From the NCBI GenBank assembly GCA_963727915.1, contig CAVSID010000001.1, forward strand, positions 665,927 to 729,926: a stretch of DNA of 64,000 bases, in the 5' to 3' direction. Positions 1 through 64,000 of this stretch are shown here, in pieces. Both the position numbers and the translations under genes were made by a program. Under the pieces are notes generated by a model. That model was given only the letters and a program-made list of their open reading frames with translations. It was not told the origin of the DNA and made no database searches. How positions within the stretch are numbered: the stretch's first letter is position 1; every line of letters begins with the position of its first letter. This DNA comes from an uncultured Chloroflexia bacterium. GTDB taxonomy: Bacteria > Chloroflexota > Anaerolineae > Anaerolineales > E44-bin32.

Positions 1-618
1 GACCAGCTTCCCCCGCCGGAGCATGAACAGGTTTTCGGCGCTGCCTTCGGAGATATGACCGTCAACATTCAAGACCAACGCTTCATCGAAGCCGGCTTGC
101 ACGGCATCGGTCTTGACAAGCGCCGAATTGACATAGGCGCCGGTGATCTTGCCGCGGGCCGGGATCATGTTGTCGTCGATCCGCCGCCAAGACGAGATCG
201 TGACATGGGCCCCTTCGTCGCGCTCGACGTAACGGCTGAAGGGGACAGCGAACATGGCCACTTCGTCGGTCAAATCGTGCAGCCGGACCCCGATGATCTC
301 GTCGGCCTTATAAACCAGCGGACGGAGGTAGCAATCTTCGCGATAACCCTCCGTCCGTAGCAGTTCGAGTGCGATGTCGCGCAGCTCTTCCGCCGATAGG
401 TCGACCTTGCATCTAAGGAGTTTGGCCGAGTTCCGCAATCGTTTGAAATGGTCGAGGGGCCGGAAGACGAAGAGCTGCTCTTCGTCACTGTTCCAATAGC
501 CACGCACACCGCCAAACGCTCCTGTCCCATAGTTCAGGGCGTGGGTCATGATGCCCACTTTCGCCTGCTCGTACGGGACGATCTTGCCTTTGAAATAGGC
601 ATACTTCGGAAGGGTCAC
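1..618 (-). CDS. ilvE: Branched-chain amino acid aminotransferase (partial, C-terminus beyond the window edge)
   Basis: Absent from the ORF track because it runs off the edge. Minus-strand translation from GTG at 618 reads VTLPKYAYFKGKIVPYEQAKVGIMTHALNYGTGAFGGVRGYW...RGKITGAYVNSALVKTDAVQAGFDEALVLN...SEGSAENLFM, typical of fold-type IV BCAT. AGGAGG lies 9 nt upstream. Confidence 0.85.
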   Translation of the reverse strand, partial: MTLPKYAYFKGKIVPYEQAKVGIMTHALNYGTGAFGGVRGYWNSDEEQLFVFRPLDHFKRLRNSAKLLRCKVDLSAEELRDIALELLRTEGYREDCYLRPLVYKADEIIGVRLHDLTDEVAMFAVPFSRYVERDEGAHVTISSWRRIDDNMIPARGKITGAYVNSALVKTDAVQAGFDEALVLNVDGHISEGSAENLFMLRRGKLV

Positions 619-708
619 GCTGACATGCCTCCTACCAGGCGGTGGTCAACCGATGAGGGGAGTCGAGGGGGATGAGGGGAGCGGTGCCATACTTGGCCTG
701 GCATTTTG

Positions 709-714
709 ATTATA
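709..714 (-). promoter_or_regulatory. Candidate -10 (TATAAT) for ilvE, giving a ~84-nt leader
   Basis: Minus strand reads CGTCTTATAATCAAAATG. The leader contains two copies of CTCCCCTCATC (forward GATGAGGGGAG at 652-662 and 671-681). Confidence 0.35.
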
Positions 715-798
715 AGACGCGCCAAAGGCAGTGACAAGAATCCTTCCCTACCCTTGGCCTACTTCTTCCCGACGGCGCCGGCAACTCGCAACTCATTT

Positions 799-1227
799 TC
801 AATTCGCCGCACGCCATCGACCTGTTTCGCCAGCCTGCGCCACGCTGTCTTTCAGGGCCTGCGTGGGCGCGCTGCCGATCAGGCGCACCGTCCCGAGATG
901 GGCCCTCAAGATGACGGTCCCCGGCTCCAGGCCGGCCGTCTCCGGCGAGGTCGCCAGGGCCCGGGCGACCTTCATGTCCAGTTCCGGATCGACGACCAGG
1001 GACAGCTCCAGCTCCGCCACACCGGGCACGGACCGGACGATGGCTTCGATCGAGTCCTTGATGACCCGCGATCGGACCCAGCCTCGCAGGCGGACCCGAC
1101 CGGAAGAATCCACGTCCAGCTTCAGCGGCACATGGCTGCTCCGCACGGGCTCATAGGCCATCAGTGCGTGTTCGATTCGACCTTCATGGTCTTCGATTTC
1201 GAGCAGGCCCGTGGATGATGCGGGCAT
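799..1227 (-). CDS. BON domain-containing protein
   Basis: Intact 142-aa ORF. Two repeats of the BON-like pattern (GRVRLRGWVRSRVIKDSIEAIVRSVPGV... and GTVRLIGSAPTQALKDSVAQAG). Confidence 0.6.
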   Translation of the reverse strand: MPASSTGLLEIEDHEGRIEHALMAYEPVRSSHVPLKLDVDSSGRVRLRGWVRSRVIKDSIEAIVRSVPGVAELELSLVVDPELDMKVARALATSPETAGLEPGTVILRAHLGTVRLIGSAPTQALKDSVAQAGETGRWRAAN

Positions 1228-1353
1228 GGTTGACGCCTCCTGAGGACGGTTACTCAGCGAATTATACCTTTGCCGTCGTGAGGGATAACGAAAGCCGGGA
1301 CCCGGTGTTGCTGTTTCGGGTCCCGGCCATGGATTTCTTTGGAGCTCAGGCGA

Positions 1354-3250
<1,897 letters not shown>

Positions 3251-3474
3251 GCGATTTCACCTCACTGTTTTCTTCATGATGGACCCATACCTGAGAAGGG
3301 GTCTGGAAAAGGACACTGTCATCGTACTTCAGGCACACAAGAGGAAGATTAACAAGGGCCCGGCTGGACATCGCTAACTGTTCGTTAACGGCTGAGGACT
3401 ATATTCTGTATCGTCGCGGTGCGCTTAGTGCGCACCTTCATGAGACCGTTTGCAGAAGGATAACAACGCAAATT

Positions 3475-3983
3475 ATGAGCGATCTTGGTTTGTTGATCCT
3501 GCGCCTGGTGGTCGGGTTGACCCTGACAGCACACGGCGCGCAGAAGCTTTTCGGCTGGTTTGGCGGCCCCGGGATCGAAGGCTGGTCGGAGATCATGGTC
3601 AATCTGCATGTCCGTCCAGCAGCTGCTTGGGCCTGGTTGAACGCCGTGACCGAGTTTGCCGGTGGGCTGATGCTCGCTATCGGGTTGTTCACACCCCTGG
3701 CTGCCGCCGGTTTGGCATCGGTAATGGTTATGGCCATCCTCAGCGTGCACTGGAGCAAGGGGTTTTTCAACGGAACGGCGGAATCGAATTTCCTCTGGGA
3801 TTGTTGGGTGGGATAATCGCCATCGGATTGAGCGGTCCTGGTGCCTACGCCCTGGCTCCGCAATCGCTGTTTGGCTGGCACCCAGCCACCCTGTTCCTCA
3901 TCACCCTGGCAGTCGGCCTATTGGGCGACGGCCTGGGGCTGGCCAGTTCGGCCATCGAAACCGGCTGGCATCGCTCTGTCTGA
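3475..3983 (+). CDS. DoxX family membrane protein (one apparent frameshift near 3780)
   Basis: MSDLGLLILRLVVGLTLTAHGAQKLFGWFGGPG... continues in a second frame as GGIEFPLGLLGGIIAIGLSGPGAYALA, the usual DoxX C-terminal half. Confidence 0.7.
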
Positions 3984-4065
3984 ACCGTATCCGCGCCCAA
4001 AGGGGGCCGCTGCCAGTGCAGCCGCCCTCGCTATCCCCATACAGTTCTGGGGCCAGGCGCACAGC

Positions 4066-4081
4066 CGTGAAAATGCTCACA
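4066..4081. promoter_or_regulatory. CRP/FNR-like palindrome CGTGA-AAATGC-TCACA (one mismatch)
   Basis: Intergenic, 39 nt upstream of the dsbA-like ATG. Member of the recurring TGTGA-N6-TCACA family. Confidence 0.4.
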
Positions 4082-4119
4082 AGTAGGTCATCATCGCTTC
4101 GTGCGGCGGGAAGGGTGGC

Positions 4120-4791
4120 ATGAGCAAGCGCGCATCAAGGGTCAAACCCGGGCGGTTGCGCCGAAGTTGGCTCGGGGTGCTGGTGGCGCTGGTGGCTGTT
4201 GCCGGCGCGCTGTTCGGCTGGCAATGGCGGACCCAGCCGGCGGCCACGCCTGCCGTGTCCGCTGAACGGATCGCCGAGCAGCACAGCCGAGGACCGGCCG
4301 CAGCTGAGGTGACCATCATCGAGTACGGGGATTTTGACTGCCCGACCTGCAGGGCCTATTACAACTCAGGCACATTGCAGCGCCTTATGGAAGCCTACCC
4401 GGACCAGGTCCGCCTGGTCTTCCGCCACCTGCCGATCATCACACCCGTCTCCCCCAAGCTGGCGGAGGCATCCGAGTGTGCCGCCGATCAGGGTGCTTTC
4501 TGGGCCTTCCACGATCTTCTGTTCGCCATGGCACCGACGCAGCCGGCCCAGATGCCGGACCTGGCCAAGCAACTCGGCCTCGACGCCGGGGCCTTCACAG
4601 CCTGCCTCGACAGCGGGCGCTACGCCGGTTTGGTCGAGGCGGAGACGCAGGAGGGCTTCCAACATGGCTTCCACGCCACGCCGGCCTTCTTGGTCAACGG
4701 CGAACCGCTGGTCGGTCCGCCCTCCTTCGACCAACTCCAACAGCGGATCGACGCCATCCTGCAGCTTTCCAAGCAAGGAGCCCCCTCATGA
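4120..4791 (+). CDS. DsbA-family thiol:disulfide oxidoreductase, membrane-anchored
   Basis: Intact 223 aa. N-terminal TM helix, thioredoxin-fold active site CPTC in IEYGDFDCPTCRAYY, DsbA-like C-terminal part (ATPAFLVNGEPL). Confidence 0.8.
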   Translation: MSKRASRVKPGRLRRSWLGVLVALVAVAGALFGWQWRTQPAATPAVSAERIAEQHSRGPAAAEVTIIEYGDFDCPTCRAYYNSGTLQRLMEAYPDQVRLVFRHLPIITPVSPKLAEASECAADQGAFWAFHDLLFAMAPTQPAQMPDLAKQLGLDAGAFTACLDSGRYAGLVEAETQEGFQHGFHATPAFLVNGEPLVGPPSFDQLQQRIDAILQLSKQGAPS

Positions 4792-5330
4792 CCGACCTGT
4801 CCGAATTCCGAAAGGAGAAGGACGACTTCTTCAGAGAGAGCCCACAAAGCCCTCTCACGCCGCAGCAGCAGGCCGATTTCGACGGGCTGCGCTACTTCCC
4901 CGAGGATCCCGACCTGGATCTGGAGGTAACCGTGGCTCCGTTTGACGAGCCGGAGACAATCCAGATGCAAACCACTACCGGCGACATCCAGACGTATCAG
5001 CGCTACGGTCGGTTTGCTTTCGACATCGACGGGCAAACCGCCGAGCTGACCGTCTATCACAACCAGCATGGCTACTTTCTGCCCTTCGTCGACTCGCTGC
5101 GGGGCAAGGAGACCTACGGTGCCGGTCGCTATCTCGAGCCGGAGCCGCTGGGCGGGGACCACTTCCAGGTGAATTTCAATCTCGCCTACAACCCCTACTG
5201 TGCCTACAACGAGGCCTGGTCATGTCCGATCACGCCTGCTGAAAACAGGCTCGCGGTGCCGATCCGGGCCGGCGAGAAGGTCTTCCACGATTCGACAAGC
5301 CTGAGCCGCAAATTCCGGTCTGATTTGTGA
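4788..5330 (+). CDS. DUF1684 domain-containing protein
   Basis: ATG at 4788 overlaps the upstream stop (ATGA). MTDLSEFRKEKDDFFRESPQSPLT...GAGRYLEPEP...NFNLAYNPYCAYNEAWSCPITPAENRL matches the DUF1684 pattern as I remember it. Confidence 0.7.
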   Translation: MTDLSEFRKEKDDFFRESPQSPLTPQQQADFDGLRYFPEDPDLDLEVTVAPFDEPETIQMQTTTGDIQTYQRYGRFAFDIDGQTAELTVYHNQHGYFLPFVDSLRGKETYGAGRYLEPEPLGGDHFQVNFNLAYNPYCAYNEAWSCPITPAENRLAVPIRAGEKVFHDSTSLSRKFRSDL

Positions 5331-5341
5331 ATATTTTCACA
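5326..5341. promoter_or_regulatory. Perfect CRP/FNR-like palindrome TGTGA-ATATTT-TCACA (extended ATTTGTGAA-TATT-TTCACAAAT, 5323-5344)
   Basis: Overlaps the DUF1684 stop codon. About 47 nt upstream of the TTGACA -35 at 5380. Confidence 0.5.
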
Positions 5342-5379
5342 AATTTCGGGGGAAGACGCCACATCTGGCGGAGGTTCAG

Positions 5380-5408
5380 TTGACAGGCGGCGCTGGTGGG
5401 GGTATCAT
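5380..5408 (+). promoter_or_regulatory. Sigma-70-type promoter TTGACA-17-TATCAT
   Basis: TTGACA 5380-5385, 17-nt spacer, TATCAT 5403-5408. Predicted TSS ~5415, 5 nt before the in-frame GTG at 5420. Confidence 0.5.
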
Positions 5409-5419
5409 CTCCAACCATC

Positions 5420-5800
5420 GTGGAACCGGTACCCAATCCAAACCCCCCAAAAGACTTCGCCCATCCGATTGAAGCCGAATTCGCCCGGCTGTTGGATTTC
5501 TACAAGATCCCGTGGTGTTACGAGCCGACAACGTTCCCCTTGGCCTATGGGCCCGAGGGGGCGATCCTGGAGGCTCTGACGCCGGACTTCTACCTGCCTC
5601 CCTTCGACCTCTACGTGGAGCTGACCACCCGCCGGCAATCGACGCTCACCCGCAAACACAGCAAGATCCGGCGCCTCAACGAGCTGTATCCGCAGGTCGA
5701 ACTGAGGCTGCTCAATCGTCGGCAGATGCGCAGCCTGCTCTACAAGTACGACCTGCAGGATCGCCTGCCACAGACTGATCGGTGCCCCCAACGTCTAATG
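5420..5800 (+). CDS. Hypothetical protein upstream of hpt (end uncertain, probable indel in the C5 run near 5785)
   Basis: Frame of ORF 5396-5947. Start moved to GTG 5420 because of the promoter. FAHPIEAEFARLLDFYKIPWCYEPTTFPL...PDFYLPPFDLYVELTT; no family recognised with confidence. Confidence 0.35.
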
Positions 5801-6449
5801 CACAGCCATCGGTCGACGGCCTCGACCTGGGCCCGACCATCTTCGACGCAGACCAGATTCGGACCGGCGTGCGCCGGCTGGCGATGGGAATCTCGGCCGA
5901 TTACCCGCATGGCGATCTGGTCATGGTCGGCATCCTGCCCGGAGTGATCTTCTTCCTCGCCGACCTGGTTCGATCGCCTCACCGTTCCTGTCGAGGTGGA
6001 CCTGATGGCGATCACCCGCTTTGGCCCACCAGAAGCCACCGGAGGCGAGGTGCGTATCCAGCGGGACATCGAGGCCGGTATCCAGGGCCGGCCAGTCCTG
6101 CTCGTCGAAGATATCGTCGACACCGGCCTAACGGTGCACCACCTCATGGGTGCCCTCATCCCACGCCAACCAGCGTCGATCAAGATCGCCGCACTTCTCG
6201 AACGACCGGGTCGCCGCCTGATCCGGGTGCCATTGGCGTATGCCGGCTTCACCGGCGCCGGAGGACTTCCTCGTCGGCTATGGGCTCCAGTACCAGGGCC
6301 GCTACCGGCAGCTCCCCTACATCGCCCAGCTTACTCCCGGCGAGCTCGACACCCTTAGGCTTGGATTTGCTGGCCTCGAAAAGCAAAGGCGGCGCCTGAT
6401 GGCGGCGCCGGCCTGGGGGTTAAAAAGGGGTGAGAGAGACCCCGAGTAA
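5782..6449 (+). CDS. hpt: Hypoxanthine phosphoribosyltransferase (2 apparent frameshifts)
   Basis: Stitched fragments: IFDADQIRTGVRRLAMGISADYPHGDLVMVGILPGVIFFLADLVRS / VDLMAITRFG...GEVRIQRDIEAGIQGRPVLLVEDIVDTGLTVHHL...IKIAALLERP / EDFLVGYGLQYQGRYRQLPYIAQL. PRPP-binding motif VLLVEDIVDTG. Confidence 0.75.
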
Positions 6450-6695
6450 CTTACATCCGTTCCCAGTTTCCGGTCGATTACTTGCTTCAGTTCCAGGAAC
6501 TGAAGCCGCCTACGTTGGCCCCCGATCGGCCGGTGCCCGAAGGCCCTTGCCGCTCGCTCGTTGGCTTCCCTGGCCCGAGAGCCTTTCCGCCAGCCTCCGG
6601 TTCTTCTGCATGAGATGAACCGCTCGCCAACTTCAGTTTGTTTTCTTCGACCTTCCCCTGAGATCGTCTCTGGGCTTCAGGGAGCCTCTCTCAGT
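6422..6695 (-). ncRNA. Candidate stand-alone ~270-nt transcript (unknown RNA or small-protein mRNA)
   Basis: Own promoter (TTGACT-18-TAGGAT), stem-loop GGGGT-CTCTCTC-ACCCC followed by TTTTTA at 6443-6422, internal 23-nt perfect palindrome at 6484-6506. Only short, SD-less ORFs inside. Confidence 0.3.
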
Positions 6696-6701
6696 GGGGA
6701 C

Positions 6702-6731
6702 ATCCTAGCACTTTCGCACCCGACGAGTCAA
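6702..6731 (-). promoter_or_regulatory. Promoter TTGACT-18-TAGGAT for the candidate RNA
   Basis: -35 at 6731-6726, -10 at 6707-6702 (minus strand). Two direct repeats TTCTTTAAGG (forward CCTTAAAGAA 6741-6750 and 6762-6771) lie 21 bp apart just upstream. Confidence 0.45.
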
Positions 6732-6780
6732 TGACTTCAGCCTTAAAGAATCGGTCGCGAACCTTAAAGAAAGTACTAGT

Positions 6781-7877
6781 CTAGACAGGTTTCGGCTGTT
6801 CCGACGGGTCCGTCGGAGTCAAGAAACGCCGCCGGTAGCGCATGAGGACCAGCAGCAGAGCAAACTGGCCGCTGGCCTTGAGGATTGTGCCAAACTGTTC
6901 GAAGTAGAAGATCACCAGATCGACGGTCGTCAAGGCGAGCAGCAGGCCCAGGTAGCCGAAGCCTGCTGCCGTGTTCTTCTCGACCGACCATGAACAACAC
7001 GGCCGAGATCAGAAGGACAAGGCCGGTGCAGGCCTCCAGCGCAACACGCGCCGTGTACCATGCCAGCCCGCGCGTCGAGCCGATGCGGCCCAGCTCAACC
7101 AGAGCCTGAATTTGGTCGGCGGCCTGCTGTGGCTGGAGCAGCGGCCAAATCCGGGAGAGCGCCAGGCCTCCGGTCAACAGCAGCCCGGCCACAATGATCA
7201 GCTTGGTAACCCGCCGCGAAAAATACCTCGCCTCGAAAGCGGCCAGCCGATCCTGGACGCGCTCGATGAACGTGTCATTGTCCGGCGCAAGTTGAAGCTC
7301 CGGATCTGCCACAACCACCAATATGCCTTCCGCCAATCGGCCAAGATCGCTGTCCTCAGTATGCTCGACGACGTACCGCAGCCGGCGCTCTAGATCGGAG
7401 CGTTCATCCGCCTCCAGGTCGTGGTCCAGAAGCTCCTCCAGATCGTCCAACGCCCGATAGAGTTCGGCCCGAGGCGAGCGGCGGGGTTCCCGACGCACGC
7501 GGGAGTACAGCAGGACCGTCAGCAAGAAGAAGGCGTAGACAATCGGCGCCGCCGCCGGGTAGAAATAGTCATTGGACTGCGTGATGAATTTCCCGACCTC
7601 ATCAATGAAGAGCCCCATCCCGATTCCGGCCGCAAGGGCACTGGTGACGTAGGACCAGCGGTTGGCAATCATCAGGGGGATCAGGGAGGCCACGAACAGG
7701 AACAAACCGCCCCAAAGCACGTGCGCGATATGGAACTCACCCCCTCCCACTTGGGGGTAGCCGGTCAAGCTCAAGAAGAGCCGGGTAAGCGATACCGATC
7801 GCGGCGAAGCTCAGCAGGGTGATGAGAAGAAAGGTGTCGGCCTGCCGGCGCTTGACAGGCCGGCGGACATGACTCAC
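6781..7877 (-). CDS. Hypothetical polytopic membrane protein (at least 2 apparent frameshifts)
   Basis: GTG 7877 (VSHVRRPVKRRQADTFLLITLLSFAA), then ORF 6776-7774 (GYPQVGGGEFHIAHVLWGGLFLFV...). True C-terminus in a third frame: FGYLGLLLALTTVDLVIFYFEQFGTILKASGQFALLLVLMRYRRRFLTPTDPSEQPKPV, stop TAG at 6781. Confidence 0.5.
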
Positions 7878-7885
7878 GGCGCGCT

Positions 7886-9147
7886 TCAAGAGGCGATACC
7901 CTCCGCCGCCGACCGCTGTGGCATCCAGGCCATGAGCAGCGTGGCCACCACTGCCAGCCCGGCGCCGAACCAGAAGGGCGCCGACGGCCCCAGCCCCTGC
8001 CCAGCTTCCAACACCCTGCCACAGGACGCCGGCGATCAAGCTGGCCGGAAAGGCGGCCAGTCCGACGGCGGCGTGATAGACGCCATAGGCTGTGCCGCGT
8101 TGGTCAGCCCCTACCAGGTCGGCCACAAAGGCTCGAGCTACGCCCTCGGTCAGGCCGTAGAACGCGCCATAGACAGCCATCAAACCCACCACCTGCCAGG
8201 CGGCGCCGGCACGGGCGAAACCGACGTAAACCAGGGCGTAGAGCGCCCAACCCGCCGCCAGCATGCGGCGCCTGCCCCAGCGGTCCGAAAGGCTTCCGGC
8301 CGGGCCCGACAGGCCGGCGTAGACCAGGTTGAACACCAGCATCATCCCCAAGATGCCGGCGGCGGTCAGCCCGACGTTTTGCGCCCGCAAGATCAGGAAA
8401 GCGTCGGACGAGTTGCCCAACGTGAAGACGAACATGATGCCGAGGAAGAACAGGAAAGGACGATCAAACTGCTTGAGCGACAGGCTGGGGCGGCTGGCAC
8501 CGCTGCGCTGGACGGGGACGTCACGGGCAACAAGGACCAGCGCCAGCACGGCCAGCACGGCCGGGATCAGACTCAGAAGGACGATCAATTGAAAGGTCCC
8601 CCGGTCGAGGCCGAGCCCCCGACCGCGCGAGGCCAACAGCACCCCAAGGGCCACCGCCAGTCCGACCACTGCTCCCGCCGTGTCCCCCGCCCGGTGCAGG
8701 CCAAAGGCCCAACCCCGGCGCCGTTCCGAGACGCTGCCGGCCAGCAGGGCATCCCGGGGGGCCGTGCGGATCCCCTTTCCCAATCGGTCAGTGAATCGAA
8801 CGGCCAAGCACCGTTCCCCAGCCTGATGCCAGGTAGAGAAACGGCTTGGCGACCGTCGAAAGGCTGTAGCCTAGAACGGCCAGTCCCTTCCTTCGACCCA
8901 GACGATCCGAGAACCAACCCGAAAACACTTTCATCAGGCTGGCTGTCGATTCGGCCACACCCTCGATCAACCCGATCAGCGGTGTCCGAACGCCCAGGAC
9001 GTCGAACAGGAACAATGGCAGCAAATTCAAAATCATCTCCGAGGAGACGTCGGTCAGGAAACTGGTTGCCGTCAGCGCCCACACGTTGCGCGTGTTCAGC
9101 CCGGCATCCCCCGGGGGACCGTCCTGTGGATTTGCATTTTCAGCCAT
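7886..9147 (-). CDS. MFS transporter (2 apparent frameshifts)
   Basis: N-terminus in 8788-9147 (WALTATSFLTDVSSEMILNLLPLF...SGWFSDRLGRRK), core in 7737-8807. True C-terminus in another frame: APFWFGAGLAVVATLLMAWMPQRSAAEGIAS, stop TGA at 7886. Confidence 0.8.
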
Positions 9148-9927
9148 CTACCGTCTCCATCCCACGTGTTGACCCAGCTCGTCGGTGCGCACTTCGAATG
9201 TCGCACTTTCCAGCCTCAACTCTATCCGCCACCCCCGTACCTCTCCGGGGTCGCACGTGCCTCCGGAACTCGGCAGTCCGAGGCACCCATCGGGCCAGGT
9301 GACTGCCTCGTACGACAGCACGCCGATCTGCCCTGGGTCGGCGTCCTCCGCCCCCGACAGTGCGCCGATGGCCGCCGACACCGCTGGCGGATATGGCTCA
9401 TCAGGGCCGGGCGCCGAACGGGTTGTGACCAGCGGGTCGCCGAGAAGACCGCTCAAGACGAGGAACGTGCCGCCCTGACTGCCATCGTAAACCACCAGCA
9501 AACGCCCGACTCCCCAAATCCGGGGATGGCGCCATTCTGCGAGAGGCAGGCCCTGAAAGGACGGGCCCTCAGCGTCGATCTCGGACTGCGCCGTGACCCG
9601 GCCGGCGGTGTCGGGGAAAGCGTACACCTCAACCGTCTCACTGCCCACCTTGAGGCTTTGGCCCGAAACCCCAAACTGGATTGGCGCAGCGCCACCAGAT
9701 GTCACCGCGTCGCCGGTGGCTTGCTCCAGGGCGGCGATCAGATCGGCCGTGGTATCGATCGGCGTCATCACCGTCAGCGGGGTGGTGGTGGGCGTGACCG
9801 CCGGCGAGGGCGCGCAAGCCCCAAGTAGGCTGGCGACCATGATCGCCGCCACGCCAATGGCAGCGGTCATCGGCTGCCTGGCCGCGCAGGGGTTGGGCAT
9901 GTGTCGGACCGGGTTTGCGCAGGACAT
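9148..9927 (-). CDS. Hypothetical lipoprotein
   Basis: Intact ORF. Lipobox in MTAAIGVAAIMVASLLGAC (likely true start at 9870). Its stop abuts the MFS start codon. Confidence 0.55.
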   Translation of the reverse strand: MSCANPVRHMPNPCAARQPMTAAIGVAAIMVASLLGACAPSPAVTPTTTPLTVMTPIDTTADLIAALEQATGDAVTSGGAAPIQFGVSGQSLKVGSETVEVYAFPDTAGRVTAQSEIDAEGPSFQGLPLAEWRHPRIWGVGRLLVVYDGSQGGTFLVLSGLLGDPLVTTRSAPGPDEPYPPAVSAAIGALSGAEDADPGQIGVLSYEAVTWPDGCLGLPSSGGTCDPGEVRGWRIELRLESATFEVRTDELGQHVGWRR

Positions 9928-10003
9928 CGCCCTAAGTCTACTGCAGGCTCGCTGGGGCGCTCAGTGACCGACTGGCCTGAGAGACACGCTGATTCGGTCC
10001 GCC

Positions 10004-12828
10004 TCAGGCAGCCGCCGGCAGGGCGGTCCTGCGGCCCATCGCCCACTTGGTGAGCTCGGCCGCCACGGATGGGATGACCAGGAGCGGCAGGATGATCTCC
10101 CACTGGGCCAGGGTCAACGGATAGGTGTCGAAGATTGGCTCGAGGACCGGGACGTAGATGGCCACCAGCAGGAGGAACAGCGACGACAGGCTGGCCAGGA
10201 CCATCGCCCGGTTGCTGAAGAACCCCAACCGGAACAGGGAGAAGGTCTCCGATCGCGCCGTGAAGGCCCGCAGCAGTTCCGAGAACGAGAGAGTGGCGAA
10301 AGCCATCGTCTCGGCGATCTGGGCATGGTCGGGGAAAGCCTTCAGTCCGATAAGATAGGCCGTCAGGGTGGCACCCGTAATCGCCACCGTCTGAACCGTA
10401 ATCCCCACTCGCATCATGCGGTTGATGATCGGCTCATCCGGCGGGCGGGGGGGCTTGTCCATCGTGTCCGGATCACCCTTCTCCATCCCAAGGGCCAAAG
10501 CGGGCGCCCCGTCCGTGATCAGGTTGAGCCACAGCAGCTGGATAGCCGTGAGCGGTGACGGCAGGCCCAACAGGATCGCCAGGAAGATGGTCATGATTTC
10601 GGCCACGTTGCATGACAAGAGGTAGTAGACAAACTTGCGGATGTTGGCGTAGATGATGCGGCCTTGCTCGACGGCAGCGACAATGCTCACGTAGTTGTCA
10701 TCGGTGAGCACCATGTCGGCCGTCTCCTTGGCCACGTCGGTGCCGGTGATACCCATTGCCACGCCAATATCGGCCCGCTTGAGCGCCGGCGCGTCGTTGA
10801 CCCCGTCGCCGGTCATGGCAACCACTTGTCGATGCGACTTGAGGGCGTCGACGATGCGGACTTTGTGCTCGGGAGACACCCGGGCGAAAACGTCGGTCTG
10901 CAGCACGCATTGGCGCAGGGCGGCGTCATCCATCTCCGCCAACTCGCGGCCGGTGGCGATCGCGTGACCCGGTTTGAGCAAGCCGATCTGCTCGGCCACC
11001 GCTCGGGCAGTGTCGGGGTAATCGCCGGTGATCATCACCGTGCGGATGCCGGCCCGATCGGCGGTTTGCAGTGCGTCCCTGACTTCCTCGCGGGGCGGGT
11101 CGATCATCCCGATCAGGCCCACGAAGGTCAGGTCCCGCTCCACAGCCTCCGGCCGGGAAGCCTCGGGTACGTCGACTTCGACACGATACGCCACTGCCAG
11201 AACGCGCAACGCCTGCTGCGCCATCTTCTCGTTGGCATCCAGGATCTTCGATCTCAGGTCGTCCGTGAGCGGCCGCTGCGAGTCATCGGCCGCCTGATAG
11301 CGAGAGCACAGTTCAAGGATGACCTCGGGGGCACCCTTCGTCGCCGCCACCTCCCACGCAAATAGCGACTGATCATAGAACGGACTGGCGTCCTCGGCGC
11401 GCTGGCGCCTTCAGACTGTGGATGGTCGTCATCCGTTTGCGGGCCGAGTTCGAAGGGGATCTCTTCGATCCGAGGATAAGCTTCGTACAGAGGTTCCTTC
11501 CAGATCCCAGCCTTGGCCGCCGCCAGCATCAGCGCCGCCTCGGTGGGCTCCCCGACGACCCGGAACCCCCCCTCGCCGTCGGGATCTCGCTCGATCACAG
11601 CATCGTTGTTGAGAGCTGCCACCCACAGGGCCGTGGTCAATGCGGGCAGGCTGTCGACCGAGATCGGTTTCCCGTCCAGCTTGAACTCGCCGCGAGGCTC
11701 ATTCCCCGGGCCGGTGATCTCGACCATCCGGCCGTCGACCCACACTCGGGTGACTGACATGCGGTTCTGGGTCAGGGTGCCGGTTTTGTCGGAACAGATG
11801 ACGGTGGTCGACCCTAGGGTTTCCACCGAGGAGAGCCGGCGGATAAGTGCGTTGCGGGAGATCATCTCGCGCATGCCAAGGGCAAGCGTGATGGTCACGA
11901 CCGCCGGCAGCCCCTCAGGCACGGCCGCCACCGCCAGGCTCACGGCCACCAAGAACATCTCCAGCGGATCGAAGCCCCGGAGCCAACCCAGGGCGAAGAC
12001 GGCGCCGCAGATCGCCAGCGCTCCCCATCCGAGCACACGCCCTAGCTGATCGAGCCGGCGCTGAAGCGGGGTCTCTTCGTTTTCGATTTCACTGATCATC
12101 CCGGCGATGCGGCCTAGCTCGGTCCGCATGCCGGTGGCCACAACCAGCCCCCGCCCCCGTCCGCCTGCGACGAGCGTTCCGGAATAGGCCATGTTCATTC
12201 GGTCCCCCAAAGACGCATCCACCAATTCGATGGGCGCCGTCTCTTTGCTCACGGTGCGCGATTCGCCAGTCAGAGCCGATTCGTCCACCCTGAGATTGAC
12301 GGCTTCGGACAAGCGTAGATCGGCCGGGGTGTAGTTCCCCGACTCGAGCAGGACGATGTCCCCCGGGACCAACTTGGACGAGGCGACCTTGTGCCGGTGG
12401 CCGCCGCGGATGACAAAGGCATCCGGGGCAGCCAGCTTCCGCAACGCCGCCAAGGCTTGCTCGGCCCGCCGCTCCTGGATCACCCCCAGGACGGCATTGA
12501 GCACCACAATCGCCATGATCGCCCCGGCCTCGAAGTAGTCGCCCAGAACAGCAGACACTACCGAGGCTACGATGAGCACGATGACGATGAAATTGTTGAA
12601 CTGGGCGACCAGGTTGTGCCAGAAGCCCGGCCGCGGCGCCTCTTGAAGCTCATTGGGGCCGAAATGCGCCAGGCGACCGTCGGCTTCCAACTGGGACAGG
12701 CCAGCATCCAAGGATGTGGCCAGGGCATCGGATGTCTCGGCGACATCCAGCATGTGCCACCGGCGTGGGTCCGCTTCCTGAGTGGCGTTGCCTTCGGTTG
12801 TCAGCTCAGCTGATCGGGAAGGTTCCAA
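10004..12828 (-). CDS. Cation-transporting P-type ATPase, type IIA (Ca2+/Mg2+-like), one apparent frameshift near 11300
   Basis: ICSDKTGTLTQNRM phosphorylation motif, TGES, MITGDYPDTA, MTGDGVNDAPALKRADIGVAMG hinge. Fragments 11254-12828 and 10004-11350 are collinear. Confidence 0.9.
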
Positions 12829-12875
12829 GACTAACCTCGCGGGGCTTGAAAGGGGATTGTCGGTAGTCGCCCGAG

Positions 12876-12884
12876 ATTATAGCA
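12876..12884 (-). promoter_or_regulatory. Extended -10 promoter TGcTATAAT for the P-type ATPase
   Basis: Minus strand reads GGATGCTATAATCTC. The same ATGCTATAATC context occurs upstream of icd. Confidence 0.45.
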
Positions 12885-12961
12885 TCCGGGCCATCGTCGT
12901 TGACTGACGCGCGGATGACACACAGGCGACGCCCGGGGCGAGGCCGGCCGTCTCTTCTGTT

Positions 12962-12977
12962 TGTGAGGATTTTCACA
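12962..12977. promoter_or_regulatory. Perfect CRP/FNR-like palindrome TGTGA-GGATTT-TCACA
   Basis: Between the phoU stop (12993) and the ATPase promoter. Confidence 0.5.
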
Positions 12978-12992
12978 TGTTGAGCGGGGGGG

Positions 12993-13691
12993 CTATTCCA
13001 TACCCATCAGTTCGTCTGGTTCGGGGTTGAGCTCGCGGATTTCGCCGCTTATCATATAAAGCACGCGCTCGGCGATATTGGTCACTCGGTCGGCAATGCG
13101 CTCGAGGTTGTGGCCAACGAACAGCAGATACAATGCCGACTCGGGTCCCATCCCGGGTTGGCCTATCAGGCCCAGGAACCTGGTGAACAGCTCCTGATAG
13201 CGCTGGTCCATCACGTCGTCCTTGCGGGCGATGGCCAGGGCAGCGGTGGCGTCTTGTGTCTTGTAGGCATCCAGCACCTGACGCAGCATAGCCAGCGACA
13301 AGTCATTCATGGCCTGCAGGGACACGGGCAGGGCGAAATCGGACTCGGCCGGCATGCGCAAACAAACCTTGGCGATGCCGGCAGCGTAGTCGCCGATGCG
13401 TTCCAGGTCCGTTACCACGTTCAGTGCCGCGACCAAACGCCGCAGGTCGCTCGCCGCCGGCTGCTGGGTGGCGATGGTCGAAAGACAGCTCTCTTCGATC
13501 TTGAAGCGCAGCTCATTGATGGCCTTGTCCCCCTCGACGACTTGCTCGGCTTGGCTGTGATTTCGGTGGACGAGGGCGCTCATAGCGCGGTCGACCGCCC
13601 GAATGACATCGTCGCCCAGGGTCATCAGGTTGTCCTGGATCTTGGCCAGGCTGCGGTCAAATGCCGGTCGGCTCTTGCCCATGGGTCTCAC
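12993..13691 (-). CDS. phoU: Phosphate signalling complex protein PhoU
   Basis: Intact 232 aa. Two PhoU repeats (E..D..IN.. / IGDYAAGIAK and LERIADRVTNIAE). Follows pstB. Confidence 0.9.
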   Translation of the reverse strand: MRPMGKSRPAFDRSLAKIQDNLMTLGDDVIRAVDRAMSALVHRNHSQAEQVVEGDKAINELRFKIEESCLSTIATQQPAASDLRRLVAALNVVTDLERIGDYAAGIAKVCLRMPAESDFALPVSLQAMNDLSLAMLRQVLDAYKTQDATAALAIARKDDVMDQRYQELFTRFLGLIGQPGMGPESALYLLFVGHNLERIADRVTNIAERVLYMISGEIRELNPEPDELMGME

Positions 13692-13716
13692 CTACTCGCG
13701 GCGGCTGGCAGGTTCC

Positions 13717-14622
13717 CTACCCGAACCGGCCGGTGACATAGTCTTCGGTCCGCTTGTCCTTGGGCCGGGTGAAGATCTTCTCGGTCTCATCAAACTCGAT
13801 CAGTTCGCCGGCGCGATCTTCGCGCATCATCATCATCCCGGTGAAATCGGACACCCGGGCGGCCTGCTGCATGTTGTGGGTCACGATGACGATCGTATAA
13901 GCCTGTTTGAGGTCCTGCATAAGGTCCTCAATGCGCATCGTGGCCACTGGATCGAGCGCCGACGCGGGCTCGTCCATCAGGATGACCTCGGGTTCGACGG
14001 CCAGCGCCCGCGCGATGCACATGCGCTGCTGCTGCCCCCCGGAGAGCGCCATCCCGGATTGGTTGAGCTTATCTTTGACCTCATCCCACAGCGCCGCCTG
14101 TTTCAGACTGAACTCGACCATCTCATCCAGTTCAGAGCGCCGCCGGATGCCGTACAGCCGCGGGCCGTAGGCCACGTTGTCGTAGATGCTCTTGGGGAAT
14201 GGATTGGGCCTCTGGAAGACCATCCCCACCCGCCGCCGGATGTCGACCACATCTGCCTGTGGCCCATAGATGTTCTCGTCGTCAAGGCGCACCGTGCCCT
14301 CGATCCTGGCCGTCGGCGTGAGATCATTCATGCGGTTAAGCGATCGCAGCAGCGTTGACTTGCCGCAGCCGGACGGACCGATGATGGCCGTGATGCGCTT
14401 CTCTGGGACCACCAGGTTGACCGCTGCCAGGGCGCGGAAGCTGCCGTAGAAGACGGAAAGCTCTTCCACCTCAACCTTGGCCGAATCTGGTTCCAGGATG
14501 GGCCGGTCGTTGGCCTGGCTTCGCTCTCGCACGATTTGAGCCGGCGTGAGCGGCGTCGGGGCATCGCCGTCGGCGTTGCCGATTTCATCCGCAGGGAGGC
14601 CGCTCAAGGCAATCTCAGACAT
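13717..14622 (-). CDS. pstB: Phosphate ABC transporter ATP-binding protein PstB
   Basis: Intact 301 aa. Walker [10 protein letters not shown], signature LSGGQQQR, Walker B ILMDEP, PstB-type C-terminus [10 protein letters not shown]. Confidence 0.95.
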
Positions 14623-14625
14623 AGG

Positions 14626-15588
14626 TCATCCTTGTAGTTTGGCGCTACGGTATTCCACCCACAGGCGAGAAAGAATGTTAACCACGAGCACCAGGATCAT
14701 CAGCACCAGTGCTACCGCCCAGGCCTGGTCGATTCGTTCTGGGTAGGGCTGCTGCGAGTACTTGAACAGCGTCAGAGGCAGCGAATCCACCGGCTGCTCC
14801 ACCAGCCGAACGATCACAGCTGAGTCGGGTTCTGCCCGGCTGCGATTCCGCTGGAGACCATGCGCCAAGCGTCCAGTCGTTCGTTGCCGAGCGCCGTGAA
14901 AAGCAGGGGCGCTGTCTCACCGGAGGCCCTGGCCAGCCCTAACAAGAAACCGGTGATCAGGCCGTTGGCGGCCGCCGGCAGCACGACGCTCAGGGTGGTC
15001 TTCCACTCCGACGCACCCAGCGCCAGTGATCCTTCACGCAGTGTCTTTGGCACCAGGTTGACCATTTCTTCGGTGGTGCGGATGATGATCGGCAGCATCA
15101 GGATCGCCAGCGCCACCCCGCCCGCCAGGGCCGAAAAGTGACCCTGCTGTTTTACGATCAGCGCGTAGCCGAACAGGCCGACTACGATCGACGGCACACC
15201 CGACAGCACGTCGGTGCTGAAGCGCACCGCCACCGACAGCGGATGCTGCGGATTGCGTGAAGCAAACACGCCGGCCAGCACCCCGGGCGGCATGGCGAAG
15301 ATCGCCGAAAGGACGGTCAGAATGATCGTCCCTTGAATGGCATGCAGTACGCCGCCGCCCGCCACCCCAAGCGGCGTCGGCATATGCAGGAAGAAGTCGA
15401 GGTTGATGTACCGGCCGCCGCGGACCACAACGTAGCCAATGATCCAGAACAGCGGGATCAGGGCCAGCAAGCGTCATCAGACCCGTCATCCCCAGCACGA
15501 CGGCGTTCACGACTCTCCGCCGCATGTGACTGGATTGGGTGCGGATCCGCGGCCGGCCCCGATCGCCGATGGATACATCGGCCGTCAT
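14626..15588 (-). CDS. pstA: Phosphate ABC transporter permease PstA (2 apparent frameshifts)
   Basis: MTADVSIGDRGRP... / LALIPLFWIIGYVVVRGG...EGSLALGASEWKT...ARASGETAPLLFTA / C-terminal fragment 14626-14868. ATGA overlap with the pstC stop. Confidence 0.85.
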
Positions 15589-16575
15589 GCTCGCTGCCCC
15601 CGTGTCGCAGGATTGGCCACCCGCCAAACAAGCAAGCGGGCAACGGCATTCAGAATCAAGGTCAAGACAAAGAGAATGAGGCCGACTTCGATCAGGGCCG
15701 AAGTGTGCAGTTTGGTGACCGCCTCGGCGAATTCGTTGGCGATCACGCTGGACATGGTATAGCCCGGCCGTAACAGCGATGCCGAACCCTCAAGCGAATT
15801 GCCGATGACCATCGTCACGGCCATGGTTTCGCCCAGCGCACGGCCCAATCCGAGGATCACCGCCCCCAGGATGCCGGACATCCCATAGGGGATCAGCACC
15901 TGGAAGATCATCTCCCATTGCGTGGCGCCAAGCGCAAGGGCAGCTTCGCGTTGCGAGCCAGGGATGGCCCGGAAGACGTCCCGGCTGACGGCGGCGATGG
16001 TGGGCAGGACCATGATCGCCAATATCAGCGTGGCGGCCAAGCGGCTGGAGCCGCTCTGCGGCACAGGCCCAGCAAACAGCGCCCCGAGTACAGGTAATCC
16101 GTTGAAGGCCTGATTGAGAAATACTCCCACCGGCGCCACGACCAGGGGCAGAAAGACGAAGATCCCCCACAGGCCGTAAATCACGCTGGGGATGGCCGCC
16201 AGCAACTCGACCATCCACCCCAACGGTATGCGCAGCCAGTTCGGCGCCAGTTCGGCCAGAAAGACGGCAATCCCCAGGCTCATCGGCACCGCCAGAATCA
16301 AGGCGGCAAAGGACGTGATCAGGGTGCCGTAGATAAAGGGCCACGCATCGAACTCACCGCTGACAGGATTCCAGGATGCGTCCAGCGTGGGACGGAGGAA
16401 GGCCCACCCAAAGGCCTGGCGTGAATCCGACGATGTCGGTCCAAAGCAGGATGGCGAAGCCGATCAACAGCAGCAGACACGATGAGCGACTGAGGCCACG
16501 AGCAGCGCTGCGCCAGGGCAAGTCGCCATGGTCTAGGAGTTGGTTGAATTGCTTCAGCCAGACTGGGCGGTCCAT
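15585..16575 (-). CDS. pstC: Phosphate ABC transporter permease PstC (apparent frameshifts near 16300-16400)
   Basis: 15585-16301 carries FLAELAP...REAALALGATQWEMIFQVLIPY...GRALGETMAVTMVIGN. N-terminal TM fragment in 16354-16575. Confidence 0.85.
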
Positions 16576-16629
16576 CTCAGGTTATGCGCTCCCGGACCAA
16601 CGAAACTTGCGTGTGTAGAGGGCGGGCAC

Positions 16630-16663
16630 GTGGAGGGGCCGGCGAAAGCCACGGCCCCTCCAC
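16630..16663 (-). other. Intercistronic GC-rich stem-loop between pstS and pstC (12-bp perfect stem, 10-nt loop)
   Basis: GTGGAGGGGCCG-gcgaaagcca-CGGCCCCTCCAC. No U-tract. Confidence 0.6.
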
Positions 16664-16704
16664 AGGTCCCATTGCCGGAGTGTATATGTTTTCAGACGAC
16701 AGAG

Positions 16705-17838
16705 CTAACTCCCCGTTGCCGGCATGACGGCACTGCCGTCGCATGTCACCTGCGCCCAGCTTGTCCAGAACCTGGCGCGCACAGTATCCGGGAGAACGGC
16801 GTACCCCAGATCGGCGGCTCGCTTGGCGGCGCCGGGATCGGTCAGGGTCCAGTCGATGTACTCGAGCAGCTTCTTGTCCTTGACACAGTCCCCGCTCCAT
16901 CTGGGTGTGCAGCACCAGGTAGGTGTAGCCGGCGATCGGCCAGGACTGCGCGTCCGGGGCCATCGACGATGACCGTCGTTAGTTCAGGGGTGAAGGCGTC
17001 GGCGAAGTCTGCCATGGCCGACTGCAGAGTGTCGGCCGTGGCGTCGAGTGTGCTGCCGGCCTTGTTCTGCAGCTGGGCGTGAGGGATCTTGTTGGACACG
17101 GCGTAGGAGAGCTCGACATACCCGACGAGTTGGGGGTGTTCTGGACGGCAGCTGCTACGCCCTGGTTGCCCTTGCCGCCGATGCCGTTGCCGTCCTTGTC
17201 GACGGGCCACTCGACCGACGGGCCGAAGCCGACATTGTCCGCCCAGTCCTGGCTGACGGAGGCAAGGAAGCGGGTGAAGATCTCGGTCGTGCCGGAGCCG
17301 TCCGAGCGGTGGACAGCGGTGATGGCTGGCATTCGGGAGCTTGCTGGCCACAGCCGGGTTCAGGGCCGTGATGGCCGGATCGTTCCACTTGGTGATCGAG
17401 CCGTCGTAGATTCCAACCATGACGTCGCGGCTGAAGACCAGGGGCGGGTCGTCGGCCGCCAATCCATCGATGTTGTAGATCATGACTTCGGCGCCGGCCA
17501 CGGCCGGGTACATCTGAAGATCCTTGCCGGCGTCGTATTCGGCCTGGGTAAGCAAGGAGTTCGGAGCCAGCGAAATCGACGGTGCCATCGACGATGGCTT
17601 TCTTGCCGCCGCCCGAGCCGATGCCCTGGTAGTTGACGCTGACGGAGGGGTCGACATACTGATAAGCGTAGGTCCACTCGGTGTAGACCGGAAGCGGGAA
17701 AGTGGCGCCCGCCCCATTGATCTGCACCGATCCCGCCGGAAGATCGCCGGAGGGCTTGTGCTCCCGAACCGCCGCCACAGGCCGAAAGGGCCAGGCCCAG
17801 AATCAGGCTGCCCAACAAGGCGCGTCGAATGGATTGCA
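16705..17838 (-). CDS. pstS: Phosphate-binding lipoprotein PstS (at least 5 apparent frameshifts)
   Basis: MQSIRRALLGSLILGLALSACGG lipobox. Collinear fragments GSVQINGAGATFPLPVYTEWTYAY...YQGIGSGGG, ITAVHRSDGSGTTEIFT, VGYVELSYAV, WPIAGYTYLVLH. Stop TAG at 16705 in the final frame. Confidence 0.85.
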
Positions 17839-17884
17839 TGGCCGTCTTCTTCTCCTTGGAAGCTGACGATGGAAACATGCGACC

Positions 17885-17937
17885 AGTGTAGGAGCGGAGG
17901 TTTAATCGGACGTCAAGAGGGGGTTAAGGCTCCTTAA
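17885..17937 (-). promoter_or_regulatory. Candidate Pho-box array plus -10 upstream of pstS
   Basis: Minus strand: TTAAGG, TTAACC, TTGACG, TTAAAC at 10-11-11 bp spacing (17937-17900), then 9 nt and TACACT (17890-17885). Confidence 0.4.
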
Positions 17938-18316
17938 CCAACGCACCTGCCTGAATTCGGCAGGTGCGATAGGGGAAGGAGGAGAGAACGACGCATGCGG
18001 CCGCAAAACCGCTCCGAGCGAGGGGCTCCGCCCGCTTTCTACCGTCACATTGAGACATGCGGTCGGGCTTTTTCAGACCCGACTCCGGCCGGCCTTGCAC
18101 ATACCTCACAAAACCTTCGAAGTCCATTTCCGGCCGGGCCCCGGCTCACGCCGTGAGCGCAAGTTCATCCCATCTTGCATTGCGGGCGGGCCACCCTTCG
18201 GCTTGTGCTCGACGCCGTCTGTGGCGAGATCGGTCTGTGTCGGCGCAAGCCTCGTCGGCTCTCGTTGTACGCTATTCATCATAGGACGATCTTCTTTCGG
18301 ATGCCTTAAGGGGAGA

Positions 18317-19513
18317 TCAAGGCTGGATTAAGCCTTGCTGAGCACAGAAGCGACCACTCAGGCCGCCTGAAACCTGCAAGTGGAAGGCTGCCCCGTTCTC
18401 GGGCGGTCGGCGGTTCTCCGCCCAGATGCGGCCGCCATGCGCTTCCATAATGTGGCGGGCGATGGCCAAGCCCAGCCCCGTGCCGGGCGTGCCGCGGGCT
18501 TGATCGCTGCGGTAGAAACGCTCGAAGATGCGGTTGAGATCCTGAGGCGCTAATCCGGGACCTTCGTCTTCGACTGTCAGGCAGACATCGCCATCCTCCG
18601 GCTCTGGCGCTAAGCCAGATCGTGCCCCCCTCCGGGGAGAACTTTATGGCGTTGTGCAGCACATTGACCAGGCCGCGAACGGCGCGCTCTTCGTCCGACC
18701 AGTACCCGCAGTGACGTGCGAGTTCACGAATCTCGACCTCGATGCGGCGCCGGTCGGCCTGATCCTTGAAGTCGGGACGCAGCCTCTTGAGCAGCGCCCC
18801 GGCGTCGACGGGCCTGAGGCGAACGACCTCGTGCCCGACTCGATCGCCGCCAGGTCCAGCATCTCCTGCACCATGGTCTGCAGCACATCGACCTGATCCA
18901 ATATCTTGTCGATCAGATTGGCGCGCCACCTCTGGGTCCTTTCCTGGAGGACCGGAGAGGGTCTCGGCCAGCAAGCGCAGGGATGTCAGCGGCGTGCGCA
19001 GTTCGTGGGAGAGGTTGCTGACCAGGTCCTGCCGGGCGCGGTTGAGACGAATGAGTTCGGTGGTCTCGTTGAGACGCCAGGACGACGCCACCTTCGAAGC
19101 GCACACAGCGCAGGTCGAAGGAGCGGTTGTCCCGACGAAAGCCGCCTTCCTGGACCTCGCCGACGGGCGTCTCCAGGCCCTGGCGGGCCAGCTCCTCCAG
19201 TTCCACAGCCCGGGTGAACCGCATCAGCGATTGACCGACGCCTTCTCCCCGAAGAAGGTCTCGGCAACCCGGGCTGGCGTAGGTGACCATCAGATCGTCG
19301 TCCAGGATCATGATCAAGATCGTGGGTTGCCTGACCGACGCGCTCCAGTTGCCGCCGTTGGCGGTCGAGTTGGCGTAGGTGCGTTTCGGCGAGCTGCTGG
19401 TCGTGTTGCAGCGCATCGGCCTGGCCCAGCCGGCGCCGCCGCTCACGCTGCCAGAGCGGCAGCCAAGGCCAACGACTGCGCCGGCCAGGACGATGATGAT
19501 CCCAGGTTTCCAC
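18317..19513 (-). CDS. Sensor histidine kinase, PhoR/SenX3-like (at least 5 apparent frameshifts)
   Basis: GTG 19513, TM helix KPGIIIVLAGAVVGLG, PAS-like part (LIMILDDDLMVTYASPGCRDLL), H-box LVSNLSHELRTPLTSL, N-box VNVLHNAIKFSPEGG, G-box fragments GTGLGLAIARHIMEAHGG in another frame. Exact 3' end uncertain (18306-18317). Confidence 0.8.
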
Positions 19514-19514
19514 G

Positions 19515-20198
19515 TTATCCTTCGAAGCGGTAGCCCACGCCCCGCACCGTGGTGATTCGGTGCGGGTCGGAGGGGTCGGCTTCGATCTTCTGCCGCAGCC
19601 AGCGGATGTGGACATCGACGGTGCCGGGCGTCGCCAACGTAGTCATCGCCCCACACACTGGCCAGCAGAAAGTCCCGCGTCAGTACGGCATCCTTGTTGC
19701 GCATCAGGGTCGCCAAGCAATTCGAATTCGCGCGGCGCCAACTGCAACTCTCTACCTGTCCAGAACCACCCGCCGGGAGACCAGATCGAGCGTCAGGTCG
19801 CCGGAATGAAATGTCGCTCGGCGGGCGGCGGATCGGTCTTGCCCTCGCCGCAGGGCGGCCCGGATCCGAGCCAGGAGCTCACCCAGGGAGAACGGCTTCA
19901 CCACGTAATCGTCGGCCCCGGTTTCCAAACCGACGATCTTGTCCGTCTCGGTTCCTCGCGCTGTCAGCAGGATCACTGGTACCCGGGATTCTCGCCGCAG
20001 GATTCGCAGCAGGGTTAGGCCATCGAGCTTGGGGAGCATGACGTCCAGCACCACCAAGTCGGGGCCAATCCGCCGCGCCTTCTCCAGGGCCAGCTCGCCG
20101 TCCTCGGCCGTCTCTACTTCATAACCCTCCGACCGCAGATTGAGCGCCAGCGTTTCTCGGACGGTGGGATCGTCTTCGACGATCAGGAGTTTGGTCAC
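19515..20198 (-). CDS. OmpR/PhoB-family response regulator (about 2 apparent frameshifts)
   Basis: [21 protein letters not shown]...[14 protein letters not shown]...DDYVVKPFS receiver. Winged-helix tail [18 protein letters not shown]...[13 protein letters not shown]...[10 protein letters not shown] recovered in other frames. Confidence 0.85.
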
Positions 20199-20205
20199 GC
20201 GCTCG

Positions 20206-20211
20206 ATTATA
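20206..20211 (-). promoter_or_regulatory. -10 TATAAT placed 7 nt upstream of the response-regulator GTG (leaderless or near-leaderless)
   Basis: Minus strand reads GCTATAATCGAGCGC-GTG. Confidence 0.45.
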
Positions 20212-20220
20212 GCCGCGGCC

Positions 20221-20730
20221 TTATGCCCTCGTTTGACGGTTGCCGTTGAATGGCTCGTACTGCCGCCCTCCGGCTTGGGTCAACGTCGGGGCCGGACCCG
20301 GCCAGCAATCGTACGCTGGCCACCCAGGATAAGCTGCGGCCACTGCCCGATCCGAAGCTCCGACCTGACGAACGGTGGCTCGAATGTCAGCGGACTGCCG
20401 TAGGGCATCCATCGGGCGGAATGAACGAAGATCAAACCCCGGCCAATTCCTGCCTTTTCGACCGGCGTCAGTGCTGCCTGCGAAATACCGTACAACCCAT
20501 GCAGACTGCCAAGGCGAGTCGGCCATGTTGAACACCACATCGGCCGCTACCAACAGGCAAACCAACCCAATTGTGACCAACCGACGAGCGCTGCTTGCCC
20601 GCGAAGCTCCTTTGTGAAGCCCGCCGCCCACCCACACAATCCCCGCCGCGCTGATGACCATCAATCCCGGCAAAACGGCGTGGGGGCCGAGAAGCCAACG
20701 GCCGTTCCAGCACCGGCCATACGCCCCCAC
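20221..20730 (-). CDS. Hypothetical protein (weak call)
   Basis: 169-aa ORF with two hydrophobic stretches (VLPGLMVISAAGIVWVGG, LVTIGLVCLLVAADVVF). No recognisable family. Could be non-coding. Confidence 0.25.
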   Translation of the reverse strand: MGAYGRCWNGRWLLGPHAVLPGLMVISAAGIVWVGGGLHKGASRASSARRLVTIGLVCLLVAADVVFNMADSPWQSAWVVRYFAGSTDAGRKGRNWPGFDLRSFRPMDALRQSADIRATVRQVGASDRAVAAAYPGWPAYDCWPGPAPTLTQAGGRQYEPFNGNRQTRA

Positions 20731-20733
20731 AGG

Positions 20734-21758
20734 TCAGGGGGGGCGATCGGCGTCAACGCTGGCCAGCGCTTTCAGGGCGGCGGCATGCAGCCTTTGGTTG
20801 GAAACCAGCACGCCCACATTGCGGGCCAACGTCTTTCCGGCCGAGAAGTCTAGCTCGGCCCCGCGCAAATCCGAGACCTGGCCGCCCGCTTCCTCGACGA
20901 TGAGCGAGCCCGCCGCCTGGTCCCAGATCTTCTCGCGGTAGTCTGGCTTCTTCGGCGACAGTAGGCGGAAGATCAACTCGCCCTGGCCGTTGGCCAGCGC
21001 CGCATACTTGGCCTGGCTGTCCATGCGCACCGGTGGCGCCGAAACCCCCAGCGCGTTTTCCAGCGCCCGGAGTTGCTCCAGGTTGGTATGCCCGGCCTCG
21101 ACCGAGGCCAGCAGCCGCGCCTCAGCCGGGTCGGCGCAATCCGAAACGTGCAGTCGCATTAGGTCGTCCGACTCAAGCGAGCCGCCCCATGCCCCCGCGC
21201 CACGCACCGCCACGGCCATCGAACCGCCCGATCCAGGATCGTCGTCCGCCGGTCTAAAAGCCAATCTCGGGCAGGCCAGGGCTGCCACGCGGACCACGCC
21301 ATCCTCGATCAGGGCCAGTGCAACCACCCAGTGTTCGTGGCGCAGGAAGCCGGCCGTGCCGTCAACCGGATCCAGGGTCCAGAATCGTTGGGCCGGCTCC
21401 CCTTGGCCGCGATCGATCCAGACTTCGACCTGCCTTTCTGTCGCTTCGCCGATGGTGGCGGCCACGTGTCGGGTGACGGCCGCGCGCACCGCCTCCGCCT
21501 GCTCCTCCTTTGCAGCGAGTGGCTCGACTCCTCGGCCACCAAAGGATCATCGGGGAATGTGGTTTCTAGTTGACGGCTGACCAACGCCTGGCAGGCGAAG
21601 TCGGCAACGGTCACCGGCGAGCGGTCGTCCTTGATCAACTCCGGTGTGACCATGGCCGCCTGCACCCGCATACCCAGGCGGGCGGCGTCTCGAACGGCCG
21701 ACAGTGCGAAACGGCTCTCGGCATGATAGGTATCGAAGATCGGCGGCAAGCGTCGCAC
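20734..21758 (-). CDS. Inositol monophosphatase / 3'(2'),5'-bisphosphate nucleotidase family protein (one apparent frameshift near 21520)
   Basis: DDRSPVTVADFACQALV, FWTLDPVDGTAGFL, WDQAAGSLIVEEAGGQVSD: the three IMPase-family motifs. Confidence 0.8.
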
Positions 21759-21789
21759 CTCCTCGGGCCTCTGGCGTTGATGTGTAGTT

Positions 21790-21795
21790 TACAAT
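21790..21795 (+). promoter_or_regulatory. -10 TACAAT 6 nt upstream of ATG 21802 (leaderless arrangement)
   Basis: GTTTACAATCTTAGA-ATG. Confidence 0.45.
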
Positions 21796-21801
21796 CTTAG
21801 A

Positions 21802-23075
21802 ATGTTCTCACGCGAGCGAACTCCACGGACTCTGGCGGCTTCATTGGCCGTGCCACTCTTGATTGGCTGCGCCTTTGTCAGTCAAACGGTCACGGCGCCA
21901 CTAGCCACCGAAGAACGCAACCCGGAATTTCCCGTGCCAGCCTGTCCACCCCTGACCGATACACCGCTTCCCGCAACGCAAGGTCCTTCCCCGACACCGC
22001 CGCTGATCTCCGGCCTGCCGGACTCGGCCTCGGCGGCATGGCAAAGCGGTGGTCACCGGGCTGGCCAGCCCGGTGGATGTCGAGACGCCCGGCGACGGAC
22101 GGCTGTTCATCGTTCAGCAGCCAGGTACGATCGTGATCTACGAGAATGGACAGGTCCAAGGGAAGCCCTTCTTGGACCTGCGGGATCGGGTCAACACCGA
22201 CGGCCTCGAACGGGGCCTGCTCGGCCTGGCATTCGACCCCGACTTCGCTCAGTCCGGCTATTTCTATGTCGATTACACCGGGGCAGGAGGCGACACTTTT
22301 GTGTCCCGCTTCCACGTCGACCCCGGCACTAACCAGGCCGATCCATCGAGCGAGCACAATCTGCTGCACATCCAGCAGCCTTACGCCAACCACAATGGGG
22401 GGCACCTGGCCTTCGGTCCCGATGGGTACTTGTACGTCGGTATGGGCGACGGCGGCTCGGCCGGAGACCCTCACAGGCAATGGACAGGACCTGGGCGTGC
22501 TGCTCGGCAAGCTGCTGCGGATCGACGTCCATGACGGCGATCCTTACGCCATCCCGCCGGACAATCCCTTCGTGGACCAACCCGACGCCAGGCCCGAGAT
22601 CTGGGCTTATGGGCTGCGCAACCCGTGGCGCTTTTCCTTTGACTCGACCACAGGCGATCTCTACATCGGCGACGTGGGCCAGAGCCGATGGGAAGAAATC
22701 GACTTCCAGCCGGCAGGTGACACCGGCGGCCACAACTATGGTTGGTCCATTCGTGAAGGATTTCACGAATACAAGGGGCAGGCGGACGGCCTGACTGATC
22801 CGGTGGCCGAGTACAGCCACAGCGACGGCTGCTCGGTCACTGGCGGGGTGGTCGTGCGCGACCCGGCCCTATCGAGCTGGCAGGGGGTCTATCTGTACGG
22901 CGATTTCTGCTCGGGCTCGGTCTGGGGGTTGCGGCGTCAGCCTGACGGAAGCTGGTTGAACGATCGGCTCTTTCAGACCTCAGCCGCCATCAGCGGCTTT
23001 GGCGTCGACGCTGGCGGCAACGTCTATCTGGTTGACCGCAACGGTGGGCTGTACCAACTGGTTCCGGCCGGCTAG
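21802..23075 (+). CDS. PQQ-dependent sugar dehydrogenase (sGDH/YliI-like) lipoprotein (2-3 apparent frameshifts)
   Basis: Lipobox LLIGC. GDGRLFIVQQPGTIVIY, ERGLLGLAFDPDF, HNGGHLAFGPDGYLYVGMGDGG, YAYGLRNPWRFSFD, GDLYIGDVGQSRWEEI, NYGWSIREG, YGDFCSG. Confidence 0.85.
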
Positions 23076-24048
23076 CGAACCACGAGATAGATCGCTACGG
23101 CTCCCAAACCCAAACCGATGATGGCACTGAAAGCCAGGCCGGCCGTAAGCACCCACACGGCCAGCGTCTGACGCCACGGCTTGCGCTGGCCCTCTCCCCG
23201 GCTGGGCCGACGATCGATCCAAACCCCGCCCCATGGCGCTGAAGAACAACACCAGAAGCGCCAGCAGGACCAGACTGAGCAGCGCCGCCGGCGTAAAGAC
23301 CAACCCCAACCGGATGAACGCCTCCTGAGTCAGCCGGGCCAGTAGCCTGGCAAAACGATCCGGCGCGGCGGCAAAGATCGCCAAAGCTGTCAGTGACAGG
23401 CCGAGCATGGGCAGGGCTGCGATCAGCGTCGCCACGGCGCCGATGCGAGCCGCTTGTCGTTGGTCCGGCGCATAGCCCGGCTTGCGCAGCCCGAGCCCGC
23501 AGCGCCATCACGGCCAGGGCGACCAGCAGCGCCAGCAAGGCCCAGGGTGCGGATTCGAAAACAGGTGCCAGGATAGCGATCGCCAGGGAGCGGCGCCAGC
23601 AGGGCCTGCCAGCGGCCGGGTGACACGAAGGCCATCAGCCGCGCTCCGACCGAGGCGATGAACAGCAGCCCGACCGGCGGCAGCAGCCAGGTGGCCGTGA
23701 TGCCCAGGCGAGATCGCTGCGGCCGGGATGGCGTCTGCACCGGACGGGGGACTGGTGTTTCGGGGCGCTCCAGTGCATATAAGCGCGGCCAGGATCACGA
23801 TCCCCAGCAACGTGGCCGGCGCAAACACCAGCATCGAGCGGATGACCTCCTCGCCCGGCAGCTGGGCCAGCAATCGGCCAAAACGCGTCGGGCGCTGCGT
23901 AGAAGACGGCCAGTGCCGCCACAGAGAGCAGCAGCATGGGTACCGTCGGCACGAGCACGGCGGCCGGCTGCCCAGCGCGTGTAGCGGCGGCCAGCGGAGG
24001 CGTCTCGGGTGGGATGGTGCTCTGGGGGTCGGTTGCGTTCGGTGGCAC
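23076..24048 (-). CDS. Hypothetical 6-TM membrane protein built from three two-helix repeats (4-5 apparent frameshifts)
   Basis: Repeat units such as LLLSVAALAVFYAAPDAFW...VIRSMLVFAPATLLGIVILAAL and LGLSLTALAIFAAAPDRFA...FIRLGLVFTPAALLSLVLLALL. C-terminus LAVWVLTAGLAFSAIIGLGLGAVAIYLVVR, stop at 23076. Confidence 0.5.
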
Positions 24049-24869
24049 TCATGGCTGCAGCCTCACATCTACACTTGCCAGGTGGGTATCGCCGCCAAAA
24101 GCAGGGCTCACGTCGCGCACCACCACCCGCCCCGTCCCGGGCTGGTCGAGCATGTAGCTCAGGTCGGCCTCGAACGGTCCGGGCTGGCCCAGGTCGGGCG
24201 CGTTGACGATCACCGGTTCTTCGGCCAACTGGTTACCCTTCGGCATCATACAGGTCGATCACCAGGGTCTGCTCGAAGCCGGCCAGGCCAAAGCCGGCGA
24301 CGTGCAGATTGCCTCCGTTGACCACGGCTCCGGCCAGCGGCTGGTGGATGACGATCTGCTCCGGGTGGGGCGCGGCGGGGTGCACGTCGGGCGATCCACC
24401 CGGCGCCAGGTGCACGCCGACCGACGCCAGATGTGTCACGCCTCCGTCCCGCGGGCTTGTGGCGAACACCTGCAGGAAGGCCTGCCGCGGCTGGACGACA
24501 TTGAATGGGAGGTCAACCTCGAAGGGACCGCGCTGCCCGGCGTCGGCCCGGATGCTGGCGACAAGCGATGCCAACTGGGTGCCATCGTCCGCCAGCAGTC
24601 TGACCGCCAGCGTCTGCTCGAAGGCCGGATTGGCCATGCCCTGGAGGTGGATGGGGCTGGTCAGGCGCGAGCCCGGCCCGGGCGACAGGATCAGGATGCG
24701 CCTCGTCCGGGAGGTTGGTCGGCGACCGTGTCGGTCGCGCCAGCGGCCTCGTCGCTGACGCCGTCGGCGGTGCCGGGGCCGGGCCACAGGCGATCAGGCC
24801 CAGCGTCAGGCTGATCCCCGCGACCAGCCGCGCCAATTCGACGGACCGGAAGCGGCGGGAAGCATGCAT
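24049..24869 (-). CDS. Lipoprotein with two Gmad2-like immunoglobulin-like domains (2 apparent frameshifts)
   Basis: Lipobox LTLGLIACG. Two copies of the pattern I..P......V....L.V.G.A..FE.TL.V.L.D..G...........A.....GPFE..L. Confidence 0.6.
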
Positions 24870-24875
24870 GTTCCA

Positions 24876-24881
24876 AGTCTA
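24876..24881 (-). promoter_or_regulatory. -10 TAGACT 6 nt upstream of ATG 24869 (leaderless arrangement)
   Basis: Minus strand reads GGGTAGACTTGGAAC-ATG. Confidence 0.4.
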
Positions 24882-24898
24882 CCCGCCCCAACCACCCT

Positions 24899-24927
24899 TT
24901 GACAGACGAACATATGTTCTATATAAT
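24899..24927 (+). promoter_or_regulatory. Perfect sigma-70 consensus promoter TTGACA-17-TATAAT
   Basis: TTGACA 24899-24904, 17-nt spacer, TATAAT 24922-24927. Drives the LuxR-type gene. Confidence 0.65.
24907..24920. promoter_or_regulatory. Cheo-box / Gram-positive-type LexA box CGAACATATGTTCT in the promoter spacer
   Basis: Core GAAC-N4-GTTC is perfect. 13 of 14 positions match CGAACATATGTTCG. Confidence 0.45.
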
Positions 24928-24983
24928 GAGAAGCAACCGCAGCCCGTGCCGGCGCGGCGTGACATCCTTGGCCAGGAGGTAAT

Positions 24984-25422
24984 GTGGGACTTTTCGGGCG
25001 GTTGCGCGGCCAACGGGACGGCGACAGCGGTCCGTTGGCCGACGCGTTCGATGAACGAGCCGGGCTCCAGCTTGAGCTCGATCCGGAGCTGAGCGCCCGC
25101 TTGCGGCAGGCAGCCGAGCGGCGCGGCCGCCATCCCCGGGCCCTGGTCCACGATCTACTGGTTGACGGCCTCGAGCAGGCGCTGCGCCGCCGCCAGGCCC
25201 AGGCCGTGCTCGACCAACTCACGCCGCGCCAGCAGCAGGTCGCCAAGCTGACCACCCGCGGCTACACCAACCACCAGATCGCCGAGGCGCTGGTGGTCTC
25301 ACCCGGAGACGGTCAAGACCCACATCCGCCACGTACTGGAGCGGTTCGACGTCGCCAGCAAGGCCGACCTGCGCGTTTTGCTGCTCGATCTCAAGATCCG
25401 CTGGTGGGAGGTCGATTCCTGA
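24984..25422 (+). CDS. LuxR/GerE-family helix-turn-helix regulator (one apparent frameshift near 25300)
   Basis: AGGAGG RBS, GTG start. LTPRQQQVAKLTTRGYTNHQIAEALVVSP then, in the next frame, ETVKTHIRHVLERFDVASKADLRVLLLDL. Confidence 0.75.
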
Positions 25423-25433
25423 CCGGCCATCGC

Positions 25434-25461
25434 TTGACAGGCTCACCCACGCGGGTATCCT
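25434..25461 (+). promoter_or_regulatory. Candidate promoter TTGACA-16-TATCCT
   Basis: -10 ends 4 nt before ATG 25466. Possible leaderless or very short leader. Confidence 0.35.
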
Positions 25462-25465
25462 CACA

Positions 25466-26148
25466 ATGGGCCGGAACCGGGCCATTCGCCCTGTGCGGCC
25501 CCAAACCATGCCCGAGAAGACACTCTCCATCCACACCGCACGCCGCATCTATGACCTCATCGGACGAGCCTACGATCTCGCCGCCGCCTTTGAGGGCCGG
25601 GCCCAGCAGGTAGGGCGCCAGAAGCTCCAGCTTGAACCCGGGCTGCGCGCGCTCGAGGTAGGCGTCGGCACGGGGCGCGAGCACCAAACCCTGACCGGCG
25701 CCGTCGCCCCGGCGGCCTGGCCGTGGGGCTGGACCTGTCGTTCGTCATGGCGCGCCTGACCCACCGACGGACGCGGTCGCCCATTTGCCAGGCCGACGCC
25801 AGCTGGATCCCCTTCGCTGACGGCAGCTTCGACCGGGTCTTCGCCGCCTATGTGCTCGACCTGATGGCGGCGCCCGTCCTGCCCGTGGTCATGCGCCAGT
25901 TCCGGCGGGTCTTGCGGCCCGGAGGCAGGTTGGCAGTGGTGGCCATGACCGAAGGCGTCACCCCGGCCAGCCGCGCCTTGGTCAGCGTCTGGAAGGCCGT
26001 CTATGCTGTCAGCCCCAAGCTCTGCGCCGGCTGCCGCCCACTCCAACTGGCCGAGATCGCCCGCCAGGCCGGATTCACACAGGTCGAGGCGCAGGTCGAG
26101 GTGGAGTGGGGGGTTCCCAGCGAGGTGCTGGTGGCCGTTCGAAGCTGA
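25466..26148 (+). CDS. Class I SAM-dependent methyltransferase (one apparent frameshift near 25715; alternative start 25508)
   Basis: Motif I ALEVGVGTG, post-I GLDLS, FDRVFAAYVLDLM, LRPGGRLAV. Confidence 0.75.
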
Positions 26149-26174
26149 CACGCCGCCGGTGTTAGACTTCGGGT

Positions 26175-26681
26175 ATGGCTGCTTCTACTCGGCGCTTGCC
26201 GACGCCTCACGGTTTCCTGAGATGGCTGCTCCGCCTGCCGATCAACCTGTACCATCTGCGCCTGGGATGGGTGCTCGGCGAACGCTTCATGCTGCTCGAA
26301 CACCTCGGCCGAAAATCCGGCAGGTGGCATCAGGTGGTGATCGAAGTCGTCGGCCACGACGCCCAGACCGACACCTACTTCGCCGCCTCCGGCTGGAACA
26401 TGCGCTCCGACTGGTACCGCAACATCCTGGCACATCCCCAGGTCCGGCTGTCCACTGGACGTCGCCGCCGCATGACCGCCGTCGCCCAGGTCCTGGAGCC
26501 GGCACCTGCCAGCGACAGGCTGGTCGATTACGCCCGCCGCCATCCCTTCGCCATGAAAGAACTGGCCGAGATCATGGGGTTTCCCAAGCACAAGACCCAG
26601 GCCGACATCCGCGCCATCGCCGAGAGCCTGCCTATCCTCGGCTTCCATATCGCACCCTGGCCCCAGTCCACGTCCGACTGA
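26175..26681 (+). CDS. Deazaflavin (F420)-dependent nitroreductase family protein (DDN/PNPOx-like split barrel)
   Basis: Intact 168 aa. LLEHLGRKSGRWHQVVIEVV...YFAASGWNMRSDWYRNILAHPQVRL resembles the nitroreductase-family deazaflavin-dependent oxidoreductase signature. Confidence 0.75.
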   Translation: MAASTRRLPTPHGFLRWLLRLPINLYHLRLGWVLGERFMLLEHLGRKSGRWHQVVIEVVGHDAQTDTYFAASGWNMRSDWYRNILAHPQVRLSTGRRRRMTAVAQVLEPAPASDRLVDYARRHPFAMKELAEIMGFPKHKTQADIRAIAESLPILGFHIAPWPQSTSD

Positions 26682-26864
26682 CCCGCCGCGTTGGCATGTC
26701 ATGCCGAGGCGCCGCCAGGCGACGAAGCCACCGTTTCGTCTGGGCAGATCGGAACGATGGCCACGCTCGCTGGCCATGACACACAGTCGCTCCACGACGA
26801 AAGCCGACCTCAAAGCTGTTCAGCCCAGTCGGCCGGGATGACCATCATCCTCAAGGTTAGAGTA

Positions 26865-26880
26865 TGTGAAATACTTCACA
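26865..26880. promoter_or_regulatory. Perfect CRP/FNR-like palindrome TGTGA-AATACT-TCACA
   Basis: Intergenic, ~90 nt upstream of ATG 26964. Confidence 0.5.
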
Positions 26881-26963
26881 AGCCGCGACCTCGGCGCAAG
26901 AGTCCTCGTATAGCAATGGAGGACAACCTCAGACACAGACCCATCCCGGAAGGAGATCCGCTC

Positions 26964-27849
26964 ATGCTTGCAAGAAAACCCCTGCTCGCACTGTCCGTGC
27001 TGGCCGCGGCGGCGCTGGCCTGTAGCTTCAACTTCGACCTGCCCAAGATCAGCTTCGGCACGGCCGACACCGGCCCGACCCAAACCGAGACGATTCACAT
27101 CCCGGCAGCAGACCAACGACCCGGCCGTGCTTGAACTCCACTTTGGTGTTGGCGACCTGATGATCGGGCCCGGGGCCGTTGGGAGCCTGGTGGATGGCAC
27201 CGCCACCTATAACGTGGAGCGGCTCAAGCCTACCGTCACCCAATCGGATTTGGGTGTGATCCTGTCCAGCGTGGACATCGACGTGAACGACATCCCGTTC
27301 ACTCCGCTGGATCCGGGCGCCAAGCTCAAAAACACCTGGGATCTCCAGCTGGGCACCCAGCCAATGGACTTGACCATCGCCGCCGGCGCGTATCATGCCG
27401 AAATGGACCTGGGCGGGGCGTCGATTTCGATGCTCACGGTGCAGGATGGCGCATCGGACGTCCATCTTGACTTCTCGCAGCCGAACCGGGTGGCGATGAA
27501 TCAGTTCGCCTACAGCACGGGTGCCTCCAGCGTCAAACTGACCCATCTGGCCAACGCCAACTTCGAGACGCTGGTCTTTAGCGGCGGGGCCGGCGACTAC
27601 ACCCTCGAGTTCAGCGGCGACCTCAGGTCGGACGAGGACGTGACAGTCAAGGCCGGGCTGGGGAAGGTGACCTTGATCATCCCCGACGGCATACCTGTCA
27701 TCTTCGATGTCAGCGGCGGCCTGACCAACATCACTATGCAGGGCAGCTTCCAGGGCGGTGGGCGCCAGTTCAACCAGTCCGCTGCCGGACCGTCCCTCAC
27801 CTTCCACGTGGAGATGGGAGCGGGCAACCTGATCGTGCGTAACCCCTGA
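26964..27849 (+). CDS. Lipoprotein, toastrack/DUF4097-like beta-rich protein (one apparent frameshift near 27110)
   Basis: GGAAGGAG RBS. MLARKPLLALSVLAAAALAC lipobox. Repetitive beta-strand segments with G-x-G...V/L patterns ending GAGNLIVRN. Confidence 0.5.
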
Positions 27850-27903
27850 TCGGCACGAAGCTGCCTCCTGGATCCTGTCCAACCGAACAGGCATCCAACA
27901 CGT

Positions 27904-27927
27904 AAGGGCACGGCATGCCGTGCCCTT
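27904..27927. terminator. 24-nt perfect palindrome AAGGGCACGGCA/TGCCGTGCCCTT in a convergent gap (candidate bidirectional terminator hairpin)
   Basis: Lies between the stops at 27849 (+) and 28058 (-). No clear U-tract. Confidence 0.4.
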
Positions 27928-28057
27928 GCCGGTCTCCGCGTGGCGCCGGCCCGTCATGCTCACGGGTCATGTGGACCTGGCCCAGCGCGCCATCGATTGG
28001 GACCACCTGAAGCAGGATGGGAGTGAAAGATTCAGACTCTGAAGGGGGAATGGCCTG

Positions 28058-28570
28058 TCAGCCGAGCAACCCCCCGTAGAACAAGCCGATCAGCAAGTTG
28101 AAGATGATGTACACCGCCAGGCCGATGACCGCCGTCACCAGCGCCTTGAAGGTGTCAAATTCCATGGTTTCGCGGATAGCGATCACGCCGGCGGCGATGG
28201 TCAGGAGCCAGGCCGCCAGCCGGAAGAACGGCCCTACGCAGGGCAAGAAACCGAGGACGCCGACGAAGCGAGGCGCGTTGGCGTACCCAAGCGCTCGCAC
28301 CATTTCACTCAGTTGGCTCCGCCCGCCGAGAAAATCGCCCACAAGGTTGGCGATCACCGCCCACAGAAGCCAACCGATGAGGAGCCCGTTGATCAACTCG
28401 GCTCCGAACCCCAGCGCCCAGTGGCGGCTACCGATTCCGGTGCCGATGGCTGAAAACAAGGTGGCCACCAGCACCATGAGGGCGGCCTCACCTAGCAGCC
28501 GATCGTCGGCGGCCACTTCCCGGTAGAGGCTGGAGTCCAAACGCATGGCGCGCAGCACACGTTCAAACAT
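28058..28570 (-). CDS. Yip1 family membrane protein
   Basis: Intact 170 aa. FERVLRAMRLDSSLYREVAADD start and a 5-TM layout typical of bacterial Yip1/YIF1-domain proteins. Confidence 0.7.
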   Translation of the reverse strand: MFERVLRAMRLDSSLYREVAADDRLLGEAALMVLVATLFSAIGTGIGSRHWALGFGAELINGLLIGWLLWAVIANLVGDFLGGRSQLSEMVRALGYANAPRFVGVLGFLPCVGPFFRLAAWLLTIAAGVIAIRETMEFDTFKALVTAVIGLAVYIIFNLLIGLFYGGLLG

Positions 28571-28604
28571 GGCGATCGCCTCCGATGCCTGGTTGACGCC
28601 CGCT

Positions 28605-30081
28605 TCAGTCGGCGGTCTTGAGAGTCAACCGCCCGTCTGCCAAAGGCTCATAGGTCATGGGTCCTTGCGGGATCTTGTTGATGATCTGGAGCTGGCCAGC
28701 GTCCATCGCTTCCCAGATAATCTGGAACGGCGCCTTCCCGTCCACCCACTTTTCAGCGATGACGCAGCCATGGCCAGGCAGGACGGTGAACACAAGATTC
28801 CGAGGGTCGTCTGGATTGCTCAGTGCCACCGAACGGCCGAAGGCTTCCTTGATGCCCTGGGCCTGCGCTTCCGTGGCGCAAGACACCAGGTAGTGATAGT
28901 AGGGTGCGTCCAGCGGCACATACTCAACCGCTTCGGGATCGTAGCCGCCGATCGCCCGGTGACCATGCAGCTTGGAGCGCACTACCGGCACCTCGTCATC
29001 TACATCCCAGGCCCCCCCCAAACTGATCTTGGGGAGCACCCGGTCCATGTCCAGCATCTCCACCGCTTCCGATGAAGGCGGATCGTTTCGCTTGCCCTCC
29101 ACGTGCCGGACCTGAGCGCCGCTCCCGTCCGGCCGCAGCCCGACGATCACGGCCAGATCGTCCTCGGTGATGTTGCCCTTGTCCACCGGGCGGGCGCTGC
29201 CGGTCACGGTTGCGATCAGCGCCTTAAGATGGGGCTCCCAGGTGGCAAAGCAGCCTTCGCTGTACTGGCTGGCGACCGAGTTCGGCCACGGCCGGCACCT
29301 GCACCAGGTCGACGATGCGCACCATTTCGGTGAAGAAGCGGCGGTTGTCCAGCTCCAACGCGGCCGAACGCATCTCATCAACCGTGTTGAGCGAATCCCA
29401 TTCCTCGCGGCCGATCAAGGGTTCGAGCACACTGTGCTCAGTGACCTCGCCGGTGCTGGCGGCGGTCACGATCCGCATCACGATATCGGAGTAGAAGTCC
29501 CCTCCCTCGCCAGCCAGGCTGCGTGGATGGGCCCCAACCAAATCGAAGTGATATGCCAGCTCAGGCTCCTCGTCGCCGACCACAAGCACAATCCGAATGC
29601 TCTTGGACTGAGCCTGCAGCAGGCGTTCCAGGGCCATGATCGGCCCGCCTCGCAACCCCTGTTCCACCAGGACGCGATAGGCGTCCGGCGCCAAGCCGGG
29701 GAATTGGAAATCCTGCAGATCGGGCGGGTCTTTCGCAAGCGCCTCGTCAAAGTGACTCAGGGACTGCTCGAGCACCTCGGGGGTCACATGGATGAGGGTG
29801 TAGATGGTTGGGGACCGCTCGAGTCCGAACTTGCGCCGTGCCGAGAAAAGCATGGCATCTCGCCAGCCCAGCGGCTCACCGTAAAGAGCCGTGGTCACCA
29901 GGACGTCGGTATCATCGGCCGGCGTGTCCTGGATCTCATGGCCGTGCTCCTGGAAAGCTTCCAGCAGATTGTCGGCGACATCCTCCAGCATTGCCGACAT
30001 GGGCCCAGGCTCAAAAACCACCTTGATCTTCTTCAGCCAAGGATGGGTTGGCTTGGCCGTCTGTTCGAGACTCACACTCAT
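28605..30081 (-). CDS. Conserved-looking hypothetical protein of ~490 aa, no family recognised (one apparent frameshift near 29290)
   Basis: Fragments 29224-30081 and 28605-29381 are collinear. Soluble, mixed alpha/beta composition. In an operon-like array: GNAT, this gene, Yip1. Confidence 0.6.
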
Positions 30082-30151
30082 GAATTGCTTCTCCTAACTC
30101 CGACCCTCTCGGGCCGAACGGCCATCCCTGGCCTGGTGCGTTGTCATCGGT

Positions 30152-31292
30152 TCATTCGGGAATATGGCGCTTGAAGACTCGGTGGTTCTTATATGGAACC
30201 CCACCTACGTTCTCGAGGTCGCGCCGCATTTCTACGGCGCTTTCCGCCACCTGAGTTAGGTCAGCATGCCGAAAGCCATAATCCCGGACCGTTTTCTCCA
30301 TCTCCGAGTACATCAGGGCGTTCCCTCCTCGCCCCTTGAATTCAGGCAGGATGCCGATGCCGTTCAGCGACACCCACTTCGTCCGCCGGAACTCTATCAA
30401 CAGATCGATGAGGCCGAAGGGGAACAGCCGCCCGCCATTCCGCTGGATGGCGGCCGAAACGTCTGCGAAGGCGAATAAAAAGCCTACCACACGATCTTCA
30501 TGGGTGATGATCTTGATCAGCTTCGGATCGGCGACGGTCATCAGGTTGTCGGTAAGGAATTTGATCTCATCTTCGGTGAGAGGATAGTACTCCCAATTGT
30601 TGATGAACGAACTCGTTGTAGGCGCGCCCGATACGGTCGGCCCATTTCACCAACTCGCGCTTGCTCTTGAATTGGCGTACGGTCAGGCCGCTGACCCTCT
30701 GGGCACGCGTTGCGATCTTGTGGACCCGCTCCGGCATGCGGAACTTGTTGGCATCAAGGTAGCACGAAACGAAATCAACTTTCTTTTCAAAACCTAGCTT
30801 CTCGGCGAACTCGGGATAGTAGGGTGGGTTGTAGTTCATCATCGTCATGGCGGGTCGAAACTCGAAACCTTCGATCAGCATGCCGTAGCCATCCAGCGCG
30901 CCGAAACCCTTGGGGCCGACGATATCGGTCAGCCCCCGATTGCGCGCCCAATCAAAGGCCGCCTCAAACAGAGCCTGGGCGACCTCGAAATCCTCGATGC
31001 ACTCAAAGTGGTAGAACTGGGCCTCACGTGTGCCATGGTAGGCATTGTAAGGCTTGTTCTCCATGGCCGTGATCCGTCCCACCGGCTTGCCATCTTTCCG
31101 CGCCACAAAAAAATCGGCGTCGGAGTGGCCATAGAAAGGATGCTTGTCCCGATTGAGCATGGTGGCAATATCGATGCGGATGGGAGGGACCCAAAGGGGA
31201 TTGCCGCGGTAGAGTTCGAAGGGAAGATTCAGGAAATCACGAGTGTCGCGTTTTGAGTGTGTGTCGATCTTTTCGACTTTGAGCATGCGCAC
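30152..31292 (-). CDS. GNAT-family N-acetyltransferase, long (~380 aa) form (one apparent frameshift near 30560)
   Basis: C-terminal acetyl-CoA region VSLNGIGILPEFKGRGGNALMYSEMEKTV (Q/R-x-x-G-x-G/A motif). N-terminal domain in 30567-31292. Confidence 0.7.
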
Positions 31293-31313
31293 CTCGATCG
31301 ATCGGTTTAGCGG

Positions 31314-31343
31314 ATTGTAACATCGGCCCTATCCGTCTACAAT
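31314..31343. promoter_or_regulatory. Mirror-symmetric overlapping divergent promoters (ATTGTAA-17-TACAAT read on either strand)
   Basis: Plus: TTGTAA 31315-31320, 17 nt, TACAAT 31338-31343 (plsC). Minus: TTGTAG 31342-31337, 17 nt, TACAAT 31319-31314 (GNAT gene). Confidence 0.45.
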
Positions 31344-31375
31344 CGGGCCCTCAACAGCTGGAGGTTGCTCGTCAC

Positions 31376-32044
31376 GTGATCGTCAAACTCTTGTTGGCAT
31401 TCTTTCGGTCCGGATTGTGGCTGCTGACTCGAACGCAGGTTGACGGGATCGAGAACGTGCCTGATCCCCCCTACATCCTGGCCACCAACCACCTGGGGAC
31501 GCTTGACGTCCCCTTCATTTATGGCACGGTTGGCGGCCCGCACCTCGTCGGTTGGGCGGCCGAGAAGTATGAACGTAGCCTGATCCGGGGCACCATCCTT
31601 AGAGCAGGCGGGGCGGTCTTTATTCAGCGCGGCAAGGTGGATCGGCATGCCCTGGACTTCGCCGTCGAGACCCTTAAGAGCGGGAAGTCTTTCGGCATGG
31701 CACCGGAGGGCACGCGCAGCCCTCACCACAGCCTGATTCGCGGCAAGACCGGTGTGGCTTATCTGGCCGCCGAGTCCGGCGTGCCCGTGGTGCCCGTGGC
31801 GCTCACCGGCACCCATCGCCCGTATGATCATTGGTTGCGGCTGCGCCGCCCCCTGATGACGGCGCGCTTCGGACCCCCGTTCCATCTTCCGCCCCTTCCA
31901 GAAGAGGGACGTGGGGAGGCCCTGCGCAAGAACACCGATGAGATCATGTGCCGCATCGCAGCGTTGCTGCCACCCGAATACCGCGGCCTCTACGCCAATC
32001 ACCAGCGCACCCTCGAATTGATCGCGCAGGGGTACGGCTACTGA
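31376..32044 (+). CDS. plsC: 1-acyl-sn-glycerol-3-phosphate (lysophospholipid) acyltransferase
   Basis: Intact 222 aa. NHLGTLD (NHxxxxD) and APEGTRS motifs. Confidence 0.85.
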   Translation: MIVKLLLAFFRSGLWLLTRTQVDGIENVPDPPYILATNHLGTLDVPFIYGTVGGPHLVGWAAEKYERSLIRGTILRAGGAVFIQRGKVDRHALDFAVETLKSGKSFGMAPEGTRSPHHSLIRGKTGVAYLAAESGVPVVPVALTGTHRPYDHWLRLRRPLMTARFGPPFHLPPLPEEGRGEALRKNTDEIMCRIAALLPPEYRGLYANHQRTLELIAQGYGY

Positions 32045-32078
32045 GCCCGCGCTGGTTGTCCAAGCCCGGGATACGCTT

Positions 32079-32094
32079 TGTGAAATCTTTCACA
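32079..32094. promoter_or_regulatory. Perfect CRP/FNR-like palindrome TGTGA-AATCTT-TCACA
   Basis: In the plsC-membrane gene gap, 17 nt before ATG 32111. Confidence 0.5.
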
Positions 32095-32110
32095 ATCTGA
32101 GGCTCATCCG

Positions 32111-32738
32111 ATGTCCCTTTTGAATCCGCTTTCGATCCTGTTCTTTAGCCTGACATTGGCTGCACTGGGCTCCCTTATCGTCCTCGCCCGTGGGGCCACC
32201 GACCGACAAAGCCCGGCCTTCGGCTTGGCCGCCCTGGGATTGATCGGAAGTTTAGATGCGATGTCGCTGTTGGGGGGCTTCTCCATCGGGCCGGTCATGG
32301 CCCTGGTGGCGGTTCCCCTGGCGGTGCTGCTTGCCTGGGGGGCAGGCAGCTTTCGCATGCCGCTGGGGTTGATGGCGGTGGCCACGGCGCTGCTGGCCGT
32401 GGGTGCGCTTCAAGGCGGGTTGTCTGGGACCCTGCGCTGGGGGCTCGGATTTGGCCTGGCGGCCGTCGCCGCGCTCTCCGTGATGCGGCTGGTGCGCTTC
32501 TGGGCGAGCCGCGAAACCGGCGAGTTCAGCGGTTGGTGCCTCGCGCTGAGCGCAGCCCTCGGCGGCGTTGGCCTGATCTTCGGCATTCCCGATCCGGGGG
32601 GGATCGGACTGTGGGCGGCCCGGGCGGGCGCCGTTGCGGCGGCCGGCCTGGTGTTCTTTGCCGCGGCGCTTCCAGCTCGGCCTGGTCGCTGTGGCTCTCC
32701 TCGACGCTCTGTTGGCCCTCGGTCTCTCCGGCTTCTGA
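32111..32738 (+). CDS. Hypothetical membrane protein (apparent frameshift near 32680)
   Basis: Gly/Ala/Leu-rich multi-TM sequence. Plausible C-terminus FQLGLVAVALLDALLALGLSGF, stop 32736-32738 in another frame. Confidence 0.45.
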
Positions 32739-32821
32739 TCCCGGCCTCCGCCGGGCCATTTTCGGCCTCTGCTGCACCACGGCGCGACTTTCGGCCGCCG
32801 GCCTGTGTATGGGCTAACACC

Positions 32822-33833
32822 ATGGCCAGATTCCGTCAGCACGGCCCCGCCCTGATGCTGTTCTTCCTGGCGCCTGCTATCGGCGAACTACTCTCCGGGG
32901 CCTCGCCCCCTTTCAAATTCTTCAACCCTTTCTTGTTCGTGGTGCTGTGCGTCTTGTACGGCGGCGGGGCCCTGCTCGTTCGCGAGCTCGACTCTGCGCT
33001 GGGGCAGAGGCTGGCCGACGATCCTGACTCTGGGGGCTGCCTACGGACTGCTAGAAGAGGGCCTGATGGTCAAGAGCCTGTTCGACCCGGCCTGGCCCGG
33101 GCTGGGAGAGTACGTCGCCGTCGGGCGCGCCTGGGGAGTAAATTGGATCTGGGGCGTGGATCTGACCATCTACCACGCCGTCATCAGCATCTCTATTCCC
33201 ATCCTGCTGGTTGAGCTGACTTTCCCCGAACGATGCCAGGCCTGGGTGTCCCCACACGCGCTGCGGGTCGTGGGCGGTCTGCTGGCGGCCGACGTCTTGT
33301 TCGGTTTCGCCCTGATCACCCCCTACCGTCCGCCAGCGCTCCCGTATGTGTTGACCGCAGCCCTGGTGGTCGGCCTGATCCTTCTCGCGAGGAGGCTGCC
33401 AGCCTCCTTGTTCGCTGCCCCTTATCCCGTTGCCCCCCACCGGCGGGTTGGCTGGGTCGGCCTGGCGGCTTTCGCTGGCACGTTGGCCTATTTCGGCGTC
33501 TCGTGGGCTCTGCCCGCCAGCCGGCTCTCGCCGTGGCTGTTGTTCGAAGCCGTGGGTTTCGTGGTGGCTGGCACGGGCATGACCATCATCGCCCTGACCG
33601 AGGGCGGACGCCTGTCGTCCCCGGCTCACCGCCTGGCCATGGCCTCCGGTGCCCTTTCGTTCTTCATCCTCCTCGCCCCGCTTCAGGAATTCGGCCGCGG
33701 GGCGATCGGGATGCTCCCGGTGGGCCTGCTGGCGCTGCTGATGCTCGTCTGGCTGTCACGGCGCGTCCGGCGGTTTCCGCTTGAAGCATCGGTCTCCCGC
33801 TCGCCCTCCCCTGCACTTCCCCCGCGCGGGTGA
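32822..33833 (+). CDS. Hypothetical polytopic membrane protein (apparent frameshift near 33000)
   Basis: MARFRQHGPALMLFFLAPAIGELLSG... joined to ORF 33066-33833 (EGLMVKSLFDPAWPGLGEY...). Confidence 0.5.
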
Positions 33834-33867
33834 TCTGCGGATCATCCCAAATCAACCTCGAGTGGGA

Positions 33868-33896
33868 TTGTCTCCCAGCGCCTTTGCGGCTATATC
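33868..33896 (+). promoter_or_regulatory. Candidate promoter TTGTCT-17-TATATC for the PolB operon
   Basis: Hexamers at 33868-33873 and 33891-33896. Confidence 0.3.
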
Positions 33897-33899
33897 TTT

Positions 33900-33913
33900 A
33901 GCACATCTGTTCT
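33900..33913. promoter_or_regulatory. SOS-box-like imperfect palindrome AGCACATCTGTTCT
   Basis: GCAC-N4-GTTC, one mismatch from GAAC-N4-GTTC. 12 of 14 positions identical to the perfect box at 24907-24920. Sits just downstream of the candidate -10. Confidence 0.35.
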
Positions 33914-33944
33914 ATTGATAAGCCTGCTGTCTGAGAGGGGCGCC

Positions 33945-34550
33945 ATGCTTCACAACGAGCTCGTCCTGCGAACGACCCCCGATATACCGATCCCCGGCAT
34001 CGACCCGGCCCTGTTGGATGCCATCAGCCGACCCAGGCTGACTCTGCTGTGGGGCGTCACCACGCCCACCCGCACCCTGCTGGCCGCCTTGACCATGATC
34101 GCCGCCGGCGGTCAGAGTGTGCGGGTCTTCGATGGCGGCAACCGCTTCGATGGCTACTTTGTGGCCCGGCTGGCCCGCCGCCTGACGCCCGACCTGCAGG
34201 CGGCGATGGGGCGCATTCATCTGTCGCGGGCTTTCACCTGTTTCCAACTGGCCGAGTTGATCGAAAACGTCCCGGCCGAGCCATCACCTCTGTTTGGCCT
34301 CGACTTTCTAGCCACCTTTTACGACGAAAGCGTTCCCTTGCGCGACAGCGAGCGGCTGCTGTCGACCACCCTGGCACATCTCAGGCGCCTGGCGGCCGTG
34401 GGGCCGGTGATCATCGGTGCGCAGGAACCGCGCAGCCTGGTCAAAGATCGTTGGTCCTTGCTCGACCAACTGCAGGCAGCCGCCGACGGCGCCTGGCTGC
34501 TTCGCCTGCCCGAGTCCCAACCACCCTTGCAGCCCCGGCTGTTCACTTGA
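33945..34550 (+). CDS. RecA/KaiC-like fold protein with degenerate P-loop and C-terminal QPRLF (putative polymerase accessory factor)
   Basis: Intact ORF (the track starts at TTG 33915; ATG 33945 after GAGAGGGG is preferred). LTLLWGVTTPTRTLLAAL in place of Walker A, LFGLDFLATFYDE Walker-B-like, ends PPLQPRLFT. Confidence 0.6.
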   Translation: MLHNELVLRTTPDIPIPGIDPALLDAISRPRLTLLWGVTTPTRTLLAALTMIAAGGQSVRVFDGGNRFDGYFVARLARRLTPDLQAAMGRIHLSRAFTCFQLAELIENVPAEPSPLFGLDFLATFYDESVPLRDSERLLSTTLAHLRRLAAVGPVIIGAQEPRSLVKDRWSLLDQLQAAADGAWLLRLPESQPPLQPRLFT

Positions 34551-34650
34551 GATGCCCAATCGATCATGTCCAAGTCATCGCCCTCACCGACCGAACATCA
34601 GCGTTACAAGCTAGCGCTAGGTGCTAGAAACTAGAAGCCAGGAGCTATCC

Positions 34651-34965
34651 ATGGGCCGCACCCTTCCCTCCATCACCCAAGCCTTCCTCCAGGAGCAGAG
34701 CTCCCTGGCGCGCTTCCGCCGGGCCTTGCGCCGGGAGGATCAGCACGCGCTGGACGAGCTGCTGGCCGACGCCCGGCGCCATCTGGCGGCAGCGGCCTAC
34801 GCCTCCCATCTGCTGCCGTTCGAGGTCATGCTGCTGGCCATGCTGGTCGAAGAACACAAGGCGGTCATCGACCTGCGGCGGCGCCTGGACGACATGGAAG
34901 GAACAGTCGAAACGCTCGCCTCACCCCGCCTGGCTTCCCCGGACGGCGGCCGGACGGACGCCTGA
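34651..34965 (+). CDS. Small (104 aa) predicted all-helical protein, unknown family
   Basis: Intact. AGGAG 6 nt upstream. Stop is 2 nt before the PolB GTG. Confidence 0.6.
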   Translation: MGRTLPSITQAFLQEQSSLARFRRALRREDQHALDELLADARRHLAAAAYASHLLPFEVMLLAMLVEEHKAVIDLRRRLDDMEGTVETLASPRLASPDGGRTDA

Positions 34966-34967
34966 GC

Positions 34968-37400
34968 GTGCCCAGTTTTTACGGCTGGCTGTTCGATGCC
35001 TACCCGCGGGGCGCGGCATGGCGGTCTGGTTTCTCGACAACGAAGGGCGCGCCGTGCCCCTGCTCGACCATTTCACCCCCGCCTTCTACGCTCGCGGTCC
35101 ACAGAACGATTTGCACGATGTCTGCCGGATGCTGCGCACCCAGCGCGCCCCGGTCGGGCTGCGCCGCACCGAGCGGCGCGACCTGTTTCTCGATCAGCAG
35201 GTGGAGGTGCTCGAGGTGGGTGTGCGCTTTCCTGCCCTACTGCAGCGCCTGCAGCGCCAGGTGGCCGAATTCCGCCCTCATCTAACCTACTACGACGCCG
35301 ACATTCCGATCCCCCAGCGCTACGTCCTGGCCCGCGGGATCTTCCCGTTGGCCTATTGCCGGGTAGAGCACGCCGACGGCCGCCTGATTGCCATCGAGGC
35401 GCTCGACTCCCCCTGGGACGCCGAGTACCGCCTACCGCAGCTGCGGGTGATGACCCTCCGCCTGGACGGCGAGCTGCGCAACCCGGCCCGGGGCTACCGC
35501 AGCGATTTATTGGTCGAGGCCGGCGGCCAGAGCTACGTCTTTAAACGCGACCAGGGACGCCAGCTCGTGCTCGGTGTGCGCCACCTGCTCGAGCAGCACG
35601 ACCCCGATCTACTGGTCAGCGCTTATGGTGACTCCTTCATCCTGCCGCGCCTGATCGAGCTCTCGCGTCACTACGGCCTTCCCCTGCCGCTCAACCGTGA
35701 CCACGGGCAGGCGGTCGGCCACAAGCGTGCCCATTCCTACTTCTCCTATGGCAAAGTCATCTTCCGCGACGAGCAGCACACCTTGTTCGGCCGCTGGCAC
35801 ATCGACCGCCAGAACGCCTTCCTGGCCGATGATTACGGGCTGGACGGCAACCTGGAGATCGCCCGTCTGACCGGCCTGCCGGTGCAGACCGTGGCCCGCG
35901 TTTCCACCGGCACCGGGATCAGCGCCATGCAGGTCGCCACGGCGCTGCGGCGCGGCGTGCTCGTCCCCTGGCAGAAGCGGCAACCGGAAGCCCTCAAGAC
36001 CGGCCTCGACCTGTTCGCCGCCGACAAGGGCGGCCTGGTCTACACCCCCATCGCCGGCCTGCACGAGCACGTGGCCGAGTTGGATTTCACCGCCATGTAC
36101 CCCAGCCTGATGGTGCACTTCAACTTGTCGCCCGAGACCGTCAAGGCCGAGTGCTGCCCGGGCGTACCGGTGCCCGAACTGGGAACCCCCGTCTGCAACC
36201 ACCGCCAGGGCCTAGTGCCGGAGACGCTGGCCCCGCTGCTCGAGAAGCGCGCCCGCTACAAGGCGCTCATGCGCGCCCTGCCCGAAGACGACCCGCGCCG
36301 CGAGGTCTACCGGCGCCGCTACTCGGCCCACAAATGGCTTCTGGTGACCTGTTTCGGTTATCTGGGGTACAAGAACGCCCGCTTCGGGCGCATCGAAGCT
36401 CACGAGGCGGTCACGGCCTACGGCCGCGAGGTCCTGCTGCAGGCCAAAGAAATCGTCGAAGCTCGCGGCTACCGCGTGCTGCATATGTACGTCGACGGCC
36501 TGTGGATCCACAAGCCCGGCGCCCGCGGCCGCCCGGATTACGAAGGGCTGCTGGAGGTCATCAAACACCAGACCGGCCTGCCGATCGAGTTGGAAGGCGT
36601 CTACCGCTGGCTGGCGTTCCTGCCGTCGCGCACCGAGCCGCGCGTGGCGGTCGCCAACCGCTATTTCGGCGCTTTTCAAGACGGGTCAATCAAGATCCGA
36701 GGCATTGAGGCTCGGCGTCACGACACGCCGGCTTACATCAAAGACACACAGCTCCACATCCTCGAGATCCTGGCCGACGGCCGGGACGCCGCCGGTTTCC
36801 GGGCGCTTCTGCCCAAGGCCGTTGCCTATGCCACCGAACGGCTGCGGCTGCCTGCGCGCCGGGCAGGCGCCGGCCAAAAGCCTGGTGGTCCAACAGCGCC
36901 TGTCGCGCGAGCCGGAAGAGTTCAGGGTGCGTACGGCCGCTGCCCGCGCCGTCCAGCAGCTGCTGCGCGCCGGGGTCCCCCTCAGCGCTGGCGAGCAGTT
37001 GCGCTTTCTGTACGTGCCCGGGCCGGAGAAGGTGCGCGCCTGGGACCTGGTGGACCAAGCGATGCCCTACGATGTCGAAGCCTATACCGAACTGTTCCTG
37101 CGCGCCGTCGAGTCACTGCTCTCCGTGGCCAGCGTCGACCGGTCAATGCTCGAGAACTGGCTCCTGGCCGGGGCCGGGTACTGGGGGCCGCCCGGCGTGC
37201 TGCCTCCTCCCGGCGCCGATCCCCGCATGCCTCTGCTGGCAGCACGCGCCGGCGGCGAAGGACCACAGCGCCGCAGCCCGTCCCCGTGCCGGCCGCAGCC
37301 ACCCAGGACCGATACACAGGACACTGGGGCCGCCGCTTTCCCTGAATGCCGGGTGGCCTTGACCGGGCAGAAAACAGTTAGAATCCTGCCGCGCCGCTGA
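34968..37400 (+). CDS. Family B DNA polymerase, Pol II / Pol-epsilon-N-like (2 apparent frameshifts near 35012 and 36850; 3' end uncertain, 37230-37400)
   Basis: N-terminus VPSFYGWLFDAYPRG then MAVWFLDNEGRAV. ExoI-like LRLDGE, motif A LDFTAMYPSLM, motif B SAHKWLLVTCFGYLGY, motif C HMYVDGLWI, ANRYFG...IKIRGIEARRHDTP, thumb SLVVQQRLSREPEEF... Confidence 0.85.
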
Positions 37401-37499
37401 CGACATCGGCGCGGGCCGGCACCCACGCGCTCATCACACCAACGCCCGCCACCAACCCCGAGCCCGCCGCCCATCATCGCAAGCCACGAGGCCGAGACC

Positions 37500-39490
37500 A
37501 TGCCTTCCTCTAGATCCGTTATCGCCATCACGGCCAGTCTGCTCCTGGCAGGCTGTCAGGCAGCCGCCACGCCCGTCGCCGCTCCAGCGAGCCCGACCAG
37601 CGCGCCGCCGAGCATCACGGACACCCCCACCGTGAGCCCCACACCGGCCAGCACGCCCAGCGGAACGTGGATCCGCCTGACGCCCGACAACGGCGCGCCG
37701 GGGACGCCGATCCAGATCGACGGCTATCTACCCGGCGGGCCAACCGCCGACGAAGCCCAAGGCAATCTGACATTGCAGCACACCACCGTTTGCTGGGACG
37801 GCTGCCTGACAGGATTTACAGCCGTGGACGTCCCCGTCCAATGGTCCGCCGACCAAGCTGGCAACTTCACCATCAACTTCAACGCGCCCAGCGTACCCTG
37901 GTGGGGTTCACAGGGGCCGCAACCGGTTCAGGATGGTGAATACGCCGTGGGGGTCCAATGCCTGGGTCCCCTCGTGCCGGGATGCGCCAACCAGGAGGCC
38001 TTGGCAACGGCCAGCTTCCAGGTGGTAGGCGCCCAACCCTCGCGCTGCGGCCAGGCACAGCCGTGCGCCGAGCTGACACTGAACCCCAGCCAGGCCCAGC
38101 CCGGAGATTCCGTGCAGGTATCCGGATGGGCCCCCTTGATCGAGACCATCAGCGGAGAGCCGTTTGGCTACACTCTCGCCATCCGGGCCGGCGACGCCAA
38201 CACCTCGACCGGGCCCATCGGCCAGGTCACCCAGCAGCTCAACGGTGGACTCGACCGGGGGCTTCACGGTGCCCCAATCCATCCCCGGCGATGGCACGCT
38301 TTCGCCCGGGACGTACGACGTATTGCTTCAGGCGTCAGCGCCCCAGACGATCGTCATCGGCCAGGGTGGGCCAACGGTTGCCAAGGCCAGTCTCGCCCTG
38401 GGGCTATCCCTGGCATGGAGCTCGCTTGGTGTAGGCTCGCCCATTTGGCTGTCGCCGACGGCCGGCCTCGTCAGCCCGTCGATCAGCCTCGATCCCGGGG
38501 ACGCCCATCGGCTGGCCTACTGCGCGCCAAACGCCATCCGACTATCGAAGCGATTCGGGGCAATCGTGGCGAGATGTACCCGTCGTCGGGGCCGTCGATG
38601 CCGTCAATCAGATCGGGTTCGAGATCATGTCGGGCGGGGCCACCGGCGGCGCGCCACAGTGTGTTTCCGTCGCACTCGACCCCGCCCATCCCAACAGCCT
38701 TTACGCTGTATTCGCCACAGCCGAACGGCAGATGGGCGCCCCGCCCGAGTTCTTCAAAGGGCTGATCACCACCGACCTTGGCGCAACCTGGCAGCTGGTT
38801 CCCGCGCCAGGCCCGGCCAACGATTTCGCATTTGGAGGTTTCGCCAGTTGGGCAGGGGGCCGGGTAGAAGCGCTGTTTGGCAGCGCTGGCGACCGTCCGG
38901 CCGGGCAGGTGGAAGCCACCCAGGATGGCGGCACGGCATGGCAGCCCCAGACCCTGACCTGTCCCCCCGCCGGACCATGCCTGCGATGGGGACCCAGCCC
39001 CAGCTCCATCAGCGGCATGGGCGCCCCTCGCCCGCAATCCCTTCTGCTTTCGGCCAGCGGCGGTCAGAGCTGGTCCGCCAGCGCAATCACGCTCGACCTG
39101 CACGCCAGTGTGGCTGGAGAGGTGGCTGGTTACGACGGTGGGCGAGCGGTGGTCTTGGCCGGCCAGGAACCCTTCCCCGCCCGCTGGACCAACGACGGCG
39201 GCACTACCTGGACAACCTTGACCCTGCCCCCGCTCCCTGGGTCTCCCGACGCAGCATTGGCCTACCCTGGTCTCCAAATCATGCCAGACGGATCGCTGAT
39301 CGCCCTGGCCGATGACGGCGGGTGGAAAACCCTCCCTCCAGGCGCAGACGCATGGTGCTCGCTCGCCTCGGACCGTCTCCCCAAGGCGACGGTAAGGCTC
39401 GCTCTTGCCGGCGACAGGGTTTGGTGGCTAGACCCCGACACCGGCGGCCCATCGCATGCCGCGCTGGCCGCCTTTGCCTGTCCGCCCTAA
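37500..39490 (+). CDS. Lipoprotein with BNR/Asp-box repeats (beta-propeller-like), about 3 apparent frameshifts
   Basis: Lipobox LLLAGC, Pro/Thr/Ser linker. Asp-box-like TTDLGATWQ, TQDGGTAWQ, SASGGQSWS, TNDGGTTWT. Confidence 0.65.
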
Positions 39491-39611
39491 AGGCAGATCT
39501 CCTGGGCCGCAAGACCAGGAGCCCGGATCGCTTCATCAACCGCCCGGCCAATCGCGTCTATACTTTGTGGCTAGACGTGGCCCTCCGATCTTGGCCTAGC
39601 GGGGGACGAAT

Positions 39612-40355
39612 ATGAACCGGCAGAGGATTGATATGAACTCATCTTTTGGCTCGAGCTTGCCCACACCCATGAGCGCCATGGCTCTCCAGGAAGCCGTGGC
39701 CAATATCATGCGCCAGGTGTACTTGTGGATAGCGTCCGGGCTGTTTGTGACGGCCGGCGTGGCGTGGGTCGTCGGGAGCTCATCGATCCTTCTCGTGTTC
39801 GCTCAGCTACCGATCCTCTTCTACGCTGTACTCATCGGCGAGTTCATTCTGGTCATTGCCCTCACGGCCGGCATCAACCGGCTGTCGCCTACGGCCGGGT
39901 TGGTACTCTTCTTCGCCTACGCCGGCCTGAACGGCGTCACCATGGCCCTCATCTTTTTGCTCTACACGGCCAGCAGCATTGCCTCTACCTTCGCCGTGAC
40001 AGCCGGTCTGTTTGCGATTATGAGCATCTTGGCCTACTCGACCGGTCTGGATCTCACGCGCTTCCGCAGCCTGTTCCTGATGGGGCTGGTGGGACTGGTC
40101 CTGGGCTCGGTGGTCAATATCTTCTTCGCCAACAGCATTCTGTACTGGGTCCTGACCTACGCCGGGATCGCGCTCTTCCTTGGCCTGACCGCCTACGACA
40201 CACAGCGGATCCGCCGCCAGGCGGAGGCCGCCATCGTGAGCGGCGAGCAGGCTGCACTTCAGAAGCTTGGCATCATGGGCGCCCTCAGCCTTTACCTCGA
40301 CTTCGTCAACCTGTTCCTGCTGCTCTTGCGCGTCCTCGGGAGACGAAGTCGCTAA
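39612..40355 (+). CDS. Bax inhibitor-1/YccA family membrane protein
   Basis: Intact 247 aa, 7 TM. Characteristic MGALSLYLDFVNLFLLLLRVLG C-terminus. Confidence 0.85.
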   Translation: MNRQRIDMNSSFGSSLPTPMSAMALQEAVANIMRQVYLWIASGLFVTAGVAWVVGSSSILLVFAQLPILFYAVLIGEFILVIALTAGINRLSPTAGLVLFFAYAGLNGVTMALIFLLYTASSIASTFAVTAGLFAIMSILAYSTGLDLTRFRSLFLMGLVGLVLGSVVNIFFANSILYWVLTYAGIALFLGLTAYDTQRIRRQAEAAIVSGEQAALQKLGIMGALSLYLDFVNLFLLLLRVLGRRSR

Positions 40356-40401
40356 GCACTCGCTCGCCTGCATCGGATCTATAAAGTCGGGAGCGCGAGA
40401 T

Positions 40402-40431
40402 TTGACGCTCTTGCGTAACTCATGGTATGAT
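40402..40431 (+). promoter_or_regulatory. Promoter TTGACG-18-TATGAT with TGn extension, for infC-rpmI-rplT
   Basis: TTGACG 40402-40407, TGg 40423-40425, TATGAT 40426-40431. Confidence 0.5.
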
Positions 40432-40496
40432 CGCACCATCAGCCGGCCGCTCGCACGTTCGGGGCGGCCTGCATGCACTGTCGGAAGGAGTAGAAC

Positions 40497-41012
40497 ATAA
40501 GCGCATCAGAATTCCGCATCAATGACGGCATCCGCGTTCGAGAAGTACGCCTGGTCGACGCGGACGGCGAAAACGTTGGCGTCGTGCCGATAGAGGATGC
40601 CCTCAGCCGTGCACAGCAGGCAGGGCTCGACCTGGTAGAGGTAGCCCCCAACAGTGATCCGCCGGTATGCCGGATTCTCGACTACGGTAAGTTTATGTAC
40701 GAACGCGCCAAGAAGGAGCGAGAGGCGCGCAAGTCCCAGACCAAAGTTGAGATCAAGGAAATTCGCTTTCGCCCCAAGACCTCCGACCATCACAAATCCT
40801 TCAAGGTCAAGAACGCCAGAAGGTGGCTGGGTGAAGGCAAGAAGGTGCGTGTACGTATTCGATTCCGGGGTCGTGAGCTCGATTATCCCGAAATCGCCTT
40901 GAACGACTTGAAGAGCATCGCCGAGGAGCTCTCCGATGTCAGCATCATCGAGCAGGCGCCAAGTATGGAAGGGCGCACGATGCTGATGGTCCTGGCGCCT
41001 GAAGCCAACTGA
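40497..41012 (+). CDS. infC: Translation initiation factor IF-3 with a non-canonical ATA start
   Basis: GGAAGGAG then 6 nt then ATA. ISASEFRINDGIRVREVRLVDADGENVGVVPIEDALSRAQQAGLDLVEVAPNSDPPVCRILDYGKF... The track only shows the part from an internal M (40584). Confidence 0.9.
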   Translation: MSASEFRINDGIRVREVRLVDADGENVGVVPIEDALSRAQQAGLDLVEVAPNSDPPVCRILDYGKFMYERAKKEREARKSQTKVEIKEIRFRPKTSDHHKSFKVKNARRWLGEGKKVRVRIRFRGRELDYPEIALNDLKSIAEELSDVSIIEQAPSMEGRTMLMVLAPEAN

Positions 41013-41096
41013 ATCTCGGTCACTCTCTGTTACAATTCGATGCTGTCCGCCGCGGACCCAACATTGTCCGCGGCGCTGTATGAAAGGGAGCCATCC

Positions 41097-41369
41097 ATGC
41101 CCAGGAAAAAGACCAAACAGGGCAAGTACAAGCTCAAGACCCACAAGGCCACGTCGAAGCGCTTCCGCATGACCGGGTCGGGCAAGTTGGTGCGAACCAA
41201 AGGCGGCCAGAGTCACCTGCGCCGGCGCACCCCCAAGCGGAGCAAGCGTATGTTCGCCAAGATGCTGCCGGTTAAGGCATCCAAGATCCGCAAGCGCGTC
41301 CGCCGCTTGGCCCCCTATTTGAGCAAGTACCGCGCCAATCCCAACGCCCGGACGGGTCAGTCCTCCTGA
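41097..41369 (+). CDS. rpmI: 50S ribosomal protein L35 (long form, 90 aa)
   Basis: KLKTHKATSKRFRMTGSGKLVRTKGGQSHLRRR. Confidence 0.85.
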   Translation: MPRKKTKQGKYKLKTHKATSKRFRMTGSGKLVRTKGGQSHLRRRTPKRSKRMFAKMLPVKASKIRKRVRRLAPYLSKYRANPNARTGQSS

Positions 41370-41456
41370 CCCCGGGGCTGTAGCGTGGCTGTTGTGCGCA
41401 GGCAACTGGCGTCGATAGTGGGCGCCGGCGCTCAGCGGGCCACAGGAGAGTAGAAC

Positions 41457-41804
41457 GTGCCAAGGACCAAGGGCGGTGTTGTCACCCGCCGTCGCCACAA
41501 GAAGATCCTCAAGGGAAACAAAGGCTACTACGGCAGTCGAAGCAAGCTCTTTCGCCGGGCCAACGAGGCCATGCTCAAGAGCCTCTGGTACGCGTACCGC
41601 GATCGCCGCACGCGCAGGCGCGATCTGCGCAGGCTGTGGATCGCTCGCATCAACGCCGCCGCCCGCATCAACGGAACGACCTACAGCCGGCTGATCCATG
41701 GCATGCGCCAGAAGAACGTACAGCTCAACCGGAAAGTGCTGGCCGAACTGGCTGTTCGTGATCCCGGGGCCTTCAAAGCCGTCGTCGAGTCTGTCGCCGG
41801 CTAG
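41457..41804 (+). CDS. rplT: 50S ribosomal protein L20
   Basis: GTG start. [38 protein letters not shown]...[13 protein letters not shown]. Confidence 0.95.
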
Positions 41805-41826
41805 TACGAGCGCTGATCAACCCTAA

Positions 41827-41854
41827 GGGACGCCGATGGCGTCCCTTTTGTTTT
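41827..41854 (+). terminator. Rho-independent terminator after rplT
   Basis: GGGACGCC-gat-GGCGTCCC followed by TTTTGTTTT. Confidence 0.75.
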
Positions 41855-41926
41855 GCGGCCCGTATGCGGGGGCGATGATACAATCGGGCCGGATACTCTA
41901 CATTCACCCTGGAGCCGTCCCCTCCC

Positions 41927-42508
41927 ATGTCGGAACTGATCGCCCAGGCCCATCCTGCCACCGGTGTGAGCCTGAGTCTGATTCACGGTGATCTCACCCT
42001 GGAAATGGTCGACGCCGTCGTCAACGCGGCCAATGCCCAGCTGGCCCACGGCGGCGGAGTGGCAGCCGCTATTGTCCGTCGCGGCGGCTCCAGCATCCAG
42101 GCTGAGAGCCGAAGCTGGGTCGCGGAACATGGACCCGCCTCCCACGAGTGTCCGGCGCTGACCGGCGGAGGTGATCTGGCTGCGCACCACGTCATCCATG
42201 CCGTCGGCCCTCGATGGGGAGAGGGCCAAGAGGAGCACAAGCTTCACTCGGCAGTCTCATCGAGCCTGGCCCTGGCCGACATGACAAGCCTCGCCAGCAT
42301 TGCCATGCCGGCGATCTCCACCGGCATTTTCGGTGTCCCCAAGGCTCTCGGCGCGAAAGTCATTCTCGGCGCCATCGCAGCCTACTTCGAAGAGCATGCC
42401 GACAGCGGCATCAAGGACGTGCGCGTCGTGCTCATCGACCGCGAGAGCGTTGACATCTTCGCGGCGGCCTTCAGGGAACGCTGGCCGACTGTGGAAACCC
42501 ACTCATGA
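41927..42508 (+). CDS. Macro domain protein (ADP-ribose/O-acetyl-ADP-ribose processing)
   Basis: Intact. GDLTLEMVDAVVNAANAQLAHGGGVAAAI, VIHAVGPRW, SIAMPAISTGIFG. Confidence 0.85.
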   Translation: MSELIAQAHPATGVSLSLIHGDLTLEMVDAVVNAANAQLAHGGGVAAAIVRRGGSSIQAESRSWVAEHGPASHECPALTGGGDLAAHHVIHAVGPRWGEGQEEHKLHSAVSSSLALADMTSLASIAMPAISTGIFGVPKALGAKVILGAIAAYFEEHADSGIKDVRVVLIDRESVDIFAAAFRERWPTVETHS

Positions 42509-43278
42509 TCAGTTCCCCGACCAACACGCGCGTCAAGTGGGTGCGGGCCCTTCAAGCCAAGCGCAAGGCGCGTGACGAGGAGGGGGTCTTTATCGTCGAG
42601 GGCACCCGCTGGGCGGAAGAGGTGCTGGCGGCCGAGTCTCCCGTCACCCTAGTCCTTCACACACCCCACCTGGATGAACGCGGCCGAGGGATGGTCAATC
42701 GATTGGCGCGTCTGGGCGGCGAGATCTTGTCCGTCAGCGATGACGTGATGGCGGCCTGCTCGGACACGCAAGCTCCCCAGGGATTGCTGTTGGTGCTCCC
42801 CAAACCCGAGATCTCCCTGCCGGCCTCCCCGACCTTGCTCCTCGTCTTGGATCGTATGTCTGATCCCGGCAATCTCGGGACCATTTTGCGGACGGCGCTG
42901 GCTGCCGGTGTCGAAGCTGTGGGCCTCACCCCCGGCAGCGTCGACCCTTTCAACCCAAAGGTAGTGCGGGCCGCCATGGGCGCGCTGCTGCACCTTCCGA
43001 TCACGATCGTTGAGCCGGGCGACGTCCATTCGTGGGCCGGCCGGACCCGGCTCTGGCGGACCCAGGCCGGTGCGGGCACGCCCTACGATCAGGTAGACTG
43101 GCGAGAAGCGGCCACTTTGCTGGTCGGAGGAGAGGCCCACGGTGTGACACCCGAGCTGGGCCAGGCGGTGCCGGAGGCGACTCATATTCCAATGCGGGGC
43201 GCCAGCGATTCGTTGAACGCCGCCATTGCCACAGCCGTGTTCCTGTTCGAAATCAGGCGCCAAAGAGGCCATCCATGA
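42505..43278 (+). CDS. TrmH/SpoU-family RNA 2'-O-methyltransferase
   Basis: Intact. DPGNLGTILRTALAAG, LVGGEAHGV, IPMRGASDSLNAAIATAVFLFE. ATGA overlaps on both sides. Confidence 0.85.
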   Translation: MISSPTNTRVKWVRALQAKRKARDEEGVFIVEGTRWAEEVLAAESPVTLVLHTPHLDERGRGMVNRLARLGGEILSVSDDVMAACSDTQAPQGLLLVLPKPEISLPASPTLLLVLDRMSDPGNLGTILRTALAAGVEAVGLTPGSVDPFNPKVVRAAMGALLHLPITIVEPGDVHSWAGRTRLWRTQAGAGTPYDQVDWREAATLLVGGEAHGVTPELGQAVPEATHIPMRGASDSLNAAIATAVFLFEIRRQRGHP

Positions 43279-44496
43279 TCGTTCGATCTCTCACCGGTTT
43301 TGTCGACCCTGGCTGGCCCGTCGAGCCCGAGCGCCTTGACGGCCTGGCCAAGAGCCTCAGACCAGGCTCGTGACGCATTGCAGGCAGCCAACTACGAGGT
43401 CCAAACTCTGCGATTGGCGACGCCACCCCCGTCGGAGATGGGCCGGGCCGTACCCCATCAGGAGCGGGCCGAGTTTGCCCAGCGGCTGGAGGCCGAGGCG
43501 TTCGTGCACGGCATCGATTACGTCGCCGTCGGACCTGTGCTCCCCGATGAACCCCGGGGCTTCGCCGTGGTGCCCGACATGCTTTCGGCGACCGAGACGG
43601 TGTTTACGTCGGCGATCATCGCTGACCCCGAAACAGGATTGTCGGTGGCAGCGGCCCGGGCATCGGCTGACATCATCTCCCGCCTCTCCGGCACAACCGA
43701 GGATGGCTTCACCAATCTGCGTTTTGCCGCCCTAGCCAACGTCGGTGCCGGATCGCCGTTTTTCCCTGCCGCCTACCACCGTCCCGGACCGCCCGCCTTC
43801 GCCGTCGCCACCGAGGGCGCCGATCTGGCCATCGACGCCTTCCGCGATGTCTCCAGTCTGGCCCGCGGCCGGCGCCGGTTGGTAAGCATGATCGAAGCCC
43901 ATGCCGCCGCCATCCAACGTCTTCTAACCCCGATCTCCCTCCAGAACGAGCTCCGCTTCTTAGGGATCGATTTCTCCCTGGCTCCCTACCCCGACCATCT
44001 GCGCTCCATCGGCACAGCCCTCGAGTCGCTGGGCCTGCCCGCCATCGGTTTGCCGGGGTCGGCAGCCGCCGTCGCCTACCTGGCCGATTGTCTGGACCGA
44101 GCGGAGTTCACCCGCACCGGCTTTTGCGGGCTGATGCTCCCGGTGCTCGAGGACTCAACGCTTGCCAGCCGTGCCGCCGCCAAGCAGCTTTCTGTGACGG
44201 ATCTGCTGCTCTTCTCAACGCTGTGCGGCACAGGGCTGGACACGATCCCTCTCCCCGGCAACGCATCGACCGAAGCCTTAACGGCTGTGCTGCTCGACCT
44301 GGGGGCGATCTCCCTCCGGCACAACAAGCCATTGACCGCCCGGCTGATGCCCATCCCTGGCAAATCGGCCGGGGATGAGGTGCACTTCGAGTTCCCCTAC
44401 TTCGCCGATTCACGCGTGATAGAGCTCGTCGCCGAGCCGCTCACCGGCCTGCTCAGCGGCTCCGGTATCCTCGACATCGAACCTCGCCGCGCCTAA
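43275..44496 (+). CDS. DUF711/UPF0210 family protein (one apparent frameshift near 43340)
   Basis: MIVRSLTGFV start plus ORF 43300-44496 (FTNLRFAALANVGAGSPFFPAAYH...FCGLMLPVLEDS...LCGTGLDTIPLPG). Confidence 0.7.
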
Positions 44497-44607
44497 GTCG
44501 ACGGGACCATCTTGTCGCTTCCAGCCGGGCCACTTAGAATGCTCGCTGGCGGCTGCCATGCATCAGCCGCCGAGTTTGGCCGCCTTCGCTAGAACAGCCA
44601 GGTTGTA

Positions 44608-46777
44608 ATGCTCGCTCACCTCAACCAAAAGCAAGAGCAAGCCGTCACCGCCCCTGAGGGCCCCACGCTTGTCCTGGCAGGCCCGGGGTCGGGCAAGACG
44701 CGCGTGCTTACCCACCGCATCGCCTACCTGGCGGCGGAGCGGGGCGCCGATCTGCCTTCGATCATGGCCGTCACCTTCACCAACAAGGCGGCGCGAGAGA
44801 TGCAGTCCCGGGTGCGCGATTTGCTCGCGCCGCAGCTTCCTGGGGCGACCAGGGGACTGGATCTGGGAACCTTCCATGCCCTGGCAGCGCGCATGCTTCG
44901 TCGGCACGCTGACCATCTGCCCGTGAGCCGCGACTTCGTCATCTTCGATGATTCAGACCAGATGAGCCTGGTCCGCGATTGCCTCAAGGAACTGAACTTC
45001 GACCCCAAACAGGTGCAGCCCGGGCGCATCCTGGGGGCGATTTCTTCGGCCAAGAGTGAGTTGATCGATTGGCAGCACTTCTCTGCCAGCACTTACTTCG
45101 CCGAGATTGTCCACCGCGTCTACGAACGCTATCAAACAAGCCTTCAATTGAACAACGGCGTCGATTTCGATGACCTGCTAATGTACGCTGTCCAACTGCT
45201 ACAGGCGCACGACGATGTGCGCGCCCAATACCACCGTCGCTACGGCCACATACTGGTGGATGAGTTTCAGGACACCAACACGGCGCAGTACGCTATGCTC
45301 CGGCTTCTCACCCCGCCTTCGAAGGATGTGTTCGTGGTCGGCGATGCCGATCAATCGATTTACCGCTGGCGCGGAGCGGACTACCGAAACGTTCAGCGTT
45401 TCCAGCAGGATTATCCCGAGGCGCAGGTCATCCTCCTCGAGCAAAACTACCGCTCAACCCAGACCATTCTCGACGCTGCCATGTCGATTATCGACCGTCT
45501 GCCCAACCGCCATGTCAAGAAGTTGTTCACCGATCGAGGGGCGGGCACATCGATCGAGCTGCACGAAGCCTACGATGAGTCGGATGAGGCGAATTTCGTC
45601 ATCGACACCATTGCCATTCTGAACTCATGCGGGTGAGACCGAACCCGGCGAGTGTGCTGTGATGTACCGCACCAACGCCCAGTCGCGGGCCGTGGAAGAA
45701 GCCTTCTTGCGCGCCGGTCTCCCCTACCGGCTTGTGGGCGCCCAGCGCTTCTACGGCCGGCGCGAGGTCAGGGACATCGTCGCCTACCTGCGCCTCGTGC
45801 ACAACCCGGACGATCGCATCAGCCTGCTCAGGGTGCTCAACACCCCTTCCCGCGGCATCGGCGCCAAGACGGTTCAGTCGCTTATCCGGGCCGCCGATTC
45901 TGCCGGCGTGTCCCCGGGGAAGGTGCTGCTAGGTCTCGGCCTCGGCGACGCTTCCCCATACGATAACCTTCTGGACAGCCGATCGGCGTCTACCCTTGCC
46001 GGTTTCGGACGGTTGTTCCCCGGGTGGCTCAGGGCACGCGACGTGCTCTCGGTGTCGGACCTCATCGACCGCATCATCAACGACGTCGGCTATCGAGAGT
46101 ACATCGACGACGGCAGCGAGGAAGGTACGGAGCGCTGGGACAATGTCGCTGAACTGCGCAGAGTGGCCGAAGAGTTCCAGAACATCGACCTGGGGGCCTT
46201 CCTGGAACAGATCGCCCTGGTCTCAGATCAGGACACACTTACCGACGACATCAACGCCCCCATCCTGCTGACACTCCACGCCGCCAAGGGTCTTGAGTTT
46301 CAGATGGTGTTTATCATCGGCCTGGATGACGGGATGATCCCGCATCAGCGGTCATTCGACGATCCGGAAGCCATGGCTGAGGAGAGAAGGCTGTTCTATG
46401 TCGGCATCACTCGGGCCAAGGATCGCCTCTATCTGGCTCGGTCCTTCCGCCGAAGGATCTATGGCGCCTCGGCAATGAGCGAGCCGTCTCGCTTCCTCTC
46501 CGACTTGCCAGCCGATATCATGTCCGGTGACTGGCTTGGTGGCCAGACCGTTGAGCAGGCGAGCTACGCCCGCCAAACGCGCTGGGAGGCGCCTTCGCCG
46601 CCACGGCAGGCCAGGTATCAGGCAGGAATGCGGGTCATCCACCCCACTTTTGGCGAAGGCATTGTGATGGAGTCGAAGATCGATGGGGACGACGAGGAGG
46701 TCGTGGTGGCCTTCGAGTCCGGTGATGTGAAGCACCTGCTTGCATCGCTGGCCAATCTTGAGGCAGCCTCGGATTAG
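44608..46777 (+). CDS. pcrA: ATP-dependent DNA helicase PcrA/UvrD (one apparent frameshift near 45640)
   Basis: LNQKQEQAV, AGPGSGKTRVLTHRIAYL, VTFTNKAAREM, ILVDEFQDTN, VGDADQSIYRWRGA, LEQNYRST, MYRTNAQSR, LHAAKGLEF, RLFYVGITRAK. Confidence 0.9.
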
Positions 46778-46820
46778 GCGCCGGGAACGTGGTTCCCGCC
46801 GCCCAGGAGAGACAGACGGG

Positions 46821-47813
46821 ATGAGAATATTCGTGACCGGTGGCGCCGGCTATATCGGTTCGGCAGCCACCAAGCGACTTCTGGATGCGGGGCATGAGGT
46901 TACCGTGTTTGACTCCCTGGTGACCGGCCATCGCGCAGCGGTCCCACAGGCCGCGACCTTCATCCAGGCCGACTTGGCCGACAGCGCTAAGCTCAAGGCG
47001 GCTCTCGGAAACCGCGCCTTCGATGCCGTGCTTCACTTCGCTGCCTTCATCGAGGCCGGCGAAAGCATGCTGAAGCCGGGAAAATACTTCCAGAACAACC
47101 TCGTCCGATCACTGGCCCTGATTGATGCCTGCGTCCAGGCAGGCGTGGGGCGCTTCGTGCTCTCGTCGACGGCGGCGGTCTACGCCTCGAGCGACCAACC
47201 GCTTTCGGAAGCCTCCCCTTTGGCGCCGGCCAACGTCTACGGGCAGACCAAGCTGATGATCGAACAGGCGCTGGCGTGGTATCGCCAGGTGCATGGCCTG
47301 CACTACGCTGCTCTGCGCTATTTCAACGCAGCCGGCGCCCTGCCGGACCGAGGGGAGGCCCATCGGCCCGAAACCCATCTGATCCCGCTCGTCCTGCAGG
47401 TGGCGCTTGGGAAGCGGGACCGTATCAAGATCTATGGCACCGATTACCCGACTCCGGACGGAACGTGTATCCGCGACTACATCCATCTTGCCGACCTGGT
47501 TGGGGCCCATATGCTGGCGCTCGACGCGCTCGAGGCGCGCGACCGGTTGGTGTACAACCTGGGGAATGGCACCGGCTATTCGGTGCGGGAGGTCCTGGAA
47601 GCGGCCCGCAACGTTACCGGTGAACCCATCCGTGCCGAAGATGCCGACCGACGGCCCGGGGATCCCCCGCGGCTTGTGGCTTCGGCTGACAAAATCGCCA
47701 ACGAGTTGGGGTGGTCGCCGGAATACCCTCAGTTGGAGCAGATCATTGACAGCGCCTGGCGCTGGCACCGCACGCATCCGGAAGGCTATGCCGACCACGC
47801 GGAAGATCTCTAA
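46821..47813 (+). CDS. galE: UDP-glucose 4-epimerase
   Basis: Intact. MRIFVTGGAGYIGS, YGQTKLMIE (YxxxK), LRYFNAAG, DYIHLADL. Confidence 0.9.
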   Translation: MRIFVTGGAGYIGSAATKRLLDAGHEVTVFDSLVTGHRAAVPQAATFIQADLADSAKLKAALGNRAFDAVLHFAAFIEAGESMLKPGKYFQNNLVRSLALIDACVQAGVGRFVLSSTAAVYASSDQPLSEASPLAPANVYGQTKLMIEQALAWYRQVHGLHYAALRYFNAAGALPDRGEAHRPETHLIPLVLQVALGKRDRIKIYGTDYPTPDGTCIRDYIHLADLVGAHMLALDALEARDRLVYNLGNGTGYSVREVLEAARNVTGEPIRAEDADRRPGDPPRLVASADKIANELGWSPEYPQLEQIIDSAWRWHRTHPEGYADHAEDL

Positions 47814-47836
47814 CCGCTCGGTGATCTCAACCCCCA

Positions 47837-47845
47837 TGCTATAAT
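47837..47845 (+). promoter_or_regulatory. Extended -10 promoter TGcTATAAT for icd
   Basis: CCATGCTATAATCCG, ~70 nt upstream of the icd start. Confidence 0.45.
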
Positions 47846-47916
47846 CCGCCCGGCTTGGCCCGGCGCAATAAGCATCGCCGGGGAGCCCCTCGCCTCACCG
47901 ATACAGCCAATCTGGA

Positions 47917-49227
47917 GTGCGCACCATGCCTATTTCGCAGCCCGAAACCCCCTCCGACGGTCACAGGATTGACGTCAAAGACGGGGCGCTCAACGTTCCC
48001 AATCGCCCCATCCTTCCCTTCATCGAGGGCGACGGTATCGGGCCTGACATCTGGGCAGCGGCGGTGCGGGTCTTTAATGCGGCTGTCGCCCAAGCCTACG
48101 GCGACAGCCGCAGCGTCGCATGGATGGAGGTGCTCGCCGGGCAGAAGGCGTTTGAAGAGACCGGAGAATGGCTGCCCGGATCCACGGTTCGGGCATTCCG
48201 CGACTTTTGCGTCGGGATCAAGGGCCCGCTGACCACGCCGATCGGCGGTGGCATCAGCTCCTTGAACGTCGCCCTGCGCAAAGCGCTCGACCTGTATGTG
48301 TGCCTGCGACCCGTGCGCTACTACGCCGGAACGCCCACCCCGGTCAAGCACCCGGAGAAGGTCGATATGGTCATCTTCCGGGAGAACACAGAAGATATTT
48401 ACGCCGGGGTGGAGTTCGAATTGGGAAGCGAAGCCAACCGCCAGTTTATGGCCTGGCTCTCCGACACCAACCCCGACGAGTACGCCAAGATCCGCTTCCC
48501 GCAAAGCTCGGGGATCGGCATCAAACCGATCTCTCGCGAGGGCAGCCAGCGATTGGTGCGGGCCGCCATCCGTTATGCGCTTGATCATAAGCGCCGTTCG
48601 GTCACGCTGGTGCACAAAGGCAACATCATGAAGTACACCGAGGGGGCCTTCCGCAATTGGGGCTATGAGCTGGCCGAACGGGAATTCAGCGGCAGTGTCT
48701 ACACGTGGGATCAATGGAATCGGACCAAGAAGGCCGCGGGGGAAGCGGCCGCCAACCAGGAACAAGACGAAGCCCTACAGGCGGGCAAGCTTTTGATCAA
48801 GGATGCCATCGCCGATATCGCCTTTCAACAAACGATCACCCGCGCCGACGAGTTCGACGTCATCGCCACGATGAACCTCAACGGGGATTACCTATCGGAT
48901 GCCCTGGCGGCACAAGTGGGCGGCATCGGTATCGCCCCCGGCGGGAACATTAACTACGAGACCGGCCACGCGATCTTCGAGGCCACGCACGGAACCGCCC
49001 CCAAGTACGCCGGCCAGGACAAGGTTAATCCGGGCTCAGTCATCTTGAGTGGCGAGTTGATGTTTCGCTACCTGGGATGGGATGAAGCCGCCAACCTGAT
49101 CGTGCGCGGCATCGAGGGCGCCATTCAAAACAAGCGGGTGACCTACGACTTTCACCGCCTGATGGACGGCGCGACGCTCCTTTCTACGTCTGCCTTTGGC
49201 GACGCAGTCATAGAATCCATGGCATGA
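47917..49227 (+). CDS. icd: NADP-dependent isocitrate dehydrogenase
   Basis: Intact 436 aa. [56 protein letters not shown]. Confidence 0.95.
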
Positions 49228-49261
49228 GATCCCGGCCCAAGATCGCCGCTATCGCTGCCCA

Positions 49262-49945
49262 ATGACCTCCCTAGGCTCGAGGGCCATGACCGTGCACCGG
49301 CGCCTGCTGCGGGCCTACGGCCAGCCGGTTTGGCGGGTGCGCCTCCCGCCTCTCGACGAGCTAGTGTCGACGATCCTCTCCCAGAACACCAACGACGACA
49401 ACCGCGATCGAGCCTTTGAATCGCTTCGTAGCGCTTTCCCAAGTTGGGAAGCCGTGCGCGACGCCGACCCCAAGGACGTGATCGATGCCATCAAGACTGC
49501 CGGTCTGGCCAATCAAAAGGGGCCTCGCATCCAGGCCGTGCTCCGCCAGATCACCCAAGAACGGGGCGAACTCGACCTGGATTTCCTGAGCGGCAAACCG
49601 CCGGATGAGGTCCACTCGTGGTTGCTTAGCTTCAAGGGCGTTGGGCCCAAGACAGCCGCCATCGTGATGCAGTTCGCTCTGGATATGCCAGCCTTCCCTG
49701 TCGACACCCACATCCACCGGGTCACCCGCCGGCTTGGCCTGTGCCCACAGGACGCATCTGCCGACAAAGCTCACAAGATCCTGGCGGAAATCTTCCCTCC
49801 CGAGACATACTACGCTGCGCATCTCAATCTGATCCGGCACGGTCGCGAGGTGTGCCGGGCCCGCCGGCCGGAATGCGCGGTCTGCGTGCTGACCGATGTG
49901 TGCGACTTCTACGGCAAGAACGTTGCGCCAAGCAACTTGGCTTGA
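49262..49945 (+). CDS. Endonuclease III-family HhH-GPD DNA glycosylase with 4Fe-4S cluster loop
   Basis: Intact. LSQNTND, GVGPKTAAIVMQFAL..PAFPVDTHIHRV, C-x6-C-x2-C-x5-C (CRARRPECAVCVLTDVC). Confidence 0.85.
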   Translation: MTSLGSRAMTVHRRLLRAYGQPVWRVRLPPLDELVSTILSQNTNDDNRDRAFESLRSAFPSWEAVRDADPKDVIDAIKTAGLANQKGPRIQAVLRQITQERGELDLDFLSGKPPDEVHSWLLSFKGVGPKTAAIVMQFALDMPAFPVDTHIHRVTRRLGLCPQDASADKAHKILAEIFPPETYYAAHLNLIRHGREVCRARRPECAVCVLTDVCDFYGKNVAPSNLA

Positions 49946-49973
49946 GGAGAGTCCCAAAACCATCGTGCCCAAC

Positions 49974-50597
49974 ATGACTCCGGGCGACCGCTTCCCCCTC
50001 TTGCTGTATTACTTCGCCGTGAGCCGCTACCGCCGCCCGTCGATGCTCCTGGCCCTGCTCTTGCTTGGTCTGTGGTACCCGGTGAACCTCGACCTGCTTC
50101 CCTGGCCGAGACCGCCCGCCGACGCATGGCTCTTGGCTGGCGGGTTTGTCTCGCTCGCTTTCTGGCTGTTTGCCTTGATCGGCCCTCGTCTGGCCTACGT
50201 CCAGCCGCGGGAGGACCACCTGCGTTTACAGACCCCTATCTATCGCCTCAAGGTCTCCTATCGACGCGTCCTGAACACGCGGGCCGTCGAGTTAGCCAAG
50301 CTTCTCCCCCCGAGTGATTTGTCGAGCGGAAAACGGCGTCTGCTGGCGCCTTTCTATGACCGCACGGCCGTGGGCGTCGATCTGGAGGGCTACCCGCTCC
50401 ATCCGCTGTTGATGCGCCTGTTCCTGCACGACCTGTTCTTTGCGCCCGACCGCACCGGCCTCGTGCTGATCGTGGCTGACTGGATGCGGCTCAGCAACCA
50501 GCTTTCGGATGGGCTGCAGGCGTGGCGGGATTCACGGCGGCATCGCACGGCCCCTTCGGACGCCGCCGCCATCCTTGACGACACTCATCTGGACTGA
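49974..50597 (+). CDS. Hypothetical membrane protein
   Basis: Start chosen at MTPGDRFPLLLYYF. Two or three N-terminal TM helices. No family recognised. Confidence 0.45.
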   Translation: MTPGDRFPLLLYYFAVSRYRRPSMLLALLLLGLWYPVNLDLLPWPRPPADAWLLAGGFVSLAFWLFALIGPRLAYVQPREDHLRLQTPIYRLKVSYRRVLNTRAVELAKLLPPSDLSSGKRRLLAPFYDRTAVGVDLEGYPLHPLLMRLFLHDLFFAPDRTGLVLIVADWMRLSNQLSDGLQAWRDSRRHRTAPSDAAAILDDTHLD

Positions 50598-50612
50598 GCC
50601 ACCCTCCGCGCT

Positions 50613-50628
50613 TGTGCCGTTTTTCACA
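50613..50628. promoter_or_regulatory. CRP/FNR-like palindrome TGTGC-CGTTTT-TCACA (one mismatch)
   Basis: Centre at 50620.5. Candidate -10 TATACT at 50670-50675. Confidence 0.4.
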
Positions 50629-50721
50629 ATCCCCTGGTCCGGCTTCGCATAGCACCTTCTCCCACCCGGTATACTCTTCTTGAGAGCCGTTGACGGCTCC
50701 AGCCAGCGGAAGGGAGTGCAT

Positions 50722-51411
50722 ATGGCGTTCAAAGTGACCTGGTTTGGGCATGCCGCGTTCGGTGTCGAAACCGGAGGCGAAGACCTGCTGATCGATCCTT
50801 TCCTCAGCGACAACCCATCGACCGACGTCGACCCCGACAGCCTGAACCCGGACTACATCCTCATTTCCCACGGTCACGGGGATCATGTGGGCGACGCCGT
50901 GGCCATCGCCAAGCGCAGCGGGGCGATGGTGATCAGCAATTTCGAAATCGCCAATTGGTTTGCCTCCCAGGGTGTGGATTCCCATGGCCAGCACCTGGGC
51001 GGTGGGCATCAGTGGCCCTTCGGCTATTTGAAGCTGACCCTGGCGCTGCACGGCTCTTCGATGCCCGACGGTTCCTACGGCGGGAACCCGGCGGGCTTCC
51101 TTCTCACAACCAACGCTGGGGAGAAAGTCTACTTCGCTTGTGATACGGGCCTGTTCGGAGACATGCGGTTGATTGGGGAGGAAGGCATCGATCTGGCGCT
51201 GCTGCCGATCGGCGACAACTTCACCATGGGACCCGACGATGCCGTCCGGGCGGTCAGGCTGATCCAACCCAAATACGTCATCCCGGTTCACTTTGACACT
51301 TGGGACCTCATCGCACAAGACGCCCAAGCCTGGGCCGCCCGGGTCAAGAGCGAAACCCAGGCCGAGCCCCATGTGCTCCAGCCGGGAGATAGCTTCAGCC
51401 TACCGGCCTAG
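50722..51411 (+). CDS. Metallo-beta-lactamase-fold hydrolase, UPF0173 family
   Basis: Intact. MAFKVTWFGHAAF, ILISHGHGDHVGD, LLPIGDNFTMG, VIPVHFDTW. Confidence 0.8.
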   Translation: MAFKVTWFGHAAFGVETGGEDLLIDPFLSDNPSTDVDPDSLNPDYILISHGHGDHVGDAVAIAKRSGAMVISNFEIANWFASQGVDSHGQHLGGGHQWPFGYLKLTLALHGSSMPDGSYGGNPAGFLLTTNAGEKVYFACDTGLFGDMRLIGEEGIDLALLPIGDNFTMGPDDAVRAVRLIQPKYVIPVHFDTWDLIAQDAQAWAARVKSETQAEPHVLQPGDSFSLPA

Positions 51412-51427
51412 GTCGCCTCGAGGGCGT

Positions 51428-52831
51428 TCACCCAACGAAGGGCGGCGTTTCGTCTGGCTTTGCCTGCAGAGGCAGGGCGATGGTGAAGGTTGCCCCTTGG
51501 CCTTCCCCGGGGCTTTCAGCCCAGGCGCGCCCCTGGTGCGCTTGCGCCACACCGCGAACGATTGCCAGTCCCAGCCCCATGCCCTCGTAGCGCCGTCGCA
51601 GGTGGTCTTCCACCTGGTAGAAGGGCTGGAAGATCCGCTCCAATTCATCATCTGGGATCCCGATTCCGGTGTCGCGCACCTGGAACCAGGCTTCTCCACC
51701 ACGCGATTTCAAGCTGAGCCAGATGTGCCCCCCGGATGGGGTGAAACGCATGGCGTTGTTAAGAAGGTTGGTGAGCGCCATGGCCACCTTGGGTCCGTCA
51801 ACCATAGCCTCCAGCGTGTCGTCCCAGAGCGTGACTTCCAACGCCTGACCTTTCGCCTGAATCGTTTCCCGCACCTCTTCGGAGGCCGCCCTAACCACGG
51901 ATTGCAGGGGCTGGCGCTCGAAATTCATCTCCGATGAACCAATGCGGAGCAAATTCAGGTTGGTCATGTCCTCGATCAGCGAACGCATGCGCATGGCCGA
52001 GCTCAACACGGCGTTGACGTGCTCGGCGGCTGGTTCACCCGCGTCTTCCTGCAGGATGGTTGCGTAGCCAAGAATCAGGGCCAGCGGGGTGCGTAGCTCA
52101 TGCGATGCGATCGAAATGAACTCGCTCTTGAGTCGATCGAGTTTGCCCAGCTCATCGTACGCCCGCTGAAGCGCCTCCAGCAGCCGGGCATTGTTGATCG
52201 CCACGGCCGCCTGGGAGGCCACAATCGAGAGCGTCTGCAGATCGCTCTCGTCGAAGTCCCCCTCCTGTTTGTTGACCGCCTCCAGGACTCCGATGACTGC
52301 GTCTTGGATGCGCATCGGCACACCAACCAGCGATCTTATCTGCAACTGGACCCGATCGCCCACTTCTCGGAAATGCCGCGGGTCCGTGGCCACTTCGTTG
52401 ATGATCAGGGGACGGTCATCGCGCGCGATCGTTCCGGCGATCGAGCTGTCCATGGGGACCGGGATTTTGGCCAACTCCGCCGGATCGGCGCCCGTGGTTG
52501 CCGCAAAGCGAAGGTCCTTGCTGCGTTCATCAATCAGCAGGATCGAAGCCGCTTCGCTACCCAGCAGTTCGGCGGCCGAATCGATGATGAACTGAAGCAG
52601 AGGATCGAGTTCGAGGGTGGAATTGAGGGTGACGCTGATCTCAACCAAACGTGCCAGTCGCAACACCATCTGGCGCAGGTCGTCACCGTCGGATGTGCCG
52701 CTCTGGTCCAGCATGCGTGTAGTGTATGCCAAGCCCTTGAAGTTGTCCATCCGAGCGTTGCTTAGCGGTTCGCTTTCGTTGTATACTTCACCGGCAAGCA
52801 CACTCAAAGCCCCTTCGAAGGACTCGCCCAC
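51428..52831 (-). CDS. GAF-domain sensor histidine kinase (true start probably internal, 52750 or 52714)
   Basis: Intact ORF. GAF region, H-box FISIASHELRTPLALILGY, N-box LLNNAMRFTPSGG, G-boxes DTGIGI and GMGLGLAIVRG. The maximal ORF would start 1 nt from dnaN. Confidence 0.85.
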   Translation of the reverse strand: MGESFEGALSVLAGEVYNESEPLSNARMDNFKGLAYTTRMLDQSGTSDGDDLRQMVLRLARLVEISVTLNSTLELDPLLQFIIDSAAELLGSEAASILLIDERSKDLRFAATTGADPAELAKIPVPMDSSIAGTIARDDRPLIINEVATDPRHFREVGDRVQLQIRSLVGVPMRIQDAVIGVLEAVNKQEGDFDESDLQTLSIVASQAAVAINNARLLEALQRAYDELGKLDRLKSEFISIASHELRTPLALILGYATILQEDAGEPAAEHVNAVLSSAMRMRSLIEDMTNLNLLRIGSSEMNFERQPLQSVVRAASEEVRETIQAKGQALEVTLWDDTLEAMVDGPKVAMALTNLLNNAMRFTPSGGHIWLSLKSRGGEAWFQVRDTGIGIPDDELERIFQPFYQVEDHLRRRYEGMGLGLAIVRGVAQAHQGRAWAESPGEGQGATFTIALPLQAKPDETPPFVG

Positions 52832-52832
52832 A

Positions 52833-53963
52833 ATGAAGGTCTCCTGCCTGCAAGAAAACCTGGCTCACGGCCTGAACACCGTCGCCCGGGCGGTTGCCCC
52901 GCGCAGCACGCTGCCGGTTCTGGGCAATATCCTTCTTGCTACTGACAACGGCCGCCTGCGCCTCTCGGCCACCAATCTTGAACTGGGGATAACCTGCTGG
53001 ATCGGGGCCAAAGTCGAGGAAGATGGGTCGACCACCGTGCCGGCCCGCACCTTTGTCGATTTGGTGAACACGCTCCCCAACGATCGTGTGGACATGGAAT
53101 TGTCTGTCCGCACGCAGACCCTCAGCGTGCGCTCGAAGACGTTCAACAACGAATTGAAGTGCATCGACGCTCAGGAGTTCCCGCCGCTTCCCCCGTCGGA
53201 CCTTGAGGGCGATCTCACTCTGGATGTGGCCGACCTGCGCGAGATGATCAGCCAGGTGGTCTTCGCCGCCTCCAGCGACGATGCCCGCCCCGTCTTGACC
53301 GGCGTGTTGTGCGAGGTCAATGACGGCGAGCTCTCCATGGCGGCCGCCGACGGTTTTCGCCTTTCCGTGCGTTCATCGCACCTGCCTTCGCCCGGCGTGG
53401 GACCGCTGCGGGCCATTATCCCCAGCCGCGCCCTTTCCGAGCTCGCCCGCACCGTCGGCGACGACGACACTGTCACGCTGAGCCTGCCGCCCAACAGGGG
53501 GCAGGTAATCTTTCGCACCGAGAACGTCGAACTGGTCTCCCAACTCATCGAGGGCACCTACCCTGACGTCAAGGGCATCATCCCTAATGGCTACCAGACC
53601 AGGACGGTGCTGCCGACGAGCAGCTTCCTGAAAGCCTGCAAAGCGGCCGACATCTTCGCCCGCGAGGCCGCCCATTCGGCCCGCCTGGTGATCACGCCGG
53701 GCAGCGAGCTCGAGCCCGGCACGCTTGAAATCTCGGCCACGGCCGCCGAAACAGGTTCCAACGAGACCGTGGTAGACGCCACTATCGAAGGCGATCCAGC
53801 TGAAATCGCCTTCAACGTACGCTTCCTGATCGACGTGCTGAGCGTCGTCGAGACCCCCAACGTGGCGTTGGAAACCAGCAACGCCAATGCCCCAGGCGTC
53901 ATCCGCAGCGTCGGCCGGGATGACTTCCTTCACGTCATCATGCCGATGCACCTCGGCCGCTAG
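52833..53963 (+). CDS. dnaN: DNA polymerase III beta sliding clamp
   Basis: MKVSCLQENLAHGLNTVARAVAPRSTLPVLGNILLATDNGRLRLSATNLELGI... Three-domain length (376 aa), ends HVIMPMHLGR. Confidence 0.9.
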   Translation: MKVSCLQENLAHGLNTVARAVAPRSTLPVLGNILLATDNGRLRLSATNLELGITCWIGAKVEEDGSTTVPARTFVDLVNTLPNDRVDMELSVRTQTLSVRSKTFNNELKCIDAQEFPPLPPSDLEGDLTLDVADLREMISQVVFAASSDDARPVLTGVLCEVNDGELSMAAADGFRLSVRSSHLPSPGVGPLRAIIPSRALSELARTVGDDDTVTLSLPPNRGQVIFRTENVELVSQLIEGTYPDVKGIIPNGYQTRTVLPTSSFLKACKAADIFAREAAHSARLVITPGSELEPGTLEISATAAETGSNETVVDATIEGDPAEIAFNVRFLIDVLSVVETPNVALETSNANAPGVIRSVGRDDFLHVIMPMHLGR

Positions 53964-54092
53964 GCTTCGTTTCGCGAATCCGCCACCTTTTCGCCGCAAT
54001 CCACTTTGCAGATGCACCATACGCCCGCAATCTGATACCCTTTTTGCACTCATCTCTAATGACGCCAGCCGATCGCCACGACGAGGTCAACC

Positions 54093-56426
54093 GTGAGCTC
54101 GTTTGACAGCGGATCCTTTCCTAAAGTTTTGACCTTGTACCTTGAGCTCAGCCAATACCCCATCCTGGCCGGCCGCATCCGCGAACGCATGCGTCGGGAG
54201 CTGTTCGAACGCGGCGTCATTGCGCGCAACGACTTCGAGGCCGAAGTCCGGGAAAAGGCGCTGCAGTCGCAACGCAGGGAGGGGCTTTCCGATCCTTTCG
54301 GCGAGGAACCGCCTGATGTCTGGGCAAGACGCCAGGAAATCGTCCGCGAGAACCTGACCGATTTCTATTTCGCCTACAACCTGCCCCACGAGGATTTTGA
54401 ACGTATTGTTCGCAGCGTTCTTGAAGACCGGGTTCCCTCTCAGAAAGTCGTCCTGACCTTCCACCCCGAGCTGGCGCCCTGGGATATGCTGTTCTCCCAG
54501 GGTGAGGCCTACGAGGCCCTCCCCGCCGAAGAGCGCCCACGGGTCATGCACGATCTTCGCGAAATCAAGGTGGTCCTGATCAAAGCTATGATCAGCGATC
54601 ACCTGAAGTATCTGGGGATCGCCAAGGATTGGCTGGACATCGCCGATCTCAAGCGAGTGCGCTCCCGCCGCTTGGGGCGTGGCAAGATCGGCGGCAAGGC
54701 AGCCGGCATCATCCTGGCTGATGCCGTTCTCAGGAAGATCGGCCGGCCCCGAGTTCCTCGATCACCTGAGGGTCCCTCCGTCCTGGTTCATCGGCGCCGA
54801 TGTCTTCTACCAATTCACACAGATGAACGGACTGCTGGGGTACGCCAACCAGAAATACCGGGAGGGTGACGAAATCCGCCAAGCGTACCCCGCGATCCGC
54901 GAGGCGTTCATGCAGGGCGAATTTCCAGATGAGATTGTGGACGGCCTGACCGGAATCCTCGAAGAGTCCGGCACCAGCCCGCTAATCGTCCGTTCGTCGA
55001 GCTTGCTCGAGGACTCGTTCGGGACCTCCTTCGCCGGCAAGTACGAAAGCCACTTCCTCCCCAACCAAGGGAGCGATGACGAGAACCTGAAGGCGCTCCT
55101 CAAGGCGATCGCCTCTGTCTATGGCAGCGTCTACAGTCCGGAAGCGCTCTTCTACCGTCAGCGCATGGGCCTGATCGATTACGACGAGCGGATGGCGATC
55201 CTGATCCAGGTCGTTCAGGGTCAGCACATGGGCCGGTACTTCTTGCCGGATGCCGCCGGGGTTGCCTTTTCTCGCAATCAGTTCCGCTGGAGTCCGCGCA
55301 TCGACCGCACCTCTGGTTTCTTGCGTCTTGTGTGGGGGCTTGGGACGCGCGCCGTGGAGCCCGCCGGCGGGGATTACCCTCGCCTGGTCGCGCTCAGCCA
55401 TCCCGAGCTGCGCCCGGAATCGGAGGCGGAGGAGATCCGGCGCTATTCTCAACACTTCGTCGATCTGATCGACCTCGACGGCAACCAGTATGAGACCTTG
55501 CCCGTACCCAAGGTGGTGAATGCCGGTGTGCCCAGCCTGTCACTGATCGCCCAGAGCTTACCAAGACGGCGGGCTGCATGCCCTCGCCAACCGACCGCTG
55601 GATCTCGACCCGGCGAAGATTGTGATCACATTCCAAGAGCTGCTCCGCCGCACGGCGTTTCCAGCATTGATGCGGCGGATGCTGTCGACCCTCGAAACTG
55701 CCTACCAGAATCCGGTGGATACCGAATTCGCCCTTCTGGTTCACGCAGGGGAGGGCGGAGAAGGCCCAAATCTTGACATCTGCCTGCTCCAGTGCCGACC
55801 CCAGAGCCGCCTCGAGGACGAACGGGTCCAGCTTCCCAAAGACGTCCCAGACGATCGGCGTTTGTTCTTGGTGCAGCGCATCGTCCCCGAGGGCCGCGTC
55901 TCCAACATCCGCTACGTGCTCTACGCCAGGCCCGCTGCTTGCAGGGCGCTGGACCATGATCAAAGGCTCCTGATGGCCCAGGTCATAGGCGAGATCAACC
56001 GCCGCCTGGAAGGGCAGTCCTTCGTCCTGATGGGCCCTGGGCGATGGGGAAGCGCCAACCCCGACATCGGCATTCCCGTGACCTACGCCGACATCTACAA
56101 CGCGCGGGCCATCATCGAGGTCTTCGATGGAACCGACACACCCGAGCCGTCCTATGGGACCCACTTCTTCCAGGACCTGGTCGAAGCCCGCATCTTTCCT
56201 CTGTCAATCGCCGTCGAGGATCCGGCCACGTACTTCAACCGTACCTTCTTCGAGGATTCACCCAGCGTGCTGAACGAACTGCTCCCCGATGCATCGGCCT
56301 GGTCCGATGTGTTGCAACTGATTGATATCCCCGCCGCCGCGGGGGGTGCTGCATTTGGAGTTGGTCATGGACGGCGAGGCCAACTCGGCCATGGGTTACC
56401 TCGCCGACGAGCCGGGCACCGGCTGA
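54093..56426 (+). CDS. PEP/pyruvate-binding (PPDK N-terminal-like) domain protein (about 3 apparent frameshifts)
   Basis: GRGKIGGKAAG, LIVRSSSLLEDSFGTSFAGKYES, VAFSRNQF, PVDTEFAL motifs typical of the ATP-grasp nucleotide-binding domain of PEP synthase/PPDK. Frame changes near 54740, 55560 and 56340. Confidence 0.7.
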
Positions 56427-56496
56427 GCACGGCTCAGGCGATTTCGAACACGACGGCTTGGAAATTGGCGTTTGGGAGAAAGCCGATGGCTAGCAC

Positions 56497-57192
56497 TTAG
56501 CCGCGTCCGAACCATCTCCGGTGTCGAGCCAACGGCAGCGGCACGTCCCACCCCTGATCCCCCACCAGGGGCACAAAGGCCACCGGCACCATCTCTTCTA
56601 CCGAGATTCTTTCGCCCTCTCGGGTCCAGCGCTCCAGCATTTGCCCCTGGCGGCCGCCGACCGGGACGACCAGCCGTCCGGAATCGGCCAACTGTTCCTT
56701 CAGCGCCTGCGGCGCGCTCGGCGCCGCAGCCGTCACGATGATGGCGTCGTAGGGGGCATGCTCCGGCAGGCCAAGTGAGCCGTCCCGCTCGAGGACCGTC
56801 ACGTTGGTGTACCCCAGCCGGCCAAGCACGTCGCGCGCCCGGTCCCCCAGCGTGTCCAAGCGCTCCAGCGAATATACCTGCTTCGTCAACTCGGCCAAGA
56901 TGGCGGCCTGGTAGCCCGAACCCGTGCCGATCTCCAGCACCGTGTCCGTCGGCTCCAACTCCAGAAGCTGGGTCATCAGGGCAACGATATATGGCTGCGA
57001 GATGGTCTGCGAAACCCCTATGGGCAGTGGCGCGTCGGCGTAGGCATGCTGGCGCGATTCCTCGGGGATGAATTCCTGGCGGGGGATCTTACGCATGGCA
57101 GCCAGCACGCCGGCGTCGCGAATATCGCGCAGCTCAAGCTGCTGGTGAACCATGCGTTCGCGAGCTCTGGCGAACTCGCTGTCCTCAGTCAT
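56497..57192 (-). CDS. pcm: Protein-L-isoaspartate O-methyltransferase
   Basis: Intact. QTISQPYIVALMTQLL, VLEIGTGSGYQAAILA, AIIVTAAAP. Confidence 0.9.
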   Translation of the reverse strand: MTEDSEFARARERMVHQQLELRDIRDAGVLAAMRKIPRQEFIPEESRQHAYADAPLPIGVSQTISQPYIVALMTQLLELEPTDTVLEIGTGSGYQAAILAELTKQVYSLERLDTLGDRARDVLGRLGYTNVTVLERDGSLGLPEHAPYDAIIVTAAAPSAPQALKEQLADSGRLVVPVGGRQGQMLERWTREGERISVEEMVPVAFVPLVGDQGWDVPLPLARHRRWFGRG

Positions 57193-57219
57193 GACCCCCT
57201 CATTTCACAGCACGGGCAA

Positions 57220-57870
57220 TCACCAACCGTGCGCCAGGCGCTGCTCTTTCCACACATCGGCCTGGTTGTGGTAGCCGGCCTGCTCCCAGAAGCCCAGTCG
57301 GTCTTCGCTCATGAACTCCAGTCCCCGCAGCCATTTTCCGCCCTTCCACAGATAGGGCGTCATCAGGTCCTCCCGCCCTTCGACGGCGCCGACCACGCCC
57401 CGCAAGGGGTAGCCATGATCCGGCGTCAGCGGCTGGCCCTCGAAATGTGTCGCCAAAAGGAAGTTGTCCGCCAGGGCGACATCGAGGGGGATGTTGACGG
57501 TGAAGTTGTATTCGCAATGCTGCATCACATACTTGGCCGTAGGCTTGAGAGCAAGCAGCCCCTCGTCGATCAGCGTCCGCACCGAGACACCCTCCCAAAG
57601 CGTTTCGAATTTGCTCCAACGTGTGACGCAGTGGATATCCATCTCTATCTTGGTGCGCGGCAGTGCCTGGAATTGCTCCCAGGCCAGGCTGCGCTCGCGT
57701 TCGACCTCACCCCAAAGTCGGAGCGTCCACGTCTGAGGATCGAAACCTGGAACCGGGCCGTAGTGCAGCACCGGAAACTTCTCCGTCAGCGACTGCCCGG
57801 GCGGAAGACGCCCGGCTGCTTTGAGCTGCTTCTCCCGCTCGCGGCGGCCAAGGATGCTTCCAAGCGACAA
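57220..57870 (-). CDS. Sulfite oxidase-like molybdopterin-binding oxidoreductase domain protein
   Basis: Intact 216 aa, TTG start after GGAGGTGG. FPVLHYGPVP...W.L...G.V......L....F..LP......DIHCVTRWSK...W.GV pattern. Confidence 0.75.
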   Translation of the reverse strand: MSLGSILGRREREKQLKAAGRLPPGQSLTEKFPVLHYGPVPGFDPQTWTLRLWGEVERERSLAWEQFQALPRTKIEMDIHCVTRWSKFETLWEGVSVRTLIDEGLLALKPTAKYVMQHCEYNFTVNIPLDVALADNFLLATHFEGQPLTPDHGYPLRGVVGAVEGREDLMTPYLWKGGKWLRGLEFMSEDRLGFWEQAGYHNQADVWKEQRLAHGW

Positions 57871-57999
57871 GTTCCACCTCCACTGGTTGTGCGCCCTGAT
57901 TATATATCACAGGGGGTGGCGGCCTGCTTTTCACGGGAACCATCAGCGCCCGGAGGGCGTCTGGAGATTGACAGTCCCGACAGGACCAAGGAGGCCCTG

Positions 58000-59492
58000 A
58001 TGAGACCCCATCTTCCGCTCAGACTGCTCCCTCTTGCGGCTGTTCTTACCGGCGCCTTGCTTGCGTGCGGTTGGATCACCACCGGACCGCTGCCCACGGG
58101 CACCCGTCCACCCCAAACAGCCGAAGCCGCCGACCAGGGCCTGGCCCTCACGATCTACAACCAGGGAAGCGCCCTTGTCCGTGATCGGCGCGTGTTCAAT
58201 CTCGCCTCCGGTTTGAACGAGATCGCTTTCGATGACGTGGCGGCATCGATGGACCCCACCAGCGTCCTCTTCAAGGCCCTCGATCATCCCCTGCAGGTCG
58301 GGGTCCTAGAACAGAACTTCCAATACGACCTGGTGGGCGCATCGACCCTGCTGCAGAAGTACCTCGGACAGACGATTACCGTCGTCACCCAAGACGGACA
58401 GACGACCAGCGGCAAGCTGCTTTCCGGGAGGGACTCACTCATCCTGCAGGATTCGTCCGGCCGGGTCAACGTGATCTCTTCCGGTGCCGTCCAGGGTTTC
58501 TCGTTCCCGGATCTCCCGGAGGGCTTGATCAGCAAGCCCACGCTTGCCTGGCAACTGAACTCGGACCGAAGTGGCCAGGAGGCATTCGAGCTGACCTATC
58601 TTACGGGCGGCGTGAGCTGGCAGTCGGATTATGTCGTGCTGCTCAATCCGGACGAAACGTCGATCGATCTCGACGGGTGGGTGACGTTGAACAACACCAG
58701 CGGCGCCACGTTCCGTGACGCGCTGCTCAAACTGGTGGCCGGCGATTTGCAGCGACTGCAGAACCAGGGGATGTCGGCCCCGCAGGCCGCGCTGCAAGCC
58801 GAGCGGGCTGCCACCGACCAGACTATCGATGAGCGCTCTTTCTTCGAATATCACCTGTACGAGGTGCCCCGCCCAGTAACGGTCAAGAACAATGAGACCA
58901 AGCAGGTCCAGTTTGTCAGCTGCGCACAGCGTCCCCGCTGAGAAGTTCTTCGTCTACGACGGGACTCAGTGCCGAAGTAATCCCTGGTACTGCAGCTACG
59001 CCGGCTACCCACAGACCGATCCCAGCTACGGTGTCAGTTCCAATCCCAAGGTCATGGTGATGGTCGAGTTCAACACCGAAGACGTGGACGCCGATCTGCC
59101 CAAGGGCAGGGTTCGACTCTACAAAGAAGATGTCGATGGGGCGGCATTGCTGATCGGCGAGGACTTCGATCGACCACACCCCCAAGGGCGAGCACCTGCG
59201 CCTGTACGTCGGAGATGCCTTCGATATCGTCGGCGAGCGCGTCCAGACCGACTTCACCCGGCCCAGCGAGAACCGCCTCGAAAAGTCCTACAAGATCACC
59301 TTGCGCAACCACAAGGACGAGCCGGTTGAAGTGCGCGTGGTAGAACATTTGTTCCGGTGGAGCGATTGGCGGATCTTGCGTTCATCCGACGACTACACAA
59401 AGCTCGACTCCTCCAATGTCGAGTTCCGGGTGCAGGTCCCAGCCAACGGCGAGCGCAGCGTGACCTACACCGTGCGCTATTTCTGGCCGTGA
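58000..59492 (+). CDS. DUF4139 domain-containing lipoprotein (2 apparent frameshifts)
   Basis: Lipobox LTGALLAC. LTIYNQGSALVRDRR, ELTYLTGGVSWQSDYV, WVTLNNTSGATF, FEYHLYEVPRPVT, ITLRNHKDEPVEVRVVE... Confidence 0.7.
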
Positions 59493-59545
59493 GTTTCGCC
59501 GGCGACGCGCTTTATGCCGCCGGGCGGAGTAACAAGGGCGGCCCG

Positions 59546-60011
59546 ATGGGCCGCCCTGCCCGCCGGCGGTGGTTCGCACTGGCCGCTGTGTGCCTGGCGT
59601 TGACCGGCTGCGGTATTCAAACCGGCCGACCCGAGCCCGGCTCATCCGCGCGGGCATTCTCAGGCACATTCCAAGCTGCCTGTGGCCCGACGGACGCCAC
59701 AGCGCTCCAGTTGGACCTGGTTCCAGTAGAGGGCGGTCCGGAACCGGTGGTGTCGATCAACTTGTGGGGGACCGGCCTACCCACTGGCCCACTTGTGAAA
59801 TCCTTCACAAACCTTGAGGGTGGTTCTGGTCGGTGGTGCTCCAAAGACGGCGCGTGCATCCAGGCGTCACAGCGGCACGATCTGGTTCGACACGATCGAC
59901 AACAGCCAATTCGTTACCGGGAGGCTCCGCTTATCGGCGGCATCCGGGGATCGCCAAGAAGGCATCTTCCGCGTCCAGCTGGACCGCCAGGATCCGGCCA
60001 CCTGCGGCTGA
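59546..60011 (+). CDS. Hypothetical small lipoprotein (one apparent frameshift near 59860)
   Basis: MGRPARRRWFALAAVCLALTGCG lipobox. Contains an in-frame copy of the TGTGA-N6-TCACA palindrome at 59794-59809. Confidence 0.4.
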
Positions 60012-60051
60012 CGGCTAGGCGCCGCCAATTCGGATCACTGACCGCCCGGGC

Positions 60052-60372
60052 CTAGTCACGCGGCGCCTCGAGCCGGCCAACGCGCCGGACACAGGGCCGA
60101 TCAAAGACCTCGTCGGCATGGGGCGCCTCGGGGAGCTCGCTGGTCAGGTCTTGTCCGGGGAAGTGCAGCTGCTCATGCATCCCCGTTCGCCATTTCGGGC
60201 AATCGGTCACGTCGTAGACGCTGCCCCCACAGGCGATGTACATCCGACGCCCGGCCTCGCCATCATGACGCCGCAGCTCCGTCCGGGTGACGATGCGCTC
60301 AGCCACGCACAGCCCCGGTCTTGTTGACCCCCGGTGCGGCTTGCCGTCCGCCGGCCGACCGGCGACAAGCAA
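60052..60372 (-). CDS. Cytochrome b5-like heme/steroid-binding domain protein
   Basis: ITRTELRRHDGEAGRRMYIACGGSVYDVT pattern. True start probably the internal GTG (VAERIV...). Confidence 0.6.
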   Translation of the reverse strand: MLVAGRPADGKPHRGSTRPGLCVAERIVTRTELRRHDGEAGRRMYIACGGSVYDVTDCPKWRTGMHEQLHFPGQDLTSELPEAPHADEVFDRPCVRRVGRLEAPRD

Positions 60373-60427
60373 GCGGCCCGGGGCGCTGCCCCGGACCGAT
60401 CAACCGCATAGCCACGTCGCCGCCGCC

Positions 60428-60985
60428 CTAGGAATCGTTGAATACCGGCAGATGGCCCAGGGCGTAGATCTCGGCCCAATCGGCGGGGTCCCCCTCGGTG
60501 AACACGGCCGCCTCGGCCGCAATCTCGGCCCCGGCCAAGGTCATCAGTTGGCGCATCCCATGCAACGTCGAGCCGGTGCTGACCACATCATCCACCAGAA
60601 CCACCCTGCGACCGCGCACCAGCTCCCGGTCCTTCTCATCAAGGTACAGGGTTTGCGGCTCGCCGGTGGTGATCGAGACGGTCTCCGTCTTCAGGGTCTC
60701 GCCCATATAGATCTTGAATACCTTGCGCAGGACCACGTAGCCCTTGTGCGACCTGACCGACATGGCGTGCGCCAGCGGGATGCTCTTGGCTTCGGGCGTC
60801 ACCAACAAATCAAAGGTCACCTGGCCGAGTTTCTCCAGAAGCGCCTCGGCGCTGGCCTCTACCACTTCGGTGTCCCCCAGCAGGTTAAAGACCGCAATCC
60901 GCACTCCCGGCGCCACCTCGAACAAGGGCAGCTTTCGTTCGAGCCCGGCGACCGTGACAGCGTAGGTCTCCCGATCATCCGCCAT
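60428..60985 (-). CDS. Phosphoribosyltransferase (purine/adenine PRT-like)
   Basis: Start at MADDRETY. PRPP loop VVLVDDVVSTGSTL. Confidence 0.8.
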   Translation of the reverse strand: MADDRETYAVTVAGLERKLPLFEVAPGVRIAVFNLLGDTEVVEASAEALLEKLGQVTFDLLVTPEAKSIPLAHAMSVRSHKGYVVLRKVFKIYMGETLKTETVSITTGEPQTLYLDEKDRELVRGRRVVLVDDVVSTGSTLHGMRQLMTLAGAEIAAEAAVFTEGDPADWAEIYALGHLPVFNDS

Positions 60986-61048
60986 GCTCTGCCTCCCCTT
61001 CCGTCGCACCCAAACCGAGTACCGCGCCCAACGCCCCTCGAAGGCGCC

Positions 61049-61054
61049 ATTATA
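61049..61054 (-). promoter_or_regulatory. -10 TATAAT for the phosphoribosyltransferase gene
   Basis: Minus strand reads GCGCTATAATGGCG. ~57-nt leader with GGAAGGGGAGG. Confidence 0.4.
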
Positions 61055-61088
61055 GCGCGGCCGCCACCTTTGCGCCCGGGCTACCCCG

Positions 61089-62006
61089 TCAGGCCAATGG
61101 CGGCCCTTCCACAGGCGTCTTGAAATCGAAAACCCCGGCACCCACACCCCAGGCGCGCCCACATACAGAGCACCGCAGCCGGTCGTTCCCAGCCCGTAGA
61201 TCCAGGCTGCCGCATCCCGGGCAGCGCCATGCCAGGGAGTCGGCGACGCTGCCGCTTCCTTTCCGATCGGCCCGCACAAAGACGCTCGGACTCAGCGGCC
61301 AAAGTCCGCCGGGTCGCTGCACCGCCCCGTCCAGGCCAACCAACAGGTCCAGCGGCAGCAGCCGTTTGAGCAGCGCCTGGCGGAACTGGGACACCGCCAG
61401 CTGTGTTCGCACCTCAAATCCGGCCGCCACCAACCAGCCTCGCACCGCCGACGGGTGAAAGTCGAAGTTCAAAGCGGCGAACTCGACCGCCGCTCTTTCA
61501 AAGGGGTTCCACGCCTGCCTGCGCAGGGCCCACCGTAGGATCGCCTTCAGATTGCGCTTGTTGGCAAACTCAAGCACAAAGGGACCGCCAGGGGCCATCA
61601 CCTCGCCAACCTGTCGCAACGCAAGCTCCGGGTCCGCCATGTGATGCAGTGTCCTGATCATGGTCGCAGCATCAAAGGCCGACGGGGCGAAGGGAAGCCG
61701 GTACACATCCCCCACCACATACACCAAATCGGGACGGTCGCCCAGCCTTTCGCGGGCCCTGGCAATCTGCGTCGCCGAGTAGTCGAGCAGGACGATCTGC
61801 TCATATCCCATATAGCGAGGCGTGTTGCGCCCGGCGCCCGCCCCCACCTCCAGCAGACGCCTGCCCCCGCCCGGCAGCAGCCGGCGCAGCGCCCCGGCCT
61901 CGACCCGATCCTCATAGGCCCGATCGCCCGTCCCCCAGAATCGCTCCTGGTAATCGGACCCCTCGTAGTCGCAAACCGGGGGTGTCTCGCTCACGCCGAC
62001 TCCCAA
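61089..62006 (-). CDS. Class I SAM-dependent methyltransferase with C-terminal zinc ribbon
   Basis: LLEVGAGAGRNT motif I, VGDVYRLPF. C-terminal CPGC...CSVC. Likely start GTG 61994. Confidence 0.8.
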   Translation of the reverse strand: MGVGVSETPPVCDYEGSDYQERFWGTGDRAYEDRVEAGALRRLLPGGGRRLLEVGAGAGRNTPRYMGYEQIVLLDYSATQIARARERLGDRPDLVYVVGDVYRLPFAPSAFDAATMIRTLHHMADPELALRQVGEVMAPGGPFVLEFANKRNLKAILRWALRRQAWNPFERAAVEFAALNFDFHPSAVRGWLVAAGFEVRTQLAVSQFRQALLKRLLPLDLLVGLDGAVQRPGGLWPLSPSVFVRADRKGSGSVADSLAWRCPGCGSLDLRAGNDRLRCSVCGRAWGVGAGVFDFKTPVEGPPLA

Positions 62007-62033
62007 GCCTCCCTGGCCATCGCCTCGCAGCCC

Positions 62034-62084
62034 GTTTCACGTGAAACCCAGGCCCGGGCCCGCCCAAGATGTTTCACGTGAAAC
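62034..62084. promoter_or_regulatory. Two identical 14-bp perfect palindromes GTTTCACGTGAAAC, 37 bp apart
   Basis: 62034-62047 and 62071-62084, between the GntR stop and the methyltransferase start. Confidence 0.45.
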
Positions 62085-62118
62085 ACAAATGAGCCACTGT
62101 CTCCGGCGCCGGCAACCT

Positions 62119-62508
62119 TCACGGGGACGGCTCGCCGTACTGCATCCAGGCCCTCAACGCCCCGGAGAACTCCCACTGCACATCGTGCGGACTGTAGCCC
62201 GCCGCGTGGGCCGCGCGCAAGTACTCGCCTGTCAGCGCCTCGAGAGAGGCCGCCGCCCGCTCGACCCCGGCGGCCGGCCCCTCCACAAATGTGCCTTGTC
62301 CCTGGCGGGAGATGATCGCACCTTCCGCCTCGAGCAGACGGTACGCCCGCGCCACGGTGTTGAAATTCAGGCCCAGGGTCTGGCCCAGCTCCCGAACCGT
62401 CGGAAGGCGTTCGCCGGGGACGAAGACTCCGGCCCGAATCCGGGCACGCAGCTCGGATGCGATCTGCTGATAGAGGGGAAGGGCCTGATGAAGGTCGATT
62501 GAAATCAT
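62119..62508 (-). CDS. GntR-family transcriptional regulator, short YtrA-like form
   Basis: Intact 129 aa. PLYQQIASELRARIRAGVFVPGERLPTVRELGQTLGLNFNTVARAYRLLEAEGAIISRQGQGTFV. Confidence 0.85.
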   Translation of the reverse strand: MISIDLHQALPLYQQIASELRARIRAGVFVPGERLPTVRELGQTLGLNFNTVARAYRLLEAEGAIISRQGQGTFVEGPAAGVERAAASLEALTGEYLRAAHAAGYSPHDVQWEFSGALRAWMQYGEPSP

Positions 62509-62540
62509 GCCGCCGCCAGGAGAACGGGCTGGATTGTATC

Positions 62541-62569
62541 ATTGTATACCACCTTGCATTGAACGACAA
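62541..62569 (-). promoter_or_regulatory. Candidate promoter TTGTCG-17-TACAAT for the GntR gene, with tandem ATACAAT
   Basis: Minus strand reads GTTGTCGTTCAATGCAAGGTGGTATACAATGATACAATCC. Confidence 0.35.
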
Positions 62570-62584
62570 CTGGCGCCGCCCGCC

Positions 62585-63391
62585 TCACCACCACCCCAGT
62601 GCGTGGGTGCCGACTCCAAAGCCAAAGCGGAGCCCCAACCAGGCTGTCGTGACCGTTAGCAGGGCCAACAGGGCTACCCCATCTTGGGGGCGGAAGCGCA
62701 ATGGACGCCACTCGGACCTGGTCACACCGCTGGCACCCAGACCGCGGGCTTCCAGTGCCAGCGCCAGCTCCTGGCTGCTTCGTAACCCACTGATCACCAT
62801 CGCCACGAAAACAGGCATCAGCGCCCGCACCCGGCCAAGTCCCACTGCCGACTCAAACATCAGGCCGCGCGCCTGTTGCGCGTCGAGGATGCTTTGGAAT
62901 GCGCGCTGCAGGAGCGGAATGTAGCGCATCGCCAGCGCAAGCGTCAGGCCCCAACTGTAGGGCAGGCCCAGTCGGACCAGGCTTTGGATCATCGCCGATG
63001 GCCGTGTTGTGTGCAGCCAAAGGAAGACCAGCAACCCAACCGCCAACAGACGCAATCCGAGCGCCGCCCCGCCGGCCAGTCCGCCATCGGTCAGCTTCAG
63101 CCAACCCCAGGCCGCCAGCACCTGGCCCTGCGGTGCCAAGATCCCCCTCAGGACCGCCATAAACAGGCTGATGGGCAGCAACACGCGAAGCACCCCTGTG
63201 ACGCTGGAGCGGGGCAGCCCGGCCGATAGATGGGCGCCGATAAGGATCAACAGGCCGGCCAATTCGAGCGCTGCGTTCTGCACGGTCAGGAAGTAGACCA
63301 GGCCACACGCCACCATGGCCAGCTTGACCCGGGCGTCCGCCCTGTGAAGCCAGGAGTCGCGCGCCACATACCAATCCGGCGCAGCTGTCAT
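62585..63391 (-). CDS. Energy-coupling factor transporter transmembrane component (EcfT/CbiQ family)
   Basis: Start at MTAAPDWY (ATGA overlap with the upstream stop). RADARVKL, ALALEARG motifs. Confidence 0.8.
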   Translation of the reverse strand: MTAAPDWYVARDSWLHRADARVKLAMVACGLVYFLTVQNAALELAGLLILIGAHLSAGLPRSSVTGVLRVLLPISLFMAVLRGILAPQGQVLAAWGWLKLTDGGLAGGAALGLRLLAVGLLVFLWLHTTRPSAMIQSLVRLGLPYSWGLTLALAMRYIPLLQRAFQSILDAQQARGLMFESAVGLGRVRALMPVFVAMVISGLRSSQELALALEARGLGASGVTRSEWRPLRFRPQDGVALLALLTVTTAWLGLRFGFGVGTHALGWW

Positions 63392-64000
63392 CTGCCCGAC
63401 TCCCGCATGAGGCTGCGCTTGGCTCGGTAGGCAGCCCGGAAAGCCATCACATCCAGCGGCTGCTCGGCCCCTTCCATCCCCAGTTGACGGGCCAGCCGCC
63501 CCACGGGCGGCATCCCTAGGCCGGTCGCCGCCATCAGATCGGGTTGGGTCAGCACGGCCTGGGTCTCCCCCCGCGCCACAAGCCTCCCAGCCTGCAAAAT
63601 GGCACACTGCGGGATGTGATCGGCCACCAAGCGCACAGCGTGCGTGATCACGATCACCGTGCGTCCTGCGCGGGTGTAGTCGTCCAACCGCTCCATCAAC
63701 TCGGCGACGCTCCGCCGGTCCAGCCCGCTTGTCGGTTCATCCAGGATCAGGGCCTGCGGCCGCATGGCCATCACGGAGGCCAGCGCCACTTTGCGCCGCG
63801 TGCCGTGGCCAAGCATGGCTGGTGGGAGCTCCGCCTGGTCGGTAAGACCGAAGGCTTCCAGGCTCTCAACAACCCGGTCGGTAGACCTCGGCTTCCAACA
63901 ACCCCAGATTGCGCGGCCCAAAGGCAATCTCTTCTCGGGTCGTCCCGGCAAAGATCTGGTGATCTGGGTTCTGGAATACGTACCCGATGCTTTGAGCCAA
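63388..64000 (-). CDS. ECF/ABC transporter ATP-binding protein (partial, N-terminus beyond the window; apparent frameshift near 63900)
   Basis: LILDEPTSGLD Walker B, VIVITH switch, signature-region remnant LGHGTRRKVALASVMA. Confidence 0.8.
   Translation of the reverse strand, partial: WLKASGTYSRTQITRSLPGRPEKRLPLGRAIWGCWKPRSTDRVVESLEAFGLTDQAELPPAMLGHGTRRKVALASVMAMRPQALILDEPTSGLDRRSVAELMERLDDYTRAGRTVIVITHAVRLVADHIPQCAILQAGRLVARGETQAVLTQPDLMAATGLGMPPVGRLARQLGMEGAEQPLDVMAFRAAYRAKRSLMRESGR

What the first reader, a model, noticed from the sequence alone, without database searches (positions are those of the whole stretch)
4066..59809. Recurrent CRP/FNR-type palindrome TGTGA-N6-TCACA (extended TTGTGAAAT..TTTCACAA) at seven or more sites
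- Perfect copies: 5326-5341, 12962-12977, 26865-26880, 32079-32094 and 59794-59809.
- One-mismatch copies: 4066-4081 and 50613-50628.
- The N6 is A/T-rich, and the flanks extend the symmetry.
- With about 65% GC, a rough base-composition estimate gives far fewer than one perfect match expected in 64 kb.
- Six copies are intergenic, often within ~0-35 nt after a stop codon and upstream of the next gene: dsbA-like, hpt region, P-type ATPase, toastrack lipoprotein, membrane protein and MBL hydrolase.

Either this is the regulon of a CRP/GlxR-like regulator, or it is a short REP-like palindromic element.
Basis: partly seen in the sequence, partly recalled or inferred. Interest (0 to 1): 0.6.

Follow-up and report, generated by a model that had tools for sequence, protein, structure and literature searches.

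The report
Genus-wide array of Rex-type palindromes
The repeated palindrome is real, but it is not a CRP regulon. It matches the binding site of the redox sensor Rex and is multiplied to about 330 conserved, unusually evenly spaced copies, mostly just behind genes, in one uncultured Chloroflexota genus; this layout has not been described for a regulator's binding site.

Summary
The window holds 5 perfect TGTGA-N6-TCACA copies where 0.02 are expected.

- **Abundance.** The whole 3.6-Mb genome holds 236 perfect copies. The extended form TTGTGA-N6-TCACAA occurs 195 times perfectly and 138 times with one mismatch.
- **Anatomy.** The spacing is strictly N6, the GTG core is invariant, the flanks neither match nor covary, and the RNA hairpins are weak. 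This is the anatomy of a site for a dimeric DNA-binding protein, not a hairpin repeat.
- **Identity.** It equals the Rex operator consensus TTGTGAA-N4-TTCACAA. One canonical Rex gene is present. A CRP/FNR gene is missing from this genome and from one of its three sister genomes.
- **Location.** The location is wrong for a regulon. In short intergenic regions the density is 1.23 sites per kb (convergent), 0.42 (co-directional) and 0.14 (divergent).
- **Conservation.** 39 of 41 sites are kept at the orthologous position in a species with about 79% DNA identity. Arm identity is 0.96 and flank identity 0.55.
- **Spacing.** Sites repel each other: 2 gaps are under 1 kb where 19 are expected, and the gap CV is 0.71 against 0.97.
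- **Distribution.** The three sister genomes hold 145-189 copies. 400 other Chloroflexota genomes hold at most 4.

Best reading: Rex-bound boundary or roadblock elements between transcription units. Binding and function are untested. This scan saw the same palindrome before in two other genomes, but only as ordinary small Rex regulons.

The parts
5325..5342 (.). Site A, TTGTGAATATTTTCACAA (perfect 18-mer). Its TGA is the stop codon of a DUF1684 gene (4788-5330). It lies 37 bp upstream of the -35 box of a near-consensus promoter.
   Evidence: It is conserved in G002 and G001 and degenerate in G003; the 37-bp distance to TTGACA is identical in all four species.
12961..12978 (.). Site B, TTGTGAGGATTTTCACAT (1 mismatch). 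It lies 16 nt behind the stop of a PhoU gene (12993-13682, minus strand) and about 135 nt upstream of a P-type ATPase gene (11254-12828, minus strand).
   Evidence: All four species keep the site while the flanks have diverged.
26864..26881 (.). Site C, ATGTGAAATACTTCACAA (1 mismatch, the same one in all four species). It lies between an F420H2-quinone-reductase-like gene and a toast-rack-domain gene. Here the flanks are conserved too (GAGTATGTGA...TCACAAGCCGCGACC ... CGTATAG).
32078..32095 (.). Site D, TTGTGAAATCTTTCACAA (perfect). It lies 34 nt behind the stop of an acyltransferase gene (31376-32044) and 15 nt before the ATG at 32111 of the next ORF.
   Evidence: It is present in all four species, with 1 mismatch in G001.
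50612..50629 (.). Site E, TTGTGCCGTTTTTCACAA (1 mismatch). It lies 15 nt behind the stop of gene 49923-50597 and about 40 nt upstream of a conserved TATACT box in front of an MBL-fold hydrolase gene (50722-51411).
   Evidence: The site is perfect in G003 and G002. The 40-41 nt distance to TATACT is kept in three species although the sequence between them is not conserved.
59793..59810 (.). Site F, TTGTGAAATCCTTCACAA (perfect). It lies in the stretch between a 631-aa gene (57046-58941, plus strand) and a cytochrome-b5-like gene (60052-60372, minus strand), which is probably a convergent region.
   Evidence: It is conserved in G003 and G002; the region is deleted or unalignable in G001.
4065..4082 (.). 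It has 2 mismatches to the 18-mer and is probably not a family member.
   Evidence: The orthologous sequence in G003 and G002 has no motif.
5380..5408 (+). Near-consensus sigma-70 promoter TTGACA-17-TATCAT downstream of site A. It drives an almost leaderless gene that starts at GTG 5420.
   Evidence: 11 of 12 matches. It is nearly identical in all four species.

Best explanation
The palindrome TTGTGA(A)-N4/6-(T)TCACAA is a high-affinity binding site for a symmetric dimeric DNA-binding protein. That protein is most probably the genome's single, canonical NADH/NAD+-sensing repressor Rex, whose published operator consensus it matches exactly.

In this genus of uncultured Chloroflexota the operator is not confined to a few promoters. 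About 330 copies per genome (one per roughly 10 kb) were already in place in the common ancestor of the four species. They lie in intergenic DNA, preferentially just behind stop codons and between convergent genes, almost never within a few kb of each other, and each copy is kept by purifying selection.

The mechanism I commit to is this. Each site holds a tightly bound protein dimer between two transcription units. The bound dimer acts locally as a boundary, blocking RNA polymerase read-through and/or the spread of supercoiling into the neighbouring unit. If the protein is Rex, the block would loosen when NADH rises.

- **Shown here:** sequence anatomy, abundance, location bias, positional conservation, even spacing, lineage restriction, presence of Rex and absence of CRP.
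- **Inferred:** that Rex binds these sites.
- **Speculative:** that the bound complex works as a roadblock or insulator.
For: **Protein site, not hairpin.**
- There are 195 copies at spacer 6 and at most 1 each at spacers 5 and 7; the half-site alone is barely enriched.
- The G-T-G core is almost never altered, and paired compensatory changes in the core are rare, although over all arm positions they are somewhat above chance (11 of 90 double-mismatch copies).
- Flank positions pair no more often than shuffled controls, even at the R/Y positions.
- Predicted RNA hairpins are only -2.8 to -9.5 kcal/mol.

**Rex.**
- The consensus TTGTGAAW4TTCACAA / TTGTGAANNNNTTCACAA is published (PMC2883068, PMC6391272).
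- Pfam family PF06971 (the Rex DNA-binding domain) is found once in each of the four genus genomes.
- The G000 protein matches solved Rex structures (E 3e-47 to 5zz5, 1e-37 to the DNA complex 3ikt).
- Its recognition region [23 protein letters not shown] is the same as in relatives.
- In relative G015 the only perfect copy lies directly upstream of nuoA, a classic Rex target.

**Local function.**
- 39 of 41 sites are retained in G003, with identity of 0.95-0.97 in the arms, 0.68 in the spacer and 0.52-0.56 in the flanks.
- All six window sites are orthologous across the species.

**Boundary-like placement.**
- In intergenic regions of 300 bp or less the density is 1.23 (convergent), 0.42 (co-directional) and 0.14 (divergent) sites per kb. 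Fisher tests give p = 5e-4 and 5e-6.
- Some sites fill convergent gaps of only 27-53 bp between real genes.
- In co-directional gaps the median position is 0.27 of the way from the upstream stop.

**Even spacing.** The gap CV is 0.71 against 0.97 +/- 0.05. There are 2 gaps under 1 kb against 19 expected, and 20 under 3 kb against 74, in 500 simulations that preserve location class.

**Lineage restriction.** Sister genomes hold 145-189 copies. Other genera of the family hold 0-1, and 400 Chloroflexota genomes hold at most 4.
Against: - No binding data exist.
- Rex is just as present, with the same DNA-reading residues, in relatives that have only 0-5 sites. The protein therefore does not explain why this genus has hundreds.
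- The classic nuoA operator is reduced to a half-site in this genome.
- Genes next to promoter-side copies show no redox theme.
- About 330 strong sites would need far more Rex than a normal regulon does.
3' ends with a site carry terminator-like hairpins as often as those without (12% against 11%).
- Some copies do lie upstream of promoters at conserved distances (sites A and E), so part of the family may act as ordinary operators or activator sites.
- My gene calls are crude, because the assembly is rich in frameshifts.
Confidence: 0.45

Rival explanations
1. The sites are bound by a different, possibly genus-specific, dimeric DNA-binding protein, such as a nucleoid-associated or architectural factor. 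The match to the Rex operator is secondary, or Rex merely competes for the sites.
For: Rex and its DNA-reading residues are unchanged in relatives that lack the expansion. The conserved positions reach out to +/-13 bp (C at -5, G at +20), wider than the 18-bp Rex consensus. The even 8-10 kb spacing suits an architectural protein.
Against: No candidate protein was found. A 14-of-14 match to a known operator consensus is very unlikely to arise by chance. Any canonical Rex in the cell should bind perfect operators anyway.
Confidence: 0.2
2. The palindrome is a self-recognition tag of the DNA-uptake-sequence kind. A receptor of the transformation machinery, or a recombination or defence system, recognises it, and copies accumulate where they do no harm.
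For: Several features recall DUS/USS.
- The element is lineage-specific, and perfect copies outnumber mismatched ones (195, 138 and 90 copies with 0, 1 and 2 mismatches).
- It is enriched in intergenic DNA just after stop codons, in an inverted-repeat arrangement.
- Its spacing is more even than chance.
- Neisserial DUS are mostly intergenic, often lie just after stop codons, often form inverted pairs, and their spacing tracks the size of conversion fragments (PMC2397512).
- ComEC, DprA and ComEA genes are present.
Against: - The half-site alone is not over-represented, and the spacer is rigidly 6 bp. Known uptake sequences are single asymmetric motifs.
- The density is about ten times lower than for DUS/USS.
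- The competence genes found are near-universal and prove nothing.
- The exact match to the Rex operator would have to be coincidence.
Confidence: 0.1
3. It is an oversized but otherwise classical regulon. A Rex or CRP-type regulator acts on the promoter next to each site.
For: In the window every co-directional site is also upstream of a gene. Sites A and E keep exact distances to promoter elements across species, with centres at about -81.5 and -61.5. Strong promoters are about twice as frequent near sites as near random intergenic positions (15 against 7). 27 of the 78 'in-gene' copies lie in the first 20% of called genes, probably upstream of the true starts.
Against: - Divergent regions, which hold two promoters, are the poorest in sites, and convergent regions, which hold none, are the richest.
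- Some sites fill 27-53 bp convergent gaps.
- There is no preferred distance genome-wide.
- The neighbouring genes share no functional theme.
- CRP/FNR is absent from two of the four genomes.
- Regulon sites are usually degenerate and clustered, not perfect and mutually repelling.
Confidence: 0.1
4. It is the decayed remnant of an ancient burst of a tiny REP- or MITE-like palindromic element, or an RNA hairpin at mRNA 3' ends, with no protein operator function.
For: The 3'-end and convergent bias and the lineage restriction are typical of REP elements. The palindrome can fold as a 6-10 bp hairpin. A relative of the same order has its own, different abundant palindrome.
Against: - The arms are held at 96% identity while the flanks fall to 55%, with no compensatory changes.
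- The loop length never varies.
- The hairpins are weak for a 63% GC genome.
- The sites are solitary, not paired or clustered.
- There is no RAYT gene specific to the genus.
- No species-specific insertions were seen in 64 kb of four-way alignment.
Confidence: 0.05

Closest known systems
Rex operator (ROP) and the Rex regulon (Streptomyces, Staphylococcus, Bacillus, Thermus, Caldicellulosiruptor and others)
   Same: The sequence is identical to the consensus TTGTGAA-N4-TTCACAA. The genome encodes a canonical Rex with the same recognition helix. In a related genus the single perfect copy lies in front of nuoA.
   Different: - Known regulons have a handful to some tens of often imperfect sites in promoters of redox and energy genes. 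Here there are about 330, mostly perfect.
- These sites are biased to gene 3' ends and convergent gaps and are evenly spaced.
- The neighbouring genes share no functional theme.
CRP/FNR-family sites (E. coli CRP, Corynebacterium GlxR, Mycobacterium CRP)
   Same: The core is TGTGA-N6-TCACA, and such regulators can have hundreds of sites.
   Different: - No CRP/FNR gene is found in two of the four genomes.
- T at -1 and A at +5 are strongly conserved, which is Rex-like.
- The sites avoid divergent promoter regions.
- Real CRP regulons are dominated by degenerate sites.
REP/BIME elements and REPINs of proteobacteria
   Same: These are also hundreds of lineage-specific intergenic palindromes concentrated behind genes and between convergent genes. 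In E. coli they are bound by proteins (IHF, gyrase) and affect termination, mRNA stability and supercoiling (from general knowledge).
   Different: REPs are longer imperfect hairpins. They often occur in clusters or inverted pairs and are mobilised by RAYT transposases. Here the sites are 18-26 bp, solitary and fixed in spacing, and no RAYT gene specific to the genus accompanies them.
DNA uptake sequences (Neisseria DUS, Pasteurellaceae USS)
   Same: They are lineage-specific, perfect copies dominate, they are enriched after stop codons and as inverted repeats, and their spacing is non-random (PMC2397512).
   Different: They are single asymmetric 9-12-mers, also common inside genes, at about one per kb. 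Here the unit is an obligate palindrome with rigid spacing, at about one per 10 kb.
Chromosomal arrays of specific protein sites (Noc NBS, SlmA SBS, MatP matS, parS)
   Same: These are also short palindromes for a dimeric protein scattered over the chromosome for a structural rather than gene-regulatory purpose (from general knowledge).
   Different: Those arrays have 10-70 sites, often confined to one chromosome region. They are not tied to gene 3' ends and are not known to repel each other.

Membership tests
CRP/FNR regulon | Palindrome TGTGA-N6-TCACA | tested here: met
CRP/FNR regulon | A CRP/FNR-family regulator (cNMP-binding domain plus HTH_Crp) encoded in the genome | tested here: not met
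   No HTH_Crp_2 or Crp hit over the cut-off in G000 or G001. The six cNMP-domain proteins found have no Crp-type HTH hit at the same locus. The syntenic locus lacks the gene that G002 and G003 carry. Caveat: the genome is 81% complete.
CRP/FNR regulon | Sites concentrated in promoter regions at characteristic distances | tested here: not met
   Divergent regions are the poorest in sites and convergent regions the richest. There is no distance peak.
Rex operator / Rex regulon | 18-bp consensus TTGTGAA-N4-TTCACAA | tested here: met
   Logo: T at -1 in 89% of copies, A at +5 in 65%, and the core invariant by the way the copies were selected. Consensus from PMC2883068 and PMC6391272.
Rex operator / Rex regulon | Rex protein (winged helix plus Rossmann fold) encoded | tested here: met
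Rex operator / Rex regulon | Sites in promoters of energy and redox genes; regulon of up to tens of operons | tested here: not met
   About 330 sites, biased to 3' ends, next to heterogeneous genes; nuoA has only a half-site.
Rex operator / Rex regulon | NADH-sensitive binding of Rex to the site | not testable with these tools
   This needs EMSA or DAP-seq.
REP/REPIN-RAYT elements | Abundant intergenic palindromes biased to 3' ends and convergent gaps | tested here: met
REP/REPIN-RAYT elements | Hairpin whose stem tolerates compensatory change; variable loop; clusters or inverted pairs | tested here: not met
   Only 2 of 325 gaps are under 1 kb.
REP/REPIN-RAYT elements | Cognate RAYT (Y1 transposase) gene | tested here: not met
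   Only weak Y1_Tnp hits inside long frames, none in G001, and equally present in relatives without the motif.
DNA uptake sequences | Single short motif over-represented on its own, also within genes | tested here: not met
   TTGTGA occurs 1370 times, of which 390 are in palindromes; words of the same composition have a median of 797.
DNA uptake sequences | Biased uptake of motif-bearing DNA by competent cells | not testable with these tools
   ComEC, DprA and ComEA are present, but they are near-universal.
Intrinsic terminators | G+C-rich hairpin followed by a U tract | tested here: not met
   No T run in the logo, and the stems are weak and A+T-rich.

The most novel reading that the evidence does not exclude
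In this genus Rex has been recruited as a chromosome-wide architectural protein. About 330 evenly spaced operators behind genes would form redox-gated boundaries, one per roughly 10 kb, which is the scale of bacterial supercoil domains. These boundaries would stop transcriptional read-through and/or insulate supercoiling while NADH is low, and open when the cell becomes reduced. The metabolic state would then be coupled to genome-wide transcription-unit insulation.
Probability: 0.25. Interest if true: 0.85.

Novelty: new variant of a known kind. Interest (0 to 1): 0.68.

Why it matters
Binding sites of specific regulators are normally few, degenerate and located at promoters. Here a well-known operator sequence behaves like a genome-organising element: hundreds of near-perfect copies, each kept by selection, placed behind genes and kept apart from each other.

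If Rex binds them, this would be a natural case of a metabolic sensor used as a genome-wide boundary or roadblock factor. It would also offer a compact, testable model of how bacteria delimit transcription units where classical terminators are scarce.

There is a practical warning too. Motif-based regulon prediction would wrongly assign hundreds of genes to a 'CRP' or 'Rex' regulon in these genomes.

Tried and rejected
- **CRP regulon.** I searched for HTH_Crp_2, Crp and cNMP domains and for the orthologue of the G002/G003 CRP gene. It is absent in G000.
- **Fixed distance to sigma-70 promoters.** There is no peak.
- **Longer mobile repeat.** The flanks are not conserved. Three copies with shared flanks turned out to lie in a large internal repeat region of contig C4.
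- **Hairpin or terminator.** There is no covariation, no U tract and the folds are weak. Terminator-like hairpins are no more and no less frequent at 3' ends that carry a site.
- **RAYT.** None is specific to the genus.
- **Orientation of the asymmetric spacer relative to genes.** There is no bias.
- **Rfam and tRNA scans of the window.** Nothing was found.
- **DnaA box, lac-type, TyrR and PadR motifs.** I considered these by eye and rejected them on spacing or on the conserved positions.
- **Expansion in Gemmatimonadota,** suggested by many hits to one 18-mer. Rejected: there are no extra copies in 260 kb of those loci.
- **Transcript evidence.** Ravcheev et al. 2012 could not be opened.

Full report
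**Observation.** The window holds five perfect TGTGA-N6-TCACA at the stated coordinates, where 0.02 are expected. With one mismatch allowed there are seven against an expectation of 1.0. GC is 63.7%. The window lies in an 8-contig, 3.6-Mb, 81%-complete MAG. Earlier notes of this scan place the MAG in Anaerolineae, Chloroflexota. Records of the sister genomes are titled 'uncultured Chloroflexia bacterium', isolates MFD....

**Genome-wide abundance and shape.**
- The genome has 236 perfect 16-mers. The extended form TTGTGA-N6-TCACAA occurs 195 times perfectly, 138 times with one mismatch and 90 times with two. Three control patterns give 0, 1-7 and 27-69. That makes roughly 330-370 real copies, with perfect ones in the majority.
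- The logo is symmetric over about 26 bp (C-n-R-T-T-TGTGA-A-n4-T-TCACA-A-A-Y-n-G) and flat beyond that.
- Spacing is rigid: 195 copies at N6 and at most one each at N5 and N7. Everted or direct arrangements do not occur, and the half-site alone is hardly enriched.
- The central G-T-G of each arm is practically never altered. Variation is tolerated at arm positions 1, 2 and 6.
- Compensatory double changes are rare in the core, although over all arm positions they are somewhat above chance (11 of 90 double-mismatch copies).
- Flank positions that could extend a stem pair no more often than shuffled controls, and spacer positions pair less often.
- Predicted RNA hairpins are weak, typically -6 kcal/mol.

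This is the anatomy of an operator for a symmetric protein dimer. It is not that of a structured RNA, an intrinsic terminator or a longer repeat.

**Which protein.**
- The sequence equals the published Rex operator consensus, TTGTGAAW4TTCACAA (PMC2883068) or TTGTGAANNNNTTCACAA (PMC6391272). This includes the strongly conserved T before TGTGA and the A after it, which CRP sites do not require.
- Rex (Pfam family PF06971) is present once in this genome, once in each of the three sister genomes, and in 28 of the 31 genomes searched, this one included.
- The 206-aa protein matches solved Rex structures, including the Thermus Rex-DNA complex.
- Its DNA-reading segment is the same as in relatives.
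- In relative G015 the only perfect copy lies directly upstream of nuoA, a classic Rex target.
- A CRP/FNR-family gene exists in G002 and G003 only. In G000 the syntenic locus lacks it, and no HTH_Crp or Crp hit passes the cut-off in G000 or G001.
- No RAYT transposase is specific to the genus.

**Location.**
- 74% of the perfect copies are fully intergenic, while intergenic DNA makes up about 24% of the genome.
- In intergenic regions of 300 bp or less the density is 1.23 sites per kb in convergent, 0.42 in co-directional and 0.14 in divergent regions. Fisher tests give p = 5e-4 (convergent against divergent) and 5e-6 (convergent against co-directional).
- Several sites fill gaps of 27-53 bp between convergent, recognisable genes, such as an aminotransferase with an MFS transporter and a PiT transporter with MiaA.
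- In co-directional gaps the sites lie nearer the upstream stop, at a median relative position of 0.27. In about nine cases the motif's TGA is itself the stop codon.
- The spacer orientation is unrelated to gene direction.
- No common distance to -35/-10 elements exists genome-wide.
- Genes next to promoter-side copies are functionally heterogeneous.

This is the opposite of what a promoter-centred regulon predicts.

**Conservation.**
- The window is colinear with the three sister genomes at about 66-88% DNA identity per aligned block, mostly near 79% for G003 and G002 and lower for G001.
- All six genuine window sites lie at orthologous positions in the other species. Site A is degenerate in G003 and site F is missing from G001. 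No species-specific site appears in the 64 kb.
- Over a further 475 kb of G003, 39 of 41 mapped G000 sites have a motif with at most 2 mismatches at the orthologous place; fewer than 1% of random 80-nt windows do. Identity is 0.95-0.97 in the arms, 0.68 in the spacer and 0.52-0.56 in the flanks.

The copies are therefore old, immobile and individually under purifying selection. This argues for a local function at each site and against a pure decoy or sink role, where losing one copy would cost almost nothing.

**Spacing.** Gaps between neighbouring sites have a median of 8.2 kb, a mean of 10.3 kb and a CV of 0.71. I ran 500 simulations that keep each site's location class. The table compares them with the observed values.

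| Measure | Observed | Simulated |
|---|---|---|
| Gap CV | 0.71 | 0.97 +/- 0.05 (minimum 0.83) |
| Gaps under 1 kb | 2 | 19 |
| Gaps under 3 kb | 20 | 74 |
| Gaps under 5 kb | 61 | 119 |
| Gaps over 30 kb | 9 | 18 |

The sites repel each other over several kb and are spread evenly over all contigs.

**Phylogenetic range.**
- The three sister genomes hold 145-189 perfect 18-mers. Other genera of the family hold 0-1 and other families of the order hold 0-5.
- 400 evenly sampled Chloroflexota genomes hold at most 4.
- A de novo census finds this palindrome as the only abundant spaced palindrome in G000 and G003. A genome of another family of the order has a different one.
- Many Gemmatimonadota MAGs carry one exact copy of one variant. 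They show no expansion.

**Interpretation.** The evidence fits a conserved array of protein-binding boundary elements. The identity with the Rex operator is too exact to be chance, and any canonical Rex should bind perfect operators, so I take Rex as the most likely binder (about 0.65-0.7).

The location rule is roughly two per convergent, one per co-directional and none per divergent region. Together with the per-site conservation and the mutual repulsion, this points to a local role between transcription units: blocking read-through or insulating supercoiling, possibly gated by NADH. That part is inference.

The rivals are another binder, a DUS-like self-recognition tag (the competence genes are present, but the half-site statistics argue against it), an oversized classical regulon, and a relic repeat.

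Some copies (sites A and E) keep exact distances to promoter elements across species, so a subset may also act on the downstream promoter.

**Limits.**
- The gene models are home-made.
- The four genomes are related, so they count as one evolutionary event.

**Earlier findings of this scan.** The same palindrome was read as ordinary small Rex regulons in two other genomes. The genome-wide array reported here was not among them.

Noticed in passing
window 5359-5408: Between site A and the near-consensus promoter (TTGACA-17-TATCAT, 5380-5408) lies a box CCACATCTGGCGG (5359-5371). It is conserved in all four species and may be a second regulator's site. The gene behind it starts at GTG 5420 and would be almost leaderless.
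   Followed up: partly
G000 contig C1 around 651,500-652,500 (about 13 kb before the window): G002 and G003 carry a 250-260-aa CRP/FNR-family gene at the syntenic place. In G000 the homology stops right at its border and the gene is missing.
   Followed up: partly
G000 contig C4, about 418,000-505,000: A stretch of about 85 kb holds well over 100 copies of a ~120-bp repeat at intervals of about 0.6-0.9 kb, with a few more on contig C8 at about 115-119 kb. These are probably giant repetitive-domain genes. Three palindrome copies with shared flanks lie inside it.
   Followed up: no
L084-L160 (Gemmatimonadota MAGs): At least 34 loci from Gemmatimonadota MAGs carry the exact 18-mer TTGTGAAATCCTTCACAA, with no further copies nearby. 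This looks like one highly conserved operator in that phylum.
   Followed up: partly
L196-L215 (G030:C1:1.0-1.4 Mb, same order): This relative has its own abundant palindrome, ACCCAG(T)-N9/11-(A)CTGGGT, with 12-13 copies in 400 kb where 0.05 are expected. It is possibly a REP-like element.
   Followed up: no
G000 C1:283,332-283,730 and L057 (G015): In relative G015 a perfect Rex box lies just upstream of nuoA. In G000 the orthologous nuoA promoter keeps only the left half-site, overlapping a TTGACC-N16-TAAAAT promoter. A second nuo cluster on contig C5 has CGTGA-N6-TCACG.
   Followed up: partly
G000 C1:71,751-71,987: The ComEA-like gene (HHH_3 domain) is followed within about 40 nt by a perfect copy of the palindrome.
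   Followed up: no
window 26840-26930: At site C the flanks and a downstream CGTATAG box are also conserved in all four species, unlike at other sites. This looks like a promoter/operator unit for the toast-rack-domain gene.
   Followed up: partly
whole genome G000: A simple ORF-based gene caller covers only 76-81% of the genome, and several long genes appear split (DprA, for example, falls in two frames at C2:277,248-277,857).
   Followed up: partly

Follow-up and report, generated by a model that had tools for sequence, protein, structure and literature searches.

Organization of the locus

The window (the whole stretch of DNA analysed, 64,000 nucleotides) contains three adjoining, co-directional genes between 33945 and 37345, in the order iRadA-PPB2-PolB2, preceded by a conserved upstream region. 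The following features were delimited:

33818..33833, + strand: GC palindrome TCCCCCGCGCGGGTGA, conserved, 5' of the promoter and present once in the window
33853..33896, + strand: inferred promoter region, with a conserved block ...GTGGGATTG (33862-33870) and, spaced 17 nt apart, a -35-like TTGTCT (33868-33873) and a -10-like TATATC (33891-33896)
33899..33914, + strand: LexA-type SOS box TAGCACATCTGTTCTA, about 30 nt 5' of the gene 1 ATG
33945..34550, + strand: gene 1, iRadA, inactivated RadA/Rad51-core protein of 201 aa, without the N-terminal domain
34050..34076, + strand: degenerate P-loop WGVTTPTRT of iRadA
34530..34544, + strand: QPRLF, putative beta-clamp-binding motif at the C-terminus of iRadA, conserved in homologs
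34651..34965, + strand: gene 2, PPB2 (Partner of PolB2; arCOG07300; Pfam DUF8156), helical protein of 104 aa with an N-terminal MGRT
34968..37345, + strand: gene 3, PolB2, a family-B polymerase of group G2 with 791 aa once three indels are repaired
35960..36034, + strand: PolB2 loop LVPWQKRQPEALKTGLDLFAADKGG, ending in the D(K/R) motif; predicted to touch iRadA and the N-terminal arm of PPB2
36482..36505, + strand: PolB2 motif C, HMYVDGLW, with the first Asp of DxD replaced by Tyr and a conserved His

All three proteins match references from the supplement of PMC11791011, with E values of 1e-27 (iRadA), 5e-21 (PPB2) and 1e-88 (PolB2), and the trio is the known bacterial PolB2 mutasome operon in an Anaerolineales genome. 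Makarova et al. 2014 (PMC4104785) were the first to note the iRadA-PPB2-PolB2 association. It was modelled, Anaerolineae included, as the "PolB2 mutasome" by Timinskas, Timinskas & Venclovas 2025 (PMC11791011), whose tables list Anaerolineae and Anaerolineales operons with the features found here; the bacterial iRadA-PPB2-PolB2 operon is type 1a. This is the sole gene order reported for bacteria, the bacterial operons are associated with lexA in published work, and PolB2 corresponds to group G2 in the PolB scheme of Kazlauskas et al. 2020 (PMC7544198). Since the trio had already been described, the operon is ordinary rather than new. The initial annotation knew of no described equivalent using a PolB and had declared its own proposal refuted should the trio turn out to be a catalogued module, which it is. 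The operon itself lies where that annotation placed it, with four details corrected below (ORF integrity, stop codon, ExoI and the polymerase label).

The accessory proteins iRadA and PPB2

Gene 1 has the extent first assigned to it, and LLWGVTTPTRT, LFGLDFL and a C-terminal QPRLFT can all be read in the window. Profile searches returned no Pfam, NCBIfam or PADLOC family for this protein. It aligns with the published iRadA RMD96862 at 37% identity (E 1.5e-27) and with an archaeal iRadA at an E value of 3.7e-10; pairwise comparison with the Acidianus iRadA gave no significant match, and 458 homologs were found. The initial annotation had assigned a RecA/KaiC-like topology by eye. In the AF2 model (pLDDT 83) the core begins near residue 20, and the top 50 PDB matches obtained with Foldseek are all RadA, Rad51, DMC1 or Rad51 paralogs (prob 1.0), with TM values of 0.55-0.67 for the best-matching RadA/Rad51/DMC1 cores. 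Read directly, the Walker A motif is without its second Gly and its Lys, and in 21 iRadA homologs the P-loop consensus is WGAxTPTRT, with no GK[ST]. iRadA is a RadA/Rad51 core with a dead P-loop, the ATPase residues having been lost.

In the alignment of iRadA homologs, Q196 and L199 of the putative clamp-binding motif are invariant and are preceded by a variable linker, and 66 of the 79 loci have Q..L[FWLI] among the 12 C-terminal residues. Clamp motifs on bacterial iRadA, those of Anaerolineae included, are reported in PMC11791011, and a published trait of the mutasome is that a sliding-clamp motif is carried by iRadA or by PolB2, seldom by both. The present operon shows this trait: QPRLF lies at the end of iRadA, and direct reading of the repaired PolB2 finds no Q..LF-type motif in its C-terminal tail.

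Gene 2 likewise agrees with the initial annotation (34651-34965, 104 aa, with its own AGGAG at 34640-34644). It matches the published PPB2 RMD96861 at 49% identity (E 5e-21) and the PPB2 proteins of Lokiarchaeota (E 7e-17) and Acidianus (E 3e-4); 3531 homologs were found, the best 120 of which all carry PF26485, and the PADLOC search gave no match. The PPB2 family consists of alpha-helical proteins of about 90 aa with an N-terminal MGRT motif, which is encoded here at 34651-34662, and MGRTLPSIT is invariant in 18 PPB2 homologs. The AF2 monomer is all-helical at moderate confidence (pLDDT 69, pTM 0.36), with two long helices versus the three described. Genes 1 and 2 are still labelled 'hypothetical' in each source record examined.

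The polymerase

Gene 3 starts, as proposed, with a GTG at 34968, 2 nt past the stop of gene 2. Its true stop lies at 37345; the end previously given, 37400, is that of an out-of-frame ORF. The description as a family-B polymerase of about 800 aa holds for the family (Pfam DNA_pol_B, 4e-21) but not for the reading frame, as the gene occupies three frames in the window rather than one ORF. Published bacterial and archaeal PolB2 proteins are matched with E values of 1e-88, 1e-66 and 1e-39, and the five published PolB2 references span 1e-88 to 1e-30. The former "Pol-epsilon-like" or Pol II-like label is not upheld by the PDB matches, in which archaeal PolB (1e-52) far precedes Pol II (3e-8) and Pol epsilon (2.5e-6). 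The top two NCBIfam models, NF004416 and NF004418, are also those of the archaeal PolB2 references; the repaired protein falls below their curated cut-offs (387 versus 516 bits), the calibration of which appears to favour archaeal members. The NCBIfam Pol II models reach only 1e-9 to 1e-15. By these sequence and profile matches, gene 3 is placed in the archaeal B1-3 clade as a member of PolB2/G2.

Two other family-B groups, which have the fold in common with gene 3, were considered and rejected. The bacterial EpsilonN-like group (G3) is set apart by a conserved Glu in motif C and by its affinity to the N-terminal half of Pol epsilon, whereas motif C of gene 3 contains the PolB2-type His and no Glu. 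E. coli Pol II (G1) is also SOS-induced and clamp-bound, but it works as one subunit, proofreads (intact ExoI-III) and has a DTD motif C and its own clamp motif, the QLGLF tail; gene 3 differs in the exonuclease residues and in motif C. The latter is of the same type as the 'YVD' entries tabulated for Anaerolineae PolB2 in PMC11791011 (HMYVDALWV and HLYVDGVWI), and H..[VTI]D..W is present in 55 of 79 loci, the others mostly having truncated or split PolB genes. Motif B of gene 3 is altered.

The LDGE that had been read as the ExoI DxE is not that motif: when gene 3 is aligned by HMMER with Pyrobaculum PolB (5mdn), R and D stand opposite the two catalytic residues, D and E, of FDIE. The ExoII Asp position is occupied by Ile in the same alignment, and no intact exonuclease motif was found at the ExoI and ExoII positions. 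From these substitutions the polymerase is predicted to be proofreading-dead. A relative (L004) has AGE where the window polymerase reads DGE. The D(K/R) motif is present as ADKGG at the end of the 35960-36034 loop, and each PolB2 reference taken from the PMC11791011 supplement contains DKGG or DRGG; in the modelling of that study, this loop is where iRadA and the PPB2 arm are predicted to make contact.

Upstream region and SOS control

In 75 of 77 loci a LexA-type palindrome, TAGAACAnnTGTTCTA, occupies the orthologous upstream place; the background rate is 0.12 per 330 nt. Its TA...TA flanks are also conserved, though they lie outside the search pattern. This conserved palindrome, of the GAAC-N4-GTTC type that is an established LexA motif (PMC3323433), overlaps the inferred promoter. 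The lexA gene is absent from the window and from the 89 loci examined, so the assignment to LexA is based on motif identity and on association elsewhere: in ten of 80 random metagenome loci, the gene immediately 3' of the exact 18-mer is lexA, recA/imuA-like, dinB or iRadA. It occurs on probable imuA/imuB-like cassettes in three metagenome loci (L119, L129 and L143) and at a recA-like gene only in a fourth (L133). The operon is probably under LexA control.

The regulatory detail added by this analysis is the conserved LexA-type operator 5' of iRadA in these 75 of 77 Anaerolineales-type loci, with no adjacent lexA. The parts of PMC11791011 consulted do not mention this operator. With it, SOS control of bacterial PolB2 can be tested directly in cultured relatives, for example Pelolinea submarina.

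In 77 loci the SOS box is preceded, at a distance of 31-36 nt, by GGGAT. A strict sigma-70 scan of the region returned no site, and the promoter hexamers listed above are therefore a by-eye reading. The GC palindrome further upstream occurs in 30 of 90 loci, as one site per locus and always upstream of gene 1; an alignment of 24 upstream regions shows it conserved as a block of sequence, without covariation. We propose only tentatively, and with more doubt than confidence, that the Anaerolineales operon is a vertically inherited chromosomal locus with a promoter that joins the LexA box to two more conserved elements, the single-copy palindrome TCCCCCGCGCGGGKGA and CCACC-N5-GGTGGGAT. If true, a second regulator or an insulating element, besides LexA, would control a mutagenic polymerase.

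Predicted function and comparison with known systems

The locus is very probably a LexA-repressed operon for the three subunits of a bacterial PolB2 mutasome. Going by published modelling and archaeal genetics, DNA damage would lead to LexA cleavage and derepression of the operon. In silico models of other members in the literature predict that PolB2, one iRadA and a PPB2 trimer would assemble into a heteropentamer, in which a PolB2 loop that mimics the Rad51 oligomerisation motif would bind iRadA, the MGRT arm of one PPB2 would insert beside the active site, and the QPRLF tail of iRadA would tether the complex to the beta clamp (dnaN, at 52833-53963 in the window). The proofreading-dead polymerase would then extend mismatched or lesion-containing primer termini, providing damage tolerance at the cost of mutations.

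No substantive difference was noted from the bacterial type 1a mutasome of PMC11791011: the three families, the gene order, the MGRT arm, the YVD motif C with His, the DK motif, the dead exonuclease, the dead P-loop and the beta-clamp motif on iRadA rather than on PolB2 are common to both. Control is implied here by a conserved operator, no lexA or SRAP-annotated gene adjoining the operon in the Anaerolineales-clade loci examined. The Sulfolobales PolB2/Dpo2 operon has homologous subunits (E 1e-39 for Acidianus PolB2 and 3e-4 for PPB2) and encodes an exonuclease-dead, damage-inducible translesion extender, but has the order PPB2-PolB2-iRadA and PCNA-type rather than beta-clamp-type motifs, and is regulated by Orc1/Cdc6-type factors instead of LexA.

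The initial annotation had likened the operon to the imuA-imuB-dnaE2 cassette, and its functional logic has held up: a polymerase without proofreading is combined with a small adaptor and a recombinase-fold protein that has been inactivated, and LexA probably controls the set. The likeness to ImuA-ImuB-DnaE2 is one of analogy (SOS box, RecA-fold pseudo-enzyme, clamp-contacting accessory protein, error-prone polymerase). Homology was rejected: gene 1 falls in no curated family and is nearest to RadA/Rad51/DMC1, gene 2 is a 104-aa helical protein and not a Y-family ImuB, and gene 3 matches DNA_pol_B, a B-family and not a C-family polymerase. Timinskas et al. 2025 (PMC11791011) liken the PolB2 mutasome to Pol V and not to ImuABC. 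According to the literature, it resembles the E. coli Pol V mutasome (UmuD'2C-RecA) in that the polymerase sits on a recombinase-fold subunit through a filament-type motif and the small subunit places an N-terminal arm near the active site, as well as in clamp use and SOS control; in Pol V, however, the catalytic subunit is of the Y family, the recombinase RecA keeps its activity and is shared with the cell, and UmuD' is unrelated to PPB2.

It is improbable that the complex acts mainly outside translesion synthesis, in restarting stalled forks, in regulating replication or in initiating it by an alternative route. Makarova et al. 2014 (PMC4104785) proposed such roles while PolB2 was thought inactive, and the derivation of iRadA from a recombinase, the altered motif B and a motif C short of one catalytic Asp are in keeping with them. 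Archaeal PolB2/Dpo2, however, is catalytically active, damage-inducible and a translesion extender needed for damage-induced mutagenesis; the bacterial operon is associated with lexA, the SOS box found here is common to dinB and imuA/imuB-like cassettes, and no origin-related genes adjoin the operon.

The discovery value of the PolB2 mutasome locus is small, as the module, its bacterial range including Anaerolineae, the clamp motifs and the likely role were already published; it offers a cleanly annotated example for genome annotation. Bacterial PolB2 complexes have so far been without experimental study, and the system is therefore still a worthwhile biochemical target.

Frame breaks in the polymerase gene

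Compared with the intact 791-aa gene of a relative, gene 3 contains indels at 35008 (-1), 36848 (+1) and 37241-37242 (+2). Were these genuine, the operon would be decaying in its host, with iRadA and PPB2 alone still made. This reading, slightly less probable again than a role outside translesion synthesis, draws on the presence of three frame-breaking indels within one gene, two of which (36848 and 37241) lie outside homopolymer runs. The third, 35008, is the sole site covered by an independent short-read contig (L090, 99.8% identical), which has G5 where the window has G4, so that the frame is restored. The repaired protein matches the PolB of the relative end to end, with no internal stop. 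About ten frame-breaking indels affect six of the 15 genes over 14.5 kb, and the comparable indel density in the five unrelated neighbour genes suggests that the indels stem from the assembly. The three frame breaks, and with them the apparent pseudogene, are most likely assembly errors, and the operon is accordingly presumed functional.

Genomic context

The initial annotation had also asked whether the three genes are neighbours in other genomes. The order of the trio is kept in every related locus examined, namely 79 further genome loci and ten loci from exact-protein look-ups. The flanks are conserved across species as well, with an acyltransferase upstream and infC-rpmI-rplT downstream, and the locus, set in this housekeeping chromosomal context, is not mobile, in agreement with the earlier view. 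A mobile or defence module (pipolin-like, casposon-like or otherwise self-synthesising, or devoted to anti-phage DNA synthesis) is hardly credible: such elements do contain family-B polymerases and gene 3 has one PADLOC match ('HEase', 1e-23), but genes 1 and 2 have none, the same housekeeping neighbours recur across species, no integrase-type Pfam family was found on the called genes flanking the trio in the ten exact-protein look-up loci, and the GC content of the locus is that of its surroundings. The 'HEase' match is confined to the palm region of the polymerase (residues 445-589, in a profile of 1671 positions) and is thus most simply explained by polymerase sequence within that profile. 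The 79 syntenic loci include that of Pelolinea submarina, whose genome is also used in PMC11791011.

Identity of the operon

The operon consists of three co-directional genes, for which the ORF list and the raw sequence agree with the initial annotation, and the same stretch carries a gene for the beta sliding clamp:

33945-34550, + strand: gene 1 (iRadA), 201 aa, seen in both the ORF list and the raw sequence
34651-34965, + strand: gene 2 (PPB2), 104 aa, with AGGAG at 34640-34644
34968 (GTG) to 37345, + strand: gene 3 (PolB2), family-B DNA polymerase, starting 2 bases past the gene 2 stop
52833-53963: dnaN (beta sliding clamp), identified as previously proposed, each of its three Pfam domains being matched (1e-23 to 3e-32)

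This trio is an already catalogued iRadA-PPB2-PolB2 module and not a new one. In archaea, an 'inactivated' PolB2 is associated with a helical protein of approximately 90 aa (arCOG07300) and with a RadA-family ATPase that is likewise inactivated (Makarova et al. 2014; PMC4104785); the same authors reported this linkage in several bacteria as well, with lexA sometimes located within the operon. According to Kazlauskas et al. [quoted passage not shown] In Timinskas et al. (2025; PMC11791011), the partners are named iRadA and PPB2, iRadA-PPB2-PolB2 is the only gene order found in bacteria, a PolB2:iRadA:PPB2x3 pentamer is proposed from modelling, the MGRT arm at the PPB2 N-terminus is invariant, and the beta-clamp motifs are found mostly on iRadA; its supplementary tables include many operons of this type from Anaerolineae/Anaerolineales, with motif C sequences such as HMYVDALWV ('YVD'). 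The initial annotation, which proposed an imuA-imuB-dnaE2-style cassette built on PolB and knew of no described equivalent, had itself named prior cataloguing of the trio as grounds for abandoning the proposal, and such cataloguing is what we found (PMC4104785, PMC11791011). Comparing the trio with a mutasome is reasonable in terms of function; its proteins are not homologues of ImuA, ImuB and DnaE2.

All three proteins belong to the iRadA, PPB2 and PolB2 families, with conserved gene order; the assignment was made by BLASTP against reference sequences taken from the supplement of PMC11791011 and, for gene 1, also by structural comparison. Gene 1 had no match in local searches of Pfam, NCBIfam and PADLOC, and every named protein among its 458 homologs is a 'hypothetical' protein from Anaerolineales MAGs. 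Compared with iRadA references, it showed 37% identity with a Bacteroidota protein (E 1.5e-27) and a more distant match to Methanomassiliicoccus (3.7e-10). An AlphaFold2 model built on 21 homologs (pLDDT 83) bears out the RecA-type fold suggested earlier, the best 50 PDB matches all being ATPase cores of RadA, Rad51, DMC1 or Rad51 paralogs (prob 1.0, E from 3e-8, TM 0.53-0.67). A helical domain at the N-terminus is lacking. The motif strings originally read by eye (LWGVTTPTRT, LFGLDFL and the C-terminal QPRLF) are present, the first as part of LLWGVTTPTRT and the last as part of QPRLFT, and the P-loop Lys is missing in 21 of 21 homologs. Gene 1 is thus an iRadA with a RadA/Rad51-core fold, a dead P-loop and a conserved clamp-type tail.

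Gene 2 was likewise unmatched in local Pfam (a copy without PF26485/DUF8156), NCBIfam and PADLOC, as was, in local Pfam, a control protein encoded by gene 2 of a relative and precomputed as PF26485. Its homologs number 3531, and PF26485 (DUF8156) is precomputed on all of the best 120 of these. Matches to PPB2 references reached 49% identity (5e-21), with 7e-17 for a Lokiarchaeota protein, and the N-terminus, MGRTLPSIT, is invariant in 18 homologs. The monomer model is all-helical with moderate confidence only, for a protein argued in the literature to be a trimer.

Gene 3, after repair of its reading frame (see below), matched the PolB2 references with E-values of 1e-88, 1e-66, 4e-43, 1e-39 and 6e-30. 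Its closest solved structures are archaeal PolB (1e-52 to 1e-38), versus 3e-8 for E. coli Pol II and 2.5e-6 for Pol epsilon, and its top two NCBIfam models are shared with two archaeal PolB2 references; the earlier 'Pol-epsilon-like' label is therefore unsupported. Motif C reads HMYVDGLW and the D(K/R) motif ADKGG. In a HMMER alignment with Pyrobaculum PolB, gene 3 has R/D at the ExoI D/E positions and I at the ExoII D position, so that the 'LDGE' taken for ExoI is no intact ExoI. The polymerase lacks the exonuclease residues at the aligned positions, and also the first Asp of motif C. A match of the polymerase (35018-37342, 1e-23) to the PADLOC profile 'HEase' (PDLC03707) was dismissed as evidence for defence: the palm region of the polymerase alone is aligned, and to a small part of the 1671-position profile. 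Matches of this type carry no weight for a defence system, as the profile apparently includes sequence from family-B polymerases.

By analogy with the published systems, expression of the operon would be induced by damage. PolB2 and one iRadA would then assemble through a loop at PolB2 residues 332-356 that resembles the one in Rad51 oligomerisation and ends in DK, a PPB2 trimer would join with its MGRT arm reaching the active-site cleft, and the complex, tethered to the beta clamp by the iRadA tail, would extend mismatched or lesion-opposed primer ends. The dnaN product is the presumed partner of the QPRLF tail.

Frame breaks in the polymerase gene

The assignment of gene 3 to the family-B polymerases holds (Pfam DNA_pol_B, 4e-21), but the gene is split in the window, running through frames 0, 2, 0 and 2. 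Alignment to a relative with 91% identity in gene 1 and an unbroken polymerase gene (791 aa) located three indels, at 35008 (-1), 36848 (+1) and 37241-37242 (+2), whose repair yields a 791-aa protein ending at 37345 and not at 37400. The same DNA alignment revealed approximately ten frame-breaking indels of 1-2 nt, hitting six of 15 genes over 14.5 kb (28060-42582), with further examples at 29283, 30608, 32663, 32990, 38255 and 38550. The broken neighbours of the trio include genes for an acetyltransferase, a membrane protein and a BNR-repeat protein, and are split likewise in the ORF list.

An independent check covers 35008, one of the three sites in gene 3. A short-read contig from the Logan assembly of SRR28002855 (L090), which aligns with the window over 1292 bases at 99.8% identity, reads GGGGG where the window has GGGG and is in frame throughout (VPSFYGWLFDAYPRGRGMAVWFLD...). 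Since indels also occur in neighbouring genes and this contig restores 35008, the breaks in gene 3 are best explained as assembly errors, with 35008 as the independently confirmed site. Programmed frameshifting is out, given three separate sites, similar breaks in unrelated neighbours and one site that is intact in independent data. Pseudogene-looking genes in the window should be treated as suspect. The sole indel compared with independent data is an undercall of a G-run. In comparison with the closest relative, the spacer between genes 1 and 2 carries a 42-nt insertion (34588-34629) in which CTAG/GCTAG repeats abound (GCTAGCGCTAGGTGCTAGAAACTAG).

Conservation of the locus

Exact-protein look-up retrieved ten loci (seven distinct places), all with the trio in the same order and with the polymerase as one gene of 791-835 aa. 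Most have an acyltransferase gene upstream and infC-rpmI-rplT downstream; the trio is a stable chromosomal locus and not a mobile element, and the initial annotation was reasonable in holding that it does not look like a pipolin or casposon.

For a wider sample, the gene 1 alignment was scanned against one genome per GTDB species, giving 79 loci. Almost all are from MAGs of Anaerolineales or Chloroflexota; Pelolinea submarina is represented by its complete genome, and its iRadA served for the clamp modelling in PMC11791011. Other cultured carriers are Ornatilinea apprima and Longilinea arvoryzae. An ORF starting with MGRT lies downstream of gene 1 in 74 of the 79 loci. A polymerase ORF that matches H..[VTI]D..W and is 700 aa or longer follows in 55, the remainder being mostly short contig ends or split genes. 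Q..L[FWLI] is present at the C-terminus of iRadA in 66.

Four loci (L043, L068, L073 and L079) encode Anaerolineales-like iRadA proteins (59-76% identity) in MAGs labelled Methanosarcinales, Planctomycetota, Burkholderiales and Eisenbacteria; these labels probably reflect binning contamination and not horizontal transfer. Three related loci have an ORF of approximately 143-152 aa directly after PolB2 (L004, 11026-11457; L008, 9360-9818; L010, 9388-9840, overlapping the PolB2 stop), which has no Pfam family and may represent an optional fourth gene of the operon in relatives. The window has a BNR-repeat gene in its place.

A LexA-type operator and other conserved upstream elements

The following elements were found upstream of gene 1:

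33818-33833: GC palindrome, TCCCCCGCGCGGGKGA, single copy, upstream of the SOS box
33853-33870: block CCACC-N5-GGTGGGAT(T/G)G, upstream of the SOS box
33899-33914: LexA-type operator (SOS box), TAGCACATCTGTTCTA

A candidate LexA target is TAGAACAnnTGTTCTA. Across loci, the palindrome is located 30-180 nt upstream of gene 1: GAAC-N4-GTTC, with one mismatch allowed, occurs in 75 of 77 loci against a background of 0.12 per 330 nt in the rest of the same loci. Flanking TA...TA, which lies outside the search pattern, is present in approximately 70 of the 75, so that the consensus reads ATAGAACAtaTGTTCTAT. For LexA of both Firmicutes and Actinobacteria, GAAC-N4-GTTC is established as the motif (PMC3323433). 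A putative LexA-type operator is thus conserved upstream of iRadA, a small addition to the known module. We infer a LexA-repressed operon promoter, with a -35-like TTGTCT (33868), a 17-nt spacer and a -10-like TATATC (33891) followed by the box; the hexamers are our reading of conserved blocks, and a strict sigma-70 consensus scan called no promoter. A tblastn search that used LexA of E. coli and of B. subtilis as queries detected no lexA in the window or in 89 loci, and the literature yielded nothing specific on a Chloroflexi LexA motif. The LexA of Dehalococcoides binds the Gram-positive box.

Both blocks upstream of the SOS box occupy orthologous positions in L011-L089, whichever gene is upstream, and the GC palindrome often has an inverted copy approximately 10 nt further on. 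An RNA explanation is unsupported: there was no Rfam match and no RNAalifold covariation, single-sequence folds were inconsistent, and the blocks are conserved as sequence. The two blocks may represent a second regulator site or an insulator.

The window holds a further two matches to AGAAC-N4-GTTCT with one mismatch each (24907-24920 and 59342-59355); the first lies 64 nt upstream of the ORF 24984-25613, which encodes a LuxR/GerE-like helix-turn-helix. As SOS sites they are at chance level (three found versus 0.76 expected; four of 100 shuffles reach three), and neither adjoins a recognisable classic SOS gene.

Among 80 random metagenome loci with the exact 18-mer, ten have an SOS-type gene start within 400 nt, in a survey with a panel of four SOS families only: lexA (2), recA/imuA-like (4), dinB (3) and iRadA (1). 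The two lexA cases are what autoregulation predicts. In four metagenome loci (L119, L129, L133 and L143), a RecA-like gene is preceded at a distance of 40-140 nt by the exact 18-mer ATAGAACATATGTTCTAT, and in all except L133, which is too short to show it, a DinB-like gene follows approximately 0.8-1.1 kb downstream of the operator; L119, L129 and L143 look like imuA-imuB cassettes that share their operator with the PolB2 operon.
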